Origin: a virus
Taxonomy: Duplodnaviria > Caudoviricetes
DNA length: 51,601 nt
IMG/VR virus record: IMGVR_UViG_3300032265_000046
Location: 1-51,601 of that record
Direction: 5' to 3' (one strand)
In this document: positions 1-51,601 of the stretch, in pieces
How the letters are laid out: every line of letters starts with the position of its first letter
How positions within the stretch are numbered: position 1 is the first letter of the stretch
Translations under genes and position numbers: made by a program
Notes under the pieces: generated by a model
Told to the model about the DNA's origin: nothing
Database searches by the model: none
What the model saw: the letters and a program-made list of their open reading frames with translations, nothing else

Positions 1-216
1 CATTCCCCAAGCCCGTGCGCTTCAATCCCTCTTCATACTGCTTGTCGCGGTTCTTTCGCGCTTCCTTGTCTTTCTCGATCAAGTCGATATAACGCATACC
101 AACCTTGTCTAGGTCGTACAGGTTTACCGCCTCTTCTGCAAGGTTTTCGTAGAATTCTGCGTCCTCCTCGGGGCCTTTGTCCTCGCCCAAGCGAACAATT
201 GCTGAACCATCTTCTA
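1..216. repeat. Left copy of 216-bp terminal overlap (circular/permuted genome)
   Basis: 1-216 aligns ungapped to 51386-51601 with 10 substitutions; it lies inside the portal gene. Confidence 0.95.
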
Positions 217-334
217 GTTCTTCAACGTCGTTTATCTCTTCGTCCAACTGTACGTCAGCACCGCCATCAGCGTTGTTTTTAATCCCGTTTATGAATCTAT
301 CAAACTCTGGATCATTGGGCATTTCAGTTGCCAT
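1..334 (-). CDS. Portal protein, N-terminal part (continues across the junction into 51385..49209)
   Basis: ATG at 334 with AAGGA SD 6 nt upstream; MATEMPNDPEF...AIVRLGEDKGP joins in frame to the 788-aa ORF, giving 836 aa. Confidence 0.85.
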   Translation of the reverse strand, partial: MATEMPNDPEFDRFINGIKNNADGGADVQLDEEINDVEELEDGSAIVRLGEDKGPEEDAEFYENLAEEAVNLYDLDKVGMRYIDLIEKDKEARKNRDKQYEEGLKRTGLGN

Positions 335-3300
335 ACATATTCCTTAAAAAATTATTTGAGTCTTCATAACTTAAAACTTGTCCACCCTTGGCGTAAAAAC
401 TATGCGGAATGATGTTCTCACCATCCGTTACGTCAGGCGTTGTGTCGCTCATATTGACCACACCTCCGCCAGCCATCTTGCGATGGTGATTGTTTAGGGC
501 ATCTAGCCATGACATTTGTTCCACAGAGCCTCCGTCTTTATGACCTTCTTTTTGAAGGTTGGTTAAATAGTCTTCGCTTACAAATTGCTTGGGCGTTGTT
601 GCCGTCAAGTCTTTGTGACCCATCGGTTGGGGATTGCCTGCCTTGTTCTTACGATTTGCATATTTAGCCACAAAGTCAGGCGCGGCAAACTCAACAGGGG
701 CTGGCTCAAACAACAAGCCAAGGTCAGTGCCAGTCACTTGATGTGGGAATGCCGCATTGAGATCAGGGCGATAGATGCCCGTGTCGCTATCAATAGTGAA
801 CAGGCGATTGCCTACAGCGTATGTAGGCGAGTTGGCTAACAATGGGTCAGTCTCTTCTCTAATAATCTTGAACGCTTCTTGCGTTGCCTTTTCGCCCCGC
901 TTCTCTCCGCCCATCGTCATAGCCTGCGCTAACACTTTGCGTTGGTCAAATGTCTTAGCCTTATCCAATACGGTTGGGTCGCTGACATCAATGCCTTCAG
1001 GAAATATTAATTTGCCAGACTTTGGGTGAACAGCACCGTTGACCTGCGCATTCATTTTGTCAATTAAGTCAGCAGAAGGGTTAGCCGCTCTATGCGCCTC
1101 ATACATACGCTCAACAGTCACTGGGTTACTCATGTGCTGAGTTGGTGAACCAACAAAGGTTGACCAAACAGTGTCTGGAGTATTGGCATTTATTAGGCGA
1201 GTGGCGTGGCTAGGTTTACCTACGCCCCAAGTCGTACCCGCTTTCTGGTGTGGTTTGCTAGTTAACTGCAAGCCAGAGAAACCTGTCCCACCTTTGTTGG
1301 GGCCGAACACTCGGGATCGATCAGCCTGCGTTAGGTTGAGAGTCATGCCTTCAGCGCCAGCATTACCCAAAGCCTCAGACATACGCATAATGTCTTTAGG
1401 ATTCATTGGATCAGCAAAGTCAACGCTTGGTACACCCAACCCGCGAGCGCGAAGTGCGGCTTCCTCTGCCTTGCTGAGTTTGGTTCCAGCCTTGCCTAGT
1501 TTGGCTAACGCGCTGAGTCCGCCAACCTGCATATGGATAGCGCCACCTTCTGCCATGCCTTCTGGTGGTGGCGGAAATCCATATTGCTCATGCATAAATT
1601 TAGGGTCTGCCTTGGACCTAGTTAAATTTAAGTAGTCGTATATAAGTTTTTCGTGTTCTGCGTCGGTTAAATATTCTGGAACATTCATGCCAGCATCGGC
1701 AAAACTTGCACGTTCAGGAACACTTTCAATATGTTTTAAACCAGTGTTTTGCAAATCACCAACTTCTGTATATTTACCGCTCTTTACAAAGTCTTGGATG
1801 TAAGGCAAATACTCTTTGTTTGGAGCGGCGTTCTGTTTACCTTTGATTTGAGTAATATATTGGGGCATATTGCCAATTTTTTCTTTATAAATGTCATCAA
1901 TGTGTTTATATAAATCGTTTGATGCCTGTGCTCTTTGTTCGCTGTTTGCGTTTTGAACCCACTCTTTTTGATTTTCTGGAGTGATGCCCATTCTTCGCTT
2001 TGCCTCAACCATTGCTTCACTGTAGTCAAGCCCAGCCTTTTTAAAATTTTGTGGCGTTGCTAAATTAGTTTGATTGACTTCTATCGTTGCGTGCGACATT
2101 CCTTTTGGATCACGCAAAGAATAAATCTTAGCGGCTCCAGACTTGATTGCTTCATATCCACCATGACCGTAGTCGTTATAACCAGAGTTGCCAGAGATGT
2201 CTGTCCAATCAGGGTGACCTTGTGGGGGTTCGTATCCACGAACAGAATGACCCATGATGTCAGACTCCAGCGCAAACTGCCCCGGCTGGTCTAACTGCAC
2301 CCACTTGTATCCTTCAGGATATTCTTTGTGAACCTTAGCGCTTGTCTGCTCTGCAACTCTAGCATTGAGCATCTTTTGCTTGAGTTCCTCGTCATACTGA
2401 TGAGTGCGACGTACCGCGTCTTCCATACTCACCTTATTGAGTTGCTCAGGGCGGATGCGACCTGCGGCTACGTCTTCACGCAACACATCCATGATGTGGT
2501 CAAAACCCATCTTGCTAAAGTCAGCATCTGTATTCAGGGAATAGATGTTTGTCTCTGGGTCTAATTTATTTACCCACGGCATATCTGCTGTGTTTCCAAC
2601 TGGTCTCTGCATACTTGGTAAAGCCTGTATGCGTTGATAGTGTTTAGCCGCAATTGGGCTGATTGCTTGGTCAGCCAAAAACTCATAATGCTTTGCCAAA
2701 GGGTTTTGGGCTACGCCCTTAACAGGCGAACCAAATTCTTCTCGTCTTCCTTTGACATCAAAGTTGGGAAATGTATGCAACTCCAAGTCACCATATTCAT
2801 CCACGTTTTTAGGGAAAGCGGTGATGCCCTCCTCAGCCAACTTGCGCACTGGGTCAGCCTCAGTACCCATTTGCTTAGTGATGTAGTTGCTAAGGTTCGA
2901 TTTAACCCATTTGTTGGTGGCTTCGTTACCAATTGCATTTTGCAAATCTCTGGTAAATCCTGCTACTTGGGGCGCGTCTCCTCTTGCAACTGCATCCTCA
3001 AGCATTTCCTTGATGTATTGACTATTAGGATTGTGTTTACCCTTTTGAAGATTTTCTAACTCGCGGTCAAGTTGTGTTCTGTACACGATGCGGTCAGTAG
3101 ATGGCAACCAATTGCCATCAGTCGGTTTGACAATGTGCATTACTGGTGGGTTGGCAAGGGATGCAGGCACGCCGGGGATTAGGGACTGACCCGTTGCAAT
3201 CCTATGTCCAGCAGTCTCTGCCAACTCTTTACCTAAAGTTTTAGCACCTTTATAAGCAGAGCCAAGCGCATGAAAGCCCGAGCCGGGGCCAGTGTAGAAC

Positions 3301-4412
3301 GAGCCACCCAACTGTCCCAACCCAGTAGCCGCACGACTCACTGGCGTATCCGACTTAAATGGCAGGCGCTTCTCAATCTCTTCGCTGGTCGGCAGGATAG
3401 TCTTCTCATCTAGATACGGCAACATACGAATGAGGGACTCTAGGTCACCCAACTGTCCTAGCGCTCCAGCCACAAACCCTCTTGCCGCATCGACAGGCAC
3501 ATTCTTTGAAGCCTCGCGGTCTTGGTGCGCACGCCTTGGCTTCATCTGTGGCATCACGCCAAACGCCGCTCCACCATCTGCAAATCTTGAGAGTCCGCCT
3601 TGGATTGAACCGCCGTCGGCATATATGTCTGGCAAATCAACTCGCGGACGTTTGATATCTTCTTGCCTGAGATTATCAAAATAGACTTGTGGTCTGACTT
3701 TGTTATTGGTCATCTCAAGTTCTTGTTTGAGAGCCTCTATATATTCTTCTTGCGTACGTCTAGGTAAGGGTTCACGCAACTCACGCCTTGGCAACAATTG
3801 CACAAGATTGCTTTGCTCTCCCATATTCGCTATGGCGCGGTTTCTATGCCGACCTTCATGCCCAGTGATAAACGGAACCAGTGGCAATCCCTGTTCTTCC
3901 TTATTGATAAGCAAATATGGAACGTCAGCAAATCCGCCTTTTACATTTGATAGGCTATCAATGTACTCAGACAACGTCATGTCTTTCATTGAGTCATCAA
4001 GGAACTGGCTTCCATATCCGCGATGCGCCTGCGGACTACTCATGTAGTCTGGAATAGGCGTTGCATACTTTTCAAAGTCTTGCGGTTTTATTGTCATCAT
4101 TGCGGCGGCATTGTCTCCAGTAAACGCATCCGCTAACGCATCGTGGGTGTACATCCTCTCAAGGTTCGGTATCTCATCAGCCGCACGCTCGACACGCCTT
4201 GCGCCGTAGTTGCCCTTTATGTTGCGCACCGCTTCTCTGACGTTGTTCAGTTTACCGGGGACAACAATGCCCGGGGCTGGCAAATTGATACGCGCAGTTG
4301 GCATCATGTCAATGCGCATTTGCTTTTCCGCTTGCGATGCCAGCGCTTTTTGCCAAGACGACTCGTTTGAGAGACTGGTCAATCCTTTAGCAAGTTTGGA
4401 GTAGTTAGGCAT
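324..4412 (-). CDS. Large multi-module (polyvalent-type) protein with ParB/Srx-like and PcfJ-like segments
   Basis: 1362 aa; TGHEGRHR resembles the ParB/Srx G-x-H-R motif; ESDIMGHSVRGY...IYSLRD..G.SHATIE...QIKGKQNAAP resembles PcfJ-like domains; modules are bounded by xAxGG motifs. Confidence 0.6.
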   Translation of the reverse strand: MPNYSKLAKGLTSLSNESSWQKALASQAEKQMRIDMMPTARINLPAPGIVVPGKLNNVREAVRNIKGNYGARRVERAADEIPNLERMYTHDALADAFTGDNAAAMMTIKPQDFEKYATPIPDYMSSPQAHRGYGSQFLDDSMKDMTLSEYIDSLSNVKGGFADVPYLLINKEEQGLPLVPFITGHEGRHRNRAIANMGEQSNLVQLLPRRELREPLPRRTQEEYIEALKQELEMTNNKVRPQVYFDNLRQEDIKRPRVDLPDIYADGGSIQGGLSRFADGGAAFGVMPQMKPRRAHQDREASKNVPVDAARGFVAGALGQLGDLESLIRMLPYLDEKTILPTSEEIEKRLPFKSDTPVSRAATGLGQLGGSFYTGPGSGFHALGSAYKGAKTLGKELAETAGHRIATGQSLIPGVPASLANPPVMHIVKPTDGNWLPSTDRIVYRTQLDRELENLQKGKHNPNSQYIKEMLEDAVARGDAPQVAGFTRDLQNAIGNEATNKWVKSNLSNYITKQMGTEADPVRKLAEEGITAFPKNVDEYGDLELHTFPNFDVKGRREEFGSPVKGVAQNPLAKHYEFLADQAISPIAAKHYQRIQALPSMQRPVGNTADMPWVNKLDPETNIYSLNTDADFSKMGFDHIMDVLREDVAAGRIRPEQLNKVSMEDAVRRTHQYDEELKQKMLNARVAEQTSAKVHKEYPEGYKWVQLDQPGQFALESDIMGHSVRGYEPPQGHPDWTDISGNSGYNDYGHGGYEAIKSGAAKIYSLRDPKGMSHATIEVNQTNLATPQNFKKAGLDYSEAMVEAKRRMGITPENQKEWVQNANSEQRAQASNDLYKHIDDIYKEKIGNMPQYITQIKGKQNAAPNKEYLPYIQDFVKSGKYTEVGDLQNTGLKHIESVPERASFADAGMNVPEYLTDAEHEKLIYDYLNLTRSKADPKFMHEQYGFPPPPEGMAEGGAIHMQVGGLSALAKLGKAGTKLSKAEEAALRARGLGVPSVDFADPMNPKDIMRMSEALGNAGAEGMTLNLTQADRSRVFGPNKGGTGFSGLQLTSKPHQKAGTTWGVGKPSHATRLINANTPDTVWSTFVGSPTQHMSNPVTVERMYEAHRAANPSADLIDKMNAQVNGAVHPKSGKLIFPEGIDVSDPTVLDKAKTFDQRKVLAQAMTMGGEKRGEKATQEAFKIIREETDPLLANSPTYAVGNRLFTIDSDTGIYRPDLNAAFPHQVTGTDLGLLFEPAPVEFAAPDFVAKYANRKNKAGNPQPMGHKDLTATTPKQFVSEDYLTNLQKEGHKDGGSVEQMSWLDALNNHHRKMAGGGVVNMSDTTPDVTDGENIIPHSFYAKGGQVLSYEDSNNFLRNMYGN

Positions 4413-4414
4413 AG

Positions 4415-5833
4415 TTACACCGCATATGGGTTGACCCGCGCAGGTTGGGCATCGAAGTAATCGTCGTCGTCGTCATCATACCGAGGTTCAGGGTCAATGT
4501 CGAGCCAGCCCATGTCTTTTAACCAACGCATCGCCTGAGTCGCTGAGTCCACATAGTCATCATGCTGTGAGTCAGGGAAGGCGCATATCTGGGACAGGAA
4601 CCCTTCAGCCCAATCCTTCACATAGCCCTTATGCACCTCGGACTCTGGGAGCCAGACACGCTTGGCAACAAAGATAGCCGCAGTAATCTGTAGGCGTTGC
4701 ATCTTGTCAGCCCGACCGGGGTTATATCCCCGCACCATCAAGTGCGCCTTCTGCAACTCTTGAATCAGAGACAGACCCGCCGCCTTCTCCTCCACCAGTA
4801 TCAGGTCAGGGCGCTTGGCATCTCTGCCTTCACCGTAAGACACTCGCCACTCGTCCTGCGCCCGCTCCTTGAGTTTAGGGAAGGTGAGGTGTTCTGCCCA
4901 GCAGTCAATCAGGAGCACGGACATCGGGCCGTCCTGTGGCTTGAACACTCCCCACGTTGTCATCGCCGTCGGGTCGTTGTAAGACTTGTCGGTGTAGGCG
5001 CAGTCATAGGACTGGATGATGTACTCGAACTTAGGGAAGGGCTTACCAGCAGGCCACATCTTGAACATATCCCTGCTCACCACCTTGCCGTCTTCGAGGT
5101 CTACCACCTCGCCGAGCACCTCCTGCTGATACAACTTCGTACCCTTGTACTGCTCAAGTTGCTTGCTGAAGGTAGCCGCTAAGTTGGCTTTGTTCTCGTA
5201 GGTGCTGGCGCGATCAATGATTACGTCGTCACCCTCACGGCTTATCAGGTCAAGGATTAAATCCTTTGGGCGCGGTGTCGTGGTCACAATCACACGAGGT
5301 TGGTCGCCCAGACGCAAACCCATCATCATCATGTCCCACGCCTCACCAGCGCCGAGGTATTGGAATGCCGCCAACTCGTCCGCCCAGCACCAATGGAACT
5401 GCGGGCCGCGTAGTCGCTCATAGGAGTCAGCGCTAATGCCACGAATGCTCGATCCATTGGACAACGTAATCTCGTGGTCTTGTTTGTTGTACTTAGCCAC
5501 CAATTCAGGAGGGATGTTAGCGAGCAGTCCTGACTTGCCCTCGAAGCAGGTGAACTTGATGTCGTTAGATGTTGGAGCCAACACCAGCCCACGGGAGCCG
5601 GGGTGCGTCCAACACCACCACCAAAGCGCATGGCTACCAGCATGGGACTTGCCCGCGCCCCTGCCTGCAATCAAAGCCCACACCGTCCAATCCAACTCCA
5701 ACGGCGGAGGTATCTGGTACTTGTGGGCGCTCGCCACCCACTCAAGGTGAGCGATTAACGCAATGCGGTCGTGCTCTGGCTTGGCGTTGAACTCCGCCTG
5801 AACTTCTGGGTCTTCGAGTAGTTCTGTTAACAC
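4415..5833 (-). CDS. terL: Terminase large subunit
   Basis: Walker A AGRGAGKS, Walker B WCWADE, VTTTP motif III, RNase H-like nuclease (SYDCA...HDDYVDS). Confidence 0.95.
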   Translation of the reverse strand: MLTELLEDPEVQAEFNAKPEHDRIALIAHLEWVASAHKYQIPPPLELDWTVWALIAGRGAGKSHAGSHALWWWCWTHPGSRGLVLAPTSNDIKFTCFEGKSGLLANIPPELVAKYNKQDHEITLSNGSSIRGISADSYERLRGPQFHWCWADELAAFQYLGAGEAWDMMMMGLRLGDQPRVIVTTTPRPKDLILDLISREGDDVIIDRASTYENKANLAATFSKQLEQYKGTKLYQQEVLGEVVDLEDGKVVSRDMFKMWPAGKPFPKFEYIIQSYDCAYTDKSYNDPTAMTTWGVFKPQDGPMSVLLIDCWAEHLTFPKLKERAQDEWRVSYGEGRDAKRPDLILVEEKAAGLSLIQELQKAHLMVRGYNPGRADKMQRLQITAAIFVAKRVWLPESEVHKGYVKDWAEGFLSQICAFPDSQHDDYVDSATQAMRWLKDMGWLDIDPEPRYDDDDDDYFDAQPARVNPYAV

Positions 5834-5909
5834 AAGTATTACCTAGAACCCAAACAAGGGATAAAACCCCGTGTTTTTCGACACCAAGCAGAAGTATTTG
5901 TAATACTTT

Positions 5910-6494
5910 TTAGCCAGCACGTTTAGTCATCTCGATGTTTTTAACGATCTCTGTAAACCTGTCTATGCTTTTGTTTTCAGTGGCGATAGGCGCTCCACCC
6001 ACTACGCCCTCAACAGCAAAGCGGTCGCCGTACTTGCGTGGCTTGAGTTTCGCCGCCGTCCACTTGCGTGCCTCTATGCGACTCCTCTGCCAGTTGATGT
6101 AGGTTGCGTCCAGCGTAGTGCGACCGTCTTTGTCGGTGTACTCAGGAGGGTGCTCATCAGCGATCTGGAGGATTTCGTCAGCGTTAGTGTCAGCCTGATC
6201 CTCTCGTGCGCGTGCGTACATATCGCAGAAGATTGGGAAGCGAGCCAACCAACGATAGATTGTTGCGACGTGCGGTAGGTGGTCGTCCTTGCACATTTGC
6301 ACTAATGGCTCACCGTGAGTGAGTCTCCAGCATATCTCGTCTGCTATAGCGTCTGTGAACTCTACTGGTCTACCAATGGGGACTTGTTTTGCGGGGTCTG
6401 GAGCCTTTGCGGGCGCGGTAGCACCCTTTGCCTGTGTCTTAGGCTTTAATGGCTTAACGGGGCGTTTTGTCCCCTTCTTGGCGGTTTCTGGCAT
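5910..6494 (-). CDS. terS: Terminase small subunit
   Basis: GRP.EFT..IADEIC..L..GE.L...C....P...TIYRWL HTH and ARKW.AAKL.PRKYGD; directly upstream of terL; start moved to ATG 6494 (AAGGGA SD). Confidence 0.85.
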   Translation of the reverse strand: MPETAKKGTKRPVKPLKPKTQAKGATAPAKAPDPAKQVPIGRPVEFTDAIADEICWRLTHGEPLVQMCKDDHLPHVATIYRWLARFPIFCDMYARAREDQADTNADEILQIADEHPPEYTDKDGRTTLDATYINWQRSRIEARKWTAAKLKPRKYGDRFAVEGVVGGAPIATENKSIDRFTEIVKNIEMTKRAG

Positions 6495-6529
6495 GACCCG
6501 TATTCCCTTCGGTTTGATTGATTGTCGCC

Positions 6530-6559
6530 AGTGTATCAAACCTTTATGGTTTTCGCCAA
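6530..6559 (-). promoter_or_regulatory. Putative sigma70-type promoter for terS/late genes
   Basis: TTGGCG-18 bp-TACACT with extended -10 TG; the same TGATACACT occurs at 14299-14307. Confidence 0.4.
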
Positions 6560-6816
6560 TAGGTTGTTGGTGGATGTTTGGGTTTCAGGCTTACAACACA
6601 AGTCCCGCACATGGCAGTTCCCCGTTACATCGGGTGGCCTTACCTCCACCAACACGGCTGGGGACTGTTACCGATCTTTCACGGAGCCGTAAACAGCATT
6701 TACAACAGTCCTCATGCGTGATGGCTCCGAGTCGCCCTCCCTCGGATGCTTTGTCCCGAATTCCACGGGCTTGGCCTACTTCACCTATATAAAGATTACA
6801 GACCTCCGAAAACCAT
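6546..6816 (-). ncRNA. Candidate multibranched structured RNA (strand inferred from flanking genes)
   Basis: Nested inverted repeats: 6546-55/6807-16 (10 bp), 6559-64/6783-88, 6565-74/6645-54 (10 bp), 6659-69/6704-14, 6726-31/6741-46, 6755-58/6766-69. Confidence 0.6.
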
Positions 6817-6826
6817 TGTGAAACCA

Positions 6827-7045
6827 TTAAGGTTTCTTAACTCCTTCACACAAGTCCCCGACGTAGGCTTTTGGCTTTTGCTGAACACATTCCTGCTCAG
6901 TCAAATTAAAGTCTGGAACCCACGCCAAAAGAAACACAACCAACAAAACCATTATAGCAATTCCAACCTTTTCAAACAAGGTTTCTTCTGGTATTTGCTG
7001 GCTCGGGAGATGACTCATCATCTCGTCTATTTCCTGCTTGTTCAT
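6827..7045 (-). CDS. Small membrane hypothetical protein
   Basis: 72 aa, one hydrophobic helix, ATGA overlap with the upstream gene. Confidence 0.7.
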   Translation of the reverse strand: MNKQEIDEMMSHLPSQQIPEETLFEKVGIAIMVLLVVFLLAWVPDFNLTEQECVQQKPKAYVGDLCEGVKKP

Positions 7046-7245
7046 GCCTCTTCCTCCTCTGGTACTGGGACGTTATCAACGACGCACTGCAATGCGTGAA
7101 TCATCTGACGTGCCTGCTCAAAAGTCAAGGTGACGTGAGCACCACCACCCTTTACATGAATAGACAACCAGACCTCGTCGTCGTGCTTATCAGTAAATAC
7201 CACCTCACCTCTTTCGGTGGTTTCAATTCTGGTTTGGAAATTCAT
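7042..7245 (-). CDS. Hypothetical protein
   Basis: 67 aa, AAGGA SD, packed in operon. Confidence 0.7.
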   Translation of the reverse strand: MNFQTRIETTERGEVVFTDKHDDEVWLSIHVKGGGAHVTLTFEQARQMIHALQCVVDNVPVPEEEEA

Positions 7246-7246
7246 T

Positions 7247-7462
7247 TCAATATCCTTTCACTGAACGCGGAAGGTTTTCAAACCAATCATCGTGATGGTC
7301 TTGCCATGCGTTTTCAGCATCACTACGGTTAGGAAAATTTATTTCCTCAACTTGAGTTTGGGTATGGTAGAAACCAAAACCATTAGCATTCTCAAATATC
7401 TCACCCAAAACTTTGCCGTAAATGGATTTGATTTCATTAATTACTGTTGCATTCGATTTCAT
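7247..7462 (-). CDS. Hypothetical protein
   Basis: 71 aa, GAAGGA SD within the shared leader motif. Confidence 0.7.
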   Translation of the reverse strand: MKSNATVINEIKSIYGKVLGEIFENANGFGFYHTQTQVEEINFPNRSDAENAWQDHHDDWFENLPRSVKGY

Positions 7463-7485
7463 TTCACTATTCCTTCGCTGTTAGT

Positions 7486-7501
7486 GGGGGGCGAACCCCC
7501 C
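7486..7501 (-). other. GC hairpin (G6-UUCG-C6) without U tract
   Basis: Perfect 6-bp stem between two early genes. Confidence 0.5.
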
Positions 7502-7507
7502 GTTGGT

Positions 7508-7777
7508 TTACGCCAGTTGCGCCCTTACTTCTTTGATGTCTTCACCCGAAGCCAGCCTGCCGTTGGCGGCAATGCTGTATTCGATCTGCTCAATTGTTGG
7601 CTTGTAGCAGTCACCGTAATCAGTCCACTGACCACACTGACGGTCACCTTCAAACCAAATAAGGTAGATGTTGAAACCACTTATTTCCGCTATCGTGTAC
7701 ACCTGAGCGTCTTTGTGTTCACCACGGACAATCAGTTGACCAACACGGAGTTGTTTAAGAGTAAGACGTTTTGCCAT
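7508..7777 (-). CDS. Hypothetical early protein
   Basis: ATG 7777 preceded by the cassette SD; 89 aa. Confidence 0.75.
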   Translation of the reverse strand: MAKRLTLKQLRVGQLIVRGEHKDAQVYTIAEISGFNIYLIWFEGDRQCGQWTDYGDCYKPTIEQIEYSIAANGRLASGEDIKEVRAQLA

Positions 7778-7896
7778 ATTCACTTTCCTTCACTGTTACT
7801 GACTATGCGGTATTGCTGTGTCAGTGATACTAGTATAACACCAACTTAAACGATGTCAACAACTTTATCAATTTATTTTCTAGGTACTTTCCCTAG
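7778..7896 (-). promoter_or_regulatory. Promoter-leader cassette copy 1
   Basis: TAGGGAAAGTACCTAG box; TTGACA (7854-59)-16 bp-TATACT (7832-37); ACTGAC/GTCAGT hairpin; ACAGTGAAGGAAAGTGAATATG. Confidence 0.85.
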
Positions 7897-7900
7897 TATT

Positions 7901-7926
7901 GGGAGAGGGGCTTTCGCCCCCCCTGC
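7901..7926 (-). terminator. GC-rich GAAA-loop hairpin after gene stop (possible terminator or stabiliser)
   Basis: GGGGC-GAAA-GCCCC immediately after the stop at 7928; no clear U tract. Confidence 0.4.
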
Positions 7927-7927
7927 T

Positions 7928-8542
7928 TTAGACCTTCTCCATCTTTCTCCAAGCGGTGGAGCCAATCCAACTCTTCCAAACTTTCTCTTCTCTCTGGGCT
8001 TTGAAGTAAACCCGTGCGCCGTCTAATTGGGTGGCTACATAGATTGCATCGTGTGCGGTTCTTTTCTCGCCAATTTCGATTTGTACTGGGGCTGTCTTGG
8101 TAACTGTGACCAAAGGCTTGCCGTGGTACTCGTCAGCGATTTCACCAAGTGTTTTGATAAATGATTCGCCGGCACGCGCCTTCATTTTTAATTCCCACTC
8201 TAATTGTTGACGGGCTTGGCGCTGGTCATAGGAGTTTGCTTCGACGTAAGGAATAGTGACTCTTTTGCTGTGGCGACCAGTAATCACAAACTGTGGCAAT
8301 AACTTGCCCATGATTACCTGCTCTGCCTGTTTCAACAACTCTGGAATCTCCGCCTTGATGTCAGCAATGATTTTGTCAGTCTCTGCGCGGCTTACTTGGA
8401 TCGGGGCGTGGCGCTCGCCAGAACACACACCGTTGAACCAACCGTGCTCTACGGTGTAACCATGTTTTGCCATCATTCCGTTTTTGACAGCCTGCTGGCG
8501 ACCGCAACACTGGCAATTACCTCTGATTTGATTTGTTTCCAT
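7928..8542 (-). CDS. Hypothetical early protein with N-terminal Cys/His (Zn-binding-like) motif
   Basis: CQCCGR...KHGY...GVCSG; ATG 8542 with cassette SD. Confidence 0.75.
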   Translation of the reverse strand: METNQIRGNCQCCGRQQAVKNGMMAKHGYTVEHGWFNGVCSGERHAPIQVSRAETDKIIADIKAEIPELLKQAEQVIMGKLLPQFVITGRHSKRVTIPYVEANSYDQRQARQQLEWELKMKARAGESFIKTLGEIADEYHGKPLVTVTKTAPVQIEIGEKRTAHDAIYVATQLDGARVYFKAQREEKVWKSWIGSTAWRKMEKV

Positions 8543-8648
8543 ATTCACTGTTCCTTCACTGTTTACAACTGCACTATTGCTGTTGTTGGTTTAAGTATAT
8601 CTTAAACGAACAGCCTGTCAACAATTATTTTCTAGGTAGTTTCCCTAA
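8543..8648 (-). promoter_or_regulatory. Promoter-leader cassette copy 2
   Basis: TAGGGAAACTACCTAG box; TTGACA (8616-21)-16 bp-TATACT (8594-99); GTTTAAG-N5-CTTAAAC palindrome; ACAGTGAAGGAACAGTGAATATG. Confidence 0.85.
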
Positions 8649-9114
8649 GTGCCAAAAGTTTTTCAATCAACTTGTCTTCGCGCCATTCATTAGCCCACTT
8701 ACGATGTTTTTCAGCCTCTTCCTTTTGCTTACGTTGCTCTATTGGGCATCGGTCAATGAAGGGATACAGTCGATCACTACGAGATGGGTGTCTTAATTTA
8801 CGGAGCGCTCTAGCCTCAATCTGGCGTACTCGCTCTTTGGACACTCGAAAGAAGACCCCAACATCGTGAAGGGTGCGGTCGTCCCAAAATCGAAACCAAA
8901 GGCAAGCCTTTTCTTTATCGGTCAGTTGTTCCAAAGTTTTTGGAATCAAGCGTTCTAAATCAATTTTGTTGTCAATGTCATCGGACTCTAAAGCCATCCA
9001 CGGTGGAAGGCGCTTAAACACCTCCTGCTCTGGCTCTTCATGGCGACTACGCCAGAGTTTGCCTACCTCTGGGTGAAAGTCTGCCAGCCGGCCTTCAGGG
9101 GTTATCCTGCGCAT
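8632..9114 (-). CDS. Stand-alone sigma70 region 4-like HTH protein
   Basis: RTLHDVGVFFRVSKERVRQIEARALRKLRHPSRSDRL closely matches RpoD region 4.2; no region 2 present. Confidence 0.85.
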   Translation of the reverse strand: MRRITPEGRLADFHPEVGKLWRSRHEEPEQEVFKRLPPWMALESDDIDNKIDLERLIPKTLEQLTDKEKACLWFRFWDDRTLHDVGVFFRVSKERVRQIEARALRKLRHPSRSDRLYPFIDRCPIEQRKQKEEAEKHRKWANEWREDKLIEKLLALRETT

Positions 9115-9271
9115 TTGGCTTACCCTCCATCTTGAGGCGCTTTACCAAATCGACCAGCACCATCGCGTCGTGGCTGTTAGCCTCCTTGGTGTATCGCTCG
9201 ATCTCCGCCACAATGTAATCGCACCCGTGGTCAAAGCCTTTGATGTATTCGCTCATAGTTGATTCATTCAT
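9095..9271 (-). CDS. Hypothetical protein
   Basis: 58 aa from ATG 9271 with AAGGAG SD. Confidence 0.65.
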   Translation of the reverse strand: MNESTMSEYIKGFDHGCDYIVAEIERYTKEANSHDAMVLVDLVKRLKMEGKPNAQDNP

Positions 9272-9285
9272 GTTGTGGCTCCTTT

Positions 9286-9582
9286 TTAATAGTCTTCGCC
9301 GGCACGGGCTGGTTGTGCGCCCAAAAACTGGGGGTTGTATGGCGCGTCGTAATTGAACGGGGCAACTTTGGCATCGCGCTCCCCTTCCAGTTTGAGTTTT
9401 GCCCAATCAGCAGTGCTCAAAATGCGTACAGTGCCTTTATCCAAGGCGTGACTCCAACGCTTGGCATAGACAAACTTAACAGCCTGCTTTAAGGTGCAAG
9501 GGATAGTTTTGTCAATCCATGTGTTGTCGTAATCGCTGTGCATTACAACCACAAAGTCTTTTTTCCATGCTGGGTTTTTCAT
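9286..9582 (-). CDS. Hypothetical protein
   Basis: 98 aa from ATG 9582 with CAGGAG SD. Confidence 0.7.
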   Translation of the reverse strand: MKNPAWKKDFVVVMHSDYDNTWIDKTIPCTLKQAVKFVYAKRWSHALDKGTVRILSTADWAKLKLEGERDAKVAPFNYDAPYNPQFLGAQPARAGEDY

Positions 9583-9595
9583 GTTGGACTCCTGA

Positions 9596-9880
9596 TTAAC
9601 GTGATGTAACTTTGACGGTAAAACGAGCGCTGGTCTTGGTGTAGTTTGCATACTCAACCGCGCCGAACTTTGCAATGAATTTGTCCTTGTCAAAGGTGGT
9701 GACGTTGGAGTCGCTGTAGGTGGCTTTGAAGATAGCGCCTTCTACTACCTTAGCGCCACCGTTGCTGGCGGATTCTTTGATTGCGTCCTTGATAGCCTCG
9801 GCTTGTTTTGTTAAGTCGGCAATCTGTGCCAACAAAGAACCGAGAGTGTCTACGCTGTTGAGGTTTAGGTCGTTGTTCAT
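9596..9880 (-). CDS. Hypothetical early protein (N-terminal coiled coil)
   Basis: 94 aa, first gene after cassette copy 3. Confidence 0.75.
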   Translation of the reverse strand: MNNDLNLNSVDTLGSLLAQIADLTKQAEAIKDAIKESASNGGAKVVEGAIFKATYSDSNVTTFDKDKFIAKFGAVEYANYTKTSARFTVKVTSR

Positions 9881-9999
9881 TTCACTGTTTCCTTCACTGT
9901 ATCGACTGTGCGTTATTGCTGTGTCGATGTGTGTAGTTTAAGCCAGTCTTAAACGATGTCAACAACTATTTGCAAATATTTTCTAGGTGGTTTCCCTAA
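9881..9999 (-). promoter_or_regulatory. Promoter-leader cassette copy 3
   Basis: TAGGGAAACCACCTAG box; TTGACA (9957-62)-16 bp-TAAACT (9935-40); GTTTAAG-N5-CTTAAAC; ATCGAC/GTCGAT hairpin; ACAGTGAAGGAAACAGTGAAATG. Confidence 0.85.
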
Positions 10000-10285
10000 T
10001 ACCGCCCTCAAGTAATCCTAAAGTGTCACTTAGCAAGTCTTCCTCGGTGTAGCCCCAGTGTTTAGGGAATCCTTTCGTGCCAAGCCCGTGAACGCCCGTA
10101 GAGCCTCTGTGGTGCTCTGGGCATAGCGGTATGACACTCATGTGGCTAGAACGCCCCCAACCCCCCGCCAATCGCCTTGGATGGTGCAACTCGGCGGGCG
10201 TACCTGCATACCCCATCCGTCGGCAAACTGCACAACCCAGTTCGGCAACAGCATCCATGTGCTTGCGCTCTGCTTTTGTAGTCAT
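9983..10285 (-). CDS. Ref-like (RecA-dependent recombination enhancement) HNH nuclease
   Basis: VAELGCAVC...AELHH.R...SH..VIPLCPEHHRG..GVH pattern of the P1 Ref family. Confidence 0.8.
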   Translation of the reverse strand: MTTKAERKHMDAVAELGCAVCRRMGYAGTPAELHHPRRLAGGWGRSSHMSVIPLCPEHHRGSTGVHGLGTKGFPKHWGYTEEDLLSDTLGLLEGGIRETT

Positions 10286-10431
10286 TGTTTCCTTTTGGTA
10301 AAACCGACTCTGTTTTTAAGTTCATGGCAAGTCTGGCATCGCCATTGGAATGCACCGTTGCTGTTCTTGCCCTTCACGCCTGCTGGTTGCCTGCGACAAA
10401 CCTGACAGGTTGGTGGCTTCTTATCACTCAT
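10282..10431 (-). CDS. Small zinc-ribbon protein (not in ORF track)
   Basis: MSDKKPPTCQVC...WRCQTCHELK, 49 aa, ATGA overlaps at both ends. Confidence 0.7.
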   Translation of the reverse strand: MSDKKPPTCQVCRRQPAGVKGKNSNGAFQWRCQTCHELKNRVGFTKRKQ

Positions 10432-10703
10432 GCTTGTCCCCTTGCTCTGATTGCGTTTGAATAGTCAACAATCCCTGTCTTCATGTGGTCAAGCAACTCT
10501 TGGATGGTGTATGTTTGTTTTCCACCAAAATTCATTGGGTGCAAAATATTTTTTATTTCAGCACACGCCTCACGTTCTTTTTCTGCTACCAGTTTGGCAA
10601 ACAACTGCAAAGGTTCACCAACACCTGCCCAGCACCATTCTGTTCCGTTGCATAGTTTGTTTGAAACCTCTAAGTACATCTCAATGATTTCATCTTGTGT
10701 CAT
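10428..10703 (-). CDS. Hypothetical protein
   Basis: MTQDEIIEM...FAKLVAEKEREACA, 91 aa, ATGA overlap. Confidence 0.7.
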   Translation of the reverse strand: MTQDEIIEMYLEVSNKLCNGTEWCWAGVGEPLQLFAKLVAEKEREACAEIKNILHPMNFGGKQTYTIQELLDHMKTGIVDYSNAIRARGQA

Positions 10704-11032
10704 TGCGTAACCTTTCCTTCTGCTCTGTTGTTTGCTTGCTCTGTACGCCATATTTCAACTCGTGCCTGCGCACCAATCAAATCCCAACGCAACTTCTCTT
10801 CCTTTTCAATTGCCTCTCGCAAACCCTCAAGCAACTTGACATACTCAGGGTCTGCATATGCATCACGCTCCTGCGCTCCTATTGCTGATTCCAACGATCT
10901 TTTCATCAACAAGGCTTTTAGAGATTTACGAAACTCTTCAATGTAACAACGCTCGGCTTTTGCCTTTGCAAAGTTTTTACCGTTGAGCAATATGTAGTCA
11001 ACGGCTTTGTGGGGGTCTCTGTCTTCGTTCAT
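10700..11032 (-). CDS. Helical hypothetical protein
   Basis: 110 aa, CAGGAG SD. Confidence 0.75.
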   Translation of the reverse strand: MNEDRDPHKAVDYILLNGKNFAKAKAERCYIEEFRKSLKALLMKRSLESAIGAQERDAYADPEYVKLLEGLREAIEKEEKLRWDLIGAQARVEIWRTEQANNRAEGKVTQ

Positions 11033-11035
11033 GTC

Positions 11036-11161
11036 TTACTCCTGTGGTGGACGATTGCTCATCCAATAAAACCAAACAGCGAATATTCCAACAATCCAAG
11101 TCAGTACGCCAGTCAACGCTAACGTCACAAAAATGGCTGTCCAAAAAGTATCAAGCGTCAT
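11036..11161 (-). CDS. Small membrane protein (not in ORF track)
   Basis: MTLDTFWTAIFVTLALTGVLTWIVGIFAVWFYW..., 41 aa, ATGA overlap. Confidence 0.6.
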   Translation of the reverse strand: MTLDTFWTAIFVTLALTGVLTWIVGIFAVWFYWMSNRPPQE

Positions 11162-11667
11162 TGCTTTTTTTCCTGTAAGTTAGCCCACTTAAATTGGTCG
11201 GACATCATCTCGTCGAAGTCAAAGTGGGTTCCAAAACAACCTCGAAAAGAAACCTCTTCTGCATCAAAGCCCCACACCTTGTTGTCATAGATGTGTACTG
11301 CGCTAGGCAGATTGATCAATCCATTTAAAAAGTCTTGACCCCTAAGAGTCACACGCCAAATGCCTGAGCGCGTTGACTTGGACTCAATCAAGTCCCAATG
11401 CTCAAGCAAAGGATATGTCTTACTCTTGAGCATCCAACGTGGCGCTGTATTTTGCACATCAACCCATCCATCCACCGCATCTCCGTGGATATACATCCAT
11501 CGCAGGCATAGCGCAAGGTGCTGACTCAATTTGGTTTTATAGACCTTGCCCCACTTTCCACAGCATGGACAAAACCCACCATCAGCCTCAATCGACTTGT
11601 TCCAGTTGTTGCGCATCTTTGCAAGAAAAGAACCTTCACCCTCAAACATATCAAATTGGTCAATCAT
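11158..11667 (-). CDS. Hypothetical protein (CxxC plus possible winged helix)
   Basis: CPCCG; AAGGAG SD before ATG 11667. Confidence 0.7.
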   Translation of the reverse strand: MIDQFDMFEGEGSFLAKMRNNWNKSIEADGGFCPCCGKWGKVYKTKLSQHLALCLRWMYIHGDAVDGWVDVQNTAPRWMLKSKTYPLLEHWDLIESKSTRSGIWRVTLRGQDFLNGLINLPSAVHIYDNKVWGFDAEEVSFRGCFGTHFDFDEMMSDQFKWANLQEKKQ

Positions 11668-11836
11668 CACTATCTCCTTCACTTGTAAATTCTGGCTTTA
11701 CGGACATCATTGCTTTAGCCATCTCATAAGAGCGGTAAGCAATTCCTTCAATTGGTGGATTCTTTGAGGCTGTTTGCAACAATGCTTGCATGGCAAACAA
11801 AGCCACGACATCAATCCATTCAGGTTCATTTTTCAT
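11660..11836 (-). CDS. Hypothetical protein
   Basis: FAMQALL...AYRSYEMAKAMM pattern common in small phage proteins. Confidence 0.6.
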   Translation of the reverse strand: MKNEPEWIDVVALFAMQALLQTASKNPPIEGIAYRSYEMAKAMMSVKPEFTSEGDSDD

Positions 11837-12098
11837 GTGGCTTCTTCCAAGTTGGCTTTGACCAAGGTTTGTCATTAACTAAAAAATCTGTATCAAGTTC
11901 AGCATCTACAAATTCATCGTCTTCATTTTGCAGAAGACAGCAACTACCACGATTCAATACTTTTATTTCACAACCGTATGGGTCACCATGTTGGTCAATT
12001 TGCCAAAACAATTCTCTTTTGTCTGGCGCAAATGCAATCCCGTACCAACCCGTAGGCTTGTCTTCGTCATTAAGAAAACGAAACGCATATGCAATCAT
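11826..12098 (-). CDS. Hypothetical protein
   Basis: 90 aa, coupled to the rusA stop. Confidence 0.65.
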   Translation of the reverse strand: MIAYAFRFLNDEDKPTGWYGIAFAPDKRELFWQIDQHGDPYGCEIKVLNRGSCCLLQNEDDEFVDAELDTDFLVNDKPWSKPTWKKPHEK

Positions 12099-12442
12099 AA
12101 AATCTCCTTAATTTTGATTTTCAACATTCCACCAATATCTTCTGACCAATAAATGCGTAGGTCAACAATCTGCGAATCGTCTTCATACACACCTGCGTGC
12201 GCCAGCGCATCGAGCGTTGCTTTCAACAGGTTGTCTAAATCCCTGCGTCGTTTGTCTGGTCGCCATGCCTCAATCTCCACGCATAGCCGGCCTGTAAAGT
12301 GTTTGATTGCTTTCTGCAAAATCATCTGGTCACCAACAGTTTCTCGGTACTCTCGCCCTTTGGCAGAAATAATCATTCGACCATCAAAGTTGCGCCAGTA
12401 AGTGTTGACCGATGGAGGCCAAGGCAAAGTTAATTCAATCAT
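12095..12442 (-). CDS. rusA: RusA Holliday junction resolvase
   Basis: LPWPPSVNTYWR, RRRDLDNLLKATLDAL, DDSQI catalytic Asp motifs. Confidence 0.92.
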   Translation of the reverse strand: MIELTLPWPPSVNTYWRNFDGRMIISAKGREYRETVGDQMILQKAIKHFTGRLCVEIEAWRPDKRRRDLDNLLKATLDALAHAGVYEDDSQIVDLRIYWSEDIGGMLKIKIKEIL

Positions 12443-12692
12443 TAAAATTTTCGCTTTCGCTTATCCATGAATTTAGAATAAACATAACATTTCGCAAAAA
12501 TACTTTTGATTCTTCGGTGTCCCCAGTTCGTCCCTCAAGAACAAGTTCCCCAGATTTTTTAAAAAAGAAAAACACAGCCGCGGTTGTTTGCGTATCTGGC
12601 GACGAAAACAATTCACTCAATCTTTTATCTGGCCCTTTTTCCAAACGCATTAAATTAATATTGTCATCAAATTTTTCAGTTTTCATTTCCAT
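12435..12692 (-). CDS. Hypothetical protein
   Basis: 85 aa, fills the operon. Confidence 0.55.
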   Translation of the reverse strand: MEMKTEKFDDNINLMRLEKGPDKRLSELFSSPDTQTTAAVFFFFKKSGELVLEGRTGDTEESKVFLRNVMFILNSWISESENFND

Positions 12693-12925
12693 TCTCCAAA
12701 TTTGCCTCGGTTGCCTTTAACCCATTGGTCTCTAACATCTTTTTCAAGATTAGATTTGGGGTGAAGTTCGTTCCATCCTTTGTGACGTTTCCCAGCATGG
12801 TCAACGTAACCGTAGAGCCATAGGTGTGCGCTATCCCTATCTTTGGCACGCATCCTGATAACTTCCCTAACGAGACAACGGTGACGATGTTCATCTGTTC
12901 CTTGACCTTCTTTTTTCTCATTCAA
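12683..12925 (-). CDS. Hypothetical protein
   Basis: HRHRCLVR...QWVKGNRG..GEW; this frame preferred over the overlapping 12676..12921 frame. Confidence 0.55.
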   Translation of the reverse strand: MNEKKEGQGTDEHRHRCLVREVIRMRAKDRDSAHLWLYGYVDHAGKRHKGWNELHPKSNLEKDVRDQWVKGNRGKFGEWK

Positions 12926-13031
12926 AGTCTAGATCGCCAGTTAATCTCAAAGCCAGAATAATTTTGTACAAAGGGTGCGGAACACCATCCTTGACTTCAT
13001 CCAACAATTTTTTTGCGTCAAAGAAATTCAT
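12918..13031 (-). CDS. Small hypothetical protein (not in ORF track)
   Basis: MNFFDAKKLLDEVKDG...ALRLTGDL, 37 aa, TAATG coupling. Confidence 0.55.
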   Translation of the reverse strand: MNFFDAKKLLDEVKDGVPHPLYKIILALRLTGDLDFE

Positions 13032-13273
13032 TAGAAATCCTCATCTCTTTCGTAATAACTTTTAGGGATTGGCTTGTCGCTCAACTTGTCGATAAGTTTT
13101 TCCATAGGCTTGGCAGGGGGGTAAGAGGGCTTGTCTTCGCTCCATGCGTGATAACTGCATAGCCGTCTTTCCATCATCACTGACCACCGCTTGGTGCAAC
13201 CGGGATGTGTGCAGTACAGCATCGCATCCACATCCACAAAATCATTCTTTCTTTCTGGTTTGGCAAATGTCAT
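13031..13273 (-). CDS. Small Zn-finger-like protein
   Basis: C-x4-C...C-x2-H pattern. Confidence 0.65.
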   Translation of the reverse strand: MTFAKPERKNDFVDVDAMLYCTHPGCTKRWSVMMERRLCSYHAWSEDKPSYPPAKPMEKLIDKLSDKPIPKSYYERDEDF

Positions 13274-14022
13274 TTTGTATATTTCCCATCAATAATTTTT
13301 GCAAAATTTGTTGCGTTAACTATCCACACCAAATCAGGTTGCCACGTCCTGCCATTAGTCTCGAAACCTTTTGCAAGACTTGTGTCGTTAGCAATGTATC
13401 CAAAAAAAGAATCCCACCACGTCAACCCATCTTCCAATGTGTCATACCCCTTGGGCGAATACTCCGATGGCTTACTTGCCTGAATCCATCTGGACTTCAT
13501 GCTGGACTGCCTAGAGCCTTCCCATACCCTTGGCTGAGTGAGATGAGGCAAATGCTTTTGATAAAGTTTTAATAACGCTTTGTGGGGACAAGGAGGGAAC
13601 GGAGTTCCCGACAAAGATGCGTTAGCATCTGTATTTATATTCTGTTCTGTATCTGTTCTGTTTCTGTTCTGTTTGGGGGGGCTTAATGGTTCTTCTTTAG
13701 GAACCTCAATGGTTTTAGGTCTACCGCCCAATTTTGCAGACTTTCTATTTAATTCCACACGCACGTTGTAAGCAAATATTTCCTTATCTGCTCGTGGGTT
13801 GATATAACCGTCTTTAGTCTTTACAAAAAATTCTGCTAACACTGGAGCCACCACATCCTCATCAAGTCGTATGCGTCTAGAAACTAACGCAATGTCTAAT
13901 GGCAATGGTTTTTCGCTCATGTAGTACCAATCCAACAATCGACGGTATGCCAAGTCTTCGGCATCGTCTAAGTGCATGGTGTGTGAGATGTAGTCGCCTA
14001 TGTGGAATTTGTACCATATCAT
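13270..14022 (-). CDS. Replication initiator (DUF1376/YdaU-like)
   Basis: WYKFHIGDY.S.T.HL...EDLAYRRLLDWYY..E.PLP N-terminus; C-terminal W..N..NF.KI.DG.Y; follows the Cro-like gene. Confidence 0.8.
   Translation of the reverse strand: MIWYKFHIGDYISHTMHLDDAEDLAYRRLLDWYYMSEKPLPLDIALVSRRIRLDEDVVAPVLAEFFVKTKDGYINPRADKEIFAYNVRVELNRKSAKLGGRPKTIEVPKEEPLSPPKQNRNRTDTEQNINTDANASLSGTPFPPCPHKALLKLYQKHLPHLTQPRVWEGSRQSSMKSRWIQASKPSEYSPKGYDTLEDGLTWWDSFFGYIANDTSLAKGFETNGRTWQPDLVWIVNATNFAKIIDGKYTK
13628..13720. repeat. Short-repeat tract inside the initiator gene, candidate origin
   Basis: Seven TCTGT units at 13628-13672 and two AATGGTT units at 13685-13714. Confidence 0.4.
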
Positions 14023-14231
14023 TTCGCTGTCTTTCCAAATATGTCGGGTCGGAGTTCCGCCCTCTTCACTTTTCTGCCTGTGCTCAACTCGATGTCACGA
14101 GCCAGTTCGGGGCTAGGCAGTTGTCGCCCCGTAACAATCAGTGAAAACCAAGTCTTGCTAATGCCCAATTTACGAGCCATAGCAATCATTGAGCCTCTTG
14201 GTTTGTCTTTAAAAAATTCTTGTAACGTCAT
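14019..14231 (-). CDS. Cro/YdaS-like HTH regulator
   Basis: MARKLGISKTWFS...G...PS.ELA..IE..T...V...ELRPDIF. Confidence 0.85.
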   Translation of the reverse strand: MTLQEFFKDKPRGSMIAMARKLGISKTWFSLIVTGRQLPSPELARDIELSTGRKVKRAELRPDIFGKTAK

Positions 14232-14255
14232 CTTATTTCCTTTTTGGTTAACTGC

Positions 14256-14307
14256 ATCTTACACCAGAAAAAATAATTGTGCAACTACAGATTAAACATG
14301 ATACACT
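14256..14307. promoter_or_regulatory. Divergent promoter pair
   Basis: Minus strand: TTGCAC-17 bp-TAAGAT (14284-14256). Plus strand: extended -10 TGATACACT (14299-14307). Lies at the strand switch. Confidence 0.55.
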
Positions 14308-14334
14308 TAGGCGTGTTTAACTCAAAAGTGAACT

Positions 14335-14526
14335 ATGAACAGTGAAGACGAAATGCACCAACTAATGTTGGAAAGAATGCAAATGCTTGAGGAGGCTCTA
14401 GAAAGGGCTGAGGCAGGCGTTGCTAGTGGGGACGACTGGAGCATCATTCGCAGTGAATGCGGTGTGCCAAAACGTCCAATTGTGACTTTAGAAACTTTAT
14501 CAATCAGGAGCGAATCATGGGATTAA
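14335..14526 (+). CDS. Hypothetical protein
   Basis: 63 aa, first gene of the plus-strand arm. Confidence 0.65.
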   Translation: MNSEDEMHQLMLERMQMLEEALERAEAGVASGDDWSIIRSECGVPKRPIVTLETLSIRSESWD

Positions 14527-15173
14527 CAGTGAAAGCATCAGGTGGGGCATCCACTTTCAAACAAGTACCGCCGGGGATGCACCTCGCGCGTTGCTACCGC
14601 GTCATCGACATGGGTACTCAAATCACCACTTGGAAGGGCGCTACCAAGCAACAACCCAAGGTTATGTTGCAGTTTGAAGTTCATAGCGAGGATGCTAGTG
14701 GTCACGCGCTGACCACCGACAAAGGCGAACCCTTGTCCATCAGCAAGACCTTTACAGCCAGCCTTGGCGAAAACGCCATCTTGCGTCAAGAACTTGAGAA
14801 CTGGCGCTCACGGGCATTTACCCAAGAAGAACTCAATGGGTTTGAACTCAAGAATGTATTGGGCGCTTGGGCTTTGTTGTCTGTAGTCAAAGAAGTTGGC
14901 AACGATGGCAACGAGTACACCAATATCTCTAGCATTAACCCAGTGTCATCACAAATGAAAAAGGCTGGTTTGCCTGACCCTCATAACGAACTAACAATTT
15001 TTGACATGGAAGACCCAAACATGGAATTGTTTGAGACTTTCAGCAACAAGATGAAAGAGAAGTTACAAGCAACGCCCGAATGGAAAGAGCGTTTTAGTAA
15101 CTCACAATCCTTCAACCCTGTCACTGCCCCCAAAAAAGGGTTTGAAGACATGGATAGTGACATCCCGTTTTAA
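14517..15173 (+). CDS. Putative ssDNA-binding/recombination protein
   Basis: G.HLARCYRVIDMGTQ N-terminus and SSB-like acidic C-terminal tail DMDSDIPF; CAGGAG SD before ATG 14517. Confidence 0.65.
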   Translation: MGLTVKASGGASTFKQVPPGMHLARCYRVIDMGTQITTWKGATKQQPKVMLQFEVHSEDASGHALTTDKGEPLSISKTFTASLGENAILRQELENWRSRAFTQEELNGFELKNVLGAWALLSVVKEVGNDGNEYTNISSINPVSSQMKKAGLPDPHNELTIFDMEDPNMELFETFSNKMKEKLQATPEWKERFSNSQSFNPVTAPKKGFEDMDSDIPF

Positions 15174-15191
15174 TTAAAAAGGAGAGTGGCA

Positions 15192-15446
15192 ATGTTTATA
15201 TCAAAACTGGAAAAGTTAAAACTTATCTCTGGCATCATGGATTTGATGGCAACGGTACAAAAGTTGGATAGCGAAATAATTTATTTGAAAGCCAGAATTA
15301 AAACGCTCGAAGGCAAAAAACCCGTAGTTAAAAAGAAGTCAACGGCAGAGCAACGCGCCAAGCAACGCGAATATGCAAGACGTTACTACGCCAAAAAACA
15401 ATCGGAGAAAAAAAATGTTAACAGTATCAGCATCACGAGCGTCTGA
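15192..15446 (+). CDS. Small basic coiled-coil protein
   Basis: AAGGAG SD 7 nt before ATG 15192; basic C-terminus REYARRYYAKK. Confidence 0.65.
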   Translation: MFISKLEKLKLISGIMDLMATVQKLDSEIIYLKARIKTLEGKKPVVKKKSTAEQRAKQREYARRYYAKKQSEKKNVNSISITSV

Positions 15447-16182
15447 GTCCAACCATTGGTACACCCGTGACGGTGCGCCCATGTATACCGTAGAGGCCAA
15501 GAAGGGCGGACAAAGGGCTACAACCCTGCGTGATGCCCGTACAATGAATCTTGTTCCCTCGGTAACTACAGTTTTAAATGTCGCCGCTAAACCAGCCCTG
15601 CTTGCTTGGATGCAACAACAGGTGCTGTATGCGGCGCTAACCCTTCCACGCCGCCCCGACGAACCTGAAAAGGAATACATCGACCGAATCATCAACGATT
15701 CCAAAGAACAGGGTCGTTCGGCGGCGGATGCTGGAACTGATATCCATGCATCTATTCAAGGACATTATGAAGATAGACCAACAGGAAAACACCCTGAGAG
15801 TGTTAGCGCCTGCGTCAAAGCCATCACAGATCACTTCGGAGAAGCAGTCTGGATTTCTGAGCGTTCATTTGCACACGAGGCAGGTTTTGGAGGTAAGTGC
15901 GATCTATTTTGCGCTGGAACCCTTAACGCGGTCATTGACATCAAGACCAAAGAGTTTAGCGACCCCGCAAAGGTCGATGCCTATGACGAGCACCTTATGC
16001 AACTCTCGGCATATCGAGTTGGTCTAGGCATACCGCACGCACGTTGTGCAAACGTGTTTGTATCTCGTAGCGTCCCCAATCTAGTCGTTGTAAAAGAATG
16101 GCAGGCTGAGGATTTAAATCGCGGCTGGGAGATGTTTATGCACCTCCTGTCGTTTTGGCAATTAAAAAATCAACACCAATGA
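15415..16182 (+). CDS. PD-(D/E)XK exonuclease (RecB/lambda-exo-like fold)
   Basis: PSVTTVL, GTDIH, GKCDL...IDIKT, QLSAY motifs. Confidence 0.85.
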   Translation: MLTVSASRASESNHWYTRDGAPMYTVEAKKGGQRATTLRDARTMNLVPSVTTVLNVAAKPALLAWMQQQVLYAALTLPRRPDEPEKEYIDRIINDSKEQGRSAADAGTDIHASIQGHYEDRPTGKHPESVSACVKAITDHFGEAVWISERSFAHEAGFGGKCDLFCAGTLNAVIDIKTKEFSDPAKVDAYDEHLMQLSAYRVGLGIPHARCANVFVSRSVPNLVVVKEWQAEDLNRGWEMFMHLLSFWQLKNQHQ

Positions 16183-16189
16183 GGAAACC

Positions 16190-16411
16190 ATGTTAAGCGA
16201 AGAAGAAGTCAAACAAATCTTTTTTTATTGTGATCTGCACGAGCCAAATGCGCTCATTGCCGACGAGGTAGACATCGTCCAGTTTGCACATAAACTGGAG
16301 GCATACCTTCAACCCATCATTGCTGGAAGGGAACACCAGAGATGCATACAAATTGTGAACGACATGAATTCAGAGGTGGCTCGCTCGTTGGCAAATCAGA
16401 AGCCGAAATAG
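16190..16411 (+). CDS. Hypothetical protein
   Basis: 73 aa, GAGGA SD. Confidence 0.7.
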   Translation: MLSEEEVKQIFFYCDLHEPNALIADEVDIVQFAHKLEAYLQPIIAGREHQRCIQIVNDMNSEVARSLANQKPK

Positions 16412-16524
16412 AAAAGGCTCTGTTGGAAGCGTATATGAAAGGCTTTGACGACGGTGTCGAAGATGCCGAGCATAACTTCCTACAGACTCAAATGCTGTTA
16501 ATGATGACAGCAGGAAACGCATAA
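16342..16524 (+). CDS. Small hypothetical protein (start uncertain)
   Basis: AYMKGFDDG motif; ends at the terminator. Confidence 0.4.
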   Translation: MHTNCERHEFRGGSLVGKSEAEIEKALLEAYMKGFDDGVEDAEHNFLQTQMLLMMTAGNA

Positions 16525-16550
16525 AAAAGCCCCTGAAAAGGGGGCAAAAA
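16523..16550 (-). terminator. Intrinsic terminator of the late minus-strand operon at the convergence point
   Basis: Minus strand GCCCC-loop-GGGGC followed by TTTTTT. Confidence 0.8.
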
Positions 16551-16569
16551 GGAGAGTGGCAACTGCTCC

Positions 16570-18399
16570 TTATTCTTCTTGGCGCTCGCGTTTAGCCGCC
16601 AAAATACCACCAAGTTGTGACAAGCCACCGCGCACAGGTTCTGCTACCGCACGCATTTGCGCTGGTCTTTCTGTAGCCAATGCAGTCAAGCCACGCATTG
16701 CAGGTTTGTTGTACATAGCGCCCGCGGCAACTAACGGAGCACCGCTTGTAAGAAAATGTCCGCCAGCCTCCGCCGCGCCAAATCCAAGCATCTTTCCCAA
16801 TGCCGCTGGAGTTAGCAAACGAGCCGCTGTACCGCTATCTGGCAGTCCTTTACCCATAACGGAGACCGCCGCCTGAGACTCAGGCACTGACATACCTATA
16901 CCTCTTGCAGTTGCACGACGACCAGCCATAGACTCAGCCGCGGAACGCATTTGGTTGGCAGAAAATACAGCCTCATCTGCGCCACGCAAAGCCGCCGCTT
17001 TTTCTACGCGAAGATAATTTTTAAACGCCTCGTGCGCCTCTCTAAGTTCTTTGCCCACTTGTGGGTTTTGTTTGGTCAATTCATTGCGTAAGGCTTCTTG
17101 GAACTCACGCAGGGCAAAACCTTGACTGCGCTGTATTGGGTCTGCGCTTGAAATATATGTCTTAGCCATCTCGCCCAAACTCATTTCGGCTATACGAAAT
17201 TGTTTTCCATCAAGCGAGTATCTTTCCAAGAGTGGCTCAAAGAATGTTTTCTTTAGAGCGTCATCTACTTTTTGAGCGGCTTCTGGGACGAGATTTTTTG
17301 TTATGTTGACACTCGAATCCATCATTCGATTGATAGTTGTCGAATTTGTCTTAGGGTCAATAAAGTTACCAAAAGAGATTTTTGGCTCTAAACTTTTATA
17401 CGCACCATTTATTTTTGAATACAAATGGTTGATCATGTCCTGACCAGCAGAGACACTTTTTGGCAAAGTCTCGTGCAAAGGTTTTAGTACCTGATTACCC
17501 ATAGCGCGGTTGAAGTCTTCGGTTGCTATGCGTTGTCCGTGTCCAATGATTGAACCAAGTAATGGAGCGCTTGTCAGTGCCTCTTCCGCTTTTTGAATCA
17601 TGCCTCCAACCACTGGGATTTGCCCCGCGAGTTGACCGGGCGTGAAGTGCTTCATCCCCAACTCTTGCAACATCTTCATTTCATCAGATACTTTGGGATT
17701 AAAAATCATTTGACCAGCCTTGCCCAATGCACCCCCAAGCACAGTGCCAAAACCAACCTGCTCGGCTTTCTTAGCCAAAAAATCTGCATAGTCTTCTGTG
17801 TCTGATGTTGGCGTAAAAGCCGCAGAACCTGCTCCTTGTGCGGCAGACTTAGCCAATACAGATTTATCTAAGACAGAACCTATTTTTGATGTGGCTCCAC
17901 GAATCTGCGGAACAAATTTTGGAATCTTGCCTGCCAATTCAAACATCTTCATAGGCGCAGGACTGGCAACTTGACCCACAATATCAGCAACTTCGGCTGG
18001 CGTTCCACCAACTTGTGCGCCCATGTTAGTAACTTTTTCTAGAGTTTCAGCAGGTTTGTTGATGCCTAGAAACTGAGCCGCACCAGCAAATGGCTTAAGC
18101 ATTCCAGCCGATCCGCTCATCAACGTAGCACCCATGCGTTGACCCATACCATAATCCATAGGAACCCCGCTAACAGGGTCATAAACTGTGTCTGGGTTTG
18201 CGTAGGGGTTTGGTGGCGCAACCTTTTGCGGAGGCTCTTGAACAAGTGGTTTTACAGGCTCTGCTGGGGCTTGTTTCTTTATGGAAGAGTAGTGCTCCTC
18301 CGCCGCTTGTTGGAGGTCAGCCTCAGTCGCCCCCGATGGGCCTTGAATCCTAAGTATCGTGCCGTCTGGGGCTTGTATTTTATAAATTACATCAGACAT
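16570..18399 (-). CDS. Putative internal virion/DNA ejection protein
   Basis: 609 aa, Ala/Gly/Gln-rich; last gene of the tail module; N-terminal YKIQAPDG...IQGP.GAT. Confidence 0.6.
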   Translation of the reverse strand: MSDVIYKIQAPDGTILRIQGPSGATEADLQQAAEEHYSSIKKQAPAEPVKPLVQEPPQKVAPPNPYANPDTVYDPVSGVPMDYGMGQRMGATLMSGSAGMLKPFAGAAQFLGINKPAETLEKVTNMGAQVGGTPAEVADIVGQVASPAPMKMFELAGKIPKFVPQIRGATSKIGSVLDKSVLAKSAAQGAGSAAFTPTSDTEDYADFLAKKAEQVGFGTVLGGALGKAGQMIFNPKVSDEMKMLQELGMKHFTPGQLAGQIPVVGGMIQKAEEALTSAPLLGSIIGHGQRIATEDFNRAMGNQVLKPLHETLPKSVSAGQDMINHLYSKINGAYKSLEPKISFGNFIDPKTNSTTINRMMDSSVNITKNLVPEAAQKVDDALKKTFFEPLLERYSLDGKQFRIAEMSLGEMAKTYISSADPIQRSQGFALREFQEALRNELTKQNPQVGKELREAHEAFKNYLRVEKAAALRGADEAVFSANQMRSAAESMAGRRATARGIGMSVPESQAAVSVMGKGLPDSGTAARLLTPAALGKMLGFGAAEAGGHFLTSGAPLVAAGAMYNKPAMRGLTALATERPAQMRAVAEPVRGGLSQLGGILAAKRERQEE

Positions 18400-19946
18400 T
18401 ACGGAGCCTTTGCTGGTTCAGTACCTACAACTTTAAATTTAGATTTGCCACTAGACGATGGCGACGCTGGCTCCTCATCAAATACGGGCGGACGACCTTC
18501 AGCAATATCTTTTGCGCGTTGTTGAGCACGCAACATAAACTTGTTAATTTCAACAAGCGAGTTATCAAAGGATTTTTTGGACATCCCGGGATTGAGTTTT
18601 GCAATTGCATCCGTGATCTTGTCGCCTTCTTTGTTAGATAGCGCACCCAACCCCCTCATTGATTGGACGTTAGCCAAGAATGTTTGGGACTTGAGTTTTT
18701 CCATTTCATTCATAAAGTCAAAAGAATTTGTGCCGCGGACTAATTGCGCTGGATTGTATGTAGTCAATCCGTTCATGCGACCGGGGTGGTTCTTAATTAA
18801 ATTAACTTGATTGATCACATCCTGAGCAGTATCGAAAGCCTGTTTTTGGGTTTGTTGTGCAAGATTTTTCTTAGTCTCTTGGGCTTGTTGCTGATCAAAC
18901 AAACGCTGTTGCGCTAAAGATTGGTTGACAGATGACACCGCCGCCGCCTGCGCCAATGCTGACTGACGATCCATATGCGAGGTCATCATGGTTAACATTT
19001 GATTTGCTAACTTGTCGGCATCTTCTTCTTTTATTAATCCTGACTTGTATCTCTGTGCGGCGAGTACCGCTTGTTGTCGAATGGCTGGGTCTTGAGCCAT
19101 CATTGCTAATGCATCAAATGGCGTTCCTTCGGTTGAACGGTCACCAAGCAGACCTGCCTTGCGCATCTCTGGAATAGCCTTGATAAACTCCAGCGCGTCT
19201 TTAGGCCCCGCCAAGCGGAAAATATCCCGCACTGCGGTTGGGTTTACTTGGTAAGAAGTAATAGGCTCTTCACCTTCTTTAGTGGGAGTTTTAACCTGCG
19301 TAAACATATTTCGATACGCAGTCTCTATGTTTGACTTTTTTTGTTGCTCTACTATTTGTGCAACATATTTTGGGTCACCAGACAACTGCGTTAAGCGTTG
19401 CGCCGCATTAGGATCAAACACAAAAGTTTCTTCGCCATAAGGGTCTTTAACTTTTTTATAAAGAGAAGATGACGCGCTTTCTAACAAACGACGTTTGCGC
19501 TCTTCTTGAACCGCTTTTTGCAATTCAACTTGCTTACCCATCAATTCGCTTTGACCAGTCAACTCATCTTGCGATGCCCTGTTGTAGGCTGATGCGCCCT
19601 GACCAAGCGACTCAAAAAAGTTTCCTGTCTTAGTCGGTTGCGCCATGCCTATGCCTAATGCCAACAATTTAGGGTCATAGTTCAGACCTTGATTGGGTTG
19701 CATACGCTTTGTCAAAGCCTCTTGCATCTTTTGAATTTGTGTATCCAAAACATTTTGACCCTGACGGTATTTGTTCATCTCTGCGTCAACATCAAATCCA
19801 CCCTTGTTGGATAGATTTTCAGACGCAATTTGATCCGCCTGCGATGCCTGATCTATTTTTGGCGCAGGCTGTGCAGGCTGATTAGATTGATTAGGCGGTG
19901 GCGCTTGAGCGACTTGATTTAAACCACCCTGTTGTTGTTCATTCAT
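18399..19946 (-). CDS. Putative internal virion/ejection protein
   Basis: 515 aa, Gln-rich coiled coils; C-terminal GLGALSNKEG segment reminiscent of P22-type ejection proteins. Confidence 0.6.
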   Translation of the reverse strand: MNEQQQGGLNQVAQAPPPNQSNQPAQPAPKIDQASQADQIASENLSNKGGFDVDAEMNKYRQGQNVLDTQIQKMQEALTKRMQPNQGLNYDPKLLALGIGMAQPTKTGNFFESLGQGASAYNRASQDELTGQSELMGKQVELQKAVQEERKRRLLESASSSLYKKVKDPYGEETFVFDPNAAQRLTQLSGDPKYVAQIVEQQKKSNIETAYRNMFTQVKTPTKEGEEPITSYQVNPTAVRDIFRLAGPKDALEFIKAIPEMRKAGLLGDRSTEGTPFDALAMMAQDPAIRQQAVLAAQRYKSGLIKEEDADKLANQMLTMMTSHMDRQSALAQAAAVSSVNQSLAQQRLFDQQQAQETKKNLAQQTQKQAFDTAQDVINQVNLIKNHPGRMNGLTTYNPAQLVRGTNSFDFMNEMEKLKSQTFLANVQSMRGLGALSNKEGDKITDAIAKLNPGMSKKSFDNSLVEINKFMLRAQQRAKDIAEGRPPVFDEEPASPSSSGKSKFKVVGTEPAKAP

Positions 19947-19949
19947 TTT

Positions 19950-20942
19950 TTACCCCACTAAATAGCCGTGATCATCATAGAAATTACCCTGACCATCGTG
20001 GTAAGAAGCGCCCATAGGTACTCCTCCATCTGCCATCATTACAGCACCGCCGTCCGCCTTTGCTACTACTGGTTTCGTTACATCCATACCTTGTTTGATG
20101 GCATTGGATATATCAGAATTACCAGACAACGACGCGAGTATTGTTCCCAAAGAACCGATTTGAGTCAGTGGGCTGAGTCCGAATTGTCCTTGGGTGCCGG
20201 GAGCCACCGTCTGCTGTAATGAACCCATAGGCACCGTACCCGCTGGCAACAGTTTTGCATAGTTCTGCGCTTGCAACATTGGGTAATCAAGCGCCGCTTG
20301 CCCTAACTTCTGCTGGTTTGCACCAAAGTTAAATAGAGTGTTTAAACCACCAGTACCAAGTTGATTTTGTGCTTGACCTAGTTGACCCAAACCCTGACCT
20401 GCCGTTATTTGACGACCTAAATCAGTTTGAGCGGCTTTTGTAGCCGTGTCATACCCTGTGCTAAGTGCTTGATATTGCTTGCCTAACAAATCGCTTTGGA
20501 TGTCGCGTAGCGTGTTTCCTGTAATCTGTTGCTGGCGCTGTGAACCAAACTGTCCTGAACCAGCCGCTACACCACCAAGTGCAGGCAAAACATTCTCTTG
20601 CACATTACGGTTAACCAAACGACCCATCTCGTCCACAACATTGGACTGGTACGGGTTCATGTAGCCTTGGACTATCTCAGGAGTTGCTGTACCGCCTGCG
20701 CCTGTCAACATTTGGCTGGCTTGACCCAATGATCCAGAGCCAGCAAACGCCATGTCTGGAGCCATTTGGAAGGCTTGCTGTTGGAGCGGGCTAAACCCTG
20801 CGACACCGCCCTGTTGGACAGCGCTCTGCCCTAAGTTTGCAATATCTTGGAGGTAATTGTTGTAGTAATCGGGGGCGGTATCCTGCTTCTGAACCGTTGT
20901 GGTTACATCTGGCAGTGCCGCGCCTTGGAATAGATCAGCCAT
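19950..20942 (-). CDS. Putative ejection (pilot-type) protein
   Basis: YMNPYQ..VV, GQFGSQR Gln/Gly-rich pattern; C-terminal KADGG/MADGG. Confidence 0.6.
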   Translation of the reverse strand: MADLFQGAALPDVTTTVQKQDTAPDYYNNYLQDIANLGQSAVQQGGVAGFSPLQQQAFQMAPDMAFAGSGSLGQASQMLTGAGGTATPEIVQGYMNPYQSNVVDEMGRLVNRNVQENVLPALGGVAAGSGQFGSQRQQQITGNTLRDIQSDLLGKQYQALSTGYDTATKAAQTDLGRQITAGQGLGQLGQAQNQLGTGGLNTLFNFGANQQKLGQAALDYPMLQAQNYAKLLPAGTVPMGSLQQTVAPGTQGQFGLSPLTQIGSLGTILASLSGNSDISNAIKQGMDVTKPVVAKADGGAVMMADGGVPMGASYHDGQGNFYDDHGYLVG

Positions 20943-23448
20943 TCATAGACTCCTTGATATAGTTCAAAGGTGATTTAGCCTTTGGGGGTATTTTACCGAG
21001 AGGTGCGCTTCTTTTGTGCGCCCGTACTTCTTCGCGGAACTTATCTAGCACCTTTGCGCCAGCCTTATTAGAACCGTTACCTAACATGGAAACCAATTCG
21101 GCATCCATAACGTATTCTCCATCAGCCAGCCATGCAGGAATGTCGTCCGATTGACCATCGCCGGCACCGTTAACAGCGGAGCCTTGACGGAAATCCACGC
21201 GCTTGTCTACCACTGGATTGGTGTGGTGGCTATGTTGGGTGTGAGCCTGCGAGAGTCCACCCTTTTTCATGCCATGCGCCAAGCCAAGTGTCTCGGCTGG
21301 ATCAATAGCGCGACCAAACGTGTAATGCGTTGCGCCACCCGTAGCCATTGCTGGCTCTTGCGTTGTATCTGAATTACCAGACTGATCCACTGGATTACCT
21401 TGGTCGTCGGTGTACTGAGTCATTTCAGGCTCGTTCAAATAACCAGAAATGCCAAGGTCTGAATACAAGCGCTGGTCTGGGGTGTATTGGTAATCAGAAC
21501 TTTGGTCGTAGTCTTGGTATGGAACAACAGTGCTACCAGTGCCTGTGCGACCGCCTGTCATACCTGCACCAAAATCTGTAGTTCTTGGAGTTATTGCTGT
21601 TAATTCCGAAATATCTACTGGCTGTCTCGTACCGCTTGAATCACCGCTTGAACCCATCAACGAAGTTAGCAATGCGCCAATTGCACCGCCAGCAAGCGCT
21701 GGGTTTTGGCTCACATATGATTTAAGCGCATCTACTATGCTGGTATCTTCTGGTTTTGCATCTGTAGGAACAACTGCATTTTGTTTAGCAAAACTTGGTT
21801 TTGCAACGTCACCTACAGAAGTAATTGCTCCAACAGCAGGTTTTGTATTGCTTGGCAAACCAGTATTGGTAACTGGCGTACCCGTAAAGTTTATGGGTTG
21901 ATTGGTCTGCATATCATAGGTTTGATTTCCTACTGAATATGTTCCATCCCCATTGTCAGTCACAACATCTACACCGCCATTTGGATTATCTCTATACAAA
22001 GGCATATCCGTTTGCATATCAAAGGTCGTGCCATTGAGGGTATAAGTTCCATCGTTGTTGTCTACAGCGCCTTCTGGCATATAGGAAGTATCTGCACTTG
22101 TATTAGATGCTGATGCAATACTGCTCAAAGATGTTGGGGCATTGGATTTTGCATATCCTTGGTTACCAAGCACAGGGACGTAAGAGTCACCAGACTCGTT
22201 TGTTCCTAAAGGCTTATACAAGTCTCCAGTTTCAGGATTAATCGCATAGTCTGTGATAGCCCCAGTTTCATCAACAAGGTTTCCGTCAGCGAATCTAGGC
22301 AATCCGCCTTTTTGTTTTTGATGCATAGAGCCACCATTTTTTGCAAAAGAGTCATAACTAAAATCGTATCCTGATCCGCCACCAGAATCTACTGGCGTAT
22401 CGTTACCCGCTAGTGTGTAGTCGCCACCACCAAGTGAGTAATCTCCACCCCCAAGCGTGTAATCGCCACCTAATGTGTAATCACCACCAACAGTAGTGTC
22501 ACCAGCAACAACAGTGTCACCGCCAGTAACCGTGGTGTCTCCGCCAGTAACAGTTGTATTGCCACCAGTAACGGCAGTGTCTGCGCCTGTAACAGTATTA
22601 CCACCATCAACAGCCTCCATACCAGCCGTAGTTCCATCAGCGTTGTAAGTGGTTTTAATGCCATCCTCAATTACGGTATATGTTCCATCTGCATTTTTAA
22701 TTGCACCTTCTGGTGGAGTAAAAGACTCTTCAGATGCCTTAACTCGGTCAAGTTCCGCTTGAATTTCTTCGTCAGTTAAAACTTTACTGGTGATAGGCAC
22801 ATTTGTTTTTCCACCAGCACCAGTAGTTCCGCCAGCAGGTGACTTTGCGCCACCAGAAGTTCCACCACCAGCGGGTTGCTTAGTGCCACCACCTAGAATA
22901 TTTCCAATAAGCGCACCCGCGCCAGCACCTGCAATCGTTTTGACAATTGGATTATTAAGAACACTGGTTATGCCAGAGGTATTAGTTTTTGGAATAGTTA
23001 TTGGCGTTTTTGTGGTTGGCGTAGTTATGGGTTTTACTGGAGTCTTTGTTGTGGTTGCTATAGGAGTAACAGGCTTTTTAGGCGTTGTAATAATTGGCTT
23101 AACGGGTTGCTTAACAGTAACTGGCGTTTTGCTGACTGGTTGTACAACTTTGCTAGGCAAATTGGATATTGGGGTTTTAGGCTGAACTACAGAAGTAAGT
23201 GGAGTTTTTCCAACAGGTGACCCAACAGAAGAAATTGGCGCAACAGGTTTATTTGAATTTGTTGCTAAGTTTTGATTACTGATTGAAGTAACAGGTCTAT
23301 TTGGGTTTGCCGCAATGCTTTGGTTGATTGGAGCAACGCCTGTTCTTGTTTGAGACCTGCCAAAGTTGCGAGGCGCATTACGCATCACCGAACTTATAGT
23401 TCGTACTGGTGTTCTGGTCTCTAAAGGGTTAATGATTGTTTTAGCCAT
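20935..23448 (-). CDS. Large low-complexity virion-region protein with globular-looking C-terminal domain
   Basis: Pro/Thr/Lys-rich N-terminus, GGDTTV/GGDYTL repeats, C-terminal GAGDGQSDDIPAWLADGEYV. Confidence 0.65.
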   Translation of the reverse strand: MAKTIINPLETRTPVRTISSVMRNAPRNFGRSQTRTGVAPINQSIAANPNRPVTSISNQNLATNSNKPVAPISSVGSPVGKTPLTSVVQPKTPISNLPSKVVQPVSKTPVTVKQPVKPIITTPKKPVTPIATTTKTPVKPITTPTTKTPITIPKTNTSGITSVLNNPIVKTIAGAGAGALIGNILGGGTKQPAGGGTSGGAKSPAGGTTGAGGKTNVPITSKVLTDEEIQAELDRVKASEESFTPPEGAIKNADGTYTVIEDGIKTTYNADGTTAGMEAVDGGNTVTGADTAVTGGNTTVTGGDTTVTGGDTVVAGDTTVGGDYTLGGDYTLGGGDYSLGGGDYTLAGNDTPVDSGGGSGYDFSYDSFAKNGGSMHQKQKGGLPRFADGNLVDETGAITDYAINPETGDLYKPLGTNESGDSYVPVLGNQGYAKSNAPTSLSSIASASNTSADTSYMPEGAVDNNDGTYTLNGTTFDMQTDMPLYRDNPNGGVDVVTDNGDGTYSVGNQTYDMQTNQPINFTGTPVTNTGLPSNTKPAVGAITSVGDVAKPSFAKQNAVVPTDAKPEDTSIVDALKSYVSQNPALAGGAIGALLTSLMGSSGDSSGTRQPVDISELTAITPRTTDFGAGMTGGRTGTGSTVVPYQDYDQSSDYQYTPDQRLYSDLGISGYLNEPEMTQYTDDQGNPVDQSGNSDTTQEPAMATGGATHYTFGRAIDPAETLGLAHGMKKGGLSQAHTQHSHHTNPVVDKRVDFRQGSAVNGAGDGQSDDIPAWLADGEYVMDAELVSMLGNGSNKAGAKVLDKFREEVRAHKRSAPLGKIPPKAKSPLNYIKESMNG
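22405..22605 (-). repeat. Degenerate in-frame tandem repeats (GGxTTVT and GGDYTL units)
   Basis: About 6 GG(N/D)TxVT-like units and 4 GGDY(T/S)L units in the translation. Confidence 0.8.
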
Positions 23449-23451
23449 TGT

Positions 23452-26097
23452 TTATACCAACCTCGTTTGGTTGCCTAAAGTTGTTGTCAGTTTCGCCGTA
23501 AGCGGATTAGTTATTGGTGTTTTCACCAAATTTAAACTTGGGTTTTTTGTTTGAGTTATTGGTATTAATTTATCTGTATTTACTTGCGCAAGTGGATTGC
23601 CAACTTTTGAATCTGAAATTTGTGTAGCAGTATTTTGTCTTGCAGAATTTATAGCATTCAAAACACTCTTGTTATCTGTAACAAAGTTTTTAACATCAGC
23701 AAGTTGATTTAATCCGCCAGTTGGTTTTGTTGTATCTTCAGTTTGAATGTCTTCACCTGATAGCGAAGCAGTTTTTGTTGTTGGGCTAATCGAAGATACT
23801 GCATTATTCACAATACTTTTTAGTGTTGCGGTAGCACTTGGTACATTCGTATCAATTGCAGTGGCAAGTTCCATACCCGCCGAAGTAACCGCTGATTGAT
23901 TGCCAGAGTTATATGCTTGGACAAGTTTGGTTGCGGCACCCGCCAGTTTTAAATCAGGACTGTTTACCAAGTTTCCAGAAACCTGTAACAAACCGCTTAG
24001 ATCATTTTTTGCAATTGCATTAGCCGCAGACAACGTACTCATAGCCAGTGATACGGTTGGCATATTTTCAGTGTTTGCTACATTTGCGCCCATTGCTATC
24101 AATGGCGTGAAATTTCCCTTATCCGCCGCTTGCACTGCGCTGATTGCCGATGCCGCCAACTTTGCTGTTGAAATATTTGATGCCGCCTGCACCGCTGGAT
24201 TAAATCCTTTAGTTGCTATATCACTGGATAAGTCCAAACCGCTTACAGAATTCAAACCATTTACGGATTGCATACCAGCAATATCTGCACCCTGCAACCC
24301 TGTATAGCCTGATATCCCGCTCATAACCGTGCCAAGGTTAAATTTGCCTTGGCCTAAATCGGTTGCAACATCGACTAAAGATAATTCGGGTTCAATTATT
24401 TTGGCAACTGTCCAAAGAGGGCCGAGGTCTTTTAACCCACCCGCTATATCACTAGCAAGGTTTTTAAAAAAACCACCACCGCTTGTTGCTACTTGGGCAG
24501 GCTTTGCATTGCCTTGTGCATCCCAATGCCCATATACATAATGACCACCATCTAACCAAGTAACGACACGAGGATCGCCTTGGTAATCATATGCTTTTCC
24601 GTTTTGATCATACGAAACAGTTACAGGAATGCCATTGACGTAGGTCGGTTTGTTTGAAACATAGTTTCCACTGTCCGCATCTAGTGTGACGTCAGCATTT
24701 TTTATTTGGGGTCGTGGTGTATATGTATATGGATTTCCATTTTCATCGTATGACGTGATTGGCGCAGATGGCGTAAATTCCAACTGTGTTGGTATACCAG
24801 CCTTTTTTATGTCTATAGGCGTAAACAATTGAACTTGATAGTCTTGAATTTTTCCACCAAAGTTTTCATTGGCTGTGTATTGCGCCATGTTTGCTATTTG
24901 GTTATACGCCGTAGGGCTTATAAGTTCAATTTGCCCCTGAAAAGTACCTGCTTTATCAATAGCAGATTGTGCTTGTGCTTGCGTAAAAGCGCCATTAGAA
25001 GCATCTGCTATTTGCTGTGCAGTAAAACCATTATTTTTTGCAAAAGTTGCTAATGCATATGGGTTATTTAAATTTGCAGATACCGTATTTTTAAGGATGG
25101 CATCTTGCGAACCCAATATTGTTTTTACAGAAGCAACACCTAATCCCGTAGCAGAAGCAATTTGTTCTGGTGTGAAGTTGTACTTGTCTTGATAAGCCTT
25201 GATGCCTTTGGCTTCATCCAGAGAAATATTACTGTCTGCTAATACAGCAGAAAGATTTTGCTTGATTGTGTCTGTTTGTTGTTTTAATTGATAATTTTGA
25301 ACATACTGCGTGTAGGCATCATTTGGGTTTGCCTTTTCATATGCAGAAACAGAATTTTGAAATATATTTTTAAAGTCTTGCGGAGAAATTTTTCCAGCGT
25401 TTAATTCACCTTTCCAATAATCAACTTCTGATTGTTTAACTTCATTTGTTTTTCCACCAACTCCAGTACGTCCAATGTCACTATAAGCGTCATTAATTAG
25501 TTTGTTGTAAATGGTATCTGTGTCAGTCAGGCGCCCTTCGTTTATCCCGTAGGTGCTGTAATGCAGTTTGGCAAAATCATCCGCACTTAACCCGCCAGAA
25601 GATGTTTTGTATGCCTCGGCTACATCTGGGTTAGCCGCAAGATAAGCATTGCCACTGAACCCCGTTGGTATTTGTTGCGCTTGATAATTGTTAACGTACT
25701 GTGTGTAGGGGTCGTTTGGATTTGCCGCTTTGAATGAATTGACAGCGGCGTTAAATGCAGATTGAAAGTTATTTGGATTTAAAGCCCCAGATGTAATTTG
25801 GTTAGCCCAATATTCTTTTTCGCCCGGCGTAAGAGCGCCTAATCCAACGCCAGTATCTGATCTGCCAGTGCCAGCGTATGCCTTTGAAATTAAATTATTA
25901 ATATCTGTTGTAGATGGCGTATCAATGGGAAGTTCTCCTCCTCCTCCTCCTCGTCCAGAAGAACTGCTTGATTCATTTGGAGGTGGTGGCGGTGCAAGTG
26001 GTTGTAATCCATTTTGAGCGGCGGCAATAAGTTCATCCGTAGTTGCATTTGGATTTGCGGCTTGCATTGCGGCTACTTGGTCTTCTGTTATTGCCAT
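23452..26097 (-). CDS. Large virion-region protein with internal duplications
   Basis: 881 aa; two copies of Y...GR...E..YW...G....F...ANPND.YTQYV.NYQ; AYLAANPDVA...HY..YG..EGR segment. Confidence 0.65.
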   Translation of the reverse strand: MAITEDQVAAMQAANPNATTDELIAAAQNGLQPLAPPPPPNESSSSSGRGGGGGELPIDTPSTTDINNLISKAYAGTGRSDTGVGLGALTPGEKEYWANQITSGALNPNNFQSAFNAAVNSFKAANPNDPYTQYVNNYQAQQIPTGFSGNAYLAANPDVAEAYKTSSGGLSADDFAKLHYSTYGINEGRLTDTDTIYNKLINDAYSDIGRTGVGGKTNEVKQSEVDYWKGELNAGKISPQDFKNIFQNSVSAYEKANPNDAYTQYVQNYQLKQQTDTIKQNLSAVLADSNISLDEAKGIKAYQDKYNFTPEQIASATGLGVASVKTILGSQDAILKNTVSANLNNPYALATFAKNNGFTAQQIADASNGAFTQAQAQSAIDKAGTFQGQIELISPTAYNQIANMAQYTANENFGGKIQDYQVQLFTPIDIKKAGIPTQLEFTPSAPITSYDENGNPYTYTPRPQIKNADVTLDADSGNYVSNKPTYVNGIPVTVSYDQNGKAYDYQGDPRVVTWLDGGHYVYGHWDAQGNAKPAQVATSGGGFFKNLASDIAGGLKDLGPLWTVAKIIEPELSLVDVATDLGQGKFNLGTVMSGISGYTGLQGADIAGMQSVNGLNSVSGLDLSSDIATKGFNPAVQAASNISTAKLAASAISAVQAADKGNFTPLIAMGANVANTENMPTVSLAMSTLSAANAIAKNDLSGLLQVSGNLVNSPDLKLAGAATKLVQAYNSGNQSAVTSAGMELATAIDTNVPSATATLKSIVNNAVSSISPTTKTASLSGEDIQTEDTTKPTGGLNQLADVKNFVTDNKSVLNAINSARQNTATQISDSKVGNPLAQVNTDKLIPITQTKNPSLNLVKTPITNPLTAKLTTTLGNQTRLV

Positions 26098-26100
26098 ATA

Positions 26101-26358
26101 TTATCCAAACACTTGTGTTGGTTGATTTACTGCGCCGACTAGTGCCTGCGCCCATTCGTGCCAATTGTCGTAGATGTAGGGGCCGGGGATGCCTTCGTTG
26201 GTAAATATATCAATCGCCTTCAATCCCGCCGCCCACTCTTTCCAATGCTCCTCCCCAGAGGGAACAGCCAATTGTTGACCAGCATACGCCTCGCACATAA
26301 GACTCGCCCATGAGTCCCATGTGTGATATCGAGGATCGTAGACAAGCGCCAGTGCCAT
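26101..26358 (-). CDS. Small Trp-rich tail-region protein
   Basis: 85 aa from ATG 26358, just after the nozzle gene stop. Confidence 0.7.
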   Translation of the reverse strand: MALALVYDPRYHTWDSWASLMCEAYAGQQLAVPSGEEHWKEWAAGLKAIDIFTNEGIPGPYIYDNWHEWAQALVGAVNQPTQVFG

Positions 26359-26359
26359 A

Positions 26360-28633
26360 TTAACTTCCGTATGGGCGAACGTCGCCAAAGTCTGCACTGA
26401 GCAAAACCTTACCCATTTGGTAAGTTCCACCTTGTACATTGCTGTTAAATCGTAATCTCAATTCTCTGCGTTGCTCACGCATATCTACCTTGCCAGTGTC
26501 TGGGTCAAAATAGTATGGGTCAGAAATTACATCGTCTTTTTGGGCAAATGGTCGCCCAACGACTTGCAGTGACATAACGCCAGATTGCACAAAGTCAGGT
26601 TCGACACGCTCAAGATGCAACCAGCGGTTATCGCCTATGCCACCTTGGGGAATCTGCGGGGACTGCGCTGGGCCACCACTGACCCAACCTAAATCAGATG
26701 TTTCAAAATAACTCTCAATTGCATCAGAAACTTGATCAATCACAGCGTCTGTGCCAATTTCATGTTGCCAAAGAATGATTTTATTTGGCACGCTTTGAAA
26801 GTTTGCAGACACAATTGCTGTTGCAGTTGCCGCAATTGAGAGCGTTAAAGTATTACCAGCAAATGAAACTGCGCCAGAAACTGCGCCTGAATTGACAATC
26901 GATAACGTGATAGTTGTACCCACAATACTGACAACAGTTGCGCCAGTTCCAATTCCTGTGCCAGTCACCAATTGACTTCTTAAAATTCCCGTTGCGCTTG
27001 CTACCGTAATAGTGCTTGCACCAGAACTACCCGTTGCAGTTGTTGCGGCTGAATTTGCCACAATTGCAGAAATATACGCACCTGTAGGAACTCCAGTTGC
27101 CACCACCAATTGACCGTTTGCAATTTGATTATTAATTGACATGGTCACGGTAGCGCTTGAATTTGTTGTGGCAATGTCTGCCGCAAACAGCGTTGCCTGA
27201 ATAGTTAAGTCTGCCCCAGCATTAATCGGGTAATGGAAAACTTGTGAAAAATATCCAGCCGTGCGTTGAGCGCCATCAGAAAAACCAGCGTCATACCAGC
27301 AATTTTCTCGAATGTTATAGATGATGCAGTTGTTGCATTCTTCGGAATCACCAGAGGGATAGAACCACCAAATTTCACCAAAACGCGGAACTTTTGTTGC
27401 CCATACCTTTTGACTCTGCGCATAGTTCAGATTGTCAAAAAAGTAGTTTTGGTTCATGGTGTTAGCAATTTCCTTAACCACGCCGTTGTATAGCAAGAAC
27501 CTATCAACGCCAATCCAGTAATATATTCCGTCGTACTCAATTACGCATTGCGATGACAAGATAGACGTCTGACTAGAAATAATGTCATAGCGCCAATAGA
27601 ACGTCGATGATGTTCCGCCGACGCTAATTGTTGTAGGCGTATAAGAAACTCGAATCAACGAGTCCAAAGCCCAGAACAAACCAGATGGAGCGTTAGAACC
27701 ACCTCTTACGGGTAAACCCTTGACAATCTTTGTAGAGGCAACATTGGCTTCGTTAGAGTCTGCGCTATTCCAATTGTATGGATCACCAGCGGCACAATTC
27801 TTAATCAGACCGTTGTCGCCATATACAAAAACGTATGGGTGCAAAACAACCACTCCACCAGCAACAGAAATGGTTTCTCCCGTAGGGTTTGGGCCATTGA
27901 TGTCGCGTAATGGTTGCATGGTCAAACCATCAATGTTTCCAGCCAAAACTGGGGTTGCAACGGTTTGGTCAATCTGCGCCAAGTTAAGCCCGGGGTGCGC
28001 CAACAACAACTGATTCCCAGAACCTTGAGAGTCAAAAGAAGAGTCAAACTGCCAAAGATTCAAAGCGTTTTCAGTGAACCCATCGTCAATTGTTGCCACT
28101 TTAATCGAGAATCCGCTACCAGTGCCACCAATACTCGCCGCAGTTGCGCTTAGGGTATCGCCTGCGGCGTAGCCATCACCAGCCGCCGTAAGAGTCACAG
28201 TGGTCACCGTAGCGCCAGCAACCACAATGGTCGCCTTTGCACCCGTGCCAGTGCCACCAGTTAGGGTTACTGCCGTGTATGTTCCGTTGGTGTATAGCGT
28301 ACCACCCACAAGAGTGTTAAGCGTCAAAATGAAACCGTTAAAAACAAATTGGTTTACACCGCCGCCAATACCAAGGTTGTTTACGTTAAGAACCTCAAGT
28401 CCAGAACTGTATCCGTTAAAAACTTGATTTACGCCATCAGCGGAGTTAACAAAAATTCCCCGAGATATTCCATTTGCTTGTTCAGTAATGGATCGATACC
28501 CGCCTACTTTGCGCGGACGACCACGTTGAAATCTTACCCAACGACCATCGCTGTAAAAGTTTTTGTCGAAGAAAGTACCATCCCGTTGAATGCCGGGCTG
28601 GGTATCAATTGAAAAAACTTTTTTAGTCATCAA
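26360..28633 (-). CDS. Tail nozzle / packaged-DNA stabilisation protein (P22 gp10 or tubular B-like)
   Basis: WVRFQRGRPRKVGG N-terminus, FGEIWWFYP, RVEPDF C-terminal pattern; follows the adaptor genes. Confidence 0.65.
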   Translation of the reverse strand: MMTKKVFSIDTQPGIQRDGTFFDKNFYSDGRWVRFQRGRPRKVGGYRSITEQANGISRGIFVNSADGVNQVFNGYSSGLEVLNVNNLGIGGGVNQFVFNGFILTLNTLVGGTLYTNGTYTAVTLTGGTGTGAKATIVVAGATVTTVTLTAAGDGYAAGDTLSATAASIGGTGSGFSIKVATIDDGFTENALNLWQFDSSFDSQGSGNQLLLAHPGLNLAQIDQTVATPVLAGNIDGLTMQPLRDINGPNPTGETISVAGGVVVLHPYVFVYGDNGLIKNCAAGDPYNWNSADSNEANVASTKIVKGLPVRGGSNAPSGLFWALDSLIRVSYTPTTISVGGTSSTFYWRYDIISSQTSILSSQCVIEYDGIYYWIGVDRFLLYNGVVKEIANTMNQNYFFDNLNYAQSQKVWATKVPRFGEIWWFYPSGDSEECNNCIIYNIRENCWYDAGFSDGAQRTAGYFSQVFHYPINAGADLTIQATLFAADIATTNSSATVTMSINNQIANGQLVVATGVPTGAYISAIVANSAATTATGSSGASTITVASATGILRSQLVTGTGIGTGATVVSIVGTTITLSIVNSGAVSGAVSFAGNTLTLSIAATATAIVSANFQSVPNKIILWQHEIGTDAVIDQVSDAIESYFETSDLGWVSGGPAQSPQIPQGGIGDNRWLHLERVEPDFVQSGVMSLQVVGRPFAQKDDVISDPYYFDPDTGKVDMREQRRELRLRFNSNVQGGTYQMGKVLLSADFGDVRPYGS

Positions 28634-29859
28634 TAAGTCCCGCCAGCAATCCCACCAGAGAATGTTCCAGTTCCAACGACGGCAATTCCAGAAGCAGAAA
28701 CTGTTAAACGCAATGCTCCCAAAATTGCAACATTGAACTCACCCGAAGCGGCACGGTAAACGCCAGTAGTTGTTTCTGAAGAAAAATTCAAAGATGGAGC
28801 GCCAACAGAACCATTGTTCAAACTAATGCTTGATGATCCAGCCAACACCGTATTGGCGTTGTATAAGTTGACAGAGTCACAAACTAAAGTGGCTTGACTG
28901 CCAGCAGTTAAAACGGCAGTTGCCCCGCTACCAGTTGAAATGGTCAGGGTATACGCACCGCTAGTTTCGTTTAGGATGTAATAAACCTGAACAGTCGCGG
29001 GAACCACAATTGTTACATTGCCCGTCAATGTTCCAGTATATTTTTGAATGACGTTTGAAGCCTCAGCCGCTGTCAATGTGTAACTGCCAGTGGCAACAGC
29101 CTTGGATAATTGAGTGAACGCAAATTGCGTAGATTTACCCAATCCGACGGTGTAAAACTGAACACCGTTACAAACAATAATACAAGAATCAGTTGGCTGA
29201 AGAACAATTGAAGCAGACCCGTTGATTAGGTTTCCACTTGTTCCAGTAACAGTCAGAGCGCCAGTTCCACTATTGCGCACAAACATGAACCAGTTATCTC
29301 CAAGCGTAGACGCAAGGGTCAAAGTCAAAGTTCCAGCGCCACCTGTCCATATATAAGTGCTAGAACGGTCTGTATCCAGCGCGGTATAACTAGAAGAAAA
29401 AGTCGTTACAGGCTGGCTTTGGTTCAAAGTCTGACCAATAGCCAACAGCCCGTATCCAGCCAATGTAGCCGCATCTGCGCCAGAAGAGCCAATACCGTAG
29501 GCAATGATGCCCCATGTTCCCGCTGTGGTAGCGTTGGTAGTGATATATATGTATTGCGCTTGACCAGCGGCAACCGTCACGATGGTGTTTGCACCAGTAA
29601 AATCTTTAACCGTCAGAGCAACAGAGCCGACATTACGAATCAAGGCATCTTGACCAACTGAGGCTTGATTGGCAGGAGGCATCCACAACTCGTTTGCCGT
29701 GGTGGTGGTTGACACCTCCATGATTCGAGCGGCGGCATCATCAGTGGTTGTTCCATTAATAGGCCACGTCAACTGCAAATCATCTGTCAGCGTGATGCGG
29801 CTATACGATACGTCAGTTGGCTGGATGACGTTACCAGTAAAAGGGCTGTTGTAACTCAT
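28630..29859 (-). CDS. Tail/fibre-associated structural protein
   Basis: 409 aa, Thr/Gly/Ala-rich beta repeats, GSVGAPSLNF...TTGVYR. Confidence 0.6.
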   Translation of the reverse strand: MSYNSPFTGNVIQPTDVSYSRITLTDDLQLTWPINGTTTDDAAARIMEVSTTTTANELWMPPANQASVGQDALIRNVGSVALTVKDFTGANTIVTVAAGQAQYIYITTNATTAGTWGIIAYGIGSSGADAATLAGYGLLAIGQTLNQSQPVTTFSSSYTALDTDRSSTYIWTGGAGTLTLTLASTLGDNWFMFVRNSGTGALTVTGTSGNLINGSASIVLQPTDSCIIVCNGVQFYTVGLGKSTQFAFTQLSKAVATGSYTLTAAEASNVIQKYTGTLTGNVTIVVPATVQVYYILNETSGAYTLTISTGSGATAVLTAGSQATLVCDSVNLYNANTVLAGSSSISLNNGSVGAPSLNFSSETTTGVYRAASGEFNVAILGALRLTVSASGIAVVGTGTFSGGIAGGTY

Positions 29860-30494
29860 TATGTGTCCACCGCTACGGCTTGACGATCAGCCAATCTCAA
29901 TTTATCTTCCGCCATCAAGGTTTGCATGATGAGGTCATAGTTTTGTTGCCACATACCCATGCGCTCATCATTCTTGAGGAACGGCATAGACTGCAACAAA
30001 GACCCATACAGCAACGCTTGAGGCGCGTAAATTGTGAACCAATTCGTCTGGTTAGAAGAATCCAAAGGTTGAATGCGCTCATAGTACAGAACCTCAAATG
30101 AGTAGGTTGTAGTAGGAGTTGGTGCAACCAACCAATGGGTGTAGTCGTAGTCCGCAAAATAAGCGGGAATACCAGTCTTGGTCGCGTCAGGCCAATACTC
30201 ACGAAGGTACTCATACTTGCGCAACAAAACAGGCTGGCGCTCACCAGCCACTGAAATATTGAACGAAACTGTCTTATGCCAACGTGCTGGCTTATCAATA
30301 ACCGCTTGGTTGGAAACCATTGTGGATTCCACAACGGTTAAGTTACCTAAAAACTTAATTTGGCTGGCAATAATTTGCTCTGCCAGCATGATGAACAGAG
30401 GGATTTTCTCAAGCGTAGCGGTGTCAGTACGCTCCAGATATGACTGAATGTTTTCGACCAAGGAGTCATATGTCATTACCGAAGCAGTCGTCAC
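29859..30494 (-). CDS. Head-tail adaptor / tail tubular A-like protein
   Basis: TY..L...IQ.YLER.D......IP.FI.LAE; APTP; LLYGSL....PFLK.DER. Confidence 0.65.
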   Translation of the reverse strand: MTTASVMTYDSLVENIQSYLERTDTATLEKIPLFIMLAEQIIASQIKFLGNLTVVESTMVSNQAVIDKPARWHKTVSFNISVAGERQPVLLRKYEYLREYWPDATKTGIPAYFADYDYTHWLVAPTPTTTYSFEVLYYERIQPLDSSNQTNWFTIYAPQALLYGSLLQSMPFLKNDERMGMWQQNYDLIMQTLMAEDKLRLADRQAVAVDT

Positions 30495-30523
30495 GCTATT
30501 TCTCCAAGAATTTGGTATAGGTT

Positions 30524-30552
30524 ATTGTATTGCCTAGACCTTGTTTAGGCAA
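30524..30552 (-). promoter_or_regulatory. Putative internal promoter overlapping an inverted repeat
   Basis: TTGCCT-17 bp-TACAAT; TTGCCTA...TAGGCAA inverted repeat 30530-30552. Confidence 0.4.
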
Positions 30553-31003
30553 CTTTGGCATGGTATTGGGCTTCGGTTAAAACTCCAGCCTTGTATTTTC
30601 CTTCTGGCTTATAGATGGTTAGTTCTTGCTGACGCATCTCAGGCGCAAAGGATATGTGCATCCACCGCCCGTATTCGTGAATCATTTGGTCAAACTTGAT
30701 GTTTGCCTTTAAAACAATCTGACATAGTTCATAAGGAGTGTGAGCAGAAGAAGAGCAGTCAATAGCCCAACCATCCATGTGGCTGGACACCTTAGAACCG
30801 CCAACAGCAACATTAACATCGGGCAAGCGTAGCCAAGAATTAATACGAAGAGCGCCTGTGACATTTCGCACCTCCTCCAAACGCCCTGCCGCCACCTTCA
30901 TGTTTGCCAGTTGGCGCTCATCGGGCTGGTTATTAATCCCCAACCGTATAGCAGTTTCGCTATAAGTTGCTTCCTCAAGGGTAAAGTGCTCGCTCAGACT
31001 CAT
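30545..31003 (-). CDS. Endolysin, peptidase M15A family
   Basis: INSWLR...N.AVGGS..SSHMDGWAID...WMHISF Zn-peptidase motifs. Confidence 0.88.
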   Translation of the reverse strand: MSLSEHFTLEEATYSETAIRLGINNQPDERQLANMKVAAGRLEEVRNVTGALRINSWLRLPDVNVAVGGSKVSSHMDGWAIDCSSSAHTPYELCQIVLKANIKFDQMIHEYGRWMHISFAPEMRQQELTIYKPEGKYKAGVLTEAQYHAKVA

Positions 31004-31395
31004 TTCTTCACCTTGTCGGCTATCTTCTCAAAAGTACGACCACCAAAGTAAAACGACATCACCACCATGCCCCAATTTCCTAAGAGTTCTACATAGTTAC
31101 CCCTAGTCTCAAAATCAAACATGGAGGCAATAGCAAACCCTGTGTATGCCAATAAAAGGAATATAAGAACCATTGGGCGGATGTTTTTAGACAACCAAGA
31201 GTCAGAACCCATGTCCGCTTTGAGGCGCTCTGTAAGTTCGTGTGTCTCAGCCACGTCAGCGTTAAGTTTTGCTAACTCGCCATTTTGTTGCATCTCAAGT
31301 AACTTGAGTTTGGCTTGTTCCGCCTGTGCTGGGTCAGGAAATACTTTGTCAAGTATCTTTCCACCAATATCTAAAAGTGCGCCAATAGGTATCAT
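31000..31395 (-). CDS. Holin (3TM/GTA-type)
   Basis: SDSWLSKNIRP, hydrophobic helices, FYFGGR; adjacent to the endolysin. Confidence 0.8.
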   Translation of the reverse strand: MIPIGALLDIGGKILDKVFPDPAQAEQAKLKLLEMQQNGELAKLNADVAETHELTERLKADMGSDSWLSKNIRPMVLIFLLLAYTGFAIASMFDFETRGNYVELLGNWGMVVMSFYFGGRTFEKIADKVKK

Positions 31396-31568
31396 TTTTG
31401 TTCCTTTAGTTCACGTTTCAATTTACGCAATTCTTTAATTTCTTGTTTTAATTGCGCTTTCATGTATAGGGTTTCCACATATGCCATCGAGGTTGCTCCC
31501 ACAATTACGCATATTGCTACTCCTATCAATATCCACCAGACAAGTTTTGTAGTTCCCACATGATCCAC
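31392..31568 (-). CDS. Small TM plus coiled-coil protein (not in ORF track; GTG start uncertain)
   Basis: ...LVWWILIGVAICVIVGATS...LKQEIKELRKLKRELKEQK; ATGA overlap with the holin. Confidence 0.55.
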   Translation of the reverse strand: MDHVGTTKLVWWILIGVAICVIVGATSMAYVETLYMKAQLKQEIKELRKLKRELKEQK

Positions 31569-32233
31569 CCAAAGAATGAAGATATAACCACCACGGCGAC
31601 CACCCCACTTGTTAACTCAATAAATCGAATTTCTTCTTGCTCCTTCTTCCATCTAGCCAGCCTAGCCCTACGAATCATTTCTGACTTAGCCCACTCTTGT
31701 TCACGTTCAATCTTGGCGTGCATTTTGAGAAATCGGCTATACAAATCCTTTAGTTCAGAAGGCGCATACACCATTGCCTCCCTCGTCTGCTCCATCATCT
31801 TTTCCATCTGCAACTCAATAAGCACCCTCTCCGTTGCTTTCTTTGAGGTGTTTTGCTCAGGGTTGTACTTGGTCTTTGATTCTTCTTCTAGTTCAAGGTA
31901 ATGGTTGTTAATCTGTTGTTGCGCGTCAAACAAAACTCCGAGGCTTGTACCAATATCGTTGATAAGTTTGGTTTCAAACTCTTCGTAAGATTGTTGGGCT
32001 TTGGCAATTTTCTTTTGCGCCACAGGCTTGGGCGGGGCTGTTTTGTCGGATAACTTAAAAAATCCAAGGAACCAGTCCCAGACACCCCTAATAGTTTTGA
32101 CATCATCAATTGCCTGCTCAACTGTCTTCTTAGCAGATTCGACCGCCATACGACCATCGTGAAGGAGCGCGACCCCCTGTTTGATAACTCCAAAAGCGGT
32201 TTGCGCGGCAAGTAAGATGCTGAAGGGGTCAAT
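31526..32233 (-). CDS. Coiled-coil protein with C-terminal TM; probable ATT start
   Basis: Frame is open 28 codons upstream of Met 32149 (IDPFSILLAAQ...) with no canonical start. Confidence 0.6.
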   Translation of the reverse strand: MDPFSILLAAQTAFGVIKQGVALLHDGRMAVESAKKTVEQAIDDVKTIRGVWDWFLGFFKLSDKTAPPKPVAQKKIAKAQQSYEEFETKLINDIGTSLGVLFDAQQQINNHYLELEEESKTKYNPEQNTSKKATERVLIELQMEKMMEQTREAMVYAPSELKDLYSRFLKMHAKIEREQEWAKSEMIRRARLARWKKEQEEIRFIELTSGVVAVVVISSFFGWIMWELQNLSGGY

Positions 32234-32242
32234 GTCGCACCC

Positions 32243-32458
32243 CTATCGAATAATAAGTTTCATCAAAAGCGCAGAGACCGAATCAGTTCCTAAAAGAGTT
32301 ATTGCAACAATTAAATACAAAATGTACTCAATACGTTGCATTCTCTTAGAACCGTCGTCAAAACGCTTTTGTATGCCCTCATAACGGGACGCACAAATTG
32401 CTTCGTGAACCGCGAGGCGCTTGTCAGTCTCCGTGGCTAGTTCGTGAGTGTCAGACAT
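32243..32458 (-). CDS. Small XhlA-like membrane protein
   Basis: LAVHEAICASRY..I..R...GSKRM.RIE plus C-terminal TM. Confidence 0.6.
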   Translation of the reverse strand: MSDTHELATETDKRLAVHEAICASRYEGIQKRFDDGSKRMQRIEYILYLIVAITLLGTDSVSALLMKLIIR

Positions 32459-32600
32459 TACCTTGATCTTCAGTTGGCACAACAGGAGGCTTTGCCGCAT
32501 CCTGAATTGCTTGAATTAGGCTAAATACTTCTTGATAAGGACGTGTGCCAAGATAACCAAGGACTTGGTTTACTGTTTCAATTGGAAGTTGTAGGTTCAT
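32451..32600 (-). CDS. Small hypothetical protein
   Basis: MNLQLPIETVNQVLGYLGTRPYQEV..LI..IQ. Confidence 0.65.
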   Translation of the reverse strand: MNLQLPIETVNQVLGYLGTRPYQEVFSLIQAIQDAAKPPVVPTEDQGNV

Positions 32601-32770
32601 GTCAATGCCTGAATTTGTGCTTGAAGTGCTTGAAGTTGAGCCAACAACTCTTCTTTTGTTAGCGTAGGCGTTGTTGGTGGCACATATGCCGCTTCCATAG
32701 CATCCCATGCCGCTTCTTCTTCAGCGGTAAAAGGAACATCGCCTTTATCTGTTGAGTGGAATCGTGCCAT
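32597..32770 (-). CDS. Small fibre-associated protein, paralog of 36401..36583 (not in ORF track)
   Basis: MARFHSTDKGDVPFTAEEEAAW...TKEELLAQLQALQAQIQALT; AAGGA SD. Confidence 0.75.
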   Translation of the reverse strand: MARFHSTDKGDVPFTAEEEAAWDAMEAAYVPPTTPTLTKEELLAQLQALQAQIQALT

Positions 32771-32779
32771 AGTATTTCC

Positions 32780-33610
32780 TTATGAATTAGCAAAAGCGTA
32801 AAGACGCATATTTCCGTTTCTAATTACCCTACCTGAACAAGATATACGAATGCCAGAAACAGCAGATATATCATCTAATATTCCGCCACCACCATTTATT
32901 TGAGAGGCTCCGACAGAGTTTACATTTGCTGGCGCTGACCCTTGCCAACTAAATGTTTTGTAATTTGTTGTACTTGTTGCATTTATAAGCGTCATTGCAA
33001 TAGTCCCTGCTTTTGAACCATCACTTGACCCCCCAAGGTCACTGCACATATTGATAGATGATGCGGCATATACATTACGAGTAACCTCAGTTGTACCATC
33101 GGATGAGTCCCGTCTATTAAAATAACCTATGCTTGTGTCATAAGTTCCATTTAATGCAATCTCTACACTTATGCTTCCTTGAGATTCTTGACACGCGATA
33201 TTAAACAACAAAAGATAATTTGCATAAGTGCTTGAAAAGCCGGAGGTAAGCGCCATCGTAGAAGCGCCCGGCGTTGCTACGGTACTACCAACAAAAATTA
33301 ATGCACCAGCACTTGGCGTTGTCCAAGTCGGTATTCCTGTACCCGCACTAGTTAATACTTGACCAGAAGTACCAGCCGCTGAAAAGCCTGTTGCTCCAGA
33401 ACCAGATTGATATGGAACTGCGCCAGCCACACCACCCGCAAGGTTTGTCGATGTACCAGTTGTAATTCCAGACAACGAAGTTGCACCCGTACCGCCAGAA
33501 GCAACAGGCAGTGGGGTAGTCAGCGTTGTAGTTCCAGCAACACTCAAGTTACCCGTGTTTGTCTCGCCGGGGGTTGTTATCCCCGCTGACCCATCAATTA
33601 TTACTGTCAT
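32780..33610 (-). CDS. Tail fibre/receptor-binding-like protein
   Basis: PVASGGTG and GTSGQVLTS.G...PTW fibre motifs; beta-rich C-terminal domain. Confidence 0.7.
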   Translation of the reverse strand: MTVIIDGSAGITTPGETNTGNLSVAGTTTLTTPLPVASGGTGATSLSGITTGTSTNLAGGVAGAVPYQSGSGATGFSAAGTSGQVLTSAGTGIPTWTTPSAGALIFVGSTVATPGASTMALTSGFSSTYANYLLLFNIACQESQGSISVEIALNGTYDTSIGYFNRRDSSDGTTEVTRNVYAASSINMCSDLGGSSDGSKAGTIAMTLINATSTTNYKTFSWQGSAPANVNSVGASQINGGGGILDDISAVSGIRISCSGRVIRNGNMRLYAFANS

Positions 33611-33929
33611 TTTTTACTCCGTTTGGAATCATGTCTGGAGAAATAATCTCACCATCAAGGTCTCGATGCGCATGGATACAGAAAGCCACTGTGTTGTCTT
33701 CTAAAGCCATCAACTCGTGCATCACATCTTTGTGAATCCAAATCATGTGAGGCGCTTTGTAGTCGGTTGTTGCGCCGTCTACATTGACACGCAATGAACC
33801 AGCCGCCAAAAGCGTCAGGTGGTCAAACTGATGGGTATGACCTTGCTCTACATCGCCAGCACGCACAAAATGCATCTGACGACTGTAGAGGTTCTTAACG
33901 CTACCAAGTTTGATTTCAGGCTCGTTCAT
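33594..33929 (-). CDS. Cupin-fold protein
   Basis: GHTHQFDH..LLAAG....V.G....YKAP..I.I.KD..H cupin motifs. Confidence 0.75.
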   Translation of the reverse strand: MNEPEIKLGSVKNLYSRQMHFVRAGDVEQGHTHQFDHLTLLAAGSLRVNVDGATTDYKAPHMIWIHKDVMHELMALEDNTVAFCIHAHRDLDGEIISPDMIPNGVKNDSNN

Positions 33930-34357
33930 TAAACACCTGAGACTGGAATGGTGTCACCACTAGTTTGAGCCAAGATTGCAGTAGCAGAAGCCTGAGATAC
34001 GTCACCAGACGCAACAAGCATATCTAACACTTCTTGGACTTTGGCGCGATAACTTTGACCAAGCAATTCCACCTTAGCGGTTTTGATCTCATCGCTTTTG
34101 TCGTTGTCCCACTTGACGCGCTCGGCAAGAGTTAAGCCTTTGCGAACATCATCAGCAGTCCAAGAAACAGGCAATGGTGTTGGCTCAGGTATTACTGGCT
34201 TAACCAGAGCACCATTCACCCACCCGTCGCCATTTACTGCGTCATCTGGAACTTGTGTTGTGTAAAGTGCGGCAACATCTGGATGGTAATGCTCGGTAGG
34301 TTCACCACCTTGGCAAATGTCACGAACTTTATTGTCTTCAATCCATGCGTATTTCAT
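33929..34357 (-). CDS. Fibre-associated hypothetical protein
   Basis: 142 aa, follows the Gly-rich gene. Confidence 0.65.
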   Translation of the reverse strand: MKYAWIEDNKVRDICQGGEPTEHYHPDVAALYTTQVPDDAVNGDGWVNGALVKPVIPEPTPLPVSWTADDVRKGLTLAERVKWDNDKSDEIKTAKVELLGQSYRAKVQEVLDMLVASGDVSQASATAILAQTSGDTIPVSGV

Positions 34358-34359
34358 TT

Positions 34360-35631
34360 TTAATATCCTTCGGTGTAATAAAGAACAACAGCGCCATCGC
34401 CACCACTTCCACTACGACAATAAGTACTAGCGCTACTATCTGCGCAATTTCCGCCGCCGCCACCACCTCCGTTGCCACCATTGCCACCATAGCCAACATA
34501 ACTAGCGGAAGTGGTACGCCCACCACCACCTCCGCCACCAAAACCACCATTACCGCCAAATGCTGTACTAGAAGATGCGCTATAAGCACCGCCACCACCC
34601 CCGCCAAATCCACCGCTACCCCCATATGCAGTTGCTGATGAATAACCATAACAGCCACCACCACCACCACCATTACCACCATTACCGCCAGAGCCCGGTT
34701 GGTAGTATGTGTTCATACAACCACCCCCTCCGCCATCAAGATTACCCCAGTATGCTAAAAAGGCACTTCCGCTTGTTGAGCCAACACTACTTGTAGATTG
34801 GAATGCGTAATTTGTAGTGCTATAAATAAGAACATAGCCAGCAGTACCACCGTTTGATCCACCACCATTCTTTGAACCTTGACCTGTAGCCCCTCCGCCA
34901 CCACTACCATAAGAGTTAAATGTATTTTGCGCGGCACTTTGTAATCCGCCACCACCAGAGCCATAACCGTTTCCGCCATTTCCCCCAAATCCACCACCAC
35001 CAAGACCAGCATATGTACCTGTTGTACTACTAGTTACAAACCCATTACCACCTGTTCCATAAATTGAACCTGCACCACCTCCACCGCTTCCTCCTGTGTA
35101 TGAATAACTAGTACTGTGATAACCACCAACGCCACCAGTGGCTGTGTAGTATTGACGTAATGAAGTAGAAGCAGTACCCGAACCACCAGTTCCTGCGGAT
35201 GTAGTATTGTTAACACCACCAGTGCCACCTGTAGCACTTAATAATGTTCCGTAAGAAGATGTGCCTCCAGCATTACCTGAAGCATTTCCAATAACTGACG
35301 CACCGCCAGCACCAACAGTTATTGTGGATAAAATTTGCCCCGGTACTACGTCAATAATTCCTTGAGCGTAGCCTCCACCAGAACCACCCAAAGCGTAATT
35401 ACTATTGTAAGTAGACCCAGATGATCCAGAACCACCTGCACCCCAAACGCAAACCATAATTTGATATACGTTTTGTGGAACAACAAAAGGACTAGTAAAC
35501 GTACCAGCAGTTAAAAACGCACGATAGTTTACCCATTTAGGAGGTGCTAAACGAGTCGCAGTATTAGGTGGCAATGGTGTGCCATATGTGCCTTTATTTA
35601 GGGCTGATCTGTTTTCATTACCGAATGACAT
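34360..35631 (-). CDS. Glycine-rich tail fibre-like protein
   Basis: F.VP..V..I.V..WGAGG start and repeated GGxGGxGGGGGG (polyglycine-II type). Confidence 0.7.
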   Translation of the reverse strand: MSFGNENRSALNKGTYGTPLPPNTATRLAPPKWVNYRAFLTAGTFTSPFVVPQNVYQIMVCVWGAGGSGSSGSTYNSNYALGGSGGGYAQGIIDVVPGQILSTITVGAGGASVIGNASGNAGGTSSYGTLLSATGGTGGVNNTTSAGTGGSGTASTSLRQYYTATGGVGGYHSTSYSYTGGSGGGGAGSIYGTGGNGFVTSSTTGTYAGLGGGGFGGNGGNGYGSGGGGLQSAAQNTFNSYGSGGGGATGQGSKNGGGSNGGTAGYVLIYSTTNYAFQSTSSVGSTSGSAFLAYWGNLDGGGGGCMNTYYQPGSGGNGGNGGGGGGCYGYSSATAYGGSGGFGGGGGGAYSASSSTAFGGNGGFGGGGGGGRTTSASYVGYGGNGGNGGGGGGGNCADSSASTYCRSGSGGDGAVVLYYTEGY

Positions 35632-35632
35632 A

Positions 35633-36127
35633 TTAGTAATCTCCGCCTTGTACTGTTACTAGAACACCGATGTTTGTGCCACCAGCCGCGACTGTTGTAC
35701 CTGCATAAATTTTGTATCCAGCAGGCAAACTGATACCGCCAGCCATCGGACTGTTTGTCATTGCGCTATAAGAAGGCAATGTTGATGTATCCAATGCAGT
35801 CACCGCAGTAGCAGGAATTGCCACATCCCAAGGTGTTAGTTGGTTGTTAGTTGCTGTGGTGTTTGCTGAACCGTTGTTGATCCAAAAGCGAACCAAGGTA
35901 GCCGCGCTTGTACCAGAGGCTGTTGCGCCATTAGTACTTGTCAGACGTACAGTAACTGTGTCTACGCGAGAACCGTTAGAGCCTGCTGTATACACCAATG
36001 CCAAAGCAGTGCCAGCAGTGTCAGTGCCGTCAAATGCCTTTGTATTGGTTAATGCTGTGCTTAGGACAGCATTTTGTACGCCCAAATTGGGCGTTAACGG
36101 GAAAATTGGTGAAGTATTAGCCGCCAT
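35633..36127 (-). CDS. Tail-associated structural protein
   Basis: MAANTSPIF...GSR.....GGDY. Confidence 0.6.
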   Translation of the reverse strand: MAANTSPIFPLTPNLGVQNAVLSTALTNTKAFDGTDTAGTALALVYTAGSNGSRVDTVTVRLTSTNGATASGTSAATLVRFWINNGSANTTATNNQLTPWDVAIPATAVTALDTSTLPSYSAMTNSPMAGGISLPAGYKIYAGTTVAAGGTNIGVLVTVQGGDY

Positions 36128-36397
36128 TTAGAAACCTCCGAAGTTTGTGTATAGATACAGGGTTGAGCCTGTGGGTGATGGAGCAGAAGCCCAAGTTGGT
36201 GAAGCACCTGTTCCCCCAGATGTTAGAACTTGACCAGATGTGCCGTACGCTGGAGAAGAACCGAATCCTACAGCACCTGATGTGTTTAATGTAAGCGCTG
36301 GGGTCGTGCCATTGATTTGAAGTTGTAGAACGCCTGTGGTATCTCCGCTAGAGACTAGAGCCGTTCCGCTTGTGGTTCCTGCTGATATTGAACTCAT
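36128..36397 (-). CDS. Short fibre-segment protein
   Basis: YGTSGQVLTSGGTGASPTW. Confidence 0.65.
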   Translation of the reverse strand: MSSISAGTTSGTALVSSGDTTGVLQLQINGTTPALTLNTSGAVGFGSSPAYGTSGQVLTSGGTGASPTWASAPSPTGSTLYLYTNFGGF

Positions 36398-36400
36398 GTT

Positions 36401-36583
36401 TTACCCCAGTGCGTTAATTTTTGTGGTCAATGCTTGTAACTCTGCAAGCAGTTGTTCTTTTGTCGGTGTGGGAGGTACAGTTTCAGGAACATAAGATGCA
36501 ACATTTGCATCGTGTTCTGCTATTTCTTCCGCAGTCAGATTAATTTGAACGCCATCAATAATTTTATGAAGTGTGATTGACAT
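36401..36583 (-). CDS. Small fibre-associated protein
   Basis: LTAEEIAE...PTKEQLLAELQAL...I.AL. Confidence 0.7.
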   Translation of the reverse strand: MSITLHKIIDGVQINLTAEEIAEHDANVASYVPETVPPTPTKEQLLAELQALTTKINALG

Positions 36584-36585
36584 AA

Positions 36586-37368
36586 TTAAACGTATCCATA
36601 AATATAAATTTGACCAGATGCCCAAGAGCCACTTGAATTTGTAAATTGAACAGAAGTAATTGCCGCTTGTGAATCCCAACCACAACCACCAACAGTTGAA
36701 CCATTAGAACCACTAGGAGGATTGGCTTCTTGGGTTTGAAAAAGAGTATTTTTATAAAAAGATGATTGACAAGAAAAAACTGTCATTGTACCTAAAGAGC
36801 GTTGCGCTACACTTCCACTATTTCCAACTTTTAATTGTATATATGATTGGGCAACAATTTGTGTCCAAGTGCCATTGTCAATATAAGCACCGTTGTAATT
36901 AGCACCCGTATCGTTATTAAAAGTAACTCGAAGCCTTCCATAGGTTGATGTTGTATCTTGTATGGAGGCAAAAACAATGTAAAGACCGTTATATGTGCTT
37001 GGAATAGTTACAGAAACAGTAGTTGTACTAGCAGATAAATTTGTTAAATTAACCAAACTTACAGCACCTGTGCTTGGTGTCACCCAACTTGGCGCACCTG
37101 CACCATTTGTTTGTAGCAATTGACCGCTAGTACCAACCGCAAGCATTTGAGTTGTACCGCTTGCTGATTGATAAGGAATCGTTCCGTTAGAACCACCAGC
37201 AAGGTTTGTAGACGTAGTTGCTGTTGTTGCACTTACAGCATTGCCGCTGGCTGTTGTCAAAACCGTGCCACTTGTTGCAGGCAAAGTCAAGACTGTAGAG
37301 CCAGCAACGGTTGGCGCTTGCAAAGATACCGTGCCTGATGTGTCGCCTGAAATAACTACTGAACTCAT
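36586..37368 (-). CDS. Tail fibre/receptor-binding-like protein
   Basis: MSSVVISGDTSG.V.L.AP.VAG...LTLP..SGT N-terminus and beta-rich C-terminal domain. Confidence 0.7.
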   Translation of the reverse strand: MSSVVISGDTSGTVSLQAPTVAGSTVLTLPATSGTVLTTASGNAVSATTATTSTNLAGGSNGTIPYQSASGTTQMLAVGTSGQLLQTNGAGAPSWVTPSTGAVSLVNLTNLSASTTTVSVTIPSTYNGLYIVFASIQDTTSTYGRLRVTFNNDTGANYNGAYIDNGTWTQIVAQSYIQLKVGNSGSVAQRSLGTMTVFSCQSSFYKNTLFQTQEANPPSGSNGSTVGGCGWDSQAAITSVQFTNSSGSWASGQIYIYGYV

Positions 37369-37377
37369 GTTTTTTCC

Positions 37378-38070
37378 TTATAGAACGACCCAGCGCTGAC
37401 CGCTGGTGACAGTTACACTTTGACCAGAAGCCACAGTAATGGGGCCAACTGACATTGCGTTGTACCCACTTGCCACCGTATAACTTGCCGCTACTGTTGC
37501 ATTATTAACGAAAATGCCGTTTGACGCCACCATTTCAGACGCTTGCAACTCGCCAGTAGAAGGCTTGTACAAAAGTTTTGCGTTACTGGTATACACCGTA
37601 GTTGGCGTGCCACTTGTGGCATTTGAAAACATTGGGTATAGATTTGACGCTGTACTTGTATCGTTGCTGATAGTCGCGCCAGAAACCACCGTTGCCCAAG
37701 ATGTAGTTGTACCGTCTGTAGTAAGGTATTTACCAGTGTTACTAGTTTGGGCTGGAGCCAAAGCATTAAATGCCGCAGTCGCTGTAGTCTGACCCGTACC
37801 ACCATTGGCAATTACCAAAGTACCTGCAACCGTAACAGCACCTGAAGTCGCTGTATTTGGGGTCAATCCAGTCGAGCCAAAAGAAATTGTGTTAGTGGTT
37901 GCAGATGCAGAAGCCAACAAAGTCACTACGCCAGAACTATTCTTGGCGTACAACTTCATGTCATTGATGTTGAGTCCTAACTCGCCATTGGCAAGGTTTC
38001 CAGACGTTGGGACAGCCGAAGCCGTTGTGCTGTAGTACAGCGAAATTGGGGTAAAGCCTGATGCCGCCAT
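37378..38070 (-). CDS. Tail fibre-like protein
   Basis: P...NL.NGELGLN..D.KLY.K N-terminal fibre motif; C-terminal NAMSVGPITVASG.SVTV..G.RWVVL. Confidence 0.7.
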   Translation of the reverse strand: MAASGFTPISLYYSTTASAVPTSGNLANGELGLNINDMKLYAKNSSGVVTLLASASATTNTISFGSTGLTPNTATSGAVTVAGTLVIANGGTGQTTATAAFNALAPAQTSNTGKYLTTDGTTTSWATVVSGATISNDTSTASNLYPMFSNATSGTPTTVYTSNAKLLYKPSTGELQASEMVASNGIFVNNATVAASYTVASGYNAMSVGPITVASGQSVTVTSGQRWVVL

Positions 38071-40484
38071 TAGAATGTTCCTCCAGAAATGCCAACATAA
38101 GAAGTGGCAGTCACAGTCGTAAATGCACCTGTTGATGTTGTTGTTGCACCAATTGATGTACCGTTTATTGTCCCACCAGTAATGGCTACAGCGCCAGCAC
38201 TTTGTGTCGACATTGTTCCTAAACCAGTGATTGCTGTATTAGGAATTGTTGTAGATGCAGTAAATGCGCTTGTTCCGTTACCGTACAAGTAACCAGTCAG
38301 CGTTGTGGCCCCAGAACCACCGTTTACCACTGGAAGGGCTGTACCAGACAAAGTTACAGCCAAAGTGCCACTTGTAGTGATTGGGGAACCAGATACAGAC
38401 AAGAACGTAGGCACGGTCATGGCAACTGAAGTTACCGTACCGCCAGCAGATGGGGTTGCAGAAATAGTGATACCACCAGCCGTATTGCTAATGCTGACGT
38501 TAGTTCCTGCTGTCAGGGTAGACAGAGTAAAACCAGTACCGTTACCAATGTGCAATTGCCCGTTAGTAGGAGTTGCTGTTGTTCCAGTGCCGCCGTAAGC
38601 CACGCCAATTGCTGTACCGTTCCAAGTTCCCGCCGCCAAAGTTCCTACGCCAGTAATACCTGTATAAGAACCGCTCAAGCGACCAGTAGGAAGCGTTCCA
38701 GAGGTAATATTGGATGCGTTGGTAGTATCAGTCGTTGCAGAAGGCGCAAGACCTGATACAGCGCCAGAGGCAATAGCAATTGAAGTATTTGTTACGCCAG
38801 TCAATTGACCTTGTGCGTTTACCGTTAAAACAGGAACTTGAGAGGCAGAACCATAAGTTGCCGCCGTCACCGTTGTATTAGTAATACTAAAAGCGTTACC
38901 AGTAAGGGTTAAACCTGTACCAGCAGTATAGACAGTTGCCGCGCCAAACTGAGTGAATACCAACGCAGTTGTTCCAACAACAATTGGAAGGGCAGTTTGC
39001 TGAACCCAAGATGTATTGGCGTTTACAGTTCCAGCAAGCACCAAAACGTAGTCGCCTTGGTCAATTTCATTGGTTCCAGTGCCAGATGTGTCGTAATCAG
39101 TGGCACGAGTCAACACCCAAGCCGTAGCGCCAGAGCCTACAACGGTTACCGTATAAATGCCGTTATAAGCACCATTGGTCTCATTCTTAACCAAAATACG
39201 ATTACCTACCGCTGGTGTAGAACCATCAATTGACAAGCCAGAAAAAGGTATTATTTTTGTCAGTGTTGCGCCAACACCAGATGCACCATTGTTGTAAAGA
39301 ACAGTGCCAAGGTCTGCGGTAGTTGCATAGTTACAAGCCGCATGGAAGTTGATGCCAGTCGCAATTGAATCCGCATATAACTTGTTGACAATATCGTTAT
39401 CGGTAGCAGGCGCAGTTGTAATTGTTCCAGTCGTCATCGCCACGCTAGTGAAAGTACCAGCCGCAGGAGTGGCTCCGCCGATTACAGAATTGTTAATTGC
39501 TACACCAACAATCGTACCGCCCGTAATTGCAACACTGGTTGCATTCTGGGTAGACATAGTGCCTAACCCAGTAATTGACGTACTTGGTATGGTAGTGCTG
39601 GCAGTCATGGCAGACGTGCCGTTGCCAAACACATAACCAGTCAATGAAGTTGCGCCAGTTCCGCCGTTTGCGACGTTTAAAGTTCCGCCGAGAACTATTG
39701 CACCAGATTGAGCAGAGGAGGGGGTAAAACCTGTCGTGCCTGCGCTAAAGGTTGAAACACCACCAGCCAAAGTAAAGGCATTCCAATTACCTGCGGCATA
39801 TCCGTAAAAAGCACCAGTATCAGTGTTGTAGCGAATCTGTCCAGCCGTACCTATTGGCTGTTGGGCAGTTGTTCCAAGCGGGACAACCATGCCGCTAGTA
39901 CCCGGCATCACAGCGTTGTCAGCCAAAGCAATTGTTGGATTGCCCGCTTGACCATCGCCGTTTGTCAACGTGATTTGATTTGATGTACCAGTAATGGTAC
40001 GAGGATTAATACTTGTGCCACTAATAACGGCAAGCATTCCAGAGCCACTTAGGTTAGCCAAAGTAGCAGGAAGACCGCTCAAGGCTAGTGTTGGGTTGCC
40101 ACCAGTGCCATTGGCGTTAGAAACGCTCAAACCGTTGCCAGAGACCGCGATTGACCGCGAGGCTACCGTGGATGCCGAATCCTTCACAATAATGCCACCA
40201 GCGGCGTTATCGAGGCTTAGGGCGGTATCCGTAAGATTGACTCTAAAGAAGGAGCCTGCGCCACCATCCGTAATAGATAAACCAGTGCCAGCAGTTACAT
40301 AACGGCTGTTGGGTAACGATGTTTGCTGTGTTGCCGTTAAAAACGTCTGAGTCTGAGTAGGCTGGACAGAAATAGCGCCAGTCGTAGTCTGAACTGTCAC
40401 TCCATTTTGGACAATAGGAACAGCCTCTGCGCCTGTTAGAGCACCAGCGGCTGGGAGTTGGGTAATGACGACTTGTGCTGACAT
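38070..40484 (-). CDS. Long tail fibre protein
   Basis: 804 aa; repeated NGGTG(A)T, GLGTMSTQ.A..VAITGG; RILVKNE.....NGIY. Confidence 0.75.
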   Translation of the reverse strand: MSAQVVITQLPAAGALTGAEAVPIVQNGVTVQTTTGAISVQPTQTQTFLTATQQTSLPNSRYVTAGTGLSITDGGAGSFFRVNLTDTALSLDNAAGGIIVKDSASTVASRSIAVSGNGLSVSNANGTGGNPTLALSGLPATLANLSGSGMLAVISGTSINPRTITGTSNQITLTNGDGQAGNPTIALADNAVMPGTSGMVVPLGTTAQQPIGTAGQIRYNTDTGAFYGYAAGNWNAFTLAGGVSTFSAGTTGFTPSSAQSGAIVLGGTLNVANGGTGATSLTGYVFGNGTSAMTASTTIPSTSITGLGTMSTQNATSVAITGGTIVGVAINNSVIGGATPAAGTFTSVAMTTGTITTAPATDNDIVNKLYADSIATGINFHAACNYATTADLGTVLYNNGASGVGATLTKIIPFSGLSIDGSTPAVGNRILVKNETNGAYNGIYTVTVVGSGATAWVLTRATDYDTSGTGTNEIDQGDYVLVLAGTVNANTSWVQQTALPIVVGTTALVFTQFGAATVYTAGTGLTLTGNAFSITNTTVTAATYGSASQVPVLTVNAQGQLTGVTNTSIAIASGAVSGLAPSATTDTTNASNITSGTLPTGRLSGSYTGITGVGTLAAGTWNGTAIGVAYGGTGTTATPTNGQLHIGNGTGFTLSTLTAGTNVSISNTAGGITISATPSAGGTVTSVAMTVPTFLSVSGSPITTSGTLAVTLSGTALPVVNGGSGATTLTGYLYGNGTSAFTASTTIPNTAITGLGTMSTQSAGAVAITGGTINGTSIGATTTSTGAFTTVTATSYVGISGGTF

Positions 40485-40862
40485 TTATGTACTCGTATTG
40501 TCTGGAGGGTTCGGAGCAATTGTGTCTTTGTTTCCAGTGCTTGTAGGAGTCTGAGTGTTCTGCTCCGTAGAAATTTGGAATTGGCTCGAACCATCAAGGT
40601 TTTGACTACCTGTCATCAAGAAGTTGTCATTTGCGGCAACGCTGACATCAGGACGTGGGAATCTAAGATTAATGCGCTCAGTCTTTCTAGCGGGAAGTCG
40701 ATAAGGATCAAGTTGGTCTTTACACCCACGCTCCGCACAGACCCGTAAGCCGGGCGCGTTGGAGTCCGCCACCAATGTCACAAAAGGCACTTTCATCTTG
40801 CACCTATCGCATACCGCAATGGCAACCGATGTCAAACCCATTGTGTCAAGAAAGACTGGCAT
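40485..40862 (-). CDS. Virion-region protein with CxxC motifs
   Basis: IAVCDRC...GLRVC...C.D..DPYRLP. Confidence 0.7.
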   Translation of the reverse strand: MPVFLDTMGLTSVAIAVCDRCKMKVPFVTLVADSNAPGLRVCAERGCKDQLDPYRLPARKTERINLRFPRPDVSVAANDNFLMTGSQNLDGSSQFQISTEQNTQTPTSTGNKDTIAPNPPDNTST

Positions 40863-41935
40863 TATCTTGTGTACACCGAAATGTTAGGGGCAAGGTAGAT
40901 TGGCGACTTATCGCGCTCTTCTGCCTCGGCCTCAGAGTAGAAACGGTCAGCCATCTTCTCAAGGTATAAAGTTCGATCCGATGCTACTTGCGGTAATTCA
41001 AGGCTCATACGGTGAGCCAGCATAAACACAACAGCCTCATACCAGCGTTGTGGGACTTCTAATTCGTCAGTAAGCGCACCAACGTCCATGATCTGGCGCT
41101 GATACCACACCGTCATTTGAATGAACGGATCGCTTGGCGTAGGCCACAAATAAACCGTAGCCTGTGGGATTGTTCGGTCAAACCAAAATTGATAGGGCTG
41201 ATTGGCTGTGAAATTCTTGTTTGGCAGATTGGTGTAGTCGTCACGGTTCAAGCGAGCCATTTGAATCTCGCGGCTGTTATTACCAAAGTACAACTCACGC
41301 AAAGCCAATGTTGTGCCGTTATATGCACGAATGCGGTAGTAGGCGACAGACTCGCCGGGGTCGATGTCAGTCCACACCCACTCATTGTTAGAAACCGCAA
41401 TGGTTCCTAAATCTTGCAACATATTCCATGTTGAATTGTCAGTGGAGTATTCCAGAGCAATTGACCAAGTGGCTGATCCATTACCCGCCACATAGGGTAA
41501 AAAGCCAATAGAGCCAATATAAATGGGGTTGCTAGAGCCAAAATTGACCGCAATATTGCCGTTTGTTGACGTTTGCTGGCAATAAGTATTGACATCGCCG
41601 TCATACACATTTGCCACCACACCGCCTGCTGAGGTGGTATATGCGCCGTTTGGACGGTTTATTGTGCGGTAAAGCACGTTCAAAACGTCAATACAGCCCA
41701 ATGGCATAGAGTAAATGTACTGATCTGCGTTAAGACCAAAGACTTTTTTGCTGATTGCCCAATAATTTATGCCAATGTTGGCAAGATGGGACAGCAAAAA
41801 GAAAAGTGATTGACGAGAAGAAAGAACCTGCTCAGAGGTTAATTCTTCGGCTAACTTTCCACACCGACGTGCGCCGTGGTCTATCAGCGTTTGGACGTTG
41901 ATAACGGTTGTGCCGACGGTTCCTGAGTAAGCCAT
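40862..41935 (-). CDS. Head completion/adaptor-like protein with inserted beta-sandwich
   Basis: RRCG...L...Q....RQSL..LL..LAN.GIN.W N-terminus; LWPTP...Y..QIMDVG C-terminus; central DGD..T...LEYSTDN.TW...YYRIR. Confidence 0.55.
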   Translation of the reverse strand: MAYSGTVGTTVINVQTLIDHGARRCGKLAEELTSEQVLSSRQSLFFLLSHLANIGINYWAISKKVFGLNADQYIYSMPLGCIDVLNVLYRTINRPNGAYTTSAGGVVANVYDGDVNTYCQQTSTNGNIAVNFGSSNPIYIGSIGFLPYVAGNGSATWSIALEYSTDNSTWNMLQDLGTIAVSNNEWVWTDIDPGESVAYYRIRAYNGTTLALRELYFGNNSREIQMARLNRDDYTNLPNKNFTANQPYQFWFDRTIPQATVYLWPTPSDPFIQMTVWYQRQIMDVGALTDELEVPQRWYEAVVFMLAHRMSLELPQVASDRTLYLEKMADRFYSEAEAEERDKSPIYLAPNISVYTR

Positions 41936-41946
41936 TACCTATCCTT

Positions 41947-42201
41947 TTACCAACCGGGGCAGTCCCACCGCTTCAGCGATGCCTTAGCGCGTGGTGCGTC
42001 CCCCTTTGCGTGTTCTACAACGCCGCTCATGCGTGCGCAAAATGAATCTTTTCGAGCGCCACCTTTTGGCTGTGGAGCCTTTAAATGACTCCCAGTTTCA
42101 CGGTTGTATTTTGCCCTACCTTTGGCTGTTAATCCAGCACCTTTTTCAACAGACAACTTTTCACCGCGACCAACTGCAAGACTTACATTCTTCTTGCTCA
42201 T
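41947..42201 (-). CDS. Small basic virion-region protein
   Basis: GLTAKGRAKYNRETGS.LKAP...RKDSFCARM...SLKRW.C. Confidence 0.75.
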   Translation of the reverse strand: MSKKNVSLAVGRGEKLSVEKGAGLTAKGRAKYNRETGSHLKAPQPKGGARKDSFCARMSGVVEHAKGDAPRAKASLKRWDCPGW

Positions 42202-42476
42202 TTTACTTTGGCTGTTTTGGCTGACTCTCGGAAGGCTTCAGCCGTTGGCGCACCTTTGCTACCAACTCGACGCATTTTTTCGCCAGAGCCTTCAGAAATT
42301 CTTTCACGTTTTGCATTAATGTTGTCATACAAGCCGCCTCCTTTAAATTTTTTACCTTTGTCAGCCTCATTAAATTCTTTGCCAACCTTTTGAGGTATAC
42401 CAACTTTTTTAGCAAACGCAGGGTTATGTGCGACCGCCGCCATTAAATTGTGTTGGGCAGGTGATTTGCTTGGCAT
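42198..42476 (-). CDS. Small basic two-module protein
   Basis: MPSKS.AQHNLMAAVAHNP.FAKKVGIPQ, then FKGGG, then GLYDNINAKR.RI..GSGEKMR. Confidence 0.75.
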   Translation of the reverse strand: MPSKSPAQHNLMAAVAHNPAFAKKVGIPQKVGKEFNEADKGKKFKGGGLYDNINAKRERISEGSGEKMRRVGSKGAPTAEAFRESAKTAKVK

Positions 42477-42478
42477 GG

Positions 42479-42898
42479 TTAGATAACAGGATTAACGTAA
42501 TGTTTTTGCATTTCAAGAATGACTGTGTACGCATCACCCGCTCCACCATCTAAAGTAGAAAAGGAAATTGAACCAGTTTTTCCTGCGCCAGCGTTGTTAG
42601 TCAATCCGCCAAAAGAGGAAAAATCTTGCGTATATATGCTATTTTGTGGAATGACTTCAATAACCACAGGAGCGGTAGCAACCCAGTTCATTTGAACCTC
42701 AAGTCCATGCGTCATTGCTGTGCATTTTAAAATGGTTACAGCATCGCAAGCACCACCAGCGTTGGATGGAAGCAAAGTTGAAGGATTGACTTTAACAACA
42801 TTAGCCTCATTCTCTGTAGCGCTCATCGTTGCATAGAACTTCATAATGGCGACTCTTTCGCCATCAAACAATGTTTGTGATGTAGCCGTGATAGCCAT
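42479..42898 (-). CDS. Virion structural protein
   Basis: 139 aa from ATG 42898 with GGAG SD; DFSSFGGL.NNAGAG.TG.I.F.T. Confidence 0.7.
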   Translation of the reverse strand: MAITATSQTLFDGERVAIMKFYATMSATENEANVVKVNPSTLLPSNAGGACDAVTILKCTAMTHGLEVQMNWVATAPVVIEVIPQNSIYTQDFSSFGGLTNNAGAGKTGSISFSTLDGGAGDAYTVILEMQKHYVNPVI

Positions 42899-42910
42899 AT
42901 AAATCTCCAA

Positions 42911-42938
42911 TTAGAAGTGGGAGCCGAAGCCCCCACTC
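42911..42938 (-). terminator. Stem-loop after the basic protein gene
   Basis: AGTGGGGGC-TTCG-GCTCCCACT followed by TCTAATT. Confidence 0.6.
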
Positions 42939-42942
42939 GTTT

Positions 42943-44307
42943 TCAACAAGCGCGTCCGCCGCGTTTCTTTCCTGCTGGCGTAACAGTTACAGACTTTTCA
43001 GTCTGCGTTACAGCACCCGGTGCTTTGTTCGCACGATCTGCCCTTATCTTGTCAGCCATGTATCTACGAGACTCGCCCTCAAACAACTTCTTGCGCTCAT
43101 CGCCCTTGAAGTAACCCTCTGGGTCAAAAGAACGCATAACGTGTTGTCCAAGACTCTTGAGCGGGTCAAGAATCATGTTGCGCATTGACTCGTTTTCTGC
43201 CCTTTCATTGGCATAGTGAGCGTCATACGCGCCATTAGACATATCTTCCATAGGCTGTCCGCCAGATGCCATACGCTTTGGTGAACCATATTTCAGGTTG
43301 CTATCCTTTTTGGCATCTCGCATAGACATAGCATTTTCTGAGGCGTTGTATTTCAACAAACGTGCTTCCGCAGGAGTTGCTCGCCCACCCTTTTTGTAAG
43401 TACCAGCCAGTTGGCTAATCTTTACAGATGAGGGAACGGGCTTATTGCCTTGCGGCATTGCGACGGCGCGACCTGAATCAACAGTTCCCCCCGTCGCGTA
43501 GGCTTTTTTTGAGGTTTTGCCCCCCATTTTGAAACCACCAGCATTACCGTTACGCACACCGCCTGTTACGGCTCTTGAGCGATCTGGTTTTGCCTGATGC
43601 ATCAGCGTAGTGTCATATGAGCCACTTGTAGTCTCTGAAGGAATAGAGCCTCCAGTTGCATAACCGCCAGCATTGGACTTAGCCACGCCACCAGTTGCAT
43701 ACTTAGTTTTTCCACCCTTTTTGAAGCCACCAGCATTCCCGTTCTTTACATCGCCAGTCTTGGCTTTGGAATGATCGGGTTTTGCTTGATGCATCTTGGT
43801 TGTTGGGTAGTTATCCCAACTTTCCTCAGAAGGAATTGAACCGCCAGTAGCGAACTTTTTCATTCCGCCCTTTTTCAGTTTTAATTCCGTTCCTTTGCCA
43901 CCTTTATGCTCTTGCATATCGTGTTGCTTGAACGCCTTCTTGATCATGGCCTTGTCTTGCGCCATATCAGATTTACCGCCCTCCATCATCATCTTGCCGC
44001 CTTTTCTCATCATAGGCATAGCCATTGGGGGGCCTGACGGCGTGACAGCAGGCTTTGCCATCATCGCTTTACGACGCATAGCCATTGAGGGCTTCATAGG
44101 GGTGCGCACAGGAGCGTTAACAGCAGGACGACCCAACAAAGCAGGTGTTCCAGCCATCATGTCCATAGCGCCACCACCCATAGCCATCTTCTTGGCTTTA
44201 GTGGTGCTACCGCCTTTTTTCATTTTGACTGCACCACCTTTTTTGAGTTTTAACTCAACGGTTGGTTCTGTGGTCTCCATCTTGACCATTGGTTTAAATT
44301 GACCCAT
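42943..44307 (-). CDS. Basic K/G/M-rich internal-protein candidate with 14 or more GG motifs
   Basis: 454 aa; repeated LKKGG/MKKGG/FATGG/YATGG; internal ~50-aa duplication; AAGGAG SD. Confidence 0.8.
   Translation of the reverse strand: MGQFKPMVKMETTEPTVELKLKKGGAVKMKKGGSTTKAKKMAMGGGAMDMMAGTPALLGRPAVNAPVRTPMKPSMAMRRKAMMAKPAVTPSGPPMAMPMMRKGGKMMMEGGKSDMAQDKAMIKKAFKQHDMQEHKGGKGTELKLKKGGMKKFATGGSIPSEESWDNYPTTKMHQAKPDHSKAKTGDVKNGNAGGFKKGGKTKYATGGVAKSNAGGYATGGSIPSETTSGSYDTTLMHQAKPDRSRAVTGGVRNGNAGGFKMGGKTSKKAYATGGTVDSGRAVAMPQGNKPVPSSVKISQLAGTYKKGGRATPAEARLLKYNASENAMSMRDAKKDSNLKYGSPKRMASGGQPMEDMSNGAYDAHYANERAENESMRNMILDPLKSLGQHVMRSFDPEGYFKGDERKKLFEGESRRYMADKIRADRANKAPGAVTQTEKSVTVTPAGKKRGGRAC
43460..43525 (-). 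promoter_or_regulatory. Candidate -1 programmed ribosomal frameshift signal
   Basis: G6 run, 9 nt, in-frame A AAA AAA (43510-43504), 5-6 nt, then GC stem (43491-97/43460-66 or 43493-98/43467-72). Confidence 0.5.
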
Positions 44308-44318
44308 GTCAGTCTCCT

Positions 44319-45284
44319 TTAGGCTTGAGTGACACCGAGAGCGCCAACGCGAGTAGCGTTAGGGCCGACAGCGATAGCAGGCAACAAAATTCCAGCCACT
44401 GTACGAACAATACCGTCCGATGCAGTTGCAGGGGTGTAAGTACCACGAACATCACCCGTTGTGGTTGTTGCAACAGCAGTATCTGCGGCTACAAACGTAC
44501 CAGCATCTTGCGCTAGTGTGTTGTTGCTCTTAACGCTGGCAAGGTATGCCACGTTAAACACGCGAACTGGCAAACCAAGAACGTCACTTGTACCAATGAG
44601 GACAGCAGTTGCAGAACCAGCAATCGTTGCTCCAGAAATTTGGAAGAACGCCTTTTTGCCAGTTACAGCAGTACCAGCAGTTGCAACAGTGATAACTTCA
44701 CTCATTGCTTGACCGTAGTAGTCGTAACCACTAACAGTGAAAGCGCGAGCAGTTGTTGAGCAATTGACTTTAACAGCGCGTGGCAAGTCCAACTGAATAA
44801 CAGTTGTACCGTCAGTGCGAACAACAGATTTAGCAGAGGTGCCTGCGGTCAAAGTAACCGCTTGACCAGCAGTTGTTGTTGTTTGCGAAGCGGCGATGTT
44901 GTTAGTCACAGCGGCTTGAGGAATTACGTCCCAAACGTAAATGCGACCAACAGGGCCAACACCCAAATCCATTGGAGATGGATCATCAAATGCAATGTTG
45001 CCGTGTGCAGTCATTGCAGTGCTTGCGGCAGTTACCGATTGGTTAATTGTGTAAGTACCCAAACCACCAGTACCAGTACCAAAGGCAGTGATATAGGTTC
45101 CATCGGTCACGCTTGAACCATCAACATACATACCAACAGCAATTGGTGCGCCTTGACCCAATACAGTAACGGTCAAAGTTGTACCTGACATTGTGCCAGT
45201 AAAGGTTGTGGTGTAAGGGCGAATGCCAGTACCAATAAAGGTCTGGGCAGGGCCTAAGAATAGGTCATCAGAAAATTGTGGCAT
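44319..45284 (-). CDS. Virion structural protein (possible capsid decoration)
   Basis: 321 aa, Thr/Ala/Gly-rich, immediately after the capsid terminator; AAGGAG SD. Confidence 0.65.
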   Translation of the reverse strand: MPQFSDDLFLGPAQTFIGTGIRPYTTTFTGTMSGTTLTVTVLGQGAPIAVGMYVDGSSVTDGTYITAFGTGTGGLGTYTINQSVTAASTAMTAHGNIAFDDPSPMDLGVGPVGRIYVWDVIPQAAVTNNIAASQTTTTAGQAVTLTAGTSAKSVVRTDGTTVIQLDLPRAVKVNCSTTARAFTVSGYDYYGQAMSEVITVATAGTAVTGKKAFFQISGATIAGSATAVLIGTSDVLGLPVRVFNVAYLASVKSNNTLAQDAGTFVAADTAVATTTTGDVRGTYTPATASDGIVRTVAGILLPAIAVGPNATRVGALGVTQA

Positions 45285-45323
45285 TTTGTCTGCTCCTTGA
45301 AAAGTTTGACAAATACAGTTAAC

Positions 45324-45355
45324 AAAAAAGGGGCTGGGTTTTATCCCAACCCCTG
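45324..45355 (-). terminator. Intrinsic terminator after the major capsid gene
   Basis: AGGGGTTGGG-ATAAAA-CCCAGCCCCT followed by TTTTT. Confidence 0.8.
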
Positions 45356-45364
45356 TGGCGGTTT

Positions 45365-46279
45365 TTACACGCCGGGTGTGCCGTAAACGGCGCGTGGATC
45401 AGTAAAGCCCACTTGATAACGCTCAGTAGCCTTGTAGCGCATAGAGTCGGTCTCAAAATCACCTTCCATAGTTTTTTCGAGTTTGCGACGCATTAGCAAC
45501 TTCATGCCTTCTGGTGCATCAGTCTGTACCCAGAACGCTGTAGCGCTGGTTAAACGTGACAACACTGCCGCGCCTTCGTCCAATAGACCGATAGACTTAA
45601 CAGGGTTGATGTCGTTGTTACCAGTACCAGAGCGGAGAACAGACTTCAACAACACTTCGGCTTGGAAGACGTTGCTCGGAGCCACAATCAATTGACGTGG
45701 AACCAAACGAATCTTCTTACCGTTGTTGTCTACTGCTTGGCGAATCTGAATCAACATCTGCTCAAGCGATGTTTGGCTCAGGTTTGCGGCTGTGGTCAAC
45801 AAGTTGCTGAAAGTACCATTCACGATTGGGTGAGCGTTGGAGTTCAATTGAACGCCATCACCACCGGGGTACGCACTGTTAAACGCGCGGTTCAACACGT
45901 TTGCCGCCAAAGTCTCTTTGGTCTCAATCAAAGACTGAGCCAAGTGACGAGCGTAAACCTGACCGATACGGATATGGTCGCCATCTTCAACCAAAACTTT
46001 GGTCAACGCGAAGGCCAAGCCATACACGTTATACACATAGCGTTGCAAGAAGAGTACGCCACCTTGCTGATAGGACACTGGTGTTCCGTCAGGCAATTGA
46101 GGCGCGGCTCCAAATCCATAAAGGACTGGTTCTTCGTGGTAGTTACGGGGAATACCTTCTTGCTCACGGAAAACCCGTGACCATTCATCGGTACGTTGGT
46201 CATAGACTCCATCGAAGCATTCATTGAGGATAGGTTCAACGATGCTTCTAAAGTCCGTACTTCGCATTGGTGCGGCCAT
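45365..46279 (-). CDS. Major capsid protein (Mu gpT-like family, HK97 fold inferred)
   Basis: 304 aa; GFGAAP...G....Y, TKET.AANVLNRAF...GGDG..L...HP, GDFET.SMRYKATERY..GFTDPR..YG; strong SD and own terminator. Confidence 0.85.
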   Translation of the reverse strand: MAAPMRSTDFRSIVEPILNECFDGVYDQRTDEWSRVFREQEGIPRNYHEEPVLYGFGAAPQLPDGTPVSYQQGGVLFLQRYVYNVYGLAFALTKVLVEDGDHIRIGQVYARHLAQSLIETKETLAANVLNRAFNSAYPGGDGVQLNSNAHPIVNGTFSNLLTTAANLSQTSLEQMLIQIRQAVDNNGKKIRLVPRQLIVAPSNVFQAEVLLKSVLRSGTGNNDINPVKSIGLLDEGAAVLSRLTSATAFWVQTDAPEGMKLLMRRKLEKTMEGDFETDSMRYKATERYQVGFTDPRAVYGTPGV

Positions 46280-46291
46280 TATTTATTCTCC

Positions 46292-46864
46292 TTAGAATGC
46301 GTTAATGGTTGCAACGTATTGACTGCGAGAGACTTGTACTTGCACTACTGTGTAAGCATCACCCCAAGCATTGTCAACAGCAGGCGTGAGGTTAGTGATA
46401 CGCATATCACCAACAGCACCAGAGCCTACTAACGAAGTGGAAATCGTGCATTGAGACAAACCAGTGGTTGTGGAACCAGCAGAAATGTTTGTAAAGTTTG
46501 CTTGATCTCCGATGGACGTTTGTGCCAAAGAACCATCTGCCTGAATGTCGTAAACGATATTAGGATCAGAATAGTAATAAGTCACTTCAGAACCAGATTG
46601 GTATGCAGTAGATGCAATCCATTGGTTGCTGACAAGACGACGACCTGTTGAGTCGGTGTACTCGTGACCAGCGAAAGCACCTTGATAGGCACTACCAGCA
46701 GTAGCGGCGATGATGTTACCGCTAGTGTTGAGGGCTACAGGCTGACCTTTCAAAATGCCAGTGCTGTAACCAGAGGCGATACCGTTGGGCAGTGCGACGG
46801 CTCGATCCAGACCCGTAGGATGGAACGATGGGCGCATACCGAACGGAGCGTTTGATGAAGACAT
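46292..46864 (-). CDS. Capsid-associated (cement/decoration-like) protein
   Basis: NAPFG.RP...G.PV....G...F.G.EY.D..G; directly upstream of the capsid gene. Confidence 0.6.
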   Translation of the reverse strand: MSSSNAPFGMRPSFHPTGLDRAVALPNGIASGYSTGILKGQPVALNTSGNIIAATAGSAYQGAFAGHEYTDSTGRRLVSNQWIASTAYQSGSEVTYYYSDPNIVYDIQADGSLAQTSIGDQANFTNISAGSTTTGLSQCTISTSLVGSGAVGDMRITNLTPAVDNAWGDAYTVVQVQVSRSQYVATINAF

Positions 46865-46893
46865 AGTCTTACTCCTTGTTTGTTAAAACATTC

Positions 46894-47439
46894 CTACCCA
46901 GCGAAATGCGGAGCAGGTATCGGCTTATCAATGTTGTCCAAACCTTCGCCTTCTGTCTGACCCAGAGGTCTCCCTCGGCTATCACGTCCCACTTGTTGCT
47001 CTGCTTGTAAGCGAATCTTGTTCGCCTCTTCAAGCGGTGCTTCATGGTGAAAATGAGACATAACTTCTTGATACATATCCATAGGGATTTTGTACAAGAG
47101 CATCTCATTACACGCGATATAACCAGTTTGTTCGCCAGCCTTGACTCGGTAGTTATCAAAACCTTGCATCTCATCCGCTTTCACGGGTTGATAGCCAAGC
47201 CTGATTCTCTTGTCAATGCTGTCATACGCATTGGTTGTCGATAACCAGCAAAGATGCCATCCCTTCATTTCAGGGACATTGGGCAACGCGCTTTGTGTCC
47301 ACTCATCTTTCCACATCTTGCGACGTTCATCAGACGATACGAACTGATCTTCAGGTGCCTCTCGACTTTTATCAAGACTCGCGCGAGTTTCGCGTCCACC
47401 AGCAGACAAATTTTTCTTTAAACGAGAATCCATTTTCAA
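46894..47439 (-). CDS. Head-module hypothetical protein
   Basis: SALP..P...GWH.CW........R.GY.PVKA.E; between scaffold and capsid genes. Confidence 0.7.
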   Translation of the reverse strand: MKMDSRLKKNLSAGGRETRASLDKSREAPEDQFVSSDERRKMWKDEWTQSALPNVPEMKGWHLCWLSTTNAYDSIDKRIRLGYQPVKADEMQGFDNYRVKAGEQTGYIACNEMLLYKIPMDMYQEVMSHFHHEAPLEEANKIRLQAEQQVGRDSRGRPLGQTEGEGLDNIDKPIPAPHFAG

Positions 47440-48434
47440 CTCCTATTACCGTTGTTTTGACGTGCTTCTTTAGCATAACGAGCGACCATTCGCGCTCTCT
47501 TCTCGGGATCGTCCCACATACCCGCATCTTTCATAGCCCTAACCTGATCTGGGTTTAGGGTAAAGGTATTTCTACCACCACTACTCGACACTGCTTCGCG
47601 TCCCGAACTCGTCACAACATTACGGGGTCTCCGTTGAGTTGGTTTCTCATTCGCGTTATCAGTATAACGGTGTGGTAGGTACTTTTGCAAGCGATTGTCA
47701 AGTTCTTCCCAAAATTCTGCTGTTTGGGGTGAATAACCATCTTCTGCAAGAGCCGCGTCTATGGTTAAAGCAATCTTGGAATCAGAATCTTTGCCTCTAG
47801 GGTCATACCAAGAATTGTTTGACATCCATTGGTTAGCAAAATTCTGCACCGCAGGATCAGGCGCTTGAATTGTGGGTTGTGGGCGTTGTGAAGTGGCTTT
47901 TTTCTTGATATTCTCAAGAGCCTCTGCATTTCTACGCGCATCAAACCACATTTCCTGAGCATTCGTAGCCAAAGCACCGTTTCCAGTGGCAGTAGCCTCT
48001 TCCATTTTGGATTTAGCAAACTGAATCTTGGAATACTCGTTCTCAATTGCCTTATTTATTCGGGCAACCTCAGAACCGTGCGTCTTTTTCTCCAAAACTG
48101 CCATGCGCTCAAGCAATTCTTGGTTTTGGCGCTCCAAATGATTGATTTTTACGCTTTTCTCTTGCTCGACATTGCGGTGATACTCTTTGCGGGAGCGTCT
48201 TTTTTGACGTTTTGCCTCACGCATCGCTTCTGCATCAGCATCTACCTCACCACCAGATGCCATTTCTGCACGTCTGGCTCGATCATCAGCCTCGTCAGAG
48301 TCTTCGTGCTCTGAGTCTGCTTGTACGTCAGGGGATGGAATACTTTCTGGCAATTCAATCGTTGCGGAACCGTCCACCTCCTCTTGAATTGTGATTACTT
48401 CTGGCTTTTCAGCCGTAATTTGTTCGGTACTCAT
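47436..48434 (-). CDS. Putative scaffolding protein
   Basis: Acidic N-terminus, long coiled coil, W...N.WY, position in the head module. Confidence 0.65.
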   Translation of the reverse strand: MSTEQITAEKPEVITIQEEVDGSATIELPESIPSPDVQADSEHEDSDEADDRARRAEMASGGEVDADAEAMREAKRQKRRSRKEYHRNVEQEKSVKINHLERQNQELLERMAVLEKKTHGSEVARINKAIENEYSKIQFAKSKMEEATATGNGALATNAQEMWFDARRNAEALENIKKKATSQRPQPTIQAPDPAVQNFANQWMSNNSWYDPRGKDSDSKIALTIDAALAEDGYSPQTAEFWEELDNRLQKYLPHRYTDNANEKPTQRRPRNVVTSSGREAVSSSGGRNTFTLNPDQVRAMKDAGMWDDPEKRARMVARYAKEARQNNGNRS

Positions 48435-48853
48435 ATGAATGCCCTCACTTCAAGCGGATTACCTGTTACTTTAGCAATAACTTCGTGGTCATTCATAATC
48501 ATAAACTCCACTTGTTCGTCATCTCCGTGCTTGACAGTCCAGCGGTCGCCAGTCCATCGTGGTACGCGAAGAAAATCGCCTATTTCACACCAACTGCCCT
48601 CAACCCAAGGCTCCATTGAATCGCGCTTCTTGAACGCGAGGGGGCCAATCGCCACGACTCGACCAATTGGGTTTTGCGCCCGCTCGGTGTCTCGTGTTTC
48701 TTCAGGCAGGATAATTCCCGATTCGGTCATTCTTTTTTTGGCTATTCTCATTTGTACAAGTACACGAGCGCCTAATGGAATCGCACCGGGGTCTACAAGA
48801 GGAAACGACTCCTCTATATCAGCGGCATTACCCGCTACCGTGCTGTTACTCAT
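48431..48853 (-). CDS. groES: Phage-encoded GroES-like co-chaperonin
   Basis: PLGARVLV, TESGIILP mobile loop, GRVVAIGP, GD.., IMND.EVIA. Confidence 0.9.
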   Translation of the reverse strand: MSNSTVAGNAADIEESFPLVDPGAIPLGARVLVQMRIAKKRMTESGIILPEETRDTERAQNPIGRVVAIGPLAFKKRDSMEPWVEGSWCEIGDFLRVPRWTGDRWTVKHGDDEQVEFMIMNDHEVIAKVTGNPLEVRAFI

Positions 48854-49031
48854 CTTTATCTTCTTCCTTTAAAAGGTTATCTAGGATGTCAAGAGCCTCT
48901 ACAAGCCCTGCATAAGTACCGACCAACCTCTGATATGCCTCGTGGTTCTCACAGTTGCCCGCAACAACCGACTGAGCAATCTCGGTTTGACGCGCTTTTA
49001 CAGCGCCGATGAAGTCGGAAACGTATCTCAT
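48846..49031 (-). CDS. Small hypothetical protein
   Basis: G...N.E.YQRLVG.Y.GL..AL pattern between portal and groES. Confidence 0.7.
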   Translation of the reverse strand: MRYVSDFIGAVKARQTEIAQSVVAGNCENHEAYQRLVGTYAGLVEALDILDNLLKEEDKDE

Positions 49032-49207
49032 GCGTTGCGCTTGTCTACGCCCTTGTTTTGGGAGAAATTCCCATGATCACTGTTTGCCAAAGGTTGTGTC
49101 GCTGTACCCTTCTCTTTTAATTCACTGCCGTTAATCCATGCGCCAGCGGCGTTGCGTGCTTTTTGACGTACATCTTCCGATTGATACTCTTTAACTTTGT
49201 CGTCCAT
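49028..49207 (-). CDS. Small hypothetical protein (not in ORF track)
   Basis: MDDKVKEYQSEDVRQKAR..., 59 aa, AGGAG SD, ATGA overlap. Confidence 0.65.
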   Translation of the reverse strand: MDDKVKEYQSEDVRQKARNAAGAWINGSELKEKGTATQPLANSDHGNFSQNKGVDKRNA

Positions 49208-49208
49208 G

Positions 49209-51601
49209 TCATTCTCCTAAGTTGCGTTGCGTGGTTTGTTGCAGTTTCACAGCAGTCTGCTCCTGCTCTCTTTGCAGTTTTGCCTCTTCGACCGTTAGGT
49301 CTGCCGTCATCATCCGTTCTTTCGTAAGGTTGTTTTCGGCATTCATAGCAATACGAGTTTGCAAATCTTTGTTTTCGCGCTCCATACGCGCTTGCATTTC
49401 CTGCATCTTGATCTGATTGGTCGCTTGGTCTTGCGCCGCTCTTCTTTGCGTTTCCGCCATAGAAGCCTGCAACACAGCCTGAGCCTCGCCATCCATAGGC
49501 GGTGCCGGCGGCTTGAACTGTTGCATGACCTGACCCAATTGTTGGAGGGCGGGCATAACACCTTTGAAAACCTCAGCGGTATCCAACTTAACGTGGTCTG
49601 AAGCAATAGCCATAGCCTTGTCAATCTCTGGGGCTAGTTTGCTATCTTCATATTTGCCAAGTTTGAAGTTGGTTCCCGCAGTCACATATCCATTCATCTG
49701 ACCTGTATACCAAAGCATCATGTGTTGCTTAATGTGCTCTAGCGCCTGCGGTATGAACTTGGGCGCAATCAGGTTGTTTGATCCTAGCGTTGGGTCTAAG
49801 CCAAAGGTAAGGTGAGTTTGAATGTGCGCAAGATGGTCTTGGTTGGGATACGCAAAGGCAGACTTACCCAAAGACATCGCCGCGTTCTCATCCGCCGCGT
49901 TGAGTTCCGTAGGCTTGGATGCGTTGGGCAACAACTCCTGAATGTCAGGAATCTTTAACTGCTTGAGCATTCGACTCAGTACCGCCTTTTGGTCAAACAA
50001 CCCCGGGTTCGCAGACGACATCTGCAACACCGCCTGCATCTGAGCCATACGCTGGGTCTCAGAGAAGATGTGCGGGTCAGACACAGGGACAATGTCGCTG
50101 TTCTTTTTAAAGTCGTCACGGCTGATTGGCAATTCGGCAACGTCATCGCCCTTGCGCATATCGTCCAAGTACCAACGGTTGATGCGACCTAGCACGCCAA
50201 GCACTCGGCGCTGACTGTCATGCAATCGAGCGTGAATGGCGGAGAACACCGCGGCTCCCTGCTCAATCAATGCCTGCGTGGTTCCTACTGGGGTGTTGGC
50301 AGATGCGTCGCCAATCTTTTCCTCAGCGGTGGTGACCACGCCTTTGGCGGCGGTTGTCAGCCAACCAAGCAAAGAAAATAGCACTGGGCTGGGCGCGTTG
50401 AACGGCATGGGCATGGCAATAGAGCGGATGTCGTTCACGCCGGGGCCTGCCTCAATCTCCGTTACCTGCGTCACCTCAATGCTTTGCGATTGACCAGAAA
50501 CCTTTGCCCCCTTCAACTTCAGCATCGTTGCCGAGTTGTTGATGTGAGCGGTGTCCAACAAGGCACGCAGAGCGCCCGTCAGGGCGGCTGTTAAGCCTCC
50601 GATGAGTTGGGGTAGCCCGATAGCGTATGCGCCCCTCCAAGGGATAAATTTAAACTCAATGAGCCAATCTAACTTGGTCATCGTGTCGTCGCCCTCTTCC
50701 CAATTGCGGTACAGACCAAGCACTTTGTGCTCAAGGTCATCCAACATTAGGATGTAAGGAGCGAGTGCGCCCTTGGTTACAGGATCGTCTTCAAGTTCCA
50801 ACCATGTGTAAACGTGGTAGACCTTGCGCAGACCATCCTCGTTGTCACTCCAAGATTTACCTTCGATTTTGTCGTTGGCTTTCTCAGATGCCGTTTGCTC
50901 TGGTTCAGAAGTCGCACGGATAAAATCAATGTCACGGTACAAGCCAGCGTCAATACGGCGCTTAAACTCCATACCTGTGATGTCTTGCATCTCAGTTACG
51001 CGCTGGGCAGTGTAGAAGTTCACCGCGGCGTAGGGAAGCATTACGTTGTCAATAGGAACAAACTCAGCGCAGGGGCGCTTCTTTTGCTCGTCGTACCAGA
51101 GTTTCATGTACTGTGAGCCACCCAAAGGTAGTTGGGTAAGCAACTGCTCCTGCTCGTCGCGGAACTCTTCAATCTGCTCAGTCAACTGCCAGTTTGTCCA
51201 ATCACGCTTACGCTCGGCACGCTCGGTCTTCTCCTCAGAGGCTTCGCCCATGATTTTGGTGCGGACGGGGCCGTCTGGTGGAAACAATTCTTTAATAGCA
51301 CGAGCGGCAAAGTCCACGCAGGCTTCAGCCATAACAGGATGGACAACCTTGGATGCGCCTTGGAACTGAGCACCGCCGGGGCTGTCATTCCCCAAGCCCG
51401 TGCGCTTCAATCCCTCTTCGTACTGCTTGTCGCGGTTCTTTCGTGCTTCCTTGTCCTTCTCGATCAAGTCGATATAACGCATACCAACTTTATCTAGGTC
51501 GTATAGGTTTACCGCCTCTTCTGCTAGGTTCTCGTAGAAGTCTGCGTCTTCCTCGGGGCCTTTGTCCTCGCCCAAGCGAACAATTGCTGAACCATCTTCT
51601 A
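49209..51601 (-). CDS. Portal protein (main part; starts at 334 across the junction)
   Basis: F.GAS.VVHP.MAEACVDF.ARA.KELFP..GPV; LPLGGS..MK..YD; GL..LIGGL; PVGTT.ALIEQG; Gln-rich barrel-like C-terminus. Confidence 0.85.
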   Translation of the reverse strand, partial: EDGSAIVRLGEDKGPEEDADFYENLAEEAVNLYDLDKVGMRYIDLIEKDKEARKNRDKQYEEGLKRTGLGNDSPGGAQFQGASKVVHPVMAEACVDFAARAIKELFPPDGPVRTKIMGEASEEKTERAERKRDWTNWQLTEQIEEFRDEQEQLLTQLPLGGSQYMKLWYDEQKKRPCAEFVPIDNVMLPYAAVNFYTAQRVTEMQDITGMEFKRRIDAGLYRDIDFIRATSEPEQTASEKANDKIEGKSWSDNEDGLRKVYHVYTWLELEDDPVTKGALAPYILMLDDLEHKVLGLYRNWEEGDDTMTKLDWLIEFKFIPWRGAYAIGLPQLIGGLTAALTGALRALLDTAHINNSATMLKLKGAKVSGQSQSIEVTQVTEIEAGPGVNDIRSIAMPMPFNAPSPVLFSLLGWLTTAAKGVVTTAEEKIGDASANTPVGTTQALIEQGAAVFSAIHARLHDSQRRVLGVLGRINRWYLDDMRKGDDVAELPISRDDFKKNSDIVPVSDPHIFSETQRMAQMQAVLQMSSANPGLFDQKAVLSRMLKQLKIPDIQELLPNASKPTELNAADENAAMSLGKSAFAYPNQDHLAHIQTHLTFGLDPTLGSNNLIAPKFIPQALEHIKQHMMLWYTGQMNGYVTAGTNFKLGKYEDSKLAPEIDKAMAIASDHVKLDTAEVFKGVMPALQQLGQVMQQFKPPAPPMDGEAQAVLQASMAETQRRAAQDQATNQIKMQEMQARMERENKDLQTRIAMNAENNLTKERMMTADLTVEEAKLQREQEQTAVKLQQTTQRNLGE
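51386..51601. repeat. Right copy of terminal overlap
   Basis: Matches 1-216 at 206/216 positions. Confidence 0.95.

Follow-up and report, generated by a model that had tools for sequence, protein, structure and literature searches.

The window, meaning the whole stretch of DNA that was analysed, is the complete 51,601-nucleotide record of a tailed virus (IMG/VR record IMGVR_UViG_3300032265_000046). A short Gly-Gly pentapeptide recurs in several of its virion-region proteins, which are otherwise dissimilar. The features concerned are the following:

324..4412, minus strand: 1362-aa pre-portal protein of predicted polyvalent type, with three modules and a C-terminal tail
3570..3623, minus strand: seam 1 of the 1362-aa protein, YADGG (3609-3623) and FADGG (3570-3584)
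1518..1556, minus strand: seam 2 of the 1362-aa protein, MAEGG (1542-1556) and the variant MQVGG (1518-1532)
381..542, minus strand: seam 3 and tail of the 1362-aa protein, the variant HKDGG (528-542), MAGGG (462-476) and YAKGG (381-395)
19950..20942, minus strand: 330-aa ejection-type protein (phrog_4287), KADGG (20046-20060) and MADGG (20022-20036) near the C-terminus
20935..23448, minus strand: 837-aa ejection-type protein, MATGG (21334-21348) and MKKGG (21256-21270)
41947..42201, minus strand: 84-aa stand-alone mini-module C (DUF6321, PF19846), without the motif
42198..42476, minus strand: 92-aa protein, mini-module A, then FKGGG (42333-42347), then mini-module B
42943..44307, minus strand: 454-aa basic protein, 13 strict copies and the variants MMEGG and KKRGG
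46894..47439, minus strand: 181-aa head-module protein, candidate reader of the motif
47436..48434, minus strand: 332-aa scaffold-like protein, MASGG (48249-48263) within the acidic N-terminal region

The consensus of this seam pentapeptide is hydrophobic-[Ala/Lys]-x-Gly-Gly, in its fuller form hydrophobic-[Ala/Lys]-x-Gly-Gly-x-Val. All copies listed by an initial annotation of the window were found at their coordinates, the 14 that it counted in the 454-aa protein being the 13 strict copies and MMEGG; as it had also seen, the portal, TerL and capsid carry none. One further strict copy, YALGG in a 423-aa protein (34360-35631) with 32% Gly, is compatible with chance (0.64 expected). Chance expectations were obtained for 40 ORFs from 5000 shuffles of whole proteins and 2000 shuffles inside 20-aa blocks. 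The 13 strict copies of the 454-aa protein compare with 0.37 expected, and this number is reached in 0 of 5000 whole-protein shuffles and 0 of 2000 block shuffles (0.47 expected). For the 1362-aa protein there are five strict copies against 0.36 expected (p = 0.0002; 0 of 2000 block shuffles). Counts are 2 against 0.24 in the 837-aa protein (p = 0.024), 1 against 0.04 in the 92-aa protein (p = 0.038), 1 against 0.02 in the scaffold-like protein (p = 0.015) and 1 against 0.21 in the 330-aa protein (p = 0.19), while the 40 ORFs pooled hold 24 copies against 4.1 expected (shuffle maximum, 13). Enrichment over shuffled sequence thus stands on its own in the 454-aa and 1362-aa proteins and fails individually in the others, whose case is conservation in relatives.

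The context of the glycines is itself distinctive. An unbiased logo over every GG gives Y/M/F/L at -3, K/A at -2 and, two residues past the GG, a 4.3-4.5-fold enriched Val; this context is present in the basic and pre-portal proteins and absent among 936 GG contexts from control virion proteins. In relatives, 818 motif copies are encoded by 493 different 15-mers, and Gly codon usage inside the motif is that of other glycines. Because codons vary and Gly codon usage is ordinary, the signal lies at the protein level, as the initial annotation had supposed; shuffles, logo, codons and relatives together support its claim of a selected signal common to otherwise unrelated virion-region proteins.

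At least 595 IMG/VR contigs contain a relative of the capsid gene, and the best 80 of them, with 93-98% capsid identity, make up the comparison set together with MW202545.1. Across this set the motif recurs in the corresponding protein classes. Homologues of the basic protein have a mean of 9.7 strict copies (n = 74) and those of the 1362-aa protein 3.3 (n = 22), and non-homologous proteins in the equivalent pre-portal position still have a mean of 2-4. Strict copies are absent from the homologues of the capsid (81), the 181-aa (73) and 190-aa (79) proteins, the GroES-like protein (63) and the adaptor (56), and portal homologues are nearly motif-free (mean 0.03, n = 66). The scaffold-like protein is a weaker member of the motif set, with a mean of 0.38 strict copies over 69 homologues and site variants that include MAxGG, MVxGG and IAATG; its homology to Caulobacter phage RLK starts at residue 65, past the motif site. 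RLK is kin in the head module (capsid 77% identical) and has neither the cargo proteins nor the motif. The 181-aa protein (46894-47439) had been put forward as a reader of the motif, a role that finds no support: family and fold searches gave no match, the candidate catalytic residues are not invariant, and RLK has this protein without the motif proteins.

The 1362-aa gene is placed between TerL (4415-5833) and portal, and the modules of its product extend over about residues 1-263, 282-952 and 966-1290. The BLAST alignments of relatives end in clusters at residues 260-290 (seam 1), 950-1000 (seam 2, where MAEGG and MQVGG are spaced by 8 residues) and 1290-1320 (seam 3). Among pre-portal proteins generally, 26.5% of 445 alignment ends fall within 30 residues of a motif, compared with 12.3% for random placement and a maximum of 17.5% across 1000 trials. 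In 15 relatives the three modules are ordered or partnered differently, and the reshuffling takes place exactly at the motif clusters. The proposed location of the motif at module boundaries is in this way upheld. Segments from 39 pre-portal proteins form 31 clusters, and relatives' proteins at this position contain ART-PolyVal (8 of 37), DUF7178 (6), PcfJ (5), RadC (1) and ParB_N (1) domains; the window's own 1362-aa protein has no Pfam, PHROG or NCBIfam match.

These features point to the pre-portal proteins being polyvalent proteins. The polypeptide combines several unrelated, independently mobile domains (15 relatives; 31 clusters) and is encoded among virion and packaging genes, between TerL and portal, which would be in keeping with delivery alongside the DNA. 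Polyvalent proteins are predicted to be processed into separate domains by peptidase domains that they themselves contain, of zincin-like, assemblin-like or other kinds; the available part of that account mentions no motif at the junctions, and 'linker' and 'glycine' occur 0 times in it (Iyer, Burroughs, Anand, de Souza, Aravind 2017, PMC5512222). As far as that part goes, the likeness lies in large proteins of many modules whose genes belong to the virion region, with modules reshuffled between relatives, and in the ART-PolyVal, PcfJ, RadC and ParB_N domains of the relatives here. Unlike those proteins, no embedded peptidase domain was found here, and the seam also spans basic internal, mini-module and ejection proteins.

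The same arrangement is repeated on a smaller scale. Separate PHROG families match residues 1-44 and 48-91 of the 92-aa protein, on either side of FKGGG, and its stop codon overlaps the start of the 84-aa gene (ATGA). The 84-aa protein belongs to DUF6321 (PF19846; 64 bits against a cut-off of 28.5), a family whose relatives were found by tblastn in 515 phage records, mostly cyanophages. From five mini-modules, 68 distinct small proteins build 11 architectures, in which GG is present at 69 of 69 joints, the strict motif at 62 of 69 and the loose motif at 67 of 69, the following module beginning right after GG. Single-module C ORFs standing alone lack the motif in eight of nine cases, as does the C-terminal end of module B, and in the alignment of stand-alone C ORFs the start Met occupies the column of the motif's first residue in 5 of 7. 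The motif is therefore retained where two modules physically join and mostly missing from stand-alone C modules. AlphaFold predicts the joints as low-confidence coil: in a model of a fused A-B-C protein (pLDDT 68, pTM 0.29), the first motif (residues 44-48) lies in coil with the next helix from residue 49, and the second (91-95) begins a stretch with pLDDT below 50. This joint evidence is equally compatible with an uncut hinge.

Why would a single protein carry 13 copies? The 454-aa protein is long, disordered-looking and strongly charged (84 K+R against 39 D+E), and its gene adjoins the capsid gene and is encoded after it. Its invariant N-terminus of 25 residues closes with the first motif, and its C-terminus consists of GG followed by 1-4 residues, with Cys usually last. 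Close pairs are common in the basic proteins (308 of 753 inter-motif gaps are of at most 12 residues); their cutting would yield peptides of just 7-13 residues, a point against processing. In the head systems of T4 and phiKZ/SPN3US, one short motif is common to scaffold, internal proteins and injected enzymes, and is cut by a dedicated phage protease at sites with an acidic P1; in T4, a conserved N-terminal targeting sequence precedes the first protease site. The invariant N-terminus of the basic protein, ending with the first motif, resembles the T4 arrangement. Unlike these systems, the motif here is Gly-Gly, the capsid protein is without a copy, and the complete record has no ORF recognisable as a protease, a phage-encoded head maturation protease included.

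The ejection-type proteins link the motif to tail tape measures. In the 837-aa protein, MATGG and MKKGG lie just upstream of a conserved tape-measure-type C-terminal module (20938-21210) that opens with a degenerate copy, FRQGS. Residues 751-815 match three tape-measure PHROGs (phrog_6090, 25241 and 5448), and the C-terminus aligns by BLASTP with residues 1019-1098 of the JBD30 tape measure (E=2e-5; FRQGS opposite FASGG) and weakly with lambda gpH (E=0.067). All 8 of 8 homologues of the 837-aa protein have 2-5 loose copies, and the C-terminal copy of the 330-aa protein is kept in 6 of 8 homologues, the other 2 having none. Both in the 837-aa protein and in tape measures, the motif opens the tape-measure-type module and a similar unit, L-A-D-G-E-Y-V, closes it; there the motif belongs to a conserved unit and so may be structural, which counts against processing. 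The JBD30 tape measure has FASGG and HATGG, and the last 121 residues of lambda gpH contain FATGG (733), YATGG (778) and MRDGG (842), three strict copies against 0.29 expected (p = 0.003).

Both lambda gpH and T5 pb2 are processed. gpH is cut near its C-terminus into gpH* and gpHC, in the available part of the source by an enzyme and at a site that are unknown (PMC12617516). Judged by the size of its 14-kDa fragment, gpH would be cut at about residue 709-720, which is 13-24 residues before FATGG, whereas a cut directly after FATGG would yield 12.2 kDa; this misfit counts against processing at the motif. T5 pb2 is converted into pb2* and pb2C by cleavage after R1127 (PMC10038345, in the part available), which maps onto the first residue of R-A-E-G-G. 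This precedent is a single site with Arg at position 1, cut before Ala and not after GG, and in that respect it speaks against processing of the motif. To the extent that these sources describe the two systems, the likeness is the presence of the same pentapeptide and the same type of C-terminal module in the 837-aa protein (PHROGs; BLASTP to JBD30); unlike here, where a short-tailed phage has the motif multiplied over head and ejected cargo, they concern tail proteins with one cut each.

What, then, does the motif do? It is a seam signal, marking where modules reshuffle between related phages. The reading that we favour, tentatively and from sequence comparison, is that the seam is a processing site. 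The motif would sit in flexible linkers joining exchangeable modules, in proteins most likely packed into the particle and ejected by this short-tailed freshwater phage: a polyvalent effector encoded between terminase and portal, the disordered basic protein, small helical mini-modules and two ejection proteins. Proteolysis at the seams would turn one gene into several products, namely free effector modules, and the 454-aa protein into many short basic peptides. The cut could fall after Gly-Gly or, alternatively, between motif residues 1 and 2, as in the mapped precedent of T5 pb2 (after R1127). Cutting would fall to a protease of the host, or to a virion-associated one that escapes recognition, since the complete genome is without a recognisable protease and the motif occurs in unrelated phages (lambda, JBD30). 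No protease family was detected in any ORF of the complete 51.6-kb record with Pfam, PHROGs or NCBIfam, in agreement with the initial annotation, nor in 37 pre-portal proteins of relatives. Capsid matches to 'protease' PHROGs are restricted to the capsid part of fused proteins.

The motif shares with the sites of C39 double-glycine peptidases, adenovirus protease and ubiquitin-like deconjugases a pair of glycines preceded at a short distance by a hydrophobic residue. Unlike in those sites, this residue is here at the third position upstream of the first Gly and has Ala/Lys as its neighbour. The copies are internal and repeated, unlike the N-terminal C39 leaders, and the genome encodes no peptidase domain of any of these types and no ABC exporter domain. 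A bolder version of the processing reading, which we consider rather improbable, is that the motif is a portable 'cut here' code for one conserved endoprotease, host-encoded or particle-hidden, that also cuts lambda gpH and T5 pb2, and that aquatic phages have multiplied it to yield many injected effectors and a swarm of short basic peptides travelling with the DNA.

Alternatively, the seam could be an uncut structural joint, a tight Gly-Gly turn or short strand. It would set the orientation of adjacent modules, or pair with further copies or the tape-measure-type module, during assembly or portal threading of the internal and ejection proteins. Such a joint is a lesser but serious possibility. 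GG favours two-residue hairpin turns, which the flanking hydrophobic residue and Val would suit, and the specificity for junctions, the frequent pairing of copies 8-13 residues apart, the motif and L-A-D-G-E-Y-V at the two ends of the tape-measure-type module and the failure to find a protease are all consistent with it. However, AlphaFold gives low-confidence coil and no hairpin, a plain hinge explains neither the conserved first residue nor 13-14 copies within a disordered basic protein, and T5 pb2 is actually cut at such a site.

The initial annotation had placed docking beside cleavage. Cleavage fits better and has the T5 pb2 precedent. As docking or capsid-targeting tags, the copies would each bind a head protein, be it scaffold, capsid, portal or some other, and so bring cargo into the prohead, for which the T4 capsid-targeting sequence is the analogy. 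The motif is limited to proteins expected inside the particle, and many copies in the basic protein could provide avidity, but it is missing from eight of nine stand-alone C modules and from the C-terminal end of module B, and it is also found in the lambda and JBD30 tail tape measures, which are not head cargo. No receptor co-varies with the motif, because relatives with the same head module, such as RLK, have neither cargo nor motif; docking is accordingly improbable.

It is very doubtful that the Lys and aromatic or Met residues beside Gly-Gly contact packaged DNA, with the protein acting as counter-ion or condenser: the basic, disordered-looking 454-aa protein, encoded beside the capsid gene, would suit such a role, but the scaffold-like copy sits in a very acidic stretch, the 1362-aa and 330-aa copies have Asp/Glu at the variable position, and restriction to junctions is unexplained. 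Although copies beyond the two main proteins are individually non-significant and the relatives' capsid genes are close (93-98% identity), a motif that has no function and results merely from shared ancestry and from low-complexity sequence rich in Gly/Lys is scarcely credible, being already contradicted by block shuffles that never attain the observed counts, by the GG logo, with Gly-rich tail proteins lacking such a context, by the joint counts, with the motif at joints of non-homologous modules and in non-homologous pre-portal proteins, and by the varied codons.

If the seams are cut, this very abundant group of freshwater phages has a larger protein repertoire than its gene counts suggest: several distinct anti-host enzymes would be delivered from a single polyvalent gene, and about 15 peptides would come from a single basic gene. 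The motif would also offer a simple rule for splitting uncharacterised phage cargo proteins into modules, and the link with lambda gpH and T5 pb2 brings the old question of the gpH cut within direct reach of experiments in model phages. Should the seams stay uncut, the motif would still be a defined, portable phage linker that tolerates free module exchange, and as such useful for protein engineering.

Certain late proteins of this phage, probably carried as cargo in its particle, have a selected, junction-specific short linear motif, hydrophobic-[Ala/Lys]-x-Gly-Gly, located in their flexible linkers. Copies are counted as strict ([FYML]-[AKR]-x-G-G) or loose (relaxed versions). The 51,601-base IMG/VR record is rated 100% complete by CheckV and ends in a 216-base repeat (window 1-216 and 51386-51601, 95% identity), and the genome is therefore circular in effect. 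The minus strand holds nearly all late genes, which follow one another in this order:

5910-6539, small terminase
4415-5833, large terminase
324-4412, minus strand, 1362-aa protein, in the pre-portal position
reading frame spanning the record ends, portal
48431-48853, GroES/Cpn10-like protein of 140 aa (Pfam, 36 bits against a cut-off of 21)
between the GroES-like and 181-aa genes, scaffold-like protein of 332 aa
46894-47439, 181-aa protein, no assigned family name
between the 181-aa and capsid genes, 190-aa protein
45365-46279, capsid protein
after the capsid and before the basic protein, 321-aa protein
42943-44307, 454-aa basic protein
after the basic protein, small proteins of 143, 92 and 84 aa
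after the small proteins, adaptor, tail and lysis genes
16570-26097, block of ejection-type proteins

When the record is closed into a circle, an uninterrupted portal frame of 908 codons spans the joined ends, about 72 of them duplicated by the end repeat; the true portal would thus have about 836 aa, like that of the nearest relative, as against the 788 aa listed. The GroES/Cpn10-like gene lies inside the head module, a position conserved in Caulobacter phage RLK, HTVC023P, CRP-901 and the Alcaligenes phage. No solved structural relatives were found for the capsid, the 190-aa protein or the portal. The early-gene region contains a 98-base direct repeat (7801-7898 and 9904-10001, 77% identity) adjoining a sigma-factor-like gene (8632-9114), which may be a repeated regulatory element.

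Is the motif real? Each copy listed in the initial annotation is present at the coordinates given there, and enrichment over composition-matched shuffles, the test that it proposed, holds for two proteins. Each of 40 ORFs was shuffled 5000 times. The 454-aa protein holds 13 strict copies where 0.37 are expected, a count that none of its shuffles reaches, and the 1362-aa protein has five against 0.36 (p=0.0002). Restricting the shuffling to 20-residue blocks gives the same outcome for both. The 837-aa, 330-aa, 92-aa and scaffold-like proteins have one or two copies each (p 0.015-0.19), which is unconvincing taken alone. A glycine-rich 423-aa protein (34360-35631), with 32% glycine, 65 GG pairs and a match to a tail-fibre-assembly PHROG, serves as a negative control: its single copy is at chance level, and the residues around its GG pairs show no motif pattern. 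An unbiased logo, built from all GG occurrences in the relatives with no motif presupposed, recovers Tyr/Met/Phe/Leu at -3 and Lys/Ala at -2 in the basic and pre-portal proteins, together with Val two positions past GG (4.3-4.5-fold); this pattern is absent from 936 GG contexts in control proteins (portal, capsid, tail and others). The signal is at the protein level, as had been proposed from the varying codons: 818 copies are encoded by 493 different 15-mers, and glycine codon usage is ordinary. A ribosome-binding-like or slippery DNA sequence at the motif is rejected because codons vary, and the junction of the 92-aa and 84-aa genes is a plain ATGA overlap without a long A run.

A capsid-protein search of IMG/VR places relatives on at least 595 contigs, of which the best 80 matches (93-98% identity) were analysed together with one related GenBank record, MW202545.1. 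Strict copies average 9.7 per homologue in the basic protein (n=74), 3.3 in homologues of the 1362-aa protein (n=22), about one in the 92-aa and 84-aa families (n=23 and 51), 0.38 in the scaffold-like protein (n=69) and 0.03 in the portal (n=66). None occur in homologues of the capsid (81), 181-aa (73), 190-aa (79), GroES-like (63), 321-aa (30), adaptor (56) or 125-aa (51) proteins. Large proteins in the pre-portal position without BLAST similarity to that of the window still have two to four copies. Across eight ejection-block loci, all 837-aa homologues contain two to five loose copies, of which one or a pair at least stands shortly before the conserved C-terminal module, also in homologues that are otherwise unrelated; a copy near the C-terminus is kept in six of eight 330-aa homologues, and no copies occur in the homologues of the 609-aa, 515-aa and 881-aa proteins. 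The 330-aa homologue of MW202545.1 (18832-20070) also has a long, near-pure Cys/Ser run that lies towards the C-terminus and immediately precedes a loose copy. Cyanophage S-E7 has a 529-aa structural protein with DUF6321 and one loose copy only.

The initial annotation had placed the motif at module boundaries, and both the small proteins and the pre-portal proteins bear this out. The clearest evidence that the motif is a seam comes from the joints of the small proteins 3' of the basic protein, which are built from five mini-modules, named A-E (C being DUF6321). The 92-aa protein of the window is A-motif-B, two different PHROG families matching residues 1-44 and 48-91, and the 84-aa protein is module C alone. 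The relatives encode 68 distinct small proteins in 11 architectures (A-C, A-B-C, C, A-E, D-C, A-B, A-D-C, B-C, A, B and D-B). Every distinct joint contains GG (69/69), 62 of the 69 have the strict motif and 67 at least a loose version; the motif is absent in eight of nine single-module C ORFs. In alignment, the following module begins immediately past GG, and stand-alone C ORFs start with Met-Ser/Ala-Lys in the motif columns (5/7) or one residue later (2/7). A fused A-B-C protein is modelled by AlphaFold (pLDDT 68, pTM 0.29) as a set of small helical modules, with the first motif (residues 44-48) in coil, the next helix running from residue 49, and the second motif (91-95) opening a stretch with pLDDT below 50.

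All-against-all BLAST of 40 pre-portal proteins yields 445 internal alignment ends. A motif lies no more than 30 residues away from 26.5% of these ends, as compared with 12.3% of random positions (maximum 17.5% in 1000 trials). For the 1362-aa protein, the ends gather at its three motif clusters, residues 260-290, 950-1000 and 1290-1320. Its three modules occur in different order in relatives, module 3, for example, being N-terminal in five and module 1 lying at residues 895-1151 in one. Pfam identifies ART-PolyVal (8), DUF7178 (6), PcfJ (5), RadC (1) and ParB_N (1) among 37 pre-portal proteins, with no peptidase domain; the 1362-aa protein itself has no family match. The domains found in the relatives point to polyvalent proteins as defined by Iyer et al. 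(2017), for which processing via embedded peptidases was predicted (PMC5512222). The junction motif present here is not described in the available part of that paper. A module common to all pre-portal proteins, which might have concealed a protease, was not found: a single-linkage cluster of 32/39 proved a chaining artefact, a profile of the middle module of the 1362-aa protein matches only 11/39, and an Atlas search with that module gave no usable match.

Basic proteins (267-458 residues) have 5-14 copies. Their 25 N-terminal residues are near-invariant and close with the first motif, and their C-terminus is a basic GG followed by one to four residues, with Cys usually last. DUF6321 modules also end in a conserved Cys-containing tail. 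Gaps between motifs are 12 residues or fewer in 308 of 753 cases. Hypothetical cuts at all loose copies would divide the window's basic protein into 16 pieces, each 3-101 residues long and, with few exceptions, of positive net charge.

What might recognise the motif? No protease family was detected by Pfam, PHROGs or NCBIfam in any ORF tested, in agreement with the initial annotation, which had recognised no protease gene. The 181-aa protein, named there among the partners to co-fold with the motif peptide, finds no support as a candidate reader. A word-index search returns 1843 matches, none named, and a full HMMER search shows a widespread, unnamed family (439 representative clusters at 50% identity). 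No match emerged from PDB profile searches, from Pfam (64 members run), from an Atlas search or from Foldseek against the PDB with its AlphaFold model (pLDDT 58.9; best probability 0.13). The candidate catalytic residues His62, Cys64 and Cys110 are not invariant; E112 and H131 are. Co-folding its core with a junction-bearing segment (score 0.00, mark 0.32) weighs neither for nor against. Four cultured relatives, Caulobacter phage RLK (capsid 77% identical), Pelagibacter phage HTVC023P, Roseobacter phage CRP-901 and Alcaligenes phage QDWS535, have the head module in its entirety (portal, GroES-like, scaffold, 181-aa, 190-aa and capsid). All four have the 181-aa protein and lack the cargo proteins, the motif and its enrichment.

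The 837-aa protein ends in a module that matches tape-measure PHROGs and aligns with the Pseudomonas phage JBD30 tape measure (E=2e-5), where the degenerate FRQGS of the window lies opposite FASGG. In Caulobacter phage RLK and MW202545.1 the module opens with full copies, MARGG and YACGG respectively. Lambda gpH (853 residues) has three strict copies (FATGG at 733, YATGG at 778 and MRDGG at 842), confined to its last 121 residues (0.29 expected, p=0.003); its BLAST similarity to the C-terminal module of the 837-aa protein is not significant (E=0.067). According to the available text of PMC12617516, residues 818-849 are observed bound to gpI, with about 690-817 unresolved. A 14-kDa piece of the lambda protein would put the cut 13-24 residues N-terminal to FATGG. 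For T5 pb2, the cut is placed "after R1127" by mass spectrometry in the part of the source available (PMC10038345), and R1127 is residue 1 of R-A-E-G-G in the sequence; the published cut thus coincides with a motif-like site. Differently to the seam motif, this is a single site with Arg at the first position, and the cut precedes Ala. In each of the three tape measures (lambda gpH, T5 pb2 and JBD30), the pentapeptide lies in the C-terminal part.

The seam motif is tentatively read as a proteolytic processing site, because modules occur fused or split and most free C modules lack the motif, and because of the polyprotein logic of polyvalent proteins and the T5 precedent. Alternatively, and with less likelihood, it may be an uncut hinge or strand element. 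The joint evidence suits a hinge as well as a processing site, but a hinge leaves unexplained both the conserved first residue and the presence of 13-14 copies in one protein. A docking tag is improbable, being weakened by stand-alone modules without the motif and by its occurrence in tail tape measures. A DNA contact motif is very unlikely, and chance recurrence hardly credible.

No description of the motif was found in the literature searched. The present analysis contributes the quantitative joint statistics from an abundant freshwater clade, the negative outcome for the proposed 181-aa reader, and the tie between the motif and the tape measures of lambda, JBD30 and T5.

Follow-up and report, generated by a model that had tools for sequence, protein, structure and literature searches.

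A predicted three-module structured-RNA array upstream of terS in a phage genome and the widespread phage RNA family to which it very probably belongs

Bacteriophage T4 encodes rnaC and rnaD together with its tRNA genes, and GOLLD and ROOL are large, ornate phage RNAs which are often found beside tRNA genes and whose function is unclear. HK022 put and lambda nut are short conserved hairpins, located behind promoters or between genes, which act on the transcribing polymerase. The RNase III hairpins of the T7 early genes and the tRNA punctuation of organelles are intergenic structures which are cut to separate polycistronic mRNAs. The T4 stable RNAs C and D have been described as small phage RNAs with a function which is still unknown (PMC9697503). 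The tRNA-like module of M. smegmatis YrlA is described as having a 7-bp stem, being cleaved by RNase P and receiving CCA (PMC4201824), and polycistrons of irregular tRNA-like sequences are reported to occur in metatranscriptomes (PMC5389517).

The window analysed here is the whole stretch of 51,601 nucleotides (51.6 kb) of phage DNA. The region of interest lies at the junction of small early or regulatory genes with terS-terL, where the first-pass annotation had placed it, and contains the following features:

6559-6810, minus strand: predicted three-module structured-RNA array in the gap upstream of terS
6721..6810, minus strand: module 1 (arm 1), three hairpins; homologues with covariation
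6653..6720, minus strand: module 2 (arm 2), conserved family frame 1 with a window-specific interior hairpin
6559..6653, minus strand: module 3 (arm 3), acceptor-like closing stem, two conserved hairpins and a tail
6807-6816 (ATGGTTTTCG) with 6546-6555 (CGAAAACCAT), minus strand: proposed closing stem of 10 bp, in the MFE fold
6783-6788 (ATAGGT) with 6559-6564 (ACCTAT), minus strand: inner stem of 6 bp, not in the MFE fold
6820..6836, no strand: 5' palindromic box GAAACC-TTAAT-GGTTTC, with the stop codon of the upstream gene (6827-6829) in its centre
6538-6552, no strand: 3' palindromic box AAACC-N5-GGTTT, in the spacer of the promoter-like element
6530..6559, minus strand: putative promoter-like element TTGGCG-N18-TACACT, ahead of terS
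5910..6494, minus strand: terS (Pfam Sf6_terminase, E = 1.1e-35)
6827..7045, minus strand: gene for a 72-aa product with no Pfam family; its homologues end just ahead of the array in 16 loci
6591..6827, minus strand: ORF of 78 codons, the ATG of which overlaps the stop of the upstream gene (TAATG)

The array is on the strand of its flanking genes. terS probably starts at the ATG at 6494 and not at the TTG at 6539, as alignments with relatives begin at the first residue of the protein read from that ATG; the 72-aa product has one hydrophobic stretch and may span the membrane.

From sequence comparison, we put the probability that this array is a member of a real, transcribed structured-RNA family at about 0.85. 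The family is widespread among phages, and the array locus is undescribed as far as our literature search reached: no description of the motif was found, and the 8,495 IMG/VR candidates in the supplementary tables of PMC10690425 were outside the comparison. The region had been described as no tRNA cloverleaf and as not assignable to a known family, and we agree on both points. ARAGORN identified 0 tRNA genes in the window, there was no Rfam tRNA match in 6000-7400 at E up to 10, and the window modules have no T-loop motif and no D or T arm. Searching 6000-7400 against Rfam at E up to 10, with GOLLD, ROOL, YrlA and the self-cleaving ribozymes included, gave no match in the gap, and blastn of 5800-7300 against GenBank phages gave no match.

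The first-pass annotation had proposed a single multibranched RNA of ~270 nt, and every helix that it named is present where it was placed, when read on the minus strand. The helices of the arms are conserved in relatives with compensatory changes; neither the closing stem of 10 bp nor the inner stem of 6 bp, which had been described as enclosing the arms, is conserved. We therefore read 6559-6810 as three independent structured-RNA modules in a row and not as one closed RNA, because the modules have their own homologues and the closing stems are not kept: in relatives the modules are separable, occur in other combinations and are found in other genomic places. Relatives with 96-98% identical terS have in common only the frames, which are described below, and the terS-proximal 77 nt. 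The folding energy of 6546-6816 was modestly unusual and weak by itself (minus strand, z = -1.87; plus strand, z = -1.90; on each, 8/200 shuffles folded as well), and per-module values on the minus strand were -0.95, -2.74 and -1.67 for modules 1, 2 and 3. In the MFE fold of the same region (minus strand), arms 2 and 3 are retained and so is the closing stem. It is the comparison with relatives, and not thermodynamics, which sets the region above chance.

Family members consist of two short, near-invariant frames around interiors which differ from unit to unit. Module 2 carries frame 1, the consensus of which is CACG-CA-UGGGGAUUG ... CAGUCCCCA-GC-CGUG, near-invariant in both helix strands and in a 2x2 internal loop. 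In the window, the Pa helix pairs CACG (6717-6720) with CGUG (6653-6656), the internal loop CA/GC lies next to it, and the Pb helix pairs UGAGGACUG (6706-6714) with CAGUCCCCA (6659-6667) with one A·C mismatch. Arm 2 had been drawn as CACG-CA-TGAGGACTGTT / AACAGTCCCCA-GC-CGTG; it is in place and its base helix is conserved, being present in more than 120 IMG/VR phage stretches among the matches listed in each scan. Module 2 is the sole copy in the window and scores 49.1 bits, although it should be noted that the window row belonged to the seed alignment.

Among 230 unique units, which were defined by their flanks only, 2031/2070 Pb cells were paired (98.1%), compared to 1935.7 ± 4.0 (93.5%) with partners permuted. 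A set of 124 units was 96.4% paired and contained 55 double-change cells vs 12.1 ± 2.8 when shuffled, with 0/500 shuffles as high; controls in slid registers gave ≤ 49.6% pairing. These statistics come from units sampled with bias, by an exact 18-mer or by a purine/pyrimidine-constrained pattern, and kinship between units inflates the shuffle comparison. The sense strand can be fixed because G·U cells far exceed A·C cells (274 vs 17 in the 230 units). The exact 18-mer had 14 matches in 185,579 species genomes, where by our own arithmetic ~17 are expected by chance; 11 of the 14 were without the partner strand, the 3 true instances all being on contigs of 2.3 kb or less. With a 45-nt query, blastn against GenBank phages at E up to 10 returned one true instance (MW202484.1) and one chance match. 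The interior of arm 2 had no match by blastn-short in related loci, and no homologue of it was found.

Module 3 carries frame 2, in which GUUGGUG and CACCAAC form an acceptor-like stem of 7 bp, with AACCUA immediately after it. Its closing stem in the window is formed by GUUGGUGGA (6645-6653) and UCCACCAAC (6566-6574), followed by the family tail AACCUAU (6559-6565). The arm 3 stem originally given as GTTGGTGGA / TCCACCAAC, with an inner CCCG/CGGG hairpin, was recovered and is conserved with compensatory changes, CCCG/CGGG becoming CCUG/CAGG in the hairpin and G-C becoming A-U in the closing stem. A gapped pattern found 8 further distinct homologues of this module, and in three loci (L271, L272, L273) an arm-3 module stands alone, directly behind a promoter-like site. 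All 7 closing pairs are kept in 147/197 unique arm-3 modules, with the tail consensus AACCUAYA. Three arm-3 modules (L063, L152 and L150) score 49.1, 40.9 and 35.4 bits against an Rfam tRNA gathering score of 29, two of them carrying inserts of 83 and 48 nt; a D-arm-like start was seen in 12/196 unique modules and a T-loop-like motif in 9. A greedy partner search for arm 3 which admitted G·U did no better than its shuffled control, and a CCAAC-anchored test gave a mean of 2.44 extension pairs vs 2.04 ± 0.05. The arm-3 interior of the window had no match to related loci by blastn-short.

Module 1 contains hairpins at 6773-6804, 6755-6769 (CCCG/CGGG) and 6724-6749 (UCCGAG-GGAGGGCGA-CUCGGA) and ends at its 3' side in GCCAU, immediately preceding module 2. 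The latter two hairpins had been named as CCCG/CGGG and TCCGAG/CTCGGA, and both are conserved with compensatory changes. Homologues were found in six loci (L004, L007, L101, L059, L115 and L083) and in part in two more (L211, L142); in an alignment of 7 sequences, 4 of the 22 predicted pairs show compensatory changes. The fold of module 1 on its own is the consensus fold.

Across the family, units are arranged head to tail as in a tRNA operon, with up to 3 flank-defined units per array (up to 4 with a looser, pairing-filtered definition), and lie behind promoters, before terminators or genes, or against true tRNA genes. The 411 unique interiors fell into 245 clusters, 5 of which were common to both frames. 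ARAGORN predicted 23 tRNAs in 192 motif loci (1.52 Mb), 22 of them within 400 nt of an array, a zone which makes up 11.2% of the sequence, and all 22 are on the strand of the array. It should be noted that only 19/192 arrays have a tRNA within 400 nt, and that in a smaller locus set tRNAs were present in 10/42 loci. The CCA end of a tRNA abuts frame 1 in L118, L246 and GenBank MW202484.1, and in L091 and L152 the last unit is followed by hairpins with U runs which resemble intrinsic terminators. In each frame, position -1 is U, position +1 is G, there are 7 acceptor-like pairs and the discriminator position is A; the 3' tails are A-ACC and A-GCC and not N-CCA. Rfam searches of 15 related loci gave matches to tRNA and, below the respective gathering scores, to a tmRNA T-arm fragment, int-alpA and anti-hemB, and to no other family.

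We tentatively suggest, at a little under even odds, that the modules are excised in the manner of tRNAs, which would leave stable small RNAs and break the transcript where the early and late genes meet. The modules would be transcribed together with the upstream early or middle genes; of the host nucleases of tRNA maturation, RNase P would cut at U|G ahead of each acceptor-like stem, and RNase E, RNase Z or exonucleases would act at the 3' tails. The stable small RNAs so produced would act in trans, and their excision would sever the upstream transcript just ahead of the terS promoter. The real and strand-specific frame helix, the modular units, the covarying homologues of each window module, the tRNA-operon context, the CCA-abutting frames, the tRNA-scoring arm-3 modules and the transcription signals are consistent with this. 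Against it count the window without a tRNA, its modules without D or T arms, the tails which are not N-CCA, the small number of D- or T-arm-like arm-3 modules and the mixed strand dominance of flanking ORFs (same-strand in 93 arrays, opposite-strand in 22 and mixed in 74). The candidate RNase P site would have no single-stranded leader, because the Pa helix of frame 1 is flush against the next acceptor-like stem. Since processing alone needs no near-invariant frame-1 strands, it is implied that something reads the sequence; this could be a protein, a contact with RNA or a catalytic core.

A wider proposal, which we hold to be possible but rather unlikely, is that the frames form a natural cassette system, by means of which lake phages would take up, exchange, express and trim structured RNAs, with hundreds of different ones available. 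The two frames would be invariant acceptor-like holders, and their cargo, in arrays organised like tRNA operons, could serve as decoys, as aptamers or as guides directed at host functions. The first-pass annotation offered three functions, among which that of a scaffold is nearest to what was observed, namely conserved frames with many different interiors.

Excision has its strongest competitor in a cis-acting leader or regulatory RNA, an unlikely reading in which the frame-1 hairpin would bind RNA polymerase or a phage or host factor, as put and nut do, and so govern read-through, pausing or the stability of the transcript which enters terS and the late genes. Near-invariant frame strands and the 2x2 loop fit a binding site and the window array is at the early/late junction. 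Many units are also at transcript 5' ends, with a -10-like hexamer within 30 nt upstream of 28/53 AGACGC-class units, and in L184, L140 and L185 a Shine-Dalgarno-like sequence and ATG follow ~10-30 nt after GUUGG. However, arrays of up to 3-4 units with unrelated interiors are unexpected for an antiterminator, units abut tRNA CCA ends, and the minus strand has no terminator-like site between the array and terS. The promoter-like element also lies downstream of the array, in the window and in relatives, so that terS need not rely on read-through. Both of its hexamers are kept in 14 distinct gap sequences with a varying spacer, and it has a single match in the window; a generic sigma-70 promoter scan did not flag it, and it has 8/12 matches when counted by hand. 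The overlap of the terS-proximal strand with the terS promoter, as previously suggested, stands in so far as CGAAAACCAT lies in the spacer of this conserved element, which we infer to be a promoter.

An element acting at the DNA level is improbable. Here the frames would be recombination sites (attC-like folded ssDNA, or homology blocks), or the region would be bound by protein for packaging or as an operator. Interiors are indeed swapped, both from one frame to the other and between phages which are almost identical in other respects, and 39/117 assessable arrays are within 700 nt upstream of a terS homologue; the other 78/117 are not beside this type of terS. The only two AAACC-N5-GGTTT boxes of the window (0.39 expected; ≥ 2 in 5/100 shuffles) flank the region, 283 bp apart, and the 5' box block is identical in 13 distinct relatives though the preceding coding sequence varies. 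As a separate observation, AATGGTTTC with up to 1 mismatch was mildly enriched (29 vs 18.0 ± 3.6) but scattered. Against a DNA element, the G·U excess indicates that it is the sense strand which folds, and such pairs matter more in RNA; promoters, terminators and same-strand tRNAs fit transcription units. A scan of 49 window ORFs found no integrase or recombinase family, and GTTGGTG misfits the attC core at positions 6-7 if GTTRRRY is taken as its consensus, so an integron attC or cassette array was rejected. The packaging element suggested earlier could apply to the flanking boxes only and not to the RNA modules.

The boxes also bear on the single RNA closed by the 10-bp stem 6807-6816/6546-6555, which we consider a shade less probable still. 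This stem is perfect, is in the MFE fold and is kept at full length in L004, but is otherwise complete only in the window, falling to 9 bp in L007, ~7 bp in L002 and less or nothing in other lineages, with no compensatory change in the relatives compared. Its 5' half coincides with the GGTTT[TC] at 6809-6817, the second copy belonging to the 5' box, and the stem is better explained as half-sites of two palindromic boxes, each of which is locally foldable. As its 3' half is inside the terS promoter-like element, that half would lie past the likely end of the RNA or ahead of the point at which terS transcription starts. The modules are also found separately elsewhere. The inner stem has its sequence in place and was not kept in the arm-1 homologues.

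Slightly weaker again is the suggestion that the frame forms the core of a small self-cleaving ribozyme of a new kind, which would release modules from the array; an invariant core with hypervariable peripheral helices and tandem units would fit, but the invariant unpaired core is just 4 nt and there was no Rfam ribozyme match in the gap or in the 15 related loci. A phi29-type pRNA was rejected on account of the presence of terS and terL, and repeats of the CRISPR or ToxI kind were rejected in view of the two alternating frames and long structured interiors. Finally, a small protein from ORF 6591..6827, translationally coupled to the upstream gene through the TAATG overlap and with a conserved ATG, is scarcely credible, and on comparative grounds we judge the ORF not to be a gene: the frame is broken or unrelated in 12/12 distinct relatives (14, 14, 17, 31, 31, 38, 51, 60 or 106 codons), its sequence is unrelated beyond residue 6, no Pfam family was found, and homologous modules differ by indels of 1, 2 and 4 nt. 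The description of the region as non-coding structured RNA is thus upheld.

Phage non-coding RNAs are poorly charted, and one intergenic gap has led to a family with at least 230 distinct units in public viral contigs. The structured interiors within its conserved frames fall into at least 245 sequence clusters, and the frames are in physical linkage with phage tRNA genes. Excision of the tRNA type, if it occurs, would give phages a general means of deriving many stable small RNAs from polycistronic transcripts, which would at the same time be punctuated. Should the frame prove to be a binding or catalytic core, it would be a new RNA motif with a very clear consensus which is easily tested; a cassette system would represent a modular non-coding RNA locus of a new class, possibly with a new RNA-protein or ribozyme recognition core. 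For annotation, long gaps beside terS or tRNA genes in these phages should be treated as RNA loci and not as missed genes.

Compared to the known systems, the family resembles T4 RNAs C and D in being tied to phage tRNA genes (22/23 tRNAs within 400 nt of an array, but 19/192 arrays this near a tRNA), but T4 has two fixed genes, whereas here there are arrays of frames with swappable interiors, in a window without tRNA. With YrlA and the Y RNAs it shares the organisation of modular ncRNAs with an acceptor-like stem; however, most array interiors have no D and T arms, frame 1 has no counterpart there, and a scan of 49 window ORFs turned up no Ro60/TROVE protein. Unlike GOLLD and ROOL, for which there was no Rfam match, the units are small, separable and repeated. 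put and nut are not known to form arrays of several units with unrelated interiors or to lie against tRNA genes, no likeness to them in sequence was seen, and here a promoter-like element separates the array from terS. The frame-1 stem (13 bp and a loop) is below what we take to be the typical length of an RNase III substrate, which sets it apart from the T7 hairpins, and cleavage is here only proposed. As in integron attC sites, conserved imperfect inverted repeats surround diverse cargo and the folded strand matters, but the cargo here is 40-100-nt structured RNA and not genes, the core does not fit, no integrase was found among those 49 ORFs, and the transcription signals and tRNA linkage of the array family point to RNA.

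The window comprises a 51.6-kb viral record from IMG/VR which is rated complete. Its minus strand carries nearly all of the long ORFs (50 of the 60 non-overlapping ORFs picked), and the RNA region occupies the 332-nt gap which runs from a 72-aa gene to terS:

4415-5833, minus strand, terL
5910-6494, minus strand, terS (Pfam Sf6_terminase, E = 1.1e-35)
6559-6653, minus strand, RNA module 3 (arm 3)
6653-6720, minus strand, RNA module 2 (arm 2)
6721-6810, minus strand, RNA module 1 (arm 1)
ending at 6827, minus strand, the 72-aa small gene upstream of terS
8632-9114, minus strand, 160-aa protein whose sole domain is sigma-70 region 4 (E = 3.2e-16)

The sigma-70 region-4 protein is a candidate phage late regulator and possibly reads the TGGCGAA -35-like element; genes for RusA and a RecA-dependent nuclease lie farther upstream on the minus strand. 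A 1362-aa ORF directly after terL (324-4412, minus strand) had no Pfam match at E up to 0.001; from its location it may be a fusion of a portal with other head functions. The phage also encodes a Cpn10 (GroES-like) co-chaperonin domain at 48431-48853 (minus strand, E = 6.7e-09). It should also be noted that the longest terS ORF begins at TTG 6539, which would place the promoter-like element within the gene; relatives align from ATG 6494.

The first-pass annotation described the gap as one candidate multibranched RNA of about 270 nt, not a tRNA cloverleaf and not assignable to a known family. All of its named helices were found on reading the minus strand, ARAGORN found no tRNA in the window and an Rfam search of the gap gave no match at E up to 10. 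In the minimum free energy fold of 6546-6816, arms 2 and 3 formed, as did the 10-bp closing stem; the ATAGGT/ACCTAT inner stem was absent. Folding was no more than modestly stabler than that of shuffled sequences (z = -1.87 minus, -1.90 plus; on either strand 8 of 200 shuffles folded equally well). By module, z for modules 1, 2 and 3 was -0.95, -2.74 and -1.67 on the minus strand and +0.78, -3.01 and -0.57 on the plus strand.

Searching IMG/VR with terS gave 66 loci. The 336-nt gap could be aligned end to end with two of them only (L004 and L007, 73-74% identity), and three loci with terS 96-98% identical (L002, L003 and L005) had in common with the gap no more than the 77 nt next to terS and two ~20-nt islands. 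Of 17 gaps taken, 3 were duplicates; the 14 distinct ones, once aligned, gave conserved blocks with unrelated, length-variable inserts between them, in the order: a 21-nt stop-codon block, GCCAnCACGCAUGGGGAUU, AGUCCCCAGCCGUGUUGG, CCAACAACCU, TTGGCG-N-TACACT and, ahead of the terS ATG, an invariant GGGAAUACGGGUC. The terS 5' leader (6495-6535) closes with GGGAATACGGGTC, immediately in front of the ATG. This element is nearly invariant in the 14 gaps, whose terS are ~63-98% identical to that of the window, a conservation well beyond what a plain ribosome-binding site requires. The ORF 6591..6827 was rejected as a gene, as relatives read 14-106 codons of unrelated sequence from the same ATG; the conserved coding signal which had been named as the observation that would speak against an RNA was not found in them.

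The stems proposed to join the arms into a single RNA were not retained. The closing stem (6807-6816/6546-6555) is complete in the window and L004 only and never covaries, and the inner stem is not kept in module-1 homologues. The halves of the closing stem belong to two AAACC-N5-GGTTT palindromes (6538-6552 and 6821-6835), 283 bp apart, which flank the RNA array and are the only two copies in the genome (0.39 expected). The upstream gene's stop codon falls within the 5' palindrome, and the 3' palindrome takes up the spacer of the promoter-like element of terS. Each may fold locally or bind a dimeric protein, and the two could be operators or packaging-protein sites. In other lineages these two positions are occupied by repeated boxes of another sequence, such as GAAAGCGAA in L265.

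The arms themselves have relatives of their own. Homologues of module 1 were found in six loci (L004, L007, L101, L059, L115 and L083) and partially in L211 and L142, and the 7-sequence alignment supports three hairpins; of the 22 pairs, 4 show compensatory changes. Module 3 (6562-6653) has 8 further distinct homologues, with covariation in the inner hairpin (CCCG/CGGG vs CCUG/CAGG) and closing stem (G-C vs A-U); it is solitary in L271, L272 and L273, 6-7 nt behind a -10-like TAAACT, TATACT or TACACT. Three of 14 module-3 pattern matches (L267, L268 and L275) were unrelated sequence and were dropped. No homologue of the module 2 interior was found in the related loci.

Arm 2 is held by a conserved frame (frame 1) comprising an outer helix Pa, a 2x2 internal loop and a 9-bp helix Pb. 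Its 18-mer AGTCCCCAGCCGTGTTGG has at least 120 exact matches in IMG/VR, almost always with the partner ACACGCATGGGGATTG 40-120 nt upstream, and a second scan with the helix free but for a purine/pyrimidine constraint also gave at least 120 matches. Among 185,579 species genomes the 18-mer occurred 14 times, with the partner present in 3: two Burkholderiales MAG contigs and one Flavobacterium MAG contig, each ≤ 2.3 kb. The other 11 fit the ~17 chance matches which we calculate for 596 Gb. At least one instance is also present, without annotation, in GenBank (MW202484.1, the genome of an uncultured phage).

When frame-1 units were identified from the flanks alone (19 flank bases, of which ≤ 1 could mismatch; no pairing filter), 230 unique units were obtained. 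In the 9-bp helix of these, 2031 of 2070 cells were paired, compared to 1935.7 ± 4.0 (maximum 1949) with 3' strands permuted. Where both sides had changed the pair was kept in 75 cells and broken in 15. There were 274 G·U cells vs 17 A·C cells, which indicates that the fold belongs to the sense strand. In a clean alignment of 124 units of ≤ 84 nt, 96.4% of cells were paired, with 55 double-change cells vs 12.1 ± 2.8 (0 of 500 shuffles as high), and sliding the partners 1-3 columns left at most 49.6% of cells paired; the sample was fetched by sequence-constrained patterns, and kinship among sequences inflates such shuffle tests. Compensated variants included UGAGGA/UCCUCA (15 units), UGGAGA/UCUCCA (5), UGAAGA/UCUUCA (3) and UGGGGG/CCCCCA (3+2). 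The window's copy, with one A·C mismatch, is the only one in its genome (49.1 bits, next 10.7 bits, the window's row being in the seed alignment).

Arm 3 is held by an acceptor-like 7-bp stem, GUUGGUG...CACCAAC, with the tail AACCUA (frame 2). In 139 of 169 units CCAAC came 30-330 nt after GUUGG, and beyond these fixed bases 2.44 of 4 bases paired vs 2.04 ± 0.05 with permuted partners. A larger set kept all 7 pairs in 147 of 197 unique modules, with the tail consensus A-A-C-C-U-A-Y-A. The arm-3 modules of L063, L152 and L150 exceed the Rfam tRNA gathering score of 29 bits (49.1, 40.9 and 35.4 bits), with an 83-nt insert replacing the anticodon arm in L152 and a 48-nt insert in the D loop in L150. 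Such tRNA-like bodies are a minority: a D-arm-like start was seen in 12 of 196, a T-loop-like motif in 9 and an ARAGORN call in 3.

Flank-defined unique units numbered one in 162 locus-strands, two in 25 and three in 6, with a tandem grammar of ...CACCAAC-AACCUA-CACGCAUGGGG... in L103, L142, L147 and L152. The 411 unique interiors formed 245 clusters, 179 of them singletons. Five clusters span both frames, with clean cases in L079/L110, L084/L137 and L155/L240, and some cross-frame matches are artefacts of the arm-3 end rule.

ARAGORN found 23 tRNAs in 192 motif loci (1.52 Mb). All but one lie within 400 nt of an array (22/23, in a zone making up 11.2% of the sequence), and these 22 are all on the array's strand, 16 of them being tRNA-Met. 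The tRNA-Met start is 7-9 nt past the arm-3 tail. Frame 1 directly abuts the tRNA CCA in L118, L246 and MW202484.1. In the last of these (L278, 41503-41762, deposited as a "complete genome"), a frame-1 unit begins immediately after a tRNA-Asn(GTT), and no feature is annotated there. A tRNA-Met comes right after the array in L130, L132, L138, L144, L170, L237 and others, several of these genes reading CGCGG...CCGCA-A-CCA with a C1/A72 mismatch. Such a mismatch is a hallmark of bacterial initiator tRNA, and phage-borne initiator tRNAs may merit attention. A near-threshold match to the Rfam int-alpA RNA (32.2 vs 35.8 bits) adjoins a tRNA-Asp in L152 (2554-2627, minus strand). Ahead of the first unit, many arrays, such as those of L011, L116, L144, L085 and L103, carry a GC-rich hairpin capped by a GNRA or UUCG tetraloop and then GCCA/ACCA, which together resemble a minihelix whose 3' end is tRNA-like.

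A -10-like hexamer lies ≤ 30 nt upstream of 28 of 53 AGACGC units (the variant without the first Pa pair), 33 of 142 ACACGC units and 2 of 20 UCACGC units, and in L091 and L152 a terminator (hairpin plus U run) comes after the last unit. Of 117 assessable arrays, 39 were ≤ 700 nt upstream of a homologue of the window's terS; the context of the remainder varied, for example after terL or before unrelated genes. Flanking ORFs were predominantly on the same strand in 93 arrays, on the opposite strand in 22 and mixed in 74.

These comparative sequence data show that phage contigs carry a modular RNA family which is strand-specific, covaries and is physically linked with tRNA genes; the window holds one instance, of three modules. 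The modules may be transcribed together with upstream genes and excised by tRNA-maturation nucleases, because both frames show a U-1/G+1/7-bp/A pattern and because the arrays follow a tRNA-operon grammar. Against excision of the tRNA type, CCA is missing, most modules are without D and T arms, the Pa helix is flush and the sequence conservation of frame 1 exceeds what processing alone explains. Alternatively, there may be a cis-regulatory or protein-binding role, a role as a DNA-level cassette or a frame acting as a ribozyme core.

No Rfam family for the motif was found in the gap or in 15 related loci. We found no paper describing the motif in the literature; the IMG/VR survey which reports 10,006 candidate structured RNAs may list it (PMC10690425). 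The closest analogues of the modular RNA family are RNAs C and D of phage T4, the function of which is still unknown (PMC9697503), and the polycistrons of irregular tRNAs (PMC5389517).

Follow-up and report, generated by a model that had tools for sequence, protein, structure and literature searches.

A conserved candidate signal for truncating −1 ribosomal frameshifting in an unannotated phage gene family of the head module

The window, i.e. the whole stretch of 51,601 nucleotides of viral record IMGVR_UViG_3300032265_000046, a freshwater phage, that was analysed, carries between its capsid and adaptor genes a minus-strand gene for a basic protein of 454 residues (pI 10.15; Gly 13%, Lys 13%, Met 8%). 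Residues 1–300 are predicted to be disordered and three helices are predicted at 312–427, this division being the sole use made of an AlphaFold2 model (72 aligned sequences, mean pLDDT 52). Profile searches of Pfam, PHROG and PDB gave no usable match for the protein (in Pfam, no family at E ≤ 0.01), an ESM Atlas look-up returned only unnamed viral clusters below 0.9, and an Rfam search over 43300–43700 gave no match near threshold. Gene position and composition together suggest the label 'internal protein'. The gene and the elements of a candidate −1 frameshift signal within it are as follows.

42943..44307, minus strand: zero-frame gene, 454 aa, ending KKRGGRAC-stop
43520..43525, minus strand: SD-like GGGGGG (codons GGG GGC of Gly-Gly), 9 nt upstream of the heptamer
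between 43520 and 43510, minus strand: 9-nt spacer from GGGGGG to the heptamer, CAAAACCTC
43504..43510, minus strand: slippery heptamer A_AAA_AAA (TCA AAA AAA; Lys267-Lys268) in the X_XXY_YYZ register
43460..43497, minus strand: downstream stem-loop, 5' arm GCGACGG at 43491-43497 and 3' arm CCGTCGC at 43460-43466
43478..43504, minus strand: −1 tail AGC CTA CGC GAC GGG GGG AAC TGT TGA, i.e. SLRDGGNC-stop, with the TGA at 43480-43478
42943..42948, minus strand: terminal Cys codon of the zero frame, then stop (TGT TGA); the identical six bases end the −1 tail

A preliminary description of this DNA had proposed such an architecture, and both its elements (the 454-aa gene, GGGGGG 9 nt upstream, A_AAA_AAA, a GC stem and SLRDGGNC-stop) and its coordinates are right. 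The first A of the heptamer is the third base of TCA (offset 797; 797 mod 3 = 2), and the spacer GCCTA leads to a stem that starts 6 nt downstream in the minimum free energy fold and 5 nt downstream in the homologue consensus. This fold has an energy of −29.4 kcal/mol compared with −19.9 ± 3.0 for shuffled sequences (z −3.1), and 2 of 200 shuffles were equally good. A shift at the heptamer would join 268 zero-frame residues to 8 from the −1 frame in a product of 276 aa, the terminal Cys being the sole Cys in this form and in the 454-aa form alike. Within a single genome the signal is weak, because the window holds six other in-frame A_AAA_AAR heptamers (seven across 60 putative genes) and −1 stops are frequent (30 in the 454 codons of the gene, about one per 15). 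Taken by itself, therefore, the signal of this one genome does not beat chance, and its significance comes from the comparison of homologues.

For this comparison we assembled 146 distinct homologous genes from viral contigs, 71 from a first scan and 75 from a second that was seeded with a 32%-identical relative; the peptide patterns used to fetch them leave the synonymous choices at the site free. Protein identity among the loci is 37–91%, which excludes their being copies of one sequence. They fall into 13 single-linkage clusters at 60% identity and 48 at 70%, so that the counts given below are not counts of independent events. The family is larger than this sample, with more than 590 loci on viral contigs and 5054 proteins at E ≤ 0.001 among 8000 candidates scored, and seven more relatives, on contigs of proteobacterial metagenome-assembled genomes, have the site too. 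All known members come from metagenomes, freshwater and other, and carry no annotation, and relatives of the gene are present in sequencing-run contigs of lake metagenomes and RNA libraries. The gene is absent from the Caulobacter phages RW, RLK, GB2A and KcrB, and since these cultured phages have a capsid protein that is 77% identical, it is dispensable for this capsid type.

The heptamer is retained almost throughout the sample. The homologous Lys-Lys is covered by 145 genes, the 146th ending at a contig edge, and 143 of them encode it with A_AAA_AAR (A7 in 77, A6G in 66). One of the two exceptions, L122, has G_GGA_AAA instead, followed by an equal −1 tail (SLRHGG-stop); the other, L150, has lost the site (C_AAG_AAG) and the C-terminal domain is absent as well. 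The codon before Lys-Lys ends in A in all 143 genes and does so across six amino acids (GCA 60, TCA 51, ACA 17, TTA 7, CCA 5, CTA 2, GTA 1), whereas NNA makes up 13–21% of the codons for those residues in the same genes. Other in-frame Lys-Lys dipeptides of the first 71 genes are encoded by A_AAA_AAR in just 9 of 634 cases. When synonymous codon identity was computed over 339 windows of seven codons, the five highest all lay on the frameshift site, at 0.75–0.85 compared with 0.52 for the gene and 0.59 for the neighbouring capsid gene. The heptamer is thus in register and conserved beyond the needs of the protein sequence, as in −1 cassettes of the dnaX/IS3 type, and the two expectations of the preliminary description that concern it, a conserved A7/A6G and suppressed synonymous variation, are borne out. 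The alignment establishes, at the level of sequence, the anatomy of the site and its conservation under selection at synonymous positions.

Both putative stimulators that had been described with the heptamer, i.e. the SD-like run and the stem, are backed by the homologue comparison. In the stem, seven core pairs form in 60 of 60 distinct sequences, and one of them covaries at the third codon positions of an Ala and a Val (G-C 40, C-G 10, U-A 9, G-U 1); the covariation score was reached by none of 500 shuffles, and slid registers pair in merely 33–62% of cells. The 3' structure, which covaries and starts within the range of 5–8 nt downstream that marks the cassette class, takes more than one form. 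The local hairpin is within the lowest 5% of the windows of its own gene in 103 of 143 genes. In the 31 of the remaining 40 that were aligned, a long-range stem is built on the same 5' arm and covaries too (GCC/GGC vs GCU/AGC), whereas in a separate search with 8-nt arms 7-of-8 matches may arise by chance; some members of the family have the 3' arm about 55 nt away. The upstream element depends on spacing, GGRGG being found in 65 of 69 homologues with a distance of 9 nt to the heptamer but in 5 of 74 with a distance one codon shorter, 6 nt; as a background, other Gly-Gly dipeptides have GGR as the first Gly codon in 173 of 2561 cases. About half of the family lacks an SD-like element at a distance where it could act. 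Such an element, some 9–14 nt upstream, is optional in the class and is present in the window.

The −1 tail is equally constrained at its end. Its stop is made by a third-position T in all 143 tails (GTT 95, GCT 14, GGT 34), and the position of the stop stays fixed regardless of the residue after that codon, which varies among D, N, S, E and K. The length of the tail ranges from 2 to 9 codons in the family. A Cys codon directly precedes the −1 stop in 102 of 143 tails, compared with 280 of 3758 other −1-frame stops (7.5%), and overlies Thr, Ser, Leu, Ala, Pro or Phe codons of the zero frame. The preliminary description had expected a conserved Cys-stop in the −1 frame; this too is borne out, most fully in the clade of the window (68 of 71 genes), although 27 of the 143 tails have no Cys at all, so that a Cys end of the short form is general in this clade and not in the family as a whole. 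In the zero frame, 112 of 142 complete homologues end in Cys, and a search for a correlation between this residue and the Cys of the −1 tail gave none that was clear. It had also been suggested that the odd codons ACG GGG GGA serve to encode Gly-Gly in both frames, which is possible; the 5' arm of the stem explains them at least as well.

We consider it probable, at roughly 85%, that ribosomes are programmed to shift into the −1 frame at this site by tandem slippage of the bacterial type, which would truncate the product in the manner of dnaX and CsoS2. Ribosomes on the 454-aa gene would pause while two Lys-tRNAs occupy A_AAA_AAA, delayed by the GC-rich stem-loop, which would sit at the mRNA entrance, and in this genome also by pairing of GGGGGG with 16S rRNA 9 nt upstream. 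A fraction of them would slip back one base, read the eight −1 codons and stop. The short form would consist of the disordered Gly/Lys/Met-rich part only, while the long form would add to it a linker and the helical C-terminal domain, and the two would work like CsoS2A/B or the gamma and tau forms of DnaX. That ribosomes shift, in what ratio the two forms arise and what the protein does is what we infer.

An insertion of one A by RNA polymerase would open the same downstream frame, and the A7 run in the window and in 77 of the 143 homologues would lend itself to this; some mRNAs would then give the truncated form with one extra Lys from ribosomes that stay in frame. We regard such transcriptional slippage as improbable. 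Productive sites of this kind in bacteria usually have runs of about nine, whereas the runs here are of seven or six A's, with just six in 66 of the 143 homologues and G_GGA_AAA in L122. The conserved features, moreover, are the heptamer's register (NNA in all 143 genes), the stem 5–6 nt downstream and the SD-like element 9 nt upstream, all of which bear on ribosomes. No indel transcripts were seen in the RNA-library contigs that bridge the run (one over 43460-43610 with 0 gaps, and one from a relative), although contigs drop rare variants and the libraries may contain DNA.

A site that is not programmed at all seems about as improbable. Here the Lys-Lys codons would be slippery by accident, the stem would serve mRNA stability or make translation pause after the disordered part and before the helical domain, and the −1 stop close by would keep accidental shifts cheap. 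A preprint (10.1101/2025.10.02.679949) does report that cryptic out-of-frame stops are selected for in the vicinity of efficient slippery sites, and at the stop density of this gene chance alone would place a stop within 8 codons in about 40% of cases. Accidental slipperiness should, however, be counter-selected, as it is at the other Lys-Lys dipeptides, and yet the wobble A is kept in every one of the 143 genes whichever of the six amino acids precedes. The SD-like element occurs solely at the stimulatory spacing, L122 has swapped its heptamer for another canonical one instead of losing it, and damage limitation leaves the enrichment of Cys before the stop unexplained. That the signal arose by chance or by misassembly in one metagenomic contig might be argued from the origin of the window, a metagenome-assembled viral record, and from the weak single-genome statistics; this is refuted by the homologues, since 143 distinct genes, spread over many contigs and samples, carry the cassette and it recurs in contigs from four more public runs that align to the gene, and we give it next to no weight.

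Other ways of reading the locus were also rejected. An independent −1 ORF lacks a start codon, its frame being open for just 13 codons upstream; a +1 ORF would rest on a stretch (PTRRGELLIQ...) that varies in length among homologues; and for an internal start, neither G-run has a zero-frame start codon at SD distance.

A close mechanistic parallel of the proposed frameshift is E. coli dnaX, where the SD-like element lies about 10 nt upstream and the stem-loop about 6 nt downstream of the heptamer. According to the account in PMC5009743, the tau/gamma site likewise combines an A_AAA_AAR tandem-slippage heptamer with a 5' SD-like stimulator and a 3' stem-loop, and the shifted ribosome stops almost at once, giving a shorter product without the C-terminal domains; the dnaX heptamer alone is reported to give 14–16% frameshifting in vitro (10.1101/2025.10.02.679949). 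Unlike dnaX, the phage gene belongs to a virion module and encodes an unrelated protein, its −1 tail has 2–9 codons, usually ending in Cys, rather than 1, and half of its family dispenses with the SD-like element while some members have the distant 3' arm. The family's members combine the heptamer with a near or a far 3' arm, and some have an SD-like element while others do not, which makes the family a natural test set for trade-offs between stimulators.

CsoS2 of alpha-carboxysomes resembles the phage protein itself in being long, basic, repetitive and intrinsically disordered, and it works inside an icosahedral protein shell; a −1 frameshift with a 3' stem-loop is described as yielding, beside the full-length protein (the pair CsoS2A/CsoS2B), a shorter isoform that stops after a few −1 codons, without the C-terminal region (PMC5009743, PMC10484944, PMC11365436). 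The phage protein, with its Pfam result given above, is an analogue and not a member: there is no sequence relationship, and its repeat motifs differ (basic-x-Gly-Gly). In its case the capsid of the phage would be the shell and DNA the probable partner, and attachment of the C-terminal domain to that shell is conjecture.

Frameshifts in phage morphogenesis genes, i.e. tail chaperone G/GT of lambda and the capsid extensions of T3/T7 gene 10, A2 and PSA, are similarly described as conserved and as setting a ratio of two products with a common N-terminus (PMC5009743, PMC10885494). Those shifts extend the protein, whereas the one proposed here would truncate it, and there is no homology. Nor does the gene stand where G/GT stands, as a pair upstream of the tape measure with an extending shift; it lies in the head module instead of between the major tail protein and the tape measure, and has no PHROG match. 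A conserved truncating shift in a morphogenesis gene would thus form a new class beside the established ones, and for this unannotated protein family a truncating −1 frameshift would be new. A search of the openly readable literature, in its main texts, found no description of it.

The protein also recalls the T4-type internal and polycationic head-module proteins in being basic, of low complexity, encoded in the head module and plausibly packed with DNA; unlike in T4-type internal proteins, there is no evidence in it for a cleaved N-terminal capsid-targeting sequence. We propose that it is capsid-associated, disordered and probably in contact with DNA, and that the long form would be tethered via its C-terminal domain. 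A complex prediction of the capsid protein with residues 296–454 gave a score of 0.00, with no answer returned, and speaks neither for nor against their binding. The frameshift would be a first functional clue to this abundant disordered polycationic protein, in that the helical C-terminal domain would be wanted on only a fraction of the molecules.

More tentatively, and we think with the odds against it, the −1 tail may re-encode, over the 5' arm and loop of the stem, a C-terminus of the full-length type, with basic residues followed by Gly-Gly, a few more residues and the terminal Cys, the sole one in either form. Each of the two isoforms would in that case bear an equivalent anchor at its C-terminus, whether a disulfide, a metal link or a peptide for capsid targeting, and the family might correspond in phages to CsoS2, as a disordered and polycationic 'thread' of which two isoforms organize DNA against the capsid interior. 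Were this so, relatives with a second, downstream A_AAA_AAG site would have three isoforms.

The predicted 276-aa product is overlooked by gene callers.

The window is a complete-looking 51.6-kb viral metagenome record; the 454-aa gene is part of its minus-strand structural module, which is podovirus-like, and the terminase is encoded elsewhere.

Structural module and terminase of the window
49209-51575, minus strand, portal
45365-46279, minus strand, major capsid protein
minus strand, 321-aa protein, listed between the major capsid protein and the 454-aa gene
42943-44307, minus strand, 454-aa gene
minus strand, small proteins, listed between the 454-aa gene and the head-tail adaptor
40862-41935, minus strand, head-tail adaptor
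minus strand, further virion and ejection-type genes
4415-5833, terminase

Between the portal and head genes is a GroES-like co-chaperonin gene (48431-48853, minus strand; PHROG 3188, E 5.6e-11). The 454-aa protein has a pI of 10.15, contains 13% Gly, 13% Lys and 8% Met, carries its sole Cys as the last residue, and matched nothing in the Pfam, PHROG and PDB families. In an AlphaFold2 model from 72 aligned sequences (mean pLDDT 52), residues 1-300 are predicted to lack secondary structure apart from short helices at 75-82 and 115-133; the three long helices predicted span 312-340, 360-394 and 403-427. The N-terminal 25 residues (MGQFKPMVKM..EP..LKLKKGG; window 44233-44307) are nearly invariant in the 72 sequences, unlike the fast-evolving remainder of the disordered part, and may serve in targeting or binding.

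A preliminary description had proposed a -1 frameshift in this gene, and each element of the cassette is present where it was placed: an SD-like GGGGGG (43525-43520), a 9-nt spacer, A_AAA_AAA in X_XXY_YYZ register (43510-43504), and a stem of GCGACGG (43497-43491) with CCGTCGC (43466-43460) that starts 6 nt past the heptamer (-29.4 kcal/mol, z -3.1). In the -1 frame the product ends SLRDGGNC-stop, with TGA at 43480-43478 giving 276 aa, and in the zero frame it ends KKRGGRAC-stop; TGT TGA are the terminal bases common to both forms. Taken alone, this cassette makes a weak case, because the window holds seven in-frame A_AAA_AAR heptamers among 60 putative genes and the -1 frame of the 454-aa gene meets one stop per ~15 codons. 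In-frame A_AAA_AAG also occurs in two large virion or ejection-module genes, at 19341 (minus strand; gene 18399-19946, codon 203, -1 tail of 14 codons) and at 24808 (minus strand; gene 23452-26097, codon 431, -1 tail of 19 codons).

Comparison of homologous sequences shows the finding to be real and supports it well; it is best explained, at a probability of about 0.85, by programmed -1 ribosomal frameshifting on the full bacterial signal set. The family is large, with at least 5054 proteins at E <= 0.001 among 8000 candidates scored. The best 79 of 593 relatives from a viral contig scan, together with the window, gave 71 distinct genes (42-91% identity), and the protein of MW202545, an uncultured freshwater phage and the sole match among 50,697 phage records (32% identity), served as a second seed that yielded 80 more loci and 75 distinct genes. 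Loci were fetched by peptide patterns, which left synonymous sites at the heptamer unconstrained. Silent sites have diverged well between the lineages, as seen in the neighbouring capsid gene (DNA 82.5% identical on average, synonymous codon identity 0.59). The two adjoining genes differ greatly in evolutionary rate, the capsid protein being 89-98% identical across loci against 42-91% for the basic protein. Thirteen loci came from MAG contigs. Seven carried the site, the labels of their contigs being Burkholderiaceae or Betaproteobacteria, Gammaproteobacteria, Porticoccaceae and Hyphomicrobium; among the remaining six, the script left three unparsed, one was cut, one was broken and one lacked the region.

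Conservation of the A7/A6G run, which the preliminary description had offered as a check, was found in 143 of 146 genes, with A_AAA_AAA in 77 and A_AAA_AAG in 66 at the homologous in-frame Lys-Lys. As for the remainder, locus L151 ends at a contig edge before the site, L122 encodes Gly-Lys as G_GGA_AAA with its tail unchanged (SLRHGG-stop), and L150, a His-rich form with the C-terminal domain missing as well, has C_AAG_AAG. G_GGA_AAA is itself a canonical slippery heptamer. The codon before Lys-Lys may be Ala, Ser, Thr, Leu, Pro or Val and ends in A in 143/143 genes, while NNA makes up 13-21% of the codons for those residues in the same genes. Among the other in-frame Lys-Lys pairs of the first 71 genes, 9/634 are A_AAA_AAR and 29/634 are preceded by A; by these codon counts slipperiness is avoided elsewhere and retained at the site. 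Synonymous variation is likewise suppressed as anticipated, the five most conserved of 339 seven-codon windows all falling on the site (identity 0.75-0.85 vs 0.52 overall). The L150 protein, from an IMG/VR contig (gene 1501-2724), contains HH and HHH runs plus Met and terminates ~50 residues past the site position; its His-richness, taken with how much Met and Cys the family contains, hints at metal binding.

The upstream run is also borne out by the homologues. Gly-Gly lies three codons before Lys-Lys in 69 genes and two codons before in 74. At the longer spacing the first Gly codon is purine-ended in 65/69, placing GGAGG or GGGGG 9 nt upstream, compared with 5/74 at the shorter spacing and 173/2561 for all other Gly-Gly dipeptides; both GGA and GGG occur, with all four second codons. 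By these counts the SD-like element, which half of the family lacks, is selected only where it is able to stimulate a -1 shift.

In a stem alignment of 61 common-type sequences (60 distinct), seven core pairs form in all. One pair, between the third bases of an Ala and a Val codon, is G-C in 40, C-G in 10, U-A in 9 and G-U in one, and is never unpaired; its neighbour alternates between A-U (40) and G-U (20). The covariation score was reached by 0/500 shuffles, and pairing filled 89% of cells in the true register vs 33-62% in slid registers. As the U-A and C-G variants stand on different tail and heptamer backgrounds, they do not reflect one event. The local hairpin is among the lowest 5% of its own gene's 45-nt windows in 103/143 genes (median at the site -22.8 kcal/mol vs a gene mean of -9.5). 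Among the other 40, 31 were aligned, and in these the 5' arm is the same but its partner segment lies ~55 nt further on; this long-range stem covaries too (GCC/GGC vs GCU/AGC). By a permissive search, the 5' arm starts 4-7 nt past the heptamer in all genes.

The -1 tail is 2 (16 genes), 6 (34), 8 (89) or 9 (4) codons long, and its stop is always made by a third-position T (GTT 95/95, GCT 14/14, GGT 34/34; background use of these codons 33-41%), while the zero-frame residue that follows may be D, N, S, E or K. That both forms end in GG plus Cys, as had been claimed, holds for 68/71 genes of the window's clade, as does the -1 Cys-stop, but family-wide the pattern is common rather than universal. 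Cys immediately precedes the tail stop in 102/143 genes, against 280/3758 of other -1-frame stops in these genes, its TGT or TGC overlying T-ended Thr, Ser, Leu, Ala, Pro or Phe codons; in 14 further tails the Cys is internal, and the 27 tails without Cys end ...HGG, ...HGR or ...HRG. The zero frame ends in Cys in 112/142 complete genes, 99 of whose proteins have exactly one Cys. No clear coupling was found between the zero-frame and -1 tail termini. The Cys-terminated tail, encoded over the stimulatory stem, is an additional feature of the site.

Transcriptional slippage on the A run would yield a nearly identical protein, but it leaves the conserved register, the A6G and G_GGA_AAA variants, the stem and the spacing-dependent SD without explanation, and we regard it as improbable. 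Contigs from lake RNA libraries span the site with no A-run indel, which shows only that the bulk sequence is unedited. There is similarly little to recommend a site that is slippery by accident and has a stop to limit the damage, as the positively conserved wobble A, the stimulators and the Cys codon all contradict it. Programmed frameshifting would give two forms, a short disordered one of 276 aa and a long one of 454 aa with a predicted helical C-terminal domain in addition.

In anatomy and outcome the site resembles E. coli dnaX, which shares the heptamer class, SD, stem-loop and truncated product; as a measure of scale, one report found 14-16% frameshifting in vitro for the dnaX heptamer alone (10.1101/2025.10.02.679949). 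The closest in biology is CsoS2 of alpha-carboxysomes, a basic, repetitive, disordered shell-scaffold protein with a -1 frameshift to a C-terminally truncated isoform (PMC5009743). A Pfam search placed the 454-aa protein in neither family. The phage G/GT and capsid-extension frameshifts lengthen their product, whereas this shift would truncate it. A search of the freely accessible main-text literature returned no description of this frameshift. The site would be a new case of a known mechanism, and the phage protein family that carries it is abundant and unannotated.

The cultured phages nearest by capsid protein (77% identity), Caulobacter phages such as RLK, are without the gene; downstream of their capsid gene, as at 6043-8767 in RLK (L175), other genes, the first for a Cys-rich 516-aa protein, take the place of the 321-aa and 454-aa genes. 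In ~15 relatives (L081, which is MW202545, L085, L087, L089-L091, L094-L096, L098, L103, L104, L111 and L118) the main site is followed, 40-130 codons downstream, by a second in-frame A_AAA_AAG, in the context KKF[AD].G with a -1 tail of V-stop or VC-stop, as at codon 372 of the MW202545 gene (3356-4705). This arrangement suggests three nested products in those relatives; at the matching TYKKGG the window reads TAC AAA AAG, which is not slippery.
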